This document shows positions 1 through 37,795 of a DNA stretch of 37,795 bases, piece after piece. Each line of letters opens with the position of its first letter. Positions within the stretch are counted from its first letter, which is position 1. The position numbers were made by a program, and so were the translations under genes. The DNA is from Chiloscyllium plagiosum (Eukaryota), in contig NC_057760.1 of the NCBI RefSeq assembly GCF_004010195.1, positions 1,003,909-1,041,703 of the forward strand, given 5' to 3'. Under the pieces are notes generated by a model. That model was not told the DNA's origin and searched no databases. It saw nothing but the letters and a program-made list of their open reading frames with translations.

Positions 1-1559
1 TGGAACTAATGACCCGCTTTCAAGACAGTGAAAAAAAAAGATCAATCAGGGGCAGCTTTCACCGTTGATTGGTCGAGAACAATGCAACATCTGGCAGGAG
101 GGTGGGAAAAAACCATATCAACCTTTCAATGGCCTGAAGTTTCAAAATACAAGAAAAAGGTTCTGAAGTTGCTGATCCAGGTAGAAAACCACAAATTAAC
201 TCAACACACCCAACAAGCAAGAGATTTCTCCACCTTCAGTAGACTGTCCATTGTGTCAAAAGCCCAAATCCACCATTCGTTGACGGTAAAACTTTCAGAA
301 GCTTTAAAAGCATGTGATGAGAGAACTGAAACCAACGTTTTCATTTTTGCTTTGGAACTGCAGGCAGACTCGATCCTCGCTGCCAACATAGTGCTGATAT
401 TCAAAGGACGATTGTGTGTGCAAACACCGGAGGGTGAGGTGAAGCCTGAAAATGGCCCACTGTTCACATGAGACACATTCTGGGGATCCGCTGTAGCAGC
501 AAGTCTAATCCATCACCACAATCCGGGGTTGCACATGCGGCTTTAGCCAGTTCAAAGGAGGCCAGCAACGATTGTGCTGCCTCCACGACTATCTTGATGG
601 GAAATGCTCTCAATGCTTTTACCTTTTTCAGCTGGAGTCATGCAAGATGTTCAAGAAATCCCTTTGGTTCAAACTACTCCACACACCATGTTGCAGCCCT
701 TTTTTTTTGTCAAGTTCTTTTTCTCAAAAGAAATTTTTTAAAAATAAAAATTATGAATGGCAATTTACATCTTAACGAAAACAGCAAAAGATCAATCTTT
801 TATCTCCCAGCAATATTCTTTACAGACACTCAACCCCAGTGAAGTATCATGCCTATTTCTTACTGAACAGGCAAGGTCGTAAGCATTTCTTTTCAGCAAC
901 TTTCTGCACATTCACCAGATCGGACTCGCTCCATTATTTTCTCTCCCCAAACCCACAGTCACCCAGGTTAGCTAACTTTTAAGCCGCTCATCAGCCCATT
1001 TTTAGTATGACTCTTTTTTTCTGAACTGCCACTTCTTTCGGCTGCTTACTAAAGCTCCAAGTTAATAACTGGTAACAACTGCCCAGGTTACTTTCATCAT
1101 TTCTGAGATATGTGAAAGGCCCCCCTTATATAAACTGAACTCAAAGTGGCAGAGAATGAAAGGGAAAGGTGGAGACTATCCAGTTCAGGAAAGCTATCAA
1201 TAATCAGGAGTATTCAACCAAACATACTACAAAGGATTTGGCACAACAAAAATATTGAGAAGGAAAGTTGCACATAGCAAGGGCAAGTAACTAGGAGAGC
1301 ACCGATGAATATCAAGGCCAGGTGAATGACGAGTACAGGTAGTGATAAATAGAAGGGCCCAGTGTTGAGGAACCCAAGTGGCATGAAAGTAGAATCAACG
1401 TGCAAGTCATCAATTTGAGAGACGTTGATTAAAAAGATTGCAGAGTAACTGAGATTGCCATGAGCAAGCCTTCTTTTGAAACTTATAATGTTCATCTGTA
1501 ACCAAGCGTATGATGTAGATGACTCATCCATCGTCTGTATTCTACGCAATACTCGATAG

Positions 1560-1820
1560 GGAGGTAGTGGCACACTCGAAATGTCACTGAACCAGCAATC
1601 CAGAGGCAATACTCTGGGTGGGAGTTAAAATTCCACTACGGCAGCTGGTGCAAGTTCCACTGAACTACAAAGTGGGTCTCGGTGATGGTGACCATGACAA
1701 CCATTACCAACTGCCATAAAAACCCATCTAGATCACTGATGCTCTTTGGGAAAGTCCTCATTCCAGATCCACAGTCATGTTCTCAATCCTTAACTGTGCT
1801 CTGAAATGTTCTAGCGTGCC
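1560..1820 (+). mobile_element. Degenerate tRNA-derived SINE (cartilaginous-fish type)
   Basis: Motifs ggtgaccatgacaacc...aaaaacccatctagatcactgatg and tccagatccacag...cttaactg recur in reverse at 6150-6360, 20290-20560 and 22450-22740. Confidence 0.5.
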
Positions 1821-2544
1821 TCTCAGTACAAGTAGAGCTTTTGGTTATCTTTTCTTCTGTGTAAATAACGTGCATTCTTTTGTGCAAAGTACATCGACAG
1901 CTTCACGTGAATATGTTCAGTCCACCATAGCCTACTCACAGTTTCATCAAAGCAGGTGCCAATCTGGAATTCAAGCTGCCCAGTGTTACCATCAGTTAGG
2001 ATCATAAGTGGCAGGAAAAGTGGCTTCAAAATCAAATGGGAGTAGAGTAGGCTGCAGTCGTAGGGTGCAGCAAGAATTTGGAAGGACTCTTACAACGGTA
2101 GGCTTTGAAATGGCTCCCACACCACCCACGACCCAGTTTTAAACTTTCTATCATGCCAGGAAGACATTCGCCCCCCCCCACCAAAACAACTAATAAAAGG
2201 GTACCCTCATCACCATGTGCAAGAGCTCTTGCAGCTCTACAATGCTCCGATCTCTGCAATCCTCAAACCCTGGTCTCTTCGCCCATCAGTAGCCATTCCT
2301 TAAGCCATCTCGGCCCTGAGCTCCGGAATTCCCCCACAAAACCTCCTCTCTCTCCAACATCTCTTTAAAGCCTAAGCATCCAGTCATCTATCCTGGGGCC
2401 TCCCCAGTTTAGGGAGATATCAACTGTTATCTATGATTCATACCCAAAGTTTAGAAACTTTATATGTATTAATTTCATACACACTGCCTGTAATTATTAA
2501 CAGGCAAGTAAGGAGTGTGCTGGAGGATACCCTACTTGCCTGGG

Positions 2545-2975
2545 TAGGTGCAGCTCCAACACCATCATCCAGGCTCGCTTGACTGGCATCACACCCACTA
2601 TGTTTTGATATTCATTCTGTCCACCACCAATACAGTGACATCAGCAAGCATTATCTGTACGCGACGCAATGCAGCAATTCACCAAGGTTCCTCAAACAGC
2701 ATTGTCCAAACCGGTAGTGTCTGCCCCCTAGAAGGGCAAAGACAGCTCATGTACAGAAACACCACTGGCAAGTTAGCCCCTTAACTACATACCATCCTGA
2801 CTAGGAAACATATTGGGCGTTTCTAAAGTGTCACTGAACTTCCCTCTCTAACAGCATTGTGGGTGTCCTTACACCACATTGACTCCAAGGCTCAGGAAGG
2901 CTGCTCACCACCTCCTTAGAATTAGAAATGACCAACAAATGCAGGCCTAGGCAGTGATGCTTTCATCCTATGAAT
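2545..2975 (+). mobile_element. Old LINE (CR1/L2-group) 3' end
   Basis: gcagctccaac...caccactggcaagtt...aacagcattgtgggtgt...aaggctgctcaccacc; homologous pieces at 5840-6140, 7780-7880 and 8025-8170. Confidence 0.55.
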
Positions 2976-3824
2976 GTTTTTTTTTAAAATGAACAGCTCT
3001 TCTACAAAACAAAAAGCATAATAAGTCTTTTCCTAAGACAAACACTAAAAGCAGAAGAACATCTCATACGAAGAAAAAGATTGCTGAAGGAGTTTTGCCC
3101 TTCACAGTATATTACACTTGACATGCCATGCTAAAATAAGTTAAAAATATCTTTTTCAAAGCTATGAAAAAGGAAACCCAGAAAAATCAAACCATTCTAA
3201 CACACACCTCATCCTCTTAACTCCCTCGAGCTGCACAAGGGGAAATTCACACAATTATAAATATCTGATGCAAATCTCCAATGTTATTTTTTTGTTGAAA
3301 GTTGTCAACATTCACATCACATAGGAACAGCAATAGGCCATTCAGCCCCTCAAGTATGTTCCACCATTCAGTGAGATCATGGCTGATTGTGGTCTAACTC
3401 CATATATCTGCCTTTGGCTTGAATCCCTAAATACCTTTGTTTAACAAGAATATATCTACGGCAGATTTAAAATTAATAACTGATCCAGCATTCACTGCCA
3501 GTGGAAGACAGTTCCAAACCCACTGCACGTAGAAATGCTTCCTAACATCTCCCCCGAGTGCTCTGGTCTTAAACTTTTTTAAGATTATACCCCCTAGTTC
3601 TGGAATCCCTTACCAGTGGAAATTGTTCATCTTTATCTACTCAGTCTTTTCCTGTTAATATCTTGAAGACTTTGATCAGATCACCTTCTAAATTCCAGTG
3701 AAAATAGGCCTAATGTATAACCTCTCCTTATAATTTAACTCCTGAATGTTCAAAGTTTGGGAGAAGATTTGTAGCTCGGGTGCTCGTTGTTGTGGTTCTG
3801 TTCGCCGAGCTGGGAATTTGTGTT

Positions 3825-3864
3825 GCTGACGTTTCGTCCCCTGTCTAGGTGACATCCTCAGTGC
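3825..3864 (-). ncRNA. Minimal type-I hammerhead ribozyme motif (stem I mismatch)
   Basis: Minus strand reads gca-CUGAGGA-u-GUCaCCU-agac-AGGgGAC-GAAA-CG-UC-agc. Confidence 0.6.
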
Positions 3865-3929
3865 TTGGGAGCCTCCTGTGAAGCGCTTCTGTGATGTTTC
3901 CTCCGGCATTTGTAGTGGTTTGAATCTGC

Positions 3930-4542
3930 NNNNNNNNNNNNNNNNNNNNNNNNNNNNNNNNNNNNNNNNNNNNNNNNNNNNNNNNNNNNNNNNNNNNNNN
4001 NNNNNNNNNNNNNNNNNNNNNNNNNNNNNNNNNNNNNNNNNNNNNNNNNNNNNNNNNNNNNNNNNNNNNNNNNNNNNNNNNNNNNNNNNNNNNNNNNNNN
4101 NNNNNNNNNNNNNNNNNNNNNNNNNNNNNNNNNNNNNNNNNNNNNNNNNNNNNNNNNNNNNNNNNNNNNNNNNNNNNNNNNNNNNNNNNNNNNNNNNNNN
4201 NNNNNNNNNNNNNNNNNNNNNNNNNNNNNNNNNNNNNNNNNNNNNNNNNNNNNNNNNNNNNNNNNNNNNNNNNNNNNNNNNNNNNNNNNNNNNNNNNNNN
4301 NNNNNNNNNNNNNNNNNNNNNNNNNNNNNNNNNNNNNNNNNNNNNNNNNNNNNNNNNNNNNNNNNNNNNNNNNNNNNNNNNNNNNNNNNNNNNNNNNNNN
4401 NNNNNNNNNNNNNNNNNNNNNNNNNNNNNNNNNNNNNNNNNNNNNNNNNNNNNNNNNNNNNNNNNNNNNNNNNNNNNNNNNNNNNNNNNNNNNNNNNNNN
4501 NNNNNNNNNNNNNNNNNNNNNNNNNNNNNNNNNNNNNNNNNN
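3930..4542. other. Assembly gap (613 N)
   Basis: Run of n. Confidence 1.
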
Positions 4543-4619
4543 CAACCAGAAGCGGCAGAGACAAACCACTATAAACGCCGGAGGAAACATCACAGAAGCA
4601 CTTCACAGGAGGCTCCCAA

Positions 4620-4659
4620 GCACTGAGGATGTCACCTGGACAGGGGACGAAACGTCTGC
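4620..4659 (+). ncRNA. Minimal type-I hammerhead ribozyme motif
   Basis: gca-CUGAGGA-u-GUCaCCU-ggac-AGGgGAC-GAAA-CG-UC-ugc; stem I GCA/UGC, palindromic ACGU stem III, predicted cut after 4656. Confidence 0.7.
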
Positions 4660-4939
4660 AACACAAATTCCCAGCTCGGCGAACAGAACCACAACAACTC
4701 CTGAATTCCAGGTATCATTCCTACATTGTACTCCCTCCAAGACTAATATATCCTTCCTAAGGTGTGGTGGTCAGGTCTGCTCACAGCACTCCAAGTGCAA
4801 AGTACAATAACAATCACAATCCTCTATATCCGGCTTGAAGGAGAGGAGTCAGGTTGGAACAAGCTGGAAACAGAACAAGTGCAACACTTCCCATTGACTG
4901 CTTTCTCTTCCTCATGCTCCCACCATCTTAGTCTTTCAA

Positions 4940-5200
4940 CTCATAAGAACAGGACCATTCGGTCTCTCTCACCTTTCAGTAGGATTGAATGATGCTCCAC
5001 CTCTGATAATTTCCCCATCAGCTCCCACATCCTTTGATTCACACAAATATTTACCAATTTGTTTACCCTGAGACTGTCATGAGTTCTAGACTCTTCAGAC
5101 TAGGAAGAAACAGCCTCTCAGCATCTATCGTGTCAATCCCTCTAAGAATCAAATTGCAATCACTTCTTAGTTTTCTGAACTCTAGAAGCACTGGTCGGTT
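4940..5200 (-). mobile_element. Degenerate CR1 3' fragment
   Basis: cataagaacaggaccattc...gaaacagcctctcagcatctatcgtgtcaatccctctaagaatc is antisense CR1 tail. Confidence 0.55.
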
Positions 5201-5329
5201 CTGCTCTCTGACTGGGCTCATGTTCCATGGAAGTCAGACAGCCTTTTAGTATTCCAGCCAAATGCCTGCCTTATGGTGCCATCACCCCATGGTGGGCATC
5301 ACAGAGGACAAGATTCACTCACCAGCAAC

Positions 5330-5600
5330 AGACAGTGAATGGCAATCTGCAACAGCCATTGCTGATTAATCCTCCTCTTGGCCTGGAGGTGGCACACAAA
5401 AATGCCAGAGTTTTTTTTTTTGTCTTACACAGATCAGAACAGAATTGCCAGACTAAATGGTATCCGACGGCAACTCCTTACGGAGAGTCTACTTGCCCAA
5501 CCAATCAGCATCTCCTTCTCATGCACTATAAATTGCTTCTCTTGGCATTCTTGCAATCCTGTCCTGGTGAGTATAAGGGCAAAAAAGTTTGGCTTTTGCT
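5330..5600 (+). mobile_element. Old PLE pLTR relic (CCAAT, TATA, decayed hammerhead)
   Basis: caaccaatcagc...tataaattg...gtcCTGGTGAgtataagggcAAAA; homologous to 33050-33200 on the minus strand. Confidence 0.5.
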
Positions 5601-5614
5601 TTAATGTGCTGTCA

Positions 5615-5780
5615 AAATAGGAGGAGCAGGCCATTCAGCCCATTGAGCACGCTCTGCATTCAGTGGGATCATTTAGTAGAACTCAGTACCCTGCTCCCCC
5701 CCCCACAAGCTTTGATCCCTTTAGCCCCAACTATACACAACTCCTTCTTGAAAATATTCAATGCTTTGGCCTCAACCAAT
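5615..5780 (-). mobile_element. CR1 3' tail fragment
   Basis: aataggaggagcaggccattcagccc...ccttcttgaaaatattcaatgctttggcctcaacc. Confidence 0.55.
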
Positions 5781-5839
5781 TTAAGTTTCTACGGGGCCAC
5801 CTCCTCATTTTCCTAAATTCCAGAGAATATTGTCCTAAT

Positions 5840-6140
5840 CACCTCTTATTCACATTCGTTCATTCCCTCCACTACCAAAGCATGGTGACAAGTAGTGTAC
5901 ACGCATCCACAAGATGCACTGCAGCCATTCACCCAGGCTCCTTCAAAAACACCTTCCAAACCTGCAATCTTCACATCCTACAAGGAGGGATGCAAAACTA
6001 AGGAACATTACCACCTGCAAGTTCAAGAGACACGTCGTCCTCACTTGGAACAACAGCACTCCTTCACTTTCACTGCTCAAAATCCTGAGTCTCCTCACCA
6101 GCACTGTGGGTGCCCCTGCACCACATGGTCTGCAGCAGTT
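5840..6140 (+). mobile_element. Old LINE 3' fragment (family of 2545-2975)
   Basis: cattccctccactacc...aagatgcactgcagc...accacctgcaagttc...cagcactgtgggtg. Confidence 0.55.
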
Positions 6141-6149
6141 TTTATTTAA

Positions 6150-6360
6150 TATTCATGCACGGGATGAGGGTGTCACAGTCTAGGCCAGTATTTGTTGCCC
6201 AACCCTAATTGCCCAAGGGCAGTTAAGAGGTTGCTGTGGGTCTGGGAGTCACACATAGGCCAAACCAAGTACAGATGGCAGTTTCCTTCCCTGAAGGACA
6301 TTAGTGAACCAGATGGGCTTTTCCCAACAATCAACAATGGATTCATGGCCATTAATTCCA
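6150..6360 (-). mobile_element. SINE 3' portion (family of 1560-1820)
   Basis: ggccagtatttgttgccc...tttccttccctgaaggacattagtgaaccagatggg. Confidence 0.55.
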
Positions 6361-6509
6361 TATTATTAAATTGGTTTCAGGTAGGTAATTCTTTGAAATT
6401 CGCATCACATATACATGGTTAAGGAGGTGCTTAGCACGCTTGCCTTCGTTGCTCAGACCTTTGAGTATATATTGAGGTTATAGAGGATGTTGGTGAGGTC
6501 TCTTCTGGA

Positions 6510-6837
6510 TGGAAATGTGTTGCTGGAAAAGCGCAGCAGGTCAGGCAGCATCTCTGATCTCCAGCATCTGCAGACCTCACTTTCTCCTCAAAGATTTCAA
6601 CCTACTGCGAATCCTCTTACAAGGATGCCTTCCTTGAAGAAGCTCTCTTTCTCCCTCTACAAAGGTTTCAGTGAGTCCCTCTCTCACTGCACCCCCCAGG
6701 TCATCTCCTCTGCACAGAAGCTCTTCAGCCACATTCTCAAACAGAAGTTCCCTAGATGCTGCCTGACCTGCTGCGCTTTTCCAGCAACACATTTCCATCT
6801 CTGATCTCCAGCATCTGCAGACCTCACTTTCTCCTCA
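6510..6837. mobile_element. Young rearranged PLE insertion with 15-bp TSD
   Basis: TSD gaggtctcttctgga at 6495-6509 and 6838-6852. The start (about 6510-6552) is the inverse of about 6755-6798. ctctgatctccagcatctgcagacctcactttctcctc occurs twice. Confidence 0.75.
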
Positions 6838-7236
6838 GAGGTCTCTTCTGGAGTAATGTGTCCAGTTCTGGTCACCCTGTTATAGGAAGGATATCATTAA
6901 ACCAGACAGGGCTCAGAAGAGATTTGCCATAATGTTACCAGGAAGGGAGGGGTTGAGTTATAAGGAGAGGCTGGAACCTTTCTACACTGGAGCATAGAAG
7001 GTTAAGTGCTGACCTTATAGAGGTTTATAAAATCATGAGAGTTATAGATAAGGTGAATGGCAGGTGTCTTTTCCCTCAGGGTGGGGGATTTCAAGACTAG
7101 AGGTGAAAGGAAAAAGACCTAAAAAGGACATGAGGGGCAATCTTATTTTAAACCAAAGTGGTCTGTGTATGGAATGAACTTCCTGAGTAAGTGGTGGATG
7201 TGAGTACAGTTACAATGTTTAAGAGACATTTGGATG

Positions 7237-7545
7237 AGAACATAGAACAGTACAGCACAGAACAGGCCCTTCAGCCCACAATGTTGTACCGACCAGTGAT
7301 CCTCATATATGCACCCTCAAATGTCTGTGACCATATGCATGTCCAGCAGTCTCTTAAATGTCCCCAATGACCTTGCTTCCACAACTGCTGCTGGCAACGC
7401 ATTCCATGCTCTCACAGCTCTCTGTAAAGAACCCGCCTCTGACATCCCCTCTATACTTTCCTCCAACCAGCTTAAAACTATGCCCCTCGTGTTAGCCATT
7501 TCTGCCCTGGGAAATAGACTCTGGCTATCGACTCTATCTATCTAT
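7237..7545 (-). mobile_element. CR1-group LINE 3' end nested in the + strand CR1
   Basis: agaacatagaacagtacagcacagaacaggcccttcagccc; minus-strand peptide RAVRAWNALPAAVVEARSLGTFKRLLD is a CR1 ORF2 C-terminal motif. Confidence 0.8.
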
Positions 7546-8229
7546 CTAGAAGAAGTAATGTTTTGAAGCACAGGCAGTAGGACAAGTTTAGTGTAGAACT
7601 ATGATCGACATAGACTGGTTGGACCGAAGGGTCTCTTTCCATGCTTTATGTCTCTATGACTGTAATTCACATTCCACCATCTGCCAGAGGAAGTTTTGAA
7701 TCCAGGTCCCCATAACAATACCTGGGTCTCTGAATTTTTCAATACAGCGATAATACCACTAGGCCACTGCCTACTCAATTCAAGAAGGCAGCTCACCACT
7801 ACTGTCTCAAGGGAGACACGGGGACAGGCAAGAGCCTGCACATTGTGGTGAGCAATACCAGCCTTATCAGCATTCACATTTTTGTGAAATATTAATCAAA
7901 ATGTTGAAAAATATTGATGGCACTTCACAGAAACGTAATAAGTCAAATATACATTGAGCCAAAGCAGGAACCATTAGGATGGAGTAACACCTTGGTCAGA
8001 GAGTTGTGTTTTAAAGGAAGATTACTCTCTCCACCACCGACAGAGTCAGGGCAATGTGTACCATCTACCAGATTCACTGGAACGACTACCAAGGCTCCTT
8101 CAACAGTACCTTCCAACTCATCACTTAGAAGGACAAGGGAAGCAGATACACAGGAACATCGCCCTCTCCGGGTGGCTAGTGACGAAATCACGAGCAAATG
8201 TAGAGACGGCTGGTGGGGAACACTCCAAA

Positions 8230-8450
8230 TGGCTGGAGACAGAGGACCATAGAAGCTCTCAGGAGGGAGAAGTTACAATGATAGGGACTAGGTGGGAGAC
8301 AGACAGACAGGTAAGATATAAAATCGAGGATCTGGATTTTCGAAACCAGGCTTTGCTCGACTAGGAGTCAACACGGATCAAGTGGGCATAAGGAAGACAG
8401 AGGAACAGCAATTGCCATATCAGGATACAGAGCAGCAGAGTTCTGGATCA
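8230..8450 (-). mobile_element. Highly decayed L2-type LINE fragment
   Basis: Ends in gcagcagagttctggatca (minus strand IQNSAA, as in L2 ORF2); similar decay at 31670-31830. Confidence 0.35.
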
Positions 8451-8879
8451 GTGGGACTAAAGCATTAGTTAGCAGAATTGAAAACCCTGGGACAAACATT
8501 CACTCGGCCACTAACTTTGAAAATTACACATCTTCACTTGCTCTTCACAGTAAGCCCTTAAAAAGGATTAAACTCAACATAATAATATTTCCTTAGTTGG
8601 GTGGAGATGATTAATTTTAATACTGCCCAAAGTGAAGAATGACAAAAAATGCTAAGATTTTTGCACCAATGAACACTCTTTGAACCAATGCTGGGAAGTA
8701 CATAGATCTGGGAATGGGACAGAATTACAGGAGGCTCAATCTCCCTTGCTGAAGTCCTTGTTTAATGAGTGCTGCCAGTCTATATCTAGTCACGAATTAT
8801 TGGCATGTAAATCACATCCGGACGGCAGATGTTCTGCATGGAACTGCACCCAGCAATAGTTAGAGCAGTTACTCTGTTG

Positions 8880-9400
8880 TCCAGTGCCCTAACCTACAAG
8901 CCGCTGTCACCCGATTGGAAGATGATGCCTTCTCAAGGTCAAGAGCTTTTGCTGTGAATCTCCAGATGAACAAACTGGCCAATTCTCAACCTGCAGGGCA
9001 GGTCTTTAGCCACATGTGGCAGTACGCCTCTGGAGGTAGATGGATCTGGACAGCAGGACATCAATTTGTGCTGCAGCTCCCTGGACAGGCTGTCACCATT
9101 CTAGATGACCAAGGCAAGACCCCCCTCTAGCCTCAATGCTGTCACTCTTCAGAGTGCTTGTGAAGCATTTTCTTTGCCCTCCACCGGACTGCAAGTCTTC
9201 GGAGAGTTGAGGAAAGGGGGGCCCATCGCATCCAGACACAGCACCTTGTCCATTACAGTTGATTTTTACAACAGATTTGCTGAATGCTTGTGGAGCTGCC
9301 TTCATGCAGCGTTTGACCATCAGTCCTGTCAAATCCCACTGAAGGATACAGCACAGATACTGATGGAATTTCTCCAGAACCAGTGTGTCTGGGTCTCGCT
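8880..9400 (-). mobile_element. Degenerate RTE-clade LINE ORF C-terminus
   Basis: Minus-strand peptides LEKFHQYLCCIL and GGGQRKCFTSTLK resemble RTE LERFHQRCLRRIL and GGQRKRFKDTLK. Confidence 0.6.
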
Positions 9401-9723
9401 GAATGGCACGGCAGGATTGATGGGCTTTTTGGTCTAGTCTTGTCTTTTCTAACATAGCATAGTAGTATGATGAAAACAACCACGCCACACTCAGGTGTAG
9501 ATGAAAGAAAAGGCTGCTCAGCACCTCTGGCCATTTGACAGTGGCCTCTAACTTTCCCATCTCCCTATGTACCCTTCAACTTCCTAATCAAACAATAGTC
9601 CATCTGACTTAACCCTTAACATATTCAATGACCCAGCTTCCAAATGACCTCCAGGGAACAGAATTCCACAGATTCACAAATCTCAAACTAAAGCAATTTT
9701 CATCTCTGCCCTAAAATGGAAGA

Positions 9724-9840
9724 TGCTGAAAAATGTGTTGCTGGAAAAGTGCAGCAGGTCAGGCAGCATCCAAGGAGGAGAGTCGACGTTTCGGGCATAA
9801 GCCCTTCTTCAAGAAGACCGCTGAAGACTCTGAAACCACT
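9724..9840 (-). mobile_element. Short PLE pLTR fragment with hammerhead motif (C3>U)
   Basis: aaatgtgttgctggaaaag...gacgtttcgggcataagcccttcttcaag; near-TSD cctaaa(a)tggaaga at about 9710-9723 and 9841-9853. Confidence 0.7.
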
Positions 9841-10026
9841 CCTAAATGGAAGACCCCAAGTTCCCTAGTTCCAAATCTCTCCCATAAGGGGAAGCCTCCA
9901 CCTGTGAGTCCATCAAGAATCTTGAGTGTTTCAATAAGGTCACCTCTCATTCATCTAAACTCCAATAGCCACAGACCCAGCTTATCCAACCTGTCCTAAA
10001 ATGGTAAACTTTGTCATCCCAGTAAT

Positions 10027-10136
10027 GAAAGCTTATGCCCGAAAAGTTAATTCTCCTGCTCCTCGGATGCTGCATGACCTGCTGTGCTTTTCCAGCACCA
10101 CATTCTCGAATCGAATCTCCAGTTCTCACTTTCTCC
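10027..10136 (+). mobile_element. Short PLE pLTR fragment, opposite orientation
   Basis: gcttatgcccgaaa...gatgctgcatgacctgctgtgcttttccagc; TSD catcccagtaat (10015-10026) versus cattccagtaat (10137-10148). Confidence 0.7.
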
Positions 10137-10334
10137 CATTCCAGTAATCAGACAAGTGATCCATTTTCAATGCTATTATATCCTTTCTTATATAAAGATA
10201 TAAAACTGTACACTGTACTCCTGATGGAGTCTTACTAATCCTCTGTATAACTGTAGCAAAACGTCCCTACTTTTATATTCTAAGCCCCTTCAAAAAAAAA
10301 CAACATTCAATTTGCCTAATTAAAAACAAAATAC

Positions 10335-10470
10335 TTTGGAGCTGGAAATCTGATTAAAACAGAAGTGCTGGAGAAACTCAGTAGGTCTGATGGCATTTAA
10401 GTAGAGAGAAACAGAGTTAATTTGAATCCAAAATTACTTATTTGCAACTGAAAGGGGCTGGAAAAATGGC
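10335..10470. mobile_element. Old PLE pLTR fragment (family of 16288-16455)
   Basis: gctggaaatctga...cagaagtgctggagaaactcagtaggtctg...gagagaaacagagttaa. Confidence 0.45.
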
Positions 10471-10489
10471 AAGTTTTATGCTGTAGACA

Positions 10490-10695
10490 GAGCAAAGTCA
10501 GCATGGCCCTAGCAGATAAACAGCGAGAGTCAGAGGGAGACTGGTGGGGGTTTAACCAGAGGGTCATCACCCCTTAAGCAAGAGGAAGAGATTGAGAAGG
10601 TGGAACCTTCATGGTACCCTGAGCTGAGAACTGTAACCGCTGGTATCACTCTGCATCGCAAACCAGCCACCCAGCCAACTGAGCTAACCAACCCC
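10490..10695 (-). mobile_element. tRNA-headed SINE
   Basis: Minus strand begins ggttagctcagttggctgg (A-box-like); second copy at 34745-34955. Confidence 0.55.
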
Positions 10696-13600
10696 GAGTA
10701 AGCAAAGGTGGGGTAGCGTTGAATAGCTTGTGGAGGTGGTCTTGAACAAAAGGCAAAGGGTGTGTTAATGATGGTAAAGGAGAAAGAGTGATGTGAAATA
10801 GGTGTAAATGAAAGTGCAGAGAGGTGGAAAAATCTCTGCTGGGGAGGCGGTGGGAGGGTTTAAAAAAAGAGAAAACCCAAGGAAACCACAGGACAGAGGT
10901 CACGCTCTGACATTGTTGAACTCAAGTCTAAAGGCTGTAAAGTGCCCGAGCAGATGTTAACCAGTCACGAACTCTAAACTCTGAATTGCCTCACCAAACC
11001 TTTCCCGTTCAAATGCCTCTGGAAAACTCCCTCTTTGATCAAGCGTTTGATTACCAGTCGTGATATTTCCTTACAAATCCTGGCATCAAGTTCTGACTTA
11101 TAATGTCCCTGTGACGCTATGTGGGACATTTATCACATTGAAGTCGCTAGGTAAAGTACGAACTGTTGTTGTTTATAAAGATAGGAGCTCGTGTTGCAGT
11201 GGGTAGTGTGCCTGACTGAGATGTTCTAGTTTTATGTTCCACTCCAGGATGTGGGTAATGCAGCCAAACAGATTGGTTATCTGCCAGTCAATCCTTCAGA
11301 TATACACCTCATCAGTCGGTAACAGTATGAGAGAGTATCCTGATCAACCAGGCCTGATACAACGTGGCACCCTTTAAGCACCTGGCAGCCCCTTCCATGA
11401 AAAAGGAGTCACGCTAACGGACATAAGCTTTGTTTGCTTTGATGCCACAGGCACGGAAGAGGTCATTTGCTAGCAAAGAACCTGGAAAGGAGGATGCTGG
11501 ATCAAAACATAATTGCGAGGAAATATTTATAACAATATGCTACATATCAGTTTTGCAATTGTGAGAGAGAACTATGCCTTGCTGAATTTCTAAGACCACA
11601 TCAAGTACCAAGGGGACATTGAAAAATGTTAAGAAGAGTGTGTAAAGTATTGGTAATCTCCCACTGACATATAGGCAGTTAATCATTGATGACACAGAGA
11701 GCAATCCAGCAAAGTATTGTACAAACTGACTACACCGATGGAGGACATGATTGATATGTGTAAGGGGTGGGGAGATGTCACAGATAGGATCAGTGAAAAG
11801 GAGCTTTTCCCCTTGGGGAGGGATCAGTGATCAGGGAGCACAGATTTATGACAAGATTTTTGATAAGGATATGAGAAAAACATTTCTCTCCCCAAGCGCA
11901 GACACCATGGGCCAAAGGCCTTTTTCTGTGCTTAGTGGATCTACAGCTCTAACACTGCAGTCAGTTCCTTTGCTGAAACACTCCGAAACATGCCCTTGTC
12001 AATTCCCACAGACGTCGTCTCAAATCAATTTCACAAGAATGCTGCCTACTAGCTGGCAAGACATCAAGAGATTTACACAGCTCGGAGTTGGTAGTCCTTG
12101 GCAAGTATCACTGTGTGTATCTCAAGTCGACTTTGCAACCAAGCAGAACCCTTCCTCATGAGTCAGATGCTTCATAGTAGATAAGCGGAGTCCAAAATGA
12201 ACCTTGGTTAATCGGTCATAATTGCGTTGAAGCAATTAAGAAGGAACTTGCCTTTATACAGTATATTTCACAATGTCAGGACATTCCAAAGTGCACAACA
12301 GTCAATTAAATACTTCTGAAATTTTAACATGGGAAACAGACAGGGAGGTCAGATGATCATTGGGAAAGTTTGTCTGATGGCCAGACAGGTAAAAGTTGGC
12401 AACATAAAATAAACCACCCAAGTCTGCCCTCACAGCAGGACAGTAGTAACATTCTCCGTGTCACCAGTTTGCGAGGGATGTGAAGGGCAATTATAAACTG
12501 CCCGGGGTCTTTACAGCCAAATACAATACCAGCCTGTCCATTTTAAAAATGTCGATGCAGAAACTGGATGAAAACAGAATGGGCCTTTGTTCTTCTCTTC
12601 CCTCACCTCTAAAGCCAACAGCTCGCAGAGGTCAAAAAGCAAACCTTGCAACAGGACTTGGACAAGGACTGAAGACTCTCAGTGGCAGCAACGAAACAGG
12701 AGTCAAGCAGCATGCAAAAACATCACATCAAAACATATTGCACACTACAAACTCAAAACCCTAGCTAAAACACTACAGTAAAAATAAACTTCACACTCGA
12801 CAGAAAACATGCCTTCATTTTTCTGATGCAAGAATCATTTACACGTAGAAGAAACTCCCTTACCTTTCGCCGACTTCTGAACAGAACAAAAGTGCCTTGG
12901 ATTCAGACTTTAGTCAACACGTGATTCCCGACCTAGTCATGAGGAATGCAAAGCAACTCACTATCTAACCTTTTCTCAAACCAGTGCTGATAACAGAGCC
13001 TACAGAGTGCCTTTGGAATATCCAGTCAGAGTCAGCCAGGCGACACCAGAAACCACAGCTGCATGCACACACATACATACCCACCTAAAATGGGCACACT
13101 TCCACCAGAGAATTAACACAACTCACAGTCGGTGTAATTACAGACTACAGCAACAAATTAAATGGTTTGCTTATCGCATGGCTGCCATACCAGTTAAAAA
13201 TATTCTGTTTTGCAAAGCAAGTTTACACTTAACTGGAGGTCAAAACTGATACCGATATAAATCTGAATCATTAAATATTGAAATACCTATTACAAAGTTG
13301 TCACCTGTTACTTTCCTTGCATTCCTCAGTCAGGTTTTGCAATAACCCTCTGCCTGGTAATAGGAATTTAATTCCTTTCCTAATGCCCACCCCATCCCAT
13401 GCCTGCATCCCCAAAGTTGTCAGCTCTCCTTGGCATCATGGGCAAGTCTAGTCCTTCTGGACAGCCAAACAGATGAGAGTTCTAAAAGCCAATCAAACTC
13501 CTGATGCAGCATACCATGTAAAGACAGTGTGGAGCTCTGGACAAGGTGAGGTTCTGACTTTGTGGTTTGTGCAAGCAGAGAGGTGGGGAGACAGCAAGGG

Positions 13601-14977
13601 TGAGCAACAAAAATGAGAAAAAGACATGTGAATTTGTCAAGGTACAATATTGAGAGATTTCTACGCCATCCCAATTCATTGTTATTTGTCCTTTAACATC
13701 CCTTTAACTTGTGCCCTGCCCTTGGGTTCTGTCCTCAGATCCCATAAATGTCCTGCTGGCAATTAAAATAGTACAAGGCCCACTAGATAGTATAATTGCA
13801 AGTGAGACAGCTGCAAAGTTAAAATTCGCTGCCTGGTAAACCAGCATAGCAGCACACTTTCACAATGTAAGAGGTTTGAAACCAAGGATCCTCCTGTCAC
13901 TGAGATAGCACCACAGGTATTTCAAGTATTACCTGAAAGGGCGGCAGGAGGAGATTGAACAGCAACGTTCACAAGGGAGTTGCATAAATATTTTGGAAAG
14001 GGACAAATTTGAAGAGGTATGGAGGAAGGAACTCACCGAATAGTTGTACCCTCCTAGTTAACCCCTCAGGATCAACAATAACTTGTTTTCAGTTCTGACA
14101 AGCCCACCTGTGGAATCTGCCATGTGTGGAACAAGTGGTATTTGTAGGGTTGGGTAGGTGGGCTGCTGTTTGGAGGATACCCATATCGAAGAGAGCCAGA
14201 ACAGCCAACAGAGACTCCCGCTGCTGTCACGATTCCATAGAAGTCGGCTATTCGTCAGCCACAGGTATGCCAGCTAGTCACTGGAACCTGCTGTGTATTT
14301 CAGTCTGCTCAGAGCCTAAACAAGCCATACTCCCCACACTGAAGGAGAAAGCAGATTTTCATAATTGGAGTCACAGTTGGGTGAAGCTAATGTACCAAGG
14401 AAATGGTGGTTAGCTCTCTGATCCGATGGCTGCAAACTTGCACTGCCTCTTTGTTGAGTTTTTTTTTCCCTCGAGAGGTAACTTAGTTCATGCTGTCAGC
14501 AGCCAACCACTTGCTAACTGTTGCTGGGTTCCTCTGGAGAGGAAGCCAAATGAAGCCAGGTCTGAATCCCCGCACATCAGAATCATGTTGTGCACATCGC
14601 TACAATTGACTATTGCATTGGCATGAGAAAGGCAACAGTTGATTTGCCATCTTGATGAGATTGAACGGTGATCGAGGAACAGGGAGGGAGGGACGCCACA
14701 ATTTATAAAAAAAGCTATGCTTCAATCTGATTTCAGAATGCAGTTGCGATGTAAACTAAGTTCAATTGTTCCTCAGCCAGGTAATTATAACAACCATCAT
14801 CTTCATTTTAGAATTTGCTGCTGGCTTTTTAAAAAAATAACATACATGTTCAAAGAGCTGCACTATTTATCAAGTCTCCCAATCATGTTTTAAAATGTCT
14901 TATAGTTGCATTTCAACTTCACTTCAGGAAGTTAAGAGTTACAGCACGCTGGGTCTATACCAACTCTCTCTAATCAA

Positions 14978-15188
14978 GATTTGGAGGTGCCGGTGTTGGA
15001 CTGGGGTGTACATAGTTAAAAATCACACAACACCAGGTTATAGTCCAACAGGTTTAATTGGAAGCACACTAGCTTTCAGAGCGATGCTCCTTCATCAAGA
15101 CTATCACCTGATGAAGGAGCGTCACTCCGAAAGCTAGTGTACTTCCAATTAAACCTGTTGGACTATAACCTGGTGGTGTGATTTTTAA
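14978..15188. mobile_element. Non-autonomous PLE mini-element: inverted pLTR hairpin with 12-bp TSD
   Basis: Arms 15014-15097 and 15109-15190 are near-perfect inverted repeats; TSD ctctctaatcaa at 14966-14977 and 15189-15200. Confidence 0.85.
15105..15139 (+). ncRNA. Minimal type-I hammerhead ribozyme motif
   Basis: cac-CUGAUGA-a-GGAG-cguca-CUCC-GAAA-GC-UA-gug; stem I CAC/GUG, palindromic AGCU, predicted cut after 15136. Confidence 0.75.
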
Positions 15189-16287
15189 CTCTCTAATCAA
15201 TTTTACTTTCTCAGAATCCAATTGGATTAGACTTTTGTTTCAGGCTAAAAGTGAAAAATGTTTCCTCTCTTTGCAAAAACACTCAAAGCACTCTGAAGTA
15301 CAGCTCAGAGTGAAATTACAATGCTTCTAACTTCCTATCTCAGAAAACAAATCTTTAACGTGAGCAAGGTGACAGCCTCCCTCATGTGTATGGTTGCTTT
15401 TAAAGCTATGGTATGTAACGATCACCACAGAGACTGATAACTTAAGATGACAGCTTTGAACCTCTGGCTGCTAGCTGAAAAAAATGACCCATGTTATAGC
15501 AGACCTCCACAAAAACAACGTACAAATAGTTCGAAGTGAAATTTACCTCATCCTATTGGCATCGATTTGTCTATATTTACCCAGGTGACTCTTCCCGGGC
15601 ACTAGATGGCAAAACTCAAGTGGTCTATTCGACAGCTGAACCATTAAAGCTGGGCCTAATCCTATCCCCAGTGTGAACACAGGAATGCATTCTCCAACAG
15701 GAAGTACTGGGAAATAATTGAGATCATTAACCACAGGAGAATGTTCTTCCCCGCCCAGTTTAGGATAACAAGACCCTTGGTACACATTCATTTAATGGTA
15801 GACTGGGTGAAGATTCCTCAACTTGGATAACCAAGTGTCGCAGTGAATCGCCTGGGGTTTTCCTTTCCAATTTGGCACGTTTTCTCACCTTCCACAAGCA
15901 GACTTAACATTTACATAGGAAGGGAGCTATGGGGGTGGAGAAACAGCAGTCATACAGTGCTGAAATGACACTATACTGAAGTGGGAAAAGCTTCACCATC
16001 AGATATTCTCACCCTCCCTCATAGTTTATATGGTTGATTTTAAGTTACCCAAGCTAGGTTATGTAATGATCTCCACTGATAACTTCAAAAGAGAGAGAGA
16101 GAGTTTCACATGTCTACCTGCCAGCTGAAATAATGATTCACATTCTACAGCACTTACTACGACAAATGACTAATAATACACTATTAACTAAACAGTTTCC
16201 TTTTCAGAGTCACTTATACTTTTAAGTACAGAAAACAACATTCTATTTGTACGCTGACCATCCATGTACTCTTCATGAAATTACTAA

Positions 16288-16455
16288 CAAAATCAGAAAG
16301 TGCCAGGGAAAGCTCCGTAAGTCTAGCAGCATCTGTGGAGAGGCAGCAGAGTTAATGTTTTGGGTCCGGATCCGAAGAATGGACAGTGGTCCTGAAAAGT
16401 TAACTGCTTTCTCTCTCCACAGATGCTGCCAGACCTCCAGCACTTTCTGATTTTG
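16288..16455. mobile_element. Older PLE-derived inverted hairpin
   Basis: aaatcagaaagtgc / gcactttctgattt and gcagcatctgtggagag / ctctccacagatgctgc; decayed core ccgaagaatgg...cctgaaaagtta. Confidence 0.65.
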
Positions 16456-17329
16456 GTTCTGATTTCAATTACAGTCCCTTTAGCAAAGAGTTCACAGTTG
16501 CTTCCACATTTCAACGAGTTCCAAATCTTACTTTGCAGCGTAATAACTCAGAGTCACTGCCTGCAAGAGATTTTGATTTGCTGCTTGATTTTTGACAAGT
16601 TTCTCAAATTCTCCAGCAACAGTAAAGCCTATTCTGATGATTCTTCCTGTCCCAGTCACATAAAACCCTTTGATAGCTGCAGAATGCTTCTCTTTGACTA
16701 GAGACCAGACCCTCTGACATTTGGTTATAGTCGCTCACAAAGTAAACTATCCTCTTTTTCTGACAGAACGTTGCTAGGTGAGCATGCGTTGCCCATTCCC
16801 AACTGCCTTCGAGAAAAGCAGAACACGGTGTTACTCAATACATAGAGAAGTCTGCACTCTCAATCAAAGAATAGTTACCTCTGACCATGATAACATGAAA
16901 CACTAAGCTCTTAATCAAGATAGAAAAGCTAATTAGTTACTTGAGATCCCAATTCTCTTTTAATCTTAAAAATAAGTGAACAAATCGCAACACAACTACT
17001 AACAATCTATTTTGTTCCTGCATTTACAAACCATGACCTACAAACATTTTCCACGGACTCAGGGAAACTCAGGAATCCCCTGCATTGTTGCCAAGTGTAA
17101 ATACCTCGAGTTCTTCTCTCAGGAAAACAGCTCAAGATTGCTCTGGATCTCCAGAATAATCAGACCAGCCAGACCCCCAGTATTTAAGATGCAATCTTAA
17201 AGTATAATAATCTTATAAAACCTCACAATTCTAATTTAATTCTAAATTCCAGGAGACTGCTGCCATGTCAGCTTGTTATAATTACGCTGCAAAATCTGGC
17301 TCTCTTCTTAGAATTACAAATTTACAAAT

Positions 17330-18100
17330 GTATTTTCATGGGCCGAGAGAGTTTGCTGTGTTGGTGAAGGAAGCGGAGCTTGATAGACAAGGTAGTTGGC
17401 CCCAACACCTCAATCAACGCGGCTCAAGTGTGCAGTAGGCTTCCAGACGAACTGACCCCTGTCCGTCAGAAACTTAACACAAGTCCAGTGCCACAGAGCC
17501 TCCCCATAATTGGAACCATCTCATGGAAATCCGCCCTGTGCCCTTTCAAACAGCATGGAGGCATTTTCTGTGTGGCTGATGCTGATCATCCTCCACGGCT
17601 ACAGACACGCCTTTGGGGGTGGGGTCTTCTGTCCCCTGGCAATGGAGGTCCGCAGTGGAAAGCTCTCTACAAAAGATGGTCCTGCTCTCTTACATCAGAG
17701 ATCTGGGGGTAGACAGCGCTCCACATGATAGTCCTGTGAAACCATAGGTTGGCTACTAGACCATGTGCACATTCTGCAGCTTGGAGAAAACAGTTTGCCA
17801 TGATGGTATTGCATGCATCTGCTTGCAGCCTCTTTTTTTTAAGGGGCTGCTGCTAAAATTTTGTTTGCACTTCAGCCCGGTGCTCCTGATGTAGGGGGAA
17901 GGGAAGACAAGTCTGAAGACCTTCTCGTGGTACTGTTCCCGGGCTTAGCCAAGATGGCCATTAACAGGTTCGGGCAGCGGGCTGTGAAAGGGCTTGTCGT
18001 TCCTGACTGCCTGCCCCTCTTTCATGGTTACATTTGTGCTCGGGTGTCCCTGGAGAGGGAGCAAACGGTGCTCACTGGTACAGCTGAGATCTTTCATTCT
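17330..18100 (+). mobile_element. Degenerate Tx1/L1-clade LINE ORF2 C-terminus (zinc-finger region)
   Basis: Frameshifted GGPQWKALYK, IRDLG, CTFCSLEKTVCH..IAC..LQPLF (CCHC-like), then DLLVVLFPGLAKMAINRFGQRAVKGLVVPDCLPLFHGYICARVSLERE. Confidence 0.7.
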
Positions 18101-19554
18101 GTGCCGTACATCTCTACGACTATGACCAATGGATGCCGCAGTGGCTGGAGTGCGTCATCAGCTTAGAAAACGATAGAGCGAGTTTCGGGTCCGTTATACA
18201 GGTCTCCATTCGACCTCTGGTATTTGTGTTTGATTTCAGTACGGTGCCCTGACAGGAATCGATTGTTCTTCTGTTATCACTTTAGACTTCCTGAAAGAAC
18301 CAAGGAAGCCTTTATTTTAAATTCCTGTTGTCCCTGTCCCTCCCAGAAGCATTGGATGGAGTCAGTGTGAGGGGAGCTTTATTTTCAGTTCCAACAAGAA
18401 GAAACTTTCCTCTATTTCAACCCATTGTTGCCCCTGCAGCAGGGACAGAGCTGAGGCGGCTTTACTTTGAATCCAAATGACTAACGAAAAGTTTACTCTA
18501 TGTTTTAACCCCTTGTTGTCCCTATCCCAAGAGTACTTGAGTAGCGAGGGAACTTTGTTTAGGAGTTCCAAGGGGTTGTAGAAATTACTTTTCTCTTTTT
18601 GGCGTTTATTTAACCCGGTGCTGTCCCTAACCCTGGTGTGTCTGGTGGGTGCGATGTTGAAGAGAGTTGACTTTTCCGTTTACATCTTGTTTGAAAGAAT
18701 GGAAAGTGGAGTCCAGTGTAAACGCTGGGAGTTGACTGATAGTTGTAGATGCGGTGAAATCTGACAAGAAAGTGATTTTACGATGCTTGCTAGTCCCAAT
18801 TTCTCTCAGCAACATTCATAGTGACTGCAATGACTTGCATTTACCTAGCACCTTCGGTAAAAAGCCAAAGCCTCACAGGAGTTATCAAACAAAAATGTAA
18901 GTTCGATTTTGAGAAGCATCTTAAAAAGATGCAGGGAAGAGGTGGGGATGTTTAGGGCACTGACAGATTAAAAGGTAGGACCCCAAACAATGGGTGTGGT
19001 GGGGGGAGACAAAGGAAGGCAGCAGATTCAAGACCCCCTCCCCCGGCAAGAGGTCAGACATACAGCACAGATGGGGATGGCATGCCAGTGGAAAAAAAAC
19101 TGACATCAATAAAAATGCTTTAGAAATGGAGAAAGGCAGGACATGTACAGCAGGAAGTGGGATAGAAACTGGAGAGAGTTAGGAAAATTGGCAAGATTTG
19201 AGTTTATTGAGGGAGCATGACCAGAAGCACGTTGGAAACTCACTAAAATCTGAAATTCCAACAAATGCCTCATTTGCAGGAATCCACAGCACTGACAAAC
19301 AATTCCCGAAGTCAAGCAGTACAGACTCAATCGCAGCAAGTCGAGAGTACAACTGGAACAGAACGTCCCCTCTTCTGACACTCCCAGTCACTGACGCCAC
19401 CACATTACCGGCTACCTTCCAAGACCTCGCCCGACTGGCTGCTCATTCATTGAGTAGGTTCAAAGCAAAGATCAATACATTCCAAGGTACTAACAACGAA
19501 TGGATACAGAGGTAGCGGGGAGAGAAAACAGCTGACAGATCGAAGATCAGGTCA

Positions 19555-19862
19555 GTGGTTAGCACTGCTGCCTCACAGCGCCAGGGGCCAGGGTTCAATT
19601 CCCACCTCGGGTAACTGTCTGTGTGGAGTTTGCACATTGTCCCAGTGTCAGCGTGGGTTTCCTCTGGGGGCTCCAGTTTCCACCCACAGTCCAAAGATGT
19701 GCAGGTAAGGTGAATTGGCCATGCTAAATTACCTGTAGTCTTAGATGCAGGGGTAAATGTAGGGGAATGGGTCTGGGTGGGTTGCTCTTCGGAAGGTTGG
19801 TGTGGACTTTTTGGGCCGGAGGGCCTGTTTCCACACTGTAGGGAATCTAATCTAATCTAATC
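19555..19862 (+). mobile_element. HE1/V-SINE-like tRNA-derived SINE
   Basis: gtggttagcactgctgcctcacagcgccagggg, B-box ggttcaattccc, core gtgtggagtttgcacatt...gcgtgggtttcc, (aatct)n tail. Confidence 0.85.
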
Positions 19863-20079
19863 AGCATGACTTTATAGAGTAGCAAAGCAGGTTTGATAGA
19901 GCAAATTGCCAACCCCAGCTCCCATTCCCTTGGTTTCATGTTCCAGTCACCAGTGATCAGGAGCACAGGAAATCCCAGCTGATATATTTGCATTTTTAGT
20001 GCAGAGAATTCTTTTTTAATTCTTCCATGTGAGGCCAGCACTTGCTGCCAGTTCCCAACTGCCTCTTTGTCTCTAACCA

Positions 20080-20235
20080 AGAAACTGCAAGATGCTGGAA
20101 TCCAAAAGTAGACAGGCAGGAGGCTGGAAGAACACGGCAAGCCAGGGCAGCATCAGGAGGTGGAGAAGTCGATGTTTCGGGTGTAACCCTTCTTCAGGAC
20201 TGTGGGGTGGGTACAGGAGGAGCTGCAGATAAAGT
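20080..20235 (-). mobile_element. PLE pLTR fragment
   Basis: aactgcaagatgctggaatcc...gcagcatcaggagg...gtttcgggtgtaacccttcttcaggact, followed by a G-rich stretch. Confidence 0.7.
20167..20201 (-). ncRNA. Minimal type-I hammerhead ribozyme motif
   Basis: Minus strand AGUC-CUGAAGA-a-GGGU-uac-ACCC-GAAA-CA-UC-GACU; 4-bp stems I and II are perfect. Confidence 0.7.
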
Positions 20236-20289
20236 TGGGGGGGGGGGGGGGGGGTCACTGCGTTGTAGCAGTGAGAAAGGGTCTCACTT

Positions 20290-20560
20290 GAGCAGAGTTG
20301 CTTGCTAGGACCTTTTCAGAGGACAGTTAAGAATTAACCCTATTATTGTGATCCATACATATGTTTAAGTACAATAGATTTCCTTCCTTTAAGGAAATCA
20401 GTGAACCAGATGGGTTTTTACAATCAGTGATGTTAACTGTCACAGTCACCATCACTGACACCGGCTTTCAATTTATACTTGTGTCACCACAGTATCAGCC
20501 TGAGCCTCTGGATTGTTAGCTCAATGCAGTGACAATTACCAATAGACCACCATCACCTCC
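20290..20560 (-). mobile_element. SINE (family of 1560-1820)
   Basis: agatttccttcctttaaggaaatcagtgaaccagatgggtttttacaa...ctctggattgttag...gtgacaattacc. Confidence 0.5.
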
Positions 20561-21141
20561 AGCACAGCTGAGATGGACCAACTTGCACTATACCTTCCCA
20601 AATCTGGGAATTTTCTTCATGATGAGCAATACAACTTGGAATTCACAGGAGGAAGCTACCATCTACTTCTGGCACTTTGCAGACCAAGCAAACAATGTGG
20701 TGTAGACTGTCTGTCTCCTCCCGCAATAACTTGCTGAAGCATAAAACTGCCAGAGTCCTTACTGTCTTCCAGCATCAGTTCCCACTGGCTTACAGCCTAT
20801 TCAGAGGGATAACCAACCAGCAAACCCGAAGTAGATGTGGGAAACACACTGCCTGCCATATGCATCACACTGACGTCAAGTCCATTTATCAGGCTCATTA
20901 CATCCAACATCCCTGTGGAAGCACAGGTAACATCAAACTTTACAAAGATGGAGGACTCCCTTCACCAGCAAACATTTCACTTCCCCTCCCCCCACCCTCC
21001 CCCCTCCCCCCAACCCCAACCACTTCATGCCCTCTTTAAAATAGCCCCCTGACTGCATTTTTCCTGCCTCTGTACGACAGCTTCTCATCACTACCTGAAA
21101 ACATCACCAAGGACCATCTACGGGGCCGACAGAAGACTCAC

Positions 21142-21181
21142 CTCAGGTTGAGGCGTGGTGGTGGGGTTTACTTTCCTCATT
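21142..21181 (-). other. Candidate 40-nt exon of the putative minus-strand gene
   Basis: ttttgtttcatctttccaattAG|AATGAGG...CCTGAG|GTGAGT; splice signals only. Confidence 0.3.
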
Positions 21182-21569
21182 CTAATTGGAAAGATGAAAC
21201 AAAATGGTCATGCACTATAAAGTTCAGAGAGGAACGTTTGCACATAGACATACCAGCTGCCTCAGCACCCAGGCGGTGTCAGGCTTTCGTGTTTGCTAGA
21301 TTTGGAGTTGGACATTTTGTACCAATCTGGGATGCAGGGTCACGTGGAGTGTGGGAATGGATAGGTGCAGAAGCACTGAAACAGGAGTCCGCAGCAACTC
21401 ACTGCTTAGCCAAATGTCCAGCTAAGTTAATTTTAATTCAGGTAACGTGTTAAAGAAAGTGTGTAGCATAATCTAAAAATTCTTTTTGAACAAGTGCGGT
21501 TTTCACACAGCTGGCTTTGGAAGAGTGGGCCACATTCACTTAAGGCAGGCAGCAATTATTATGCATTCT

Positions 21570-21815
21570 ATGTAGAAGGAAGCACTTCTCCGTTCAGAGG
21601 GTAGTGAATCTTTGCAGTACTCCACAGCCCTTTGGGGTAGAGAATCAGTCATTGGACATGTTCAAGAATTAGAGTCGATAGATTTCTACATATGCAAAAC
21701 ATAGAGGGATATGGGGTTAGTGTAGGAAAATGGTGTTGAAGACAAAAACCTTGCCATGATCCAATTCAATGGCACAGTGAGCTGGAAGGGCCAAATGGCC
21801 TGCTCCTATTTCTTG
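21570..21815 (+). mobile_element. CR1 3' tail
   Basis: ttctccgttcagagggtagtgaatct...gatagatttct...gaagggccaaatggcctgctcctatttct. Confidence 0.6.
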
Positions 21816-22449
21816 CTCTTTCTTAAAACTACAGTCTATCTCATTTACACAGCCTGAATGTAATTTCGTTTTGTTGCGAAGAACTTAATTCCTGTACTGT
21901 CGCATTATTTATGTTGCTTAATCTAAACTATTAGATGATTGTGCATTTTTAGGGGCAGAAGTGACTTTGAATCCATCAGTGGACTGCATTCGCAAAAGGC
22001 ACTGTTATTATGCAAATGGTTGACACAACCACTGAGGAATTTTGATTGCACTGGAGGCAGACACACCTGAACTTATTGACTTTTCTAAAATAAACACAGT
22101 GGAGGTTATACCTTTTTGAAAAAGGGAACACTAAAAAAGGTATACAATTTGAAGTTGGGGATCTTGTGGTGAAATGGTACGGCCCCTACCTCTGGGCTCA
22201 AGTCCCACCTACTCCAAAAAAGTATGCATTTCTGTGTAGGTTAATTAGAAAATAGCTCCAACCTGCTGTAAAACAATCGAGAAAGCTAATGTATTCATAA
22301 AGCTGGGAAACAGAGTAAACCTTGGCTGGGTTATCACTATGGAGAAACAAAATGTGGGAGCAAATTACAAACAAAAAGACCTTTCAGGCAAAGATTCAGA
22401 ACTAACTTGATTTGTCACTTGGGGATTACTCTGTATGGTTTCATGAGAC

Positions 22450-22740
22450 AGGATGACATTCGTTGCCCATCCTTAATTAATTGAGTGCCTCACTAGAATC
22501 ATTGCAGAGTCAGCCACAGTTACTGTGGGTCCACAGTCACATATAAGCCCAGACCTGTAAGCACAGCAGATCTCCTCAAGGACATCCCAAGGGTTTTTAC
22601 AATATCGTTGGTCATTGTCACCATCACCGAAACTAGCTTCCGATTCCAGACTTCTTGATTATAAAGCCACCAGCTGCTGTAGGCAGGCTACAATACCATA
22701 ACTACAGGACAACCAGGTAGAGTATTCCACAAATATAACC
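22450..22740 (-). mobile_element. SINE (family of 1560-1820)
   Basis: ttgcccatccttaatt...gtgggtccacagtcaca...gtcaccatcaccgaaactagcttccgattccaga. Confidence 0.5.
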
Positions 22741-22785
22741 ACTACATGGTTGATGGGCAACAACCAACTGGGGTAGGCCAAACAC

Positions 22786-22980
22786 TGAGCAGTAGGTTCC
22801 TCCCAAATCATCGCTTTGTTCTAAGCCTATACTGAGGCAGTGGTAGAAATAAACACTGAGGAGAAAGTGAGGTCTGCAGATGCTGGAGATCAGAGATGGA
22901 AATGTGTTGAGCAGTAGGTTCCTCCCAAATCATCGCTTTGTTCTAAGCCTATACTGAGGCAGTGGTAGAAATAAACACTG
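22786..22980. repeat. Identical 73-bp direct duplication flanking a 49-bp PLE end
   Basis: 22786-22858 equals 22908-22980; the insert 22859-22907 is the reverse complement of 6787-6835. Confidence 0.9.
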
Positions 22981-24419
22981 CCAGAGGAGGCAGCAATACT
23001 ATCTTTCTGATGGAACCACAGTTCAGCCACGCAAGTCAATGACACGTCTTCCTGCGTGTACTGCCCGTGCATAGAGGACCTCTGAGGTTTCCCAAAGGCG
23101 CAAGTGTTTGATGGCTGAAGCACAGCAGGGCAGCTTCTACAACACTCGCATCAATGGCTGACACACATGGCTTGAAGGAACTGTTGCGGTACAAATGGTC
23201 CATTTGGTGAGGGGCAGAGTGCAGGAGTTAGGCAAGTGGGAAAAACAGAACTGCACGTTTTATAGCCGAGGGCTTCCCAGGAGAGCAGCAGGATTCAAAG
23301 CCTAAACCCGCATTGTCTGCCTCGCTGGCCTCTGCCCTCATTTATCTTCCCTTCCTGCAGTTGCTTCACATTAGAGTCCACACGCTCCTGATTAAAAATT
23401 GGTAAACAAGAGGAAAGCCAGTGAGTTTAGAGTACAGAGAGAAAGACAGCACAGTTCATTTGAGATTCAAACTGCAGCTCCTGGATGAATTGTTGGATGC
23501 TGCCCTACCTCCTAACACAGCAAACCCCAGTGCCACTATCATGCTTTCCTGAGCCACAGCCAGGAAGGCACAGAACCATCTGAAATTTCCTTGGTGGGAA
23601 ATTAAGTTGTAAAGCTCCTGCTACATGACCAGCTGAGCAACTCCAGCTATTTTGCTGCTTCTGCTTAGAAACAGGTTTCCAATTCAGAATTTAGTTAGAT
23701 CGTACACACTGGCATGTGTGCATTTACATGGAGTTGGGGAAACGAGGCCACAAATGTGCAGAGACTCCAAACTTGTGAGCTAACATACTCCAAAACCAGA
23801 AGCAACTTTTAAAAAAAGACAAAAAAAGAGCGCAGAAGCCACCGTGACACTTGCTCATTTTTCCAGCCAGGCACCAGCTCGACAGGAGGGGTGGGAGGGA
23901 CGGGGGGGGGGGGGGGGGCTGGTTTTTGTAAACAAACCACGACCCATTGATGTCCATTCATACCAAAGGTAGAAGCATGGCTATAAGTTCAGCGAACAAA
24001 CATACACCCCGAACCTCAACCTTAGCTACACATCTTCTCAAAACTCACTAAGGCAGAAGCATATTAGGGTCAATCAGTGAAGACAACTCGCCCTTTCCAA
24101 CACGGACAACCTAAATGCTGGGTGTTGTGAATGCAAATCAGATTCCCTGGTTAATTGGGTTCTTCTTCCCCTTGCACAGGAATGTGACGTTTCACAGTCA
24201 CACTCAGTACTGTGCAAGGTCAGACACAGACACAATATCCCCTGAAGTTCTTCTAGCATGAGATTTATGAGCTGGGAGGAGAGGATAGAAGACCCTCCTA
24301 CGCCGAAACTTCAGAAACAAAATCTAGTGTTAGGTTGCTTCCGGTGCTATATTAGTGCCACCAATTTCTGGTATCCACATCTCATGTGAACTTGCCAGAC
24401 TTGCTAACACTGCTGGCAC

Positions 24420-24725
24420 ACAGGAACAAACCAATCAGAAGCTGGAGGGGCCCACTTGGCCCCTCGAGCCGGTTTTGCTGTTCATTACGATTGCAGCTAA
24501 TCTGATCACTCCACTTACCCACCAACCCCTGATATCCTTACACCTCCTTGCTCAAATCGAGAATCTACCCACCTCTGCCTTGAAACCATTTAAAGGTTCT
24601 GCTTCCAGTGCCTCTTCAGGAACACTTGTGATCCTCTGACTGAAATAAATTCTCTTCTGTCGAAAATGGGTGACCCCTTATTTTGAAACAGTGACCCACA
24701 AGCGGAGGGAACATTATCTCTACAT
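24420..24725 (-). mobile_element. CR1 3' tail
   Basis: gggcccacttggcccctcgagcc...atctacccacctctgccttgaa...gacccctta. Confidence 0.55.
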
Positions 24726-24739
24726 CCATTCATTTCAGT

Positions 24740-25075
24740 GGTGGTCCCTCACAGGGGAGGATGGCTGCCGTCCACTCACCCAGAGTGTCTGTACAAACTG
24801 ATACCGCTACTGCAGGCTCTGTTACACTTGGGGCAGGTGGTGGTCATGGGAAGGGGTGGGTGAGGCATTGGTGCGGCAGAGCACTCCTTTCGCGGTTTTC
24901 TCCTGGCTGCCGCTTTCTCCCCCCCACCAACGGCAGGCCTCAAGTTGCTTGGCCCCTTTCTGGACGTTCCTCCTCCACTTTGGACAGTCTTGGGCCAGTG
25001 ATTCCCGAGTCTCTGTGGAAGTGTCGCACGAGGATACATCCAACCTGCCAAGCACCCTTTGTCCCTTGGATGATA
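24740..25075 (-). mobile_element. RTE-clade LINE 3' end
   Basis: Minus-strand peptides ESLAQDCPKWRRNVQKGAKQLE and TCPKCNRACSSGISLYRH resemble the RTE C-terminus with its C2H2-like motif. Confidence 0.7.
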
Positions 25076-25164
25076 CCTGATCGAAAGACCCCAGTTGAAA
25101 GTAAAACTCCACCCGAAGGCAACTTCAATTTAATTCAGTGCTCACGTGAGAAGAAGCCAGTAGC

Positions 25165-25560
25165 ACCAGAGTCACATGGCATGGAAACAGACCCTTCGGT
25201 CCGACCAGTCCATGCCGAACATAATCTCAAACTAAACTGCCTGCTCCTGGCCCATATCCTTCCAAACTTTTCCCGTTCACGTACTTATCCAAATGTCTTT
25301 TAAAACGTTGTAACTGTACCCACATCCACCACTTCCTTTAGAAGTTTATTCCACATACAAACCATCCTAAGAAGAATTTGCCCCTCACATCTTTATTAAA
25401 ATCTCTCTCCTCTCACTTTAATAACGTGCACCCTAATCTTGAGAACCCCCACACTAGGGAAAAGACAACTAACTTTCTCTATACCCCTCATTATTTTGTG
25501 AACTTTTATTAGGACACCTCTCAACCTCCTGTGCTCCAGTGAAAAACATCCCATCCTTTC
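25165..25560 (-). mobile_element. CR1 (HER1-like) 3' end
   Basis: agagtcacatggcatggaaacagacccttcggtcc...catccaccacttcc...ctatacccctcattatttt. Confidence 0.7.
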
Positions 25561-25749
25561 TTTAGAGTGGCTTCAGCTTGAAGGATGCAGAACTTTAGCT
25601 GCTGACATGCGGACCTCCCACTATCAAAATGGGAAGCTCTCAACAGCCGAGGTGACTGCAGGATGTCCATTTCCCTCCAAGTCTTGCCTTGTGCTGCTAG
25701 CCATGCTGTTGCTCTGCCAGATATTCTGAGGAATGAAGATGTGACAAGT

Positions 25750-26290
25750 AACAATGAAAGCTAACAGAACATTATCGCTTATTGATGGGAGAACGGAGTA
25801 CAAAAGTAGGGAGATTATGTTTCAAATATATAAGGCACTGGTGAGATCACATTTGGAGTACAGTGTAGAGCAGTCACCTTATTTGATGTAAACGCATTGC
25901 GAGCAGTTTGGGGAAGATGGACCAACTCTATCGCAGACCTATACCTGGAATGGCTTGTATCCTTTGGTATTTAGAACAGTTAGAGGTGACTTCACTGAAG
26001 CATACAAAGATCCTAAGAGAAAGGGGTGGCTGAAGAAGAGGATGTTTCAGCATGTGGAAAAACATAGAACTAGAGATCACTGTTCAAAAATAAGAGGTCA
26101 CCCGGTTAAAACAGACGAGGAGAAATTCTCAGTTTTTGGAACTCTCTTCCTCAAAAGAAATGCCGGAAGCAAAGTCTGCGAATATTTCTAAGACAGATTT
26201 TTGATAAGCAAGGTGATGACAGAGGGGCAAGAATGCAGAGTGATCAGATCAGTCACAATCATATTGAATGGGAGAGCAGATTCAAGTGGC
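25750..26290 (+). mobile_element. CR1 ORF2 C-terminus and tail, degenerate
   Basis: YKALVRSHLEY (tataaggcactggtgagatcacatttggagtac) and RGDFTEAYK. Confidence 0.7.
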
Positions 26291-27789
26291 CTCGTCATGT
26301 TCGTAACTTTTTACATTCATAGTCTCTGCACTGCGAGATTATGATGGTTTCACCCAATCTAGCCCAAGTGAACTGCTGACAAGATAGATAAATAGGTCAT
26401 TAACCTAAAACTGCTGGAAATGCTAGCTTGGTCAATTGTCACCAGTAACAATCAATTGTACACACACCTCTAAAATTCCTGTCTATTTCCAGCAACACTC
26501 AATACTTGTATGTTGACAATCTAGGTGGTAAATCCCTCCCCCCTACCCCAACTGAGAAGGGAAGTCCTCTCACAAAGACCGAACTTTGGGATCTGACAAT
26601 AGACATCTCCCACGTAAAACATTTAACCAGCCTCTACTCTTTCCGGTTACTGGCTTGTGACAAGCAAATGTTGGAAGCAAAGGAAATTAAGAGCAGTAAA
26701 ACAGGTGTACCCACACACGAGATAAAATATTTGACATGCTGCCAACTTATTCTAAGCTTATTCTCAACTTATTTTTAAGCTGTAAACACGTCTGGTTCTC
26801 ATATCTCATTTCTTCGGTTCTGTAGAGGATGGTAATTATTTCTGCAGTTTAGCAAGCTCGTACAAACTGACAGGAATAAAAAGTAGTGACAACAGAACTA
26901 TTGAGCAATGCTACTCTGCTCTCCAAGTCAAATAAGAATGGTCGAAACTGCCACTCCTAGACCTTACAGAGATTACTAACAATTTCCACACCTCCGTAAA
27001 CTGAAACAAGGCGAGATAAATTCTTTGGCGAGAACACTGCGATATGGTGACAATACAAGGCAACAGACATACCAGAAACGAGAACTCACAACCTTAATTC
27101 ACTACAACCTCCAAAAGGTTCCCAAATGTTATATTTGCCTATTTTCATTTGGCTAGTCAGAATGCACATAATTTATTGCAAATTCTAAACTAAAATTCTA
27201 ATGCAGAACCTATAGGCTGCTTTATCGTGAGAATTTTAAAAAATATCAAATTTCATCCAGTGGTCTCAGATACCAAATCTTAATCACATAGCAACCTGAA
27301 GGGTACACTCCCACTCTCAGAGAAGGAAGAATGTAGTAGCAATGTTAATTTTAAATGCAGTTGGGTACTCACCCCAAATGATTTCTGCTCCCACTAGCAG
27401 GCCACATACAACAGAAAGCCACCAGGACCTTTAACCGGACAGGTACAATGGTCTCCTTCTATGCTAAATCTTCATCTACAATCTCCGGACTAAGAAGCTC
27501 TTAACCATCAACATTACAAAGGGAAAACAATAAGCCTCAGTATTCCTTTGGCAAATATAAAGGAGGGAATGAGACAGAGGGGTTGATCTGGCATGGCTCT
27601 CACTTCAAATCACTAAACAATGACTCATGTGAGTTAATATCATAGGACTTGGCAGCAAAGACTAGTCCAACCAGCTTCCCAATATTCCCTGTTCACCTCG
27701 AAGAGATACAATGACGAGTATAAGGATTTGGGGAACTGCTGCAGAACAACATCGCAGCTTAAATCACTACCAGAAAAGAAATCAAGTAG

Positions 27790-28080
27790 AAAACTTTTAC
27801 AAAGCCCTGGTTAGGCCGCAACTAGAATACTGCATCCAGTTCTGGTCACTATACTTTCCAGAAGGATGCGAGGTTTACTAGAATGTTTCCTGGGATGAGG
27901 CACTTTTAGCTACAAGAATAGTTTGTTGAAGAAGCTCGGGCTGTTCTCCTTGGAGTAAAGGAGATCAAGGGGGCAATTTGATCGAGGTGGACAGGCTTGG
28001 AAAAGGTGAACAAAGGAAAACTATTCCTGTTAGTTGATGGGACAAGAACTGCGGTCCAAGGTTTCGGGCAGATGTTTGGG
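27790..28080 (+). mobile_element. CR1 ORF2 fragment
   Basis: YKALVRPQLEYCIQFWSLY (tacaaagccctggttaggccgcaactagaatactgcatccagttctgg). Confidence 0.7.
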
Positions 28081-28869
28081 TGGGGGAGGGTGGAAAACAC
28101 ATTATTTCAACAGCTTGTCATATCGGTACTTGATGGAAACCAATTCCTTGCGGCTAATAGCACATGGGTAAGTGGGGGAGAAAAGGTGGTGGGGTGGAAA
28201 TGAGTGGATTACAGAATGGTAGCACCACTCTCCACCCCTATCCTCTCAACTCCCAGTGCTCACTTATCAAAGCAGAGAGCCAATATGATCTCAACAGGCC
28301 GAATGTCCTCCAGTTGTGTTGCAGCACCTGAGAAAACCTCAGAAAATCCATCAAATGAACAAACCATTTCTGAAGTGTCCCTACATTCAGCAACATTGAA
28401 CATTCCCTCAGCTTAAACCTGATATACTGCAGACCAGAAACCCAACCTACAGTTTCATGTAACATGCTGTCATTGCATTTTTGGAGAGGAGGGAGAGACA
28501 ACATTACAAAGTTTATATCTGGTACCAGTTATTTTCTAGTAACACACATATGGACTGTATATTAACTGCACTGTTTTTTGATATGCAACTAATACACATG
28601 TTCCCAAGACACAATAAAATGACATGTATTTCTTTTATAATCCTTTGTTGTCTCAAGGGCATGGAATCCTGTTGGGATACTTTCCAATGACTACCCTTCA
28701 GTATCTAACTCAGGAGGCCTATTCTTCACACAATTCCGGACAAGGAATGTTGTCAAACAACTCAACTACGAAGAAAGGACTCGAATTAACGTGGCTCCCC
28801 TATCATCTACCATACACACAAGAATGTCCCAGACAGGAGTTACTGCTGAATCAGCCATTGGATTAGTTA

Positions 28870-29525
28870 ACTCATAGGAACTTAGCAAATACGAAGAGTA
28901 GGCCATTTAGCCAAATGCTGGCTTGTCTTCCACATGAATGCTGTTTTCTTAATCTATCCCCATATGTTTTGATATGTTAACAATCTAGAAATCTATCAAT
29001 GTGTATTGAATATGCTGAATGATTAATCATAAGAAATAGGAACAGGAGGAGTTGGCCATTCAGCCCCTTCAGTCTGCATCGCAATTTCTCACATCCACTT
29101 TCCTGCCCTTATCCCAAAGCCCTTAATTCCTTTACTGATCAAGAATCTCTGTCTTTCTCTAATTTAGGCTTAACTAAATACAAGGACTCTGCCACCACAG
29201 TTCTCTACGCCAATGAGTTCTAAGAAATGTCAACCCTCAGAGAGAAGAAATTCCTCTTCATCTCAATGATTGAGCCTCCGTAGTCCTTTTGGGTAGAGAA
29301 TTCCAAAAGATTCACCAAGTGAAGAAAGTCATCGTCATCATCTCAGCCCTGAATAGCTGACTTCTCGTCCTGAGGTGGTGTCCTTGGAGTCAAGATCCTT
29401 GCTAAGGGAAAGATCCTTCCAGCATCTACCCTGTTCAACCCTGTACAAAGCAGCCAAGGTTCCATCAGATCACCCTTATGCTTCCAAACTCTTGAGAATA
29501 CAGAACCATCACCCCAATCTCTCCT
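28870..29525 (-). mobile_element. Nested CR1 3' fragments
   Basis: Two antisense tails (gagtaggccatttagcc; aggagttggccattcagcccc) plus a KGDLME-type motif near 29470. Confidence 0.6.
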
Positions 29526-29544
29526 CAAGCTTGGACTGCAGGTT

Positions 29545-30195
29545 CATAGTTCCATTAAAGTGGAGTTGCAGGTAGACAGCGTGGTGAAGAAAGTCTGATA
29601 TGCTTTCCTTTGTTGGTCAGAGTATTGAGTACAGGAGTTGGGAGGTCATGTTGCGGCTGTACACGACATTGGTTAGGCCGCTGTTGGAATTCTGGTCTCC
29701 CTACTATAGAAAGGATGTTATGAAACTTGAAAGGGTTCAGAAAAGATTTACAAGGATGTTGCCAGATTGGAAGGTTTGAGTTATAGGGAGACGCTGAATA
29801 GGCTGGGGCTGTTTTCCTTGGAGCGTCGGAGGCCAAGGGATGACCTTAGAGAGGTTCAAGAAATCATAAAGGGCAATGGATAGGGTGAACAGACAAAGTC
29901 TTTTCCCCAGGTTAGAGGATTCCAAAACCAGAGGGCATAGGTTTAAGGTGGTGGGGGAAAGATTTTAAAAGGAACCCGAGGGGTAACCTCTTCATGCAGA
30001 GGGTGGTGCGTGTCTGAAACGAGCTGCCAACACTTAAAAGGCACCTGGATGGGTAGATGAATAGCAAAGGTTTTGAGGGATATGGCCCAAATGCTGACAA
30101 GTGAGACTAGGTTAGTATCTGCAGAATATTTGGTCAGCATGGACAAGTTGGGCTGAAGGGTCTATTTCCATGCTGTGCATTTCTATGACTATGAC
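29545..30195 (+). mobile_element. CR1 (HER1-like) ORF2 C-terminus and 3' tail
   Basis: GQSIEYRSWEVMLRLYTTLVRPLLE / WSPYYRKDVMKLERVQKRFTRMLP; tail gggctgaagggtctatttccatgctg...ctatgactatgac. Confidence 0.85.
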
Positions 30196-30664
30196 CTGAC
30201 AATACCACCATTCCCAGGATTGGTCAGACAAACTGTCACTGTGCTGGCTATATGGAAGATATATCTTTTAACACAGACTAGCACTGCAACTCCATGTCTG
30301 TACCATACATTTATACAGTGCTTTGATAACAGAACACTGGGAGCTGAGGGGATAAGGTGGAGAGTGGTGCTGTCATTCTGAAATAAGTTTTAATTTGATT
30401 GGATTGGTGAGCAAAGCCTGGAACTGATGGAGGCAATGGGAACCCACACAGGATCAGAACGCATAACACGACTGTCAACAGTGGTGATGTGTTGGGCAGG
30501 ACAGGGAGGTTTGATGGCAAAAAAGAAAACGCTGGAAGGCCAGGGACAACTCAGAATTTGGTTCAAGCTTCTAGTACAATGAAACAGCCCCAGGATCTTC
30601 ACAAAAAAATACCAGAAATCAAAGTTTGACACCAAGCCAAGGATGCTGTTTTATATAAAGACAT

Positions 30665-30975
30665 TGAATCCCTGCAGTGTGGAAACAGGCCATTCAGCCC
30701 ATCGAGACCTACACACACCGCCCATCCTAACCCTGTAAGCCTTCCAATGTCTAATCCACCTAACCTATACAACCCTAGAACACGATGGGCAATTTCCCAC
30801 CAACAATCCACTTAACCTGCACATCTTTGGACTAGTAGGAAACCAGAGCATCCAGAGGAAACCCACGCAGACACAGGGATGACATGCAAATTCCAAACAG
30901 CAAGTTGCCCAAGAGTGGAATCAAACCCTGGCCCTTGGCGCTCCGAGGTAGTAGTGCCAACCATGGAGCCACCAT
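30665..30975 (-). mobile_element. HE1/V-SINE-like SINE
   Basis: Reverse-complement homolog of 19555-19862. Confidence 0.8.
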
Positions 30976-30984
30976 GCCATCCCC

Positions 30985-31265
30985 ATTTGGAGATGTGGGT
31001 TTCATTGGCCTGGCTACTATTTATTGCCCATCCCCAAATGTCCACGAGAAGTGGGAGGTGAGCAGTCTTCTTGAACTAGTACAGAGATTCAATGTTGGTG
31101 CACCTACAGTTCTATTAGCGAGGGCATTTCAGGATTTTGACTCGGCAACACTGAAGGAAAAGTGGTATACTTCCAAGTCAGGAGGGTGCAGGGGTGGTAC
31201 TCCCTTGCATCTGCTGCCTTTGTCCTTCTTGATGGGTATGGTCAAGGGCGTGGAAGGTGCTGTCC
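30985..31265 (-). mobile_element. Old LINE 3' end (family of 2545-2975)
   Basis: atttattgcccatcccc...ggtgagcagtcttcttgaac...ttccaagtcagga...catctgctgcctttgtccttct. Confidence 0.55.
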
Positions 31266-32479
31266 AGGGCCAGGGGACCAAAACCTCAGATTTAAAGGAC
31301 AGTCTTAAAAAGAGGAGTTTGGGGCTCAGTCAATTGACGGAATGGCCACAACTGATAGAGTAGTTTAAACTGGGAATGTGCACAATGCCAGAATTAAAGG
31401 AGCACAAATAGTTCAGGAAGCCTTTATTCAAGAACCTGCAGATAAAGAATATTTTCAGTTTTTGGATTCATTTATCAATAGGTACATTCTAGCCCTTTTT
31501 TAAAAAAAAAAATGGGTGGGTGGCAGGGAGTCACTTTTACCTCAGTTTGGGCAAAGAAAAGTATTTTTGTAAAGAATCTGAACTCAGAGCCTCTACAGAT
31601 CAATTCACGAAAAGACCCAGAAAAACCGTTTTGCGGACATTTGGTCGTAGGATTTCCAATCTGCATCGGGGAAGTCCGTGAGGATGGAGGAGACTACAGA
31701 TAGGGAGGGGCTAAACCCTGGACAGATTTGAAAACAAGAATGGTCATTTTTAAGACCAAGGCATTGCTTGAATGTGCATTTGTCAGCAAAGGGAAATAAG
31801 ACTTGCTACAGGGGTAGCAGAGCTTCAATTCACAGAGTGCAGAGCGAGATAGAGCAGGCAAGAATCAGCCAAAAACAATAGCAAGAATGAGGGGAACAAC
31901 TATCTCGGTTGTGTAGTTAAAAACCAAAACAGGACAAGAAGAACAGGATGGGTCCATGGTGGGTTGAGGATGATTTGAACGTGATGAATTGAATGGGAGC
32001 ACAAAAGGTGGTCATTTCCACATGTTATACTGTTGCAGTGAAGGTAGTAATTGGCCCACAGACTTTCGAGATACATTGCGTATGTTCCACAATTTAATCC
32101 ACGGCACTGTACCATTTGGTTACAGTATTTTGCTAACCGATCCTTCCGAGAATTTATTCGTATACTGAACATAGAATAGGGGGAATCAGTGCCTGAAATT
32201 CTAAGTCAGTGTACTTTCCAAATCCATATTTTGAAAGCTGTTATGAGCAGATAAACCTCACGGGGAACCACCTGAAAACAGCTGGTTCTAAAGACAGATG
32301 GTTCTTGGTGTTATTACTAAAGCTTCAACACATCTAATATGCATTCCAAGTCATTAAAACACAATTCAACTTTTTAAATAGATGTCAAACTAATTAGCAA
32401 GCAATGTTTAGTTCGAAATTTTGGGTTCTGATTCACCCAGAATGGTTATAGTGTAGAAGGCGGCCATGGGGCCCATCAC

Positions 32480-32665
32480 TGCCACAGAAGGCTGGGGAGG
32501 CCACATCATTGAGCATATTTAAGACAGAGATAGATAGGTTTTTGATTGTCAAGGGGATCAAGGGTTTATGGGGAGAATGGGGTTCAGAAACCTATCAGCC
32601 ATGATTGAATGGCGGAGCAGACTCGATGAGCTGAATGGCCTCACTTCAGCTCCTACGTCTTATGG
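32480..32665 (+). mobile_element. CR1 3' tail
   Basis: tttaagacagagatagataggttt...gaatggcggagcagactcgatgagctgaatggcct. Confidence 0.7.
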
Positions 32666-33049
32666 TGTCTGTGCCGGCTCTCCAAAAGGAGCAATTCATC
32701 TAGTGGTTATCTCCTCATAGCTTTGCACAATTTTCCTTTTCAAATTACAGTCGAATTCTCTTTTGAATGCTGCAAGTCAAACGTTCTGCCTTTCCGGAAC
32801 ATATACACTCACTGTCGCTCTTCCATATCTTGCCATTTCTGAGCATAAGTTAGAATTAGGTTTGTTGTCACAAAAAGGGAAAGTACATACCCAGCAATCA
32901 ATGCAAACTCAAACAAAACTGTGAAACGTGGTCCTTGCAAAAGGAAATTCTTCAGGGTATACTATTTTTTCCGTTTGCTGATGAACAAATGGAAAAATAT
33001 ATTTCTTTTGGAGTAATAATCTTGCTGATTTAGAACTAAAACATGGCTG

Positions 33050-33570
33050 AAAGGAGACAAGAAGCGTTGCATTTTACACTCACCAGGACTAGGACATAAG
33101 AAACAAACTTGATAACATAAACACCAATTCATACAAGATGAGAATACGACGCTGACTGGTTGTGCCGTCACTGAAACAGAGATACAGCAGGAACAATTAA
33201 CCGATCTTAATTCCCAGACCAAGTGGGTGGATTATGATTGGTCAAGGTGTTGTCCTGGAAATGCGCCAGCGATTGGCTATCTCTATCGCCCCTTTTTCTT
33301 CCAAGAGAAGGGGGTGCAAACAAATGCACAAATTTCTTTTGCCTACATAAAACAGGATCCTGTGTCTTACCATTTGTAGTTTACAGCACAGTCTAATGCA
33401 TCACTGGCTGATGATCGTAAGTTGGCTTCCAGAGTAACATTTAGCACGGTCTGGATTATTTAACAAATAGCAAGCCCAACAGCAGAATCACATCGAAGGG
33501 TAGACATACTTTTGATGCTTGCAATCACAGGGCTGATAGTACTCAATCAGTATGTTTCCTGCTGCAATTG
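33050..33570 (-). mobile_element. Degenerate PLE 3' end: GIY-YIG endonuclease C-terminus plus pLTR
   Basis: Minus strand RCDSAVG, then (frameshift) LLNNPDRAKCYSGSQLTIISQ, then TQDPVLCRQKKFVH; followed by CCAAT boxes and a decayed hammerhead gtcCTGGTGAgtgtaaaatGCAAcgctTC. Confidence 0.65.
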
Positions 33571-33919
33571 GTTAACAAGATGTACCACTGCACCACAAAA
33601 GCCCTCCAAATTAACATTTCCTTTATTTTCTAATCAACCTGTTCAGAGATGTTATCATTCACCTCTGAAGCAGATAAGACTTGAATGCGGGGCCTCTCAA
33701 TCCAGAGTTTGCAACAATACCACTGAGTCATGAGCTCCTTAAACTTAACAATTCATTCACATCATATGCACGTGACATCAGCAGAAATAAAAAAGACGTT
33801 TACACTTCTATGCAAGTTGTTGTAAAGTACATTCAAAAGTGCATTTTAAGGAATGGTGACCTCCAGACTAACAGATAAACTTTCTGCTCTCAACATCAAT
33901 TATCAAAGGATCCAAAAGT

Positions 33920-34065
33920 GGACGGGTATATGAATAGGAAGGGTTTGGAGGGATACGGGCCGGGTGCTGGCAGGTAGGACTAGATTGGGTTGGGATATCT
34001 GGTCCGGCACTGACAGGTTGGACCGTAGGGTCTGTTTCCGTGCTGTACATCTCTATGACTCTAAG
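33920..34065 (+). mobile_element. CR1 (HER1-like) 3' tail
   Basis: ggacgggtatatgaataggaagggtttggagggata...gggtctgtttccgtgctgtacatctctatgactcta. Confidence 0.8.
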
Positions 34066-34254
34066 AGTCCTAGCTAGAATCTCTCATTTCAGAGTCTCCA
34101 TTTTAAACACTCTTCACACAAGGGTGCATCTGAACCCTTAAATAGTTTAAAAAAAAGATTAATAGAAGCTAAGATTTCTGTTGCACTTCCGAGGAGTCAG
34201 TCATCACTCATAGTTCACACATGCACCTCATGAGTCACAACGTTAGGTATTCAT

Positions 34255-35025
34255 GTCCCAAATAAATCTAGGCTAACACTCCAGTGCAGTACTGAGGGTG
34301 TTGTACACTGTCAGGGGTGTCATTTTTGATTGATACTTCAAGCAGATGCCCGCTCTACCTGCCCTCTCATGTGGACAGTAACAATCTCAAATCACAGAAT
34401 TATTACAGTAGAGGAAGGGGCCATTTTGCCCACTGTCATCTACACCAACTGTCCAAGTACTGTTCTTCTGCCTACTCTTCATTATTTCGGCACAATCTTC
34501 ACATCAGCAGTCTAACTTGGTTCTGAAATGTTTCAATTCAACACTCCTCCATTACACTGTCTGGCAACACCTTCTCTGTACAACAAGGTACAACCAGATC
34601 AGTCACCTGGGGCCAAGATATATCCTTCAAAACACAAATATATTGTTCACTCATTACCCCTTGGTTGCTTGTGGGATCTTGCTGTTACCATTTGCTGCAC
34701 TTCCCTCATAACAAGGGTAACTACACTGTCCCTAAAGTAAAAAAAAAGGTAGAGGTAAAGTCACCGTAATACCAGAGGAGGGAGACAGAACTAGTGATGA
34801 GTTTAACCAGAGGGTCACCATGCCTCAGACAGGGGGAAAGAGGTTATGAAGGGCAGTCCTTCATAGTAAACTCAGCCGGTACAGAAATTTTAAATCATGC
34901 TGTTGGCACCACTGCATCATAAACCAGCTGTCCAGCCAACTAAACTAACTGGCTCATTCACAAAAGTACTCTGGTGCTTGACAAACAGAGAGGCCGTGAA
35001 AGGCACTATAGAGGTACAAATCTTC
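34255..35025 (+). mobile_element. Deu-domain SINE relic (SacSINE1/AmnSINE1-like), split by two insertions
   Basis: ctccagtgcagtactgaggg...ctgccctctcatgtggac; gtgggatcttgctgt...actacact; gtgaaaggcactata tail. Confidence 0.55.
34745..34955 (-). mobile_element. tRNA-headed SINE (family of 10490-10695)
   Basis: gtttaaccagagggtcacca...aaaccagctgtccagccaactaaactaac. Confidence 0.55.
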
Positions 35026-35047
35026 ACTCTTTTCTGTCACTCTTGAA

Positions 35048-35370
35048 GGGTGGCACAGTGGCTAGAACTGCTGCTTCACAGCAATAGGGACCCGGGTTCG
35101 ATTCCAGCCTCAGGCAACTGTCTGCATGGAGTATGCACATTCCCTCAGTGTCTACATGGATTCCCTTGGGTGCTCCAGTTTCCTCCCACAGTCCAAAGCT
35201 GTGCAGGTTAGGGTGGATTGGCGATGCTAAATTGCCTATAGTGTGCAGGTTAGGTAGATTAGCCATGGGATATGCAGAGTTAAAGGGATGGGTTGGGTCT
35301 AGGTGGGATGCTGGTCGGTGTCGGTGTCGACTTGATGGGCCAAATGGGCTGCTTCCACACTATAGGGACT
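35048..35370 (+). mobile_element. HE1/V-SINE-like SINE
   Basis: gggtggcacagtggctag, B-box ggttcgattcc, cccacagtccaaag...gcttccacactataggga. Confidence 0.8.
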
Positions 35371-35899
35371 TTATGAATATGACTTGAGCTAACGTCATCA
35401 TTTCAAATTACATGGAAACAATGGCTATTTGGACAAGGTGTTGCCAGACTCAATAATCTCAATGTTTGCTTAAAAACTACTTTTCACACAACACAACACC
35501 CGAAGTAGGTTAACAGAAAAGTTCATTTTACCTCCAACAAGGAGGAGGAGAGAACTCAAATACAGTGACATGCTGCAAAGGTTTAGGTAAAAGAAATGTT
35601 TTCAAAGGAAAACATTTTTAGCCAAAGCCACAGCTCATTTCTCTGCCCAATAAACGTAATGCACAGGAGTTTTGCTTTGGCAAATTTAATTTTACCAACA
35701 GTAGAGCATATGGTTGATAACAACAAAAGGTAACAATCTTATCTTGGAAAACTGGATGCCCAAAGATGCAAAACTTAATACACGCTGCTTTCTTGGAAAG
35801 AAATCTAAAATGATTGCCATTGTATAAATTCTGGTAGCACTGAGACTTGAGAGTCCAAATCACAGTATACTTCTTCAGAGTACTGTGTATATTATAGGA

Positions 35900-36450
35900 G
35901 TGATGTGACAGCGTTGGAGGGGGTGCAGCAGAGACTTACCGGGATGTTGTCAGAAGTCAGAACCAGGTTCCAGCCCAACAGGTTTATTTGAAATCTCAAG
36001 TTTGAAGTACACTTCACCTGATGAAAGCTCTGAAAGCTTGTGATTTTCAATACACCTGTTGGACTTTAACCTGGTGTCATCTGACTTCTAACTTTGTCCA
36101 CCCCAGCACCTCCACATCATGGCTACCAGACGTTGTCTCTGCTGGACGGATACAGATATAAAAAAAAAACTTTGGAGCACTTAGGTTGCTTTTCCTGGAG
36201 CAGAAATAGCAGAGGAGCAACTTGATTGAGGGGTACAAAATGGCAAGGGTTATAAATGGGGTAGACAAGCAGAAACGTTTTCCCTTACTGGAAGGGTCAA
36301 CAACCAAGAGCACAGATTGGAGGTAAAGGGCAGGACGTTGAGCAGGAATTCTTAAAGAAAGAATTCGATTTCAGCCAGAGGGTTGTAGATATCTGGAAGG
36401 CATTGCCTGAAAGGGTGGTACAGGTGCAATATTTAAGCAGTATTTAGATA
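35900..36450 (+). mobile_element. CR1 ORF2 fragment interrupted by a PLE hairpin
   Basis: LEGVQQRLTGML before 35952; LEHLGCFSWS...NLIEGYKM after about 36170. Confidence 0.6.
35952..36125. mobile_element. Older PLE hairpin related to 14978-15188, opposite orientation
   Basis: ccaacaggtttattt / acacctgttgg arms; core cacCTGATGAaagctctGAAAgcTT with stem II partly deleted. Confidence 0.7.
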
Positions 36451-36459
36451 AAACGCAGC

Positions 36460-36565
36460 ATTCAGCTCTGACCAAAGTGTCATCCAGATTCAAAATGTTA
36501 GCTTGCTCTCTCTCCACGGATGCTGCCTGACCTGCTGCGATTTCCAGTATTTTTTTCTTTTCAGT
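36460..36565 (+). mobile_element. PLE pLTR fragment with decayed hammerhead
   Basis: ctctgaccaaagtgtcatccagattcaaaatgttagctt...gatgctgcctgacctgctg. Confidence 0.55.
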
Positions 36566-36679
36566 TTACATAAATCACTCAAGGCTGCAGGCCAAGTGCC
36601 GGAAAACAGGACGAAAGCTCAACGACTGGCGAGGACACGATGGACCGAAGGGCCTCTTTACATGGTGTTAAAAACCTTA

Positions 36680-36940
36680 CGACTCCTGAGAGATTACACC
36701 CTCTGGTCCTAAACTCTACCACACAAGGGGAAACAACTTCTCCACATCTCCCCTGTCAATTTCCCCCTAATTATTTTGTATGTTTCAATAAGGTCACCCT
36801 CTCATTCTTTTAAATCCCAATAAGTACTGGCACCACTCTCTTCTGGGGAGACTATCCCCCAATCCACAGGATCAGTCCGGTGAACCTCCTCTGGACTGCC
36901 TCCAATATATCTTTCCCTAAATAAAGCAATCAAAACAGTT
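36680..36940 (-). mobile_element. CR1 fragment
   Basis: gggaaacaacttctccacatc...tgtttcaataaggtcaccctctcattc...gtgaacctcctctggactgcctccaa. Confidence 0.6.
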
Positions 36941-37533
36941 TACGAGGCATGCTATAGTTTCATCAAGTTGCTAGCTTCCACTCTCAGAAGCTGCCAAAAG
37001 AGAGACAAACAAAAAAAGAACACTCTGAATTCACCGCCGGAGAGAAGTCGTCAAACTTCAAGAATGACAATTTTATACTTAAAAGAGGAAAAAGTGAGAA
37101 AGAACTTGCAAAGCTCCTGAGAAGGTGCTTTCCCAATTGCACCTCCGACAAAATATTCTGAAACAAAGGGCGCTCGCTAGAAAAAAAAACAAATCAATGT
37201 ATGATTTGAAACTTGCATTTTAAAAGAAATGCAAATAAAATTATAGAACGAGTCAAATGCAATGAGGGAATTGTTGACATCTTTGCTTCAGGGCAACCCA
37301 GCATTTCCCAATTCCCACTTTGCAAGGATTCTGAAATAAAGCATTCAAACTGAAATACTTTTACTGCAAAGATTAAAATGCACCAAGACCAACTTTAAGC
37401 AACAATTTTTTTTTGAAATCGAGGAAAATTAATTCCACCTTAGATTGCCTCAAGGGATTTCGGTGCTCACCTGAAAGAAAGCGAAAAAGGTCGGTTTTGA
37501 AGGTAAAAGGAAGCTTTAAAACGGGCAACTTAC

Positions 37534-37650
37534 CTCAGGAAATTCGACGAACAATATGATTTCGAAGGAATTTGATGTTTTAATTGACTTTTTTTTCCCT
37601 ACCCCGTTTCTACCTTTACCTTTCTCTGGGAAACATCGCTCGAGCGCTCA
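37534..37650 (-). other. Candidate first (probably non-coding) exon of an unidentified gene
   Basis: Adjacent to the promoter-like block and ends at a consensus donor CCTGAG|GTAAGT (intron starts 37533); the 5' end is a guess. Confidence 0.45.
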
Positions 37651-37795
37651 ACCGAACCTGCGCCGGCGCGAGCAGGGCTGCAGGAAGTCCCGCCCCCTGG
37701 CCGGTCCTGATTGGTGAGGTGCGGGGCAACGCCCACCGCCATAGGCCCGCCCCCTTGTCAATCATCAGGAGCCAGGTGTGGGGAGAGATGGGGGG
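37620..37795. promoter_or_regulatory. CpG-rich promoter-like block
   Basis: Sharp CpG/GC rise; ETS ggaagt 37683-37688; GC boxes cccgcccc 37689-37696 and 37746-37753; CCAAT (ctgattgg) 37707-37714. Confidence 0.65.

What the first reader, a model, noticed from the sequence alone, without database searches (positions are those of the whole stretch)
3825..36500. About a dozen hammerhead ribozyme motifs from several PLE families in 38 kb
Seen: intact or near-intact CUGANGA-(extra nt)-stem II-GAAA-NN-UH cores at 3825-3864(-), 4620-4659(+), 9782-9812(-), 15066-15099(-), 15105-15139(+) and 20167-20201(-). Decayed cores lie near 5563, 10030, 16372, 33085, 36018 and 36467. Stem II differs between families (GUC/GAC, GGGC/GCCC, GGAG/CUCC, GGGU/ACCC) while the core and pairing are kept. 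Established: Penelope-like pLTRs carry minimal hammerheads that are thought to cleave as dimers through a palindromic stem III (here ACGU, AGCU). Inference: this genome holds a very large, diverse pool of ribozyme-bearing PLE derivatives, probably poorly catalogued.
Basis: partly seen in the sequence, partly recalled or inferred. Interest (0 to 1): 0.7.

Follow-up and report, generated by a model that had tools for sequence, protein, structure and literature searches.

The report
Penelope retroelement ends with minimal hammerheads
These motifs are the short, mostly decayed end-pieces of several Penelope-like jumping-gene families, each carrying the small hammerhead ribozyme motif already described for such elements; the window is average for a genome that holds about a hundred thousand intact copies, and the copies here are likely inert.

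Summary
The dozen motifs are real but less intact than stated. Only 4620-4659(+) and 15105-15139(+) pass a strict minimal-hammerhead descriptor; four carry one lesion and six are decayed. They are 3' ends (pLTR plus tail) of endonuclease-bearing Penelope-like elements: families A, B, C and D lie downstream of GIY-YIG frames elsewhere in the genome. Family consensuses covary in stems I and II. The window is average: about 296 remnants per Mb in 100 unselected stretches, and 97,617 exact intact cores of four families genome-wide, against the 4,000-9,000 published for coelacanth and frog. Side results: 61 of 61 two-armed insertions pair a long tail with a short one; many copies start just before the ribozyme, not at its cut site; family B RNA is polyadenylated about 30 nt past the cut site. 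Cleavage was not shown. The kind is known (PMC4209133), and this scan noted all of it before on other DNA.

The parts
3749..4698 (.). Family A (Penelope/Poseidon-type) head-to-head insertion: long-tail arm on -, short-tail arm on +, centre is an assembly gap; 11-bp target-site duplication at 3737 and 4696
3825..3864 (-). Family A minimal hammerhead, core intact, first stem I pair broken
4620..4659 (+). Family A minimal hammerhead, intact
5561..5592 (+). Decayed family E core (both core boxes mutated); weakest assignment
   Evidence: alignment; not recovered by the profile
6508..6837 (.). Inverted family C tails (short and long), no hammerhead, around about 200 bp of other sequence; 15-bp duplication at 6495 and 6838
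9719..9832 (-). Family C (Neptune-type) single short-tail copy; hammerhead 9782-9812 with C3 to U; 10-bp duplication at 9714 and 9844
10018..10146 (+). Decayed family C copy, 5' core box lost
10355..10420 (-). Old F2-type end without a recognisable core
14978..15188 (.). Family B (Neptune-type) 211-bp fold-back insertion, long tail on -, short tail on +; 12-bp duplication at 14966 and 15189
15066..15099 (-). Family B hammerhead, C3 to U, stem I lost at the inversion junction
15105..15139 (+). Family B minimal hammerhead, intact; predicted cut after 15136
15148..15168 (+). ATTAAA hexamer (15148-15153) and the positions (15165, 15168) where family B RNA reads carry poly(A); the reads come from the family, not shown to come from this copy
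16288..16467 (.). Old family F fold-back insertion, decayed core at 16369-16404(+) and a truncated opposite arm
20079..20246 (-). Family D copy; hammerhead 20167-20201, core intact, stem III palindrome lost, likely by CpG decay
22859..22907 (-). Family C tail-only insert between two copies of a 73-bp duplication
23986..24050 (+). Tail remnant resembling the A-group families, no core
33032..33114 (-). Decayed family E copy, core at 33058-33089
35962..36126 (.). Old family B-type fold-back copy; core at 36015-36042(+) with stem II shortened by a deletion
36457..36563 (+). Decayed family G copy, core at 36465-36502

Best explanation
The motifs are 5'-truncated insertions of the hammerhead-bearing ends (pLTR plus tail) of several endonuclease-bearing Penelope-like retroelement families, and the copies in this window are likely inert relics that decay after insertion. 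Shown: family identity, linkage to GIY-YIG frames, target-site duplications, long/short tail asymmetry, covariation between families, genome-wide abundance. Inferred: the element's protein cuts both target strands and starts reverse transcription inside the element's RNA at two sites, roughly 45-100 nt downstream of the predicted cut site. One cut strand would take the distal start (long tail) and the other the proximal start (short tail). Each cDNA then crosses the uncut hammerhead. In the Neptune-type families it often stops a few bases 5' of the core, likely because the transcript starts there. Every insertion therefore leaves one or two hammerhead motifs. The ribozyme fold is likely under selection only in the active source elements, where cleavage would need a partner copy or the element's protein.
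For: GIY-YIG motif upstream of the hammerhead on the same strand: 349 nt in 4 of 8 family A cases with a downstream core within 1.2 kb (318-350 in the others), 895 nt in two family B loci (635 across a gap in a third), 322-409 nt for D; family C cores follow the endonuclease frame in most of L157-L166 and L177-L185. L196 holds a DKG motif, an RVT_1 match (E 1.1e-5, below Pfam's cut-off), a CX4CXXC linker and a YIG motif, then a family B hammerhead. L187 and L134 match Pfam GIY-YIG above cut-off. Consensus pairing: stem I 29 of 30 and stem II 39 of 40 pairs, against 16.4 and 24.2 when 3' arms are shuffled among 10 families; 0 of 20,000 shuffles reached either. Family I has U3-A8 in 7 of 7 copies and 1,076 exact genome matches. 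61 of 61 duplication-bounded two-armed insertions are long+short, 34 of 34 in the unselected sample. 52 of 71 C1 copies keep 10 nt or less 5' of the core; all 6 family I loci fetched share only a few bases 5' of the core. Older families show CG to CA/TG change in the stem III palindrome. Literature: PMC4209133, PMC11167929, PMC3846280, PMC8557442.
Against: No full-length element with two direct pLTRs and an unbroken frame was recovered among the 20 stretches fetched for it. Families E, F, G and I were not linked to a coding frame; they are assigned by the motif and, for F, G and I, by the shared tail. Family A does not show the 5' pile-up: 18 of 20 copies run 60 nt or more upstream. Part of the pile-up in C may reflect subfamilies with other upstream sequence. 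Five of 65 head-to-head pairs were not long+short (none had a duplication found). RNA reads show no start pile-up at the proposed transcript start, though that library is poorly suited. The families are related, so the shuffle values are not true probabilities.
Confidence: 0.9

Rival explanations
1. The short copies are independent non-autonomous retrozyme- or SINE-like elements that spread through their own ribozyme-cut or circular RNA.
For: Most copies are 80-250 bp and carry no coding sequence. A few short direct tandems exist (L170, L177). A preprint reports tandem retrozymes in one cartilaginous fish (10.64898/2026.07.22.740005).
Against: No tandem array in the window. 5' ends do not fall at the cut site: within 2 nt in 0 of 10 (A), 0 of 46 (B), 4 of 77 (C2) and 4 of 132 (C1) hits. 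Arms form a length series that runs into the PLE coding frame, and the inversion junctions differ from copy to copy.
Confidence: 0.06
2. The copies are active host-co-opted ribozymes and their clustering here has a regulatory role.
For: Two copies are intact. Family B RNA is abundant, mostly sense and polyadenylated in one RNA run, so some copies elsewhere end transcripts.
Against: The density equals the genome average. Ten of twelve motifs are damaged. Unique parts of window 4543-20300 had no reads in run X6, of which about 2% was read. Inverted pairs sequester the motif in predicted folds. Read depth does not dip at the cut site (1111, 1086, 1170 in successive 10-nt bins).
Confidence: 0.03
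3. The motifs are chance matches to a short, loose pattern.
For: Rfam finds no hammerhead. With one core mismatch allowed, the window's excess over shuffles is small.
Against: 59 strict hits in 0.97 Mb against 0-2 in three Markov controls. Reversed-pattern controls give 0 genome-wide against 70,555, 14,042, 11,944 and 1,076.
Confidence: 0.01

Closest known systems
Minimal type I hammerheads (min-HHR) of metazoan Penelope-like elements (Cervera and De la Pena 2014, PMC4209133; parts 1-2 of 4 of the text read, 2 supplementary files searched, 1 not searchable)
   Same: Extra base between positions 9 and 10.1, G10.1-C11.1 pair, palindromic 15.2-16.2, many consensus families per genome, mostly single truncated copies, opposite-strand pairs 100-700 bp apart, U3-A8 core variant.
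   Different: Scale: at least 97,617 exact intact cores here against about 4,000 (coelacanth) and 9,000 (Xenopus tropicalis), counted with different descriptors. Stems are shorter here (stem I 2-4 bp, stem II mostly 4-5 bp). No shark term was found in the supplements searched.
EN+ PLE insertions with inverted pLTR, one-sided tail and target-site duplication (Arkhipova 2013, PMC3846280; Craig 2021, PMC8557442; passages read)
   Same: Head-to-head inverted ends, a 30-40 bp tail at one end, a duplication of about 8-15 bp, heavy 5' truncation.
   Different: Those passages call the tail optional and explain the inversion by self-priming or by endonuclease resolution. Here the long+short rule held in 61 of 61 two-armed insertions.
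PAc Poseidon element of the green anole (Frangieh 2024, PMC11167929; parts 1-2 of 4 read)
   Same: Two adjacent internal reverse-transcription starts that define the tail, cleavage and extension of both strands, hammerhead not needed for insertion, no RNA-seq reads ending at the cut site.
   Different: In vitro work on one Poseidon element. Here genomic evidence only, for one Poseidon-type and several Neptune-type families.
Non-LTR retrozymes (Li, Clavereau, Pollet 2026, bioRxiv 10.64898/2026.07.22.740005; parts 1-3 of 5 read, supplements closed)
   Same: Type I hammerheads in PLE-derived, non-coding repeats; present in one cartilaginous fish.
   Different: Defined as direct tandem repeats with a hammerhead in each unit. 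The window's copies are single or inverted.

Membership tests
Endonuclease-positive Penelope-like elements | RT with DKG motif followed by a C-terminal GIY-YIG endonuclease, upstream of the pLTR | tested here: met
   Family B in L196. Endonuclease motif upstream of A, C and D cores. Not shown for E, F, G, I, nor within the window itself.
Endonuclease-positive Penelope-like elements | Inverted pLTR, one-sided 30-40 bp tail, target-site duplication | tested here: met
   Window insertions at 3749-4698 and 14978-15188; 61 of 61 two-armed insertions.
Endonuclease-positive Penelope-like elements | Full-length or partial-tandem copy with direct pLTRs and an unbroken frame | tested here: inconclusive
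   None among 20 stretches fetched; many contain assembly gaps.
Neptune clade (B, C) versus Penelope/Poseidon clade (A) | CX2-5CXXC linker between RT and endonuclease present in Neptune/Nematis, absent in Penelope/Poseidon (PMC8557442) | tested here: met
   CX4CXXC in L196 (B) and L187 (C); none in the 45 residues before the YIG motif in family A frames. Does not separate Neptune from Nematis.
Neptune clade (B, C) versus Penelope/Poseidon clade (A) | Placement in an RT phylogeny with reference PLEs | not tested
   No named reference PLE proteins were fetched.
Minimal type I hammerhead of PLEs | Core CUGANGA / GAAA / UH with extra base, stems I and II that covary across families | tested here: met
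   Met by family consensuses; met in full by 2 of 12 window copies.
Minimal type I hammerhead of PLEs | Palindromic stem III that can pair only between two copies | tested here: met
   ACGU or AGCU in A, B, C, I consensuses; predicted duplex only -1.7 to -2.5 kcal/mol, and free co-folding did not favour the dimeric ribozyme fold.
Minimal type I hammerhead of PLEs | Self-cleavage as dimer or with protein help | not testable with these tools
   Poly(A)-primed reads cannot show the cut products; no end pile-up seen.
Non-LTR retrozymes | Two or more direct tandem units, each with a complete hammerhead | tested here: not met
   No tandem repeat in the window; pairs are inverted.
Rfam hammerhead families | Match to a curated covariance model | tested here: not met
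   No hammerhead family among 7 matches at E up to 10.

The most novel reading that the evidence does not exclude
In the Neptune-type families the hammerhead is the very 5' end of the capped element transcript, starting about four bases before the core, so cleavage would cut off the cap-bearing first 30-35 nt and act as a switch on translation or packaging, not as a unit-length processor. Each insertion is written by a protein dimer that primes both cut strands, one at the distal and one at the proximal internal start. The hundreds of thousands of mini-insertions in this genome would then be a readable record of the PLE transcript start and both reverse-transcription starts.
Probability: 0.3. 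Interest if true: 0.65.

Novelty: new member of a known kind. Interest (0 to 1): 0.3.

Why it matters
As a finding about this window it is ordinary: a known motif of a known element class at the genome's average density. Three things have some value. The scale, about 10^5 intact cores by direct count, is at least ten times the vertebrate counts in PMC4209133, and Rfam misses these motifs. The sample offers many natural variants, including a compensatory U3-A8 core, for ribozyme tests. The strict long+short tail rule and the 5' ends at the motif's edge give cheap genome-scale tests of how Penelope-like elements integrate and what their hammerhead does, both still open (PMC11167929, PMC8557442).

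Tried and rejected
Rfam: no hammerhead; the weak microRNA-family matches at 15054-15152 reflect the fold-back hairpin. Tandem repeats: none. Host gene: none of 32 window frames of 100 aa or more matched Pfam; host context was not pursued further. A solved-structure search with the L196 frame gave one weak RT match, E 0.46. The sequencing-run search listed no RNA holder on record; run X7 laid no reads (no test); X1 and X2 are contigs. The MAFFT alignment of 13 representatives misaligned stem II, so pairs were counted by anchored register in scripts. One search used copies picked for good pairing and is biased, so (consensuses) is the test I rely on. The loose family E pattern matched mostly noise and was dropped. 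Hypothesis that copies start at the ribozyme cut site: rejected. Hypothesis that the poly(A) reads reflect genomic A-runs: 1 of 118 genomic contexts had an A-rich stretch, and no A-run is among the six DNA loose ends listed (273 further rows not shown). Extrapolating from the 100-stretch sample overestimates exact counts by about 1.5-fold (40 in 0.97 Mb against 97,617 in 3,556 Mb including gaps), so I give ranges. The Lunse 2016 dimer paper (PMC5785218) is not held; I saw only its title in a reference list, and it may cover such sequences. A search for 'twin priming' with Penelope gave two unrelated listings; Penelope, pLTR and polyadenylation gave two listings, one checked and unrelated on this point.
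Full report
Observation. The six named cores are at the stated places, with the stated stem II sequences. A strict minimal-hammerhead descriptor accepts two of them, 4620-4659(+) and 15105-15139(+); 60 dinucleotide shuffles give 0.03-0.08. The other four each have one lesion: a broken first stem I pair (3825-3864), C3 to U (9782-9812, 15066-15099), or loss of the stem III palindrome (20167-20201). Family profiles recover five of the six decayed sites and a second arm near 16360(-); the 5563 site rests on an alignment only. Rfam reports no hammerhead and there are no tandem repeats.

What the motifs belong to. The window is G000:C51:1003909-1041703 in a 3.56 Gb genome. That it is a shark rests on my recall of its repeats and on other agents' notes, not on a test. 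Each of the four young families has over 1,100 first-look candidates in the genome. Longer copies run into PLE coding sequence. A YIG endonuclease motif lies 318-350 nt upstream of family A cores, 895 nt upstream of two family B cores and 322-409 nt upstream of D cores. Family C cores follow the endonuclease frame in most loci fetched by protein search. L196 carries a DKG motif, an RT match (Pfam RVT_1, E 1.1e-5, below cut-off), a CX4CXXC linker, the endonuclease, a CA-rich 3' region and a family B hammerhead, with a stop and a frameshift. By the linker criterion in PMC8557442 (passages), B and C are Neptune- or Nematis-type and A is Penelope/Poseidon-type. Families F, G and I share the C-type tail but were not tied to a frame; E is tied by motif only. 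No intact full-length element turned up in 20 stretches, many of them gapped.

Consensuses of 10 families (E left out, too decayed) keep 29 of 30 stem I pairs and 39 of 40 stem II pairs; shuffling 3' arms among families gives 16.4 and 24.2, and none of 20,000 shuffles reaches the observed values. The families are related, so this is not a true probability. Changes on both sides are plain: the third stem I pair is G-C, C-G and U-A in A1, A2 and A3. Family I has U3-A8 in place of C3-G8 in 7 of 7 copies and 1,076 exact genomic matches; PMC4209133 reports the same swap in Schistosoma. In older families the stem III CG has turned to CA or TG in most copies, as expected for methylated DNA decaying without selection (established knowledge). 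Selection on the fold therefore likely acted in source elements, not on these copies.

Scale. In 100 stretches of 10 kb at fixed round coordinates on large scaffolds (0.97 Mb without gaps) the strict descriptor finds 59 motifs against 0-2 in three Markov controls. Profiles find 287 remnants covering the hammerhead region, 296 per Mb, bootstrap range 256-338. Four random stretches hold a median of 11, so a dozen in 38 kb is average. Exact whole-genome counts of intact family patterns are 70,555 (C), 14,042 (B), 11,944 (A) and 1,076 (I), total 97,617, with reversed-pattern controls at 0. The sample runs about 1.5-fold above the genome-wide rate for these patterns. My estimates are therefore 1.4-2.1 x 10^5 descriptor-intact motifs and 0.7-1.0 x 10^6 remnants. 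PMC4209133 gives about 4,000 for coelacanth and 9,000 for Xenopus tropicalis with another descriptor.

Arrangement. The window's pairs are head-to-head, bounded by 11- and 12-bp duplications, with one long-tailed and one short-tailed arm. One transcript would hold only one of the two motifs in sense. For the 15 kb pair the predicted fold is a single hairpin with stem I and II probability 0. Across all loci, 61 of 61 duplication-bounded two-armed insertions are long+short, including 34 of 34 from the unselected sample. Of 272 hits, 118 had no duplication found, and 49 duplication-bounded entries had no second arm (some of these are likely chance 9-mers). Five of 65 head-to-head pairs were not long+short and had no duplication. 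The shape is described in PMC3846280 and PMC8557442 (passages), where the tail is called optional. PMC11167929 shows in vitro that a PLE protein cuts and extends both strands and starts reverse transcription at two internal sites that define the tail. The simplest reading, which is inference, is that each cut strand takes one of the two starts.

5' ends. Copies do not begin at the cut site: within 2 nt in 0 of 10, 0 of 46, 4 of 77 and 4 of 132 hits. In family C1, 52 of 71 copies keep 10 nt or less before the core, 3 keep 11-59 and 16 keep 60 or more; in the unselected sample the figures are 27, 3 and 12 of 42. The six family I loci fetched share only a few bases before the core. Where a purine replaces the templated base before the last four letters, it is G in 13 and A in 2 cases, not all independent (this check followed note e1-8027663). 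That fits run-off at a capped transcript start. Family A does not show the pattern (18 of 20 run 60 nt or more), and subfamily differences may inflate it.

RNA. One single-cell poly(A) run, X6, about 2% read, gives no reads on unique parts of window 4543-20300 and many on the repeats. On a single family B copy, sense depth stays near 1,030-1,180 across the hammerhead with no dip at the cut site. It falls to 386 and 200 after position 7530, and 338 plus 413 reads carry poly(A) 29 and 32 nt past the cut site, 12-15 nt after ATTAAA. Only 1 of 118 genomic contexts has an A-rich stretch there. So uncut, polyadenylated family B RNA exists. This library cannot show cut products, so it neither shows nor excludes cleavage. 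These RNAs end before both tail ends and so cannot be the insertion template (inference).

Comparison and verdict. This works like, and meets the testable features of, the minimal hammerheads of metazoan PLE pLTRs. It fails the retrozyme test of direct tandem units. I found no published count for a cartilaginous fish (searches; supplement search, one file not searchable). The Lunse 2016 paper, the preprint's supplements, Dfam and Repbase were out of reach and may cover it. Earlier notes of this scan report the same density, tail rule, 5' edge and poly(A) site on other DNA of this and other genomes; they are leads, not support. Verdict: new members of a known kind, interest 0.3.

Noticed in passing
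window:22786-22980: A 73-bp exact direct duplication flanks a roughly 50-nt tail-only family C insert, far longer than the usual 9-17 bp duplication.
   Followed up: partly
window:6508-6837: Inverted family C tails, one short and one long, enclose about 200 bp of other sequence; 15-bp duplication, no hammerhead. The origin of the enclosed piece was not traced.
   Followed up: partly
L196:7512-7532; window:15148-15168: Family B ends carry a used poly(A) site about 30 nt past the predicted cut site, with a GU-rich stretch behind it; scattered copies could end host transcripts.
   Followed up: partly
L197-L202 and others (family I, not in the window): A family whose core is UUGACAA (U3-A8 swap), 1,076 exact matches genome-wide.
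   Followed up: yes
L170:2265-2430; L177:4300-4451: Short direct tandems of hammerhead units with periods of about 129 and 118 nt, retrozyme-like by the preprint's definition.
   Followed up: no
window:5561-5592, 33058-33089; L150-L156: Old family E has no extra base, a stem II of about 2 bp and a 6-nt palindrome in stem III; no coding frame was linked to it.
   Followed up: partly
window:15054-15152: The fold-back insertion scores weakly against microRNA precursor models, below gathering scores; such hairpins could be a source of double-stranded RNA or false microRNA calls.
   Followed up: no
window:37001-37795: CpG observed/expected is 0.81 in the last kilobase, against mostly 0.14-0.5 elsewhere; possibly the edge of a promoter island.
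   Followed up: no
window:19543-19863, 30662-31264, 35041-35387, 6373-7541, 29530-30203: Other abundant repeats; by recall SINE-like and CR1 LINE-like ends. Not tested.
   Followed up: no
L192:7385-8717; L196:8025-8999: Long minisatellite arrays that give spurious open frames.
   Followed up: no
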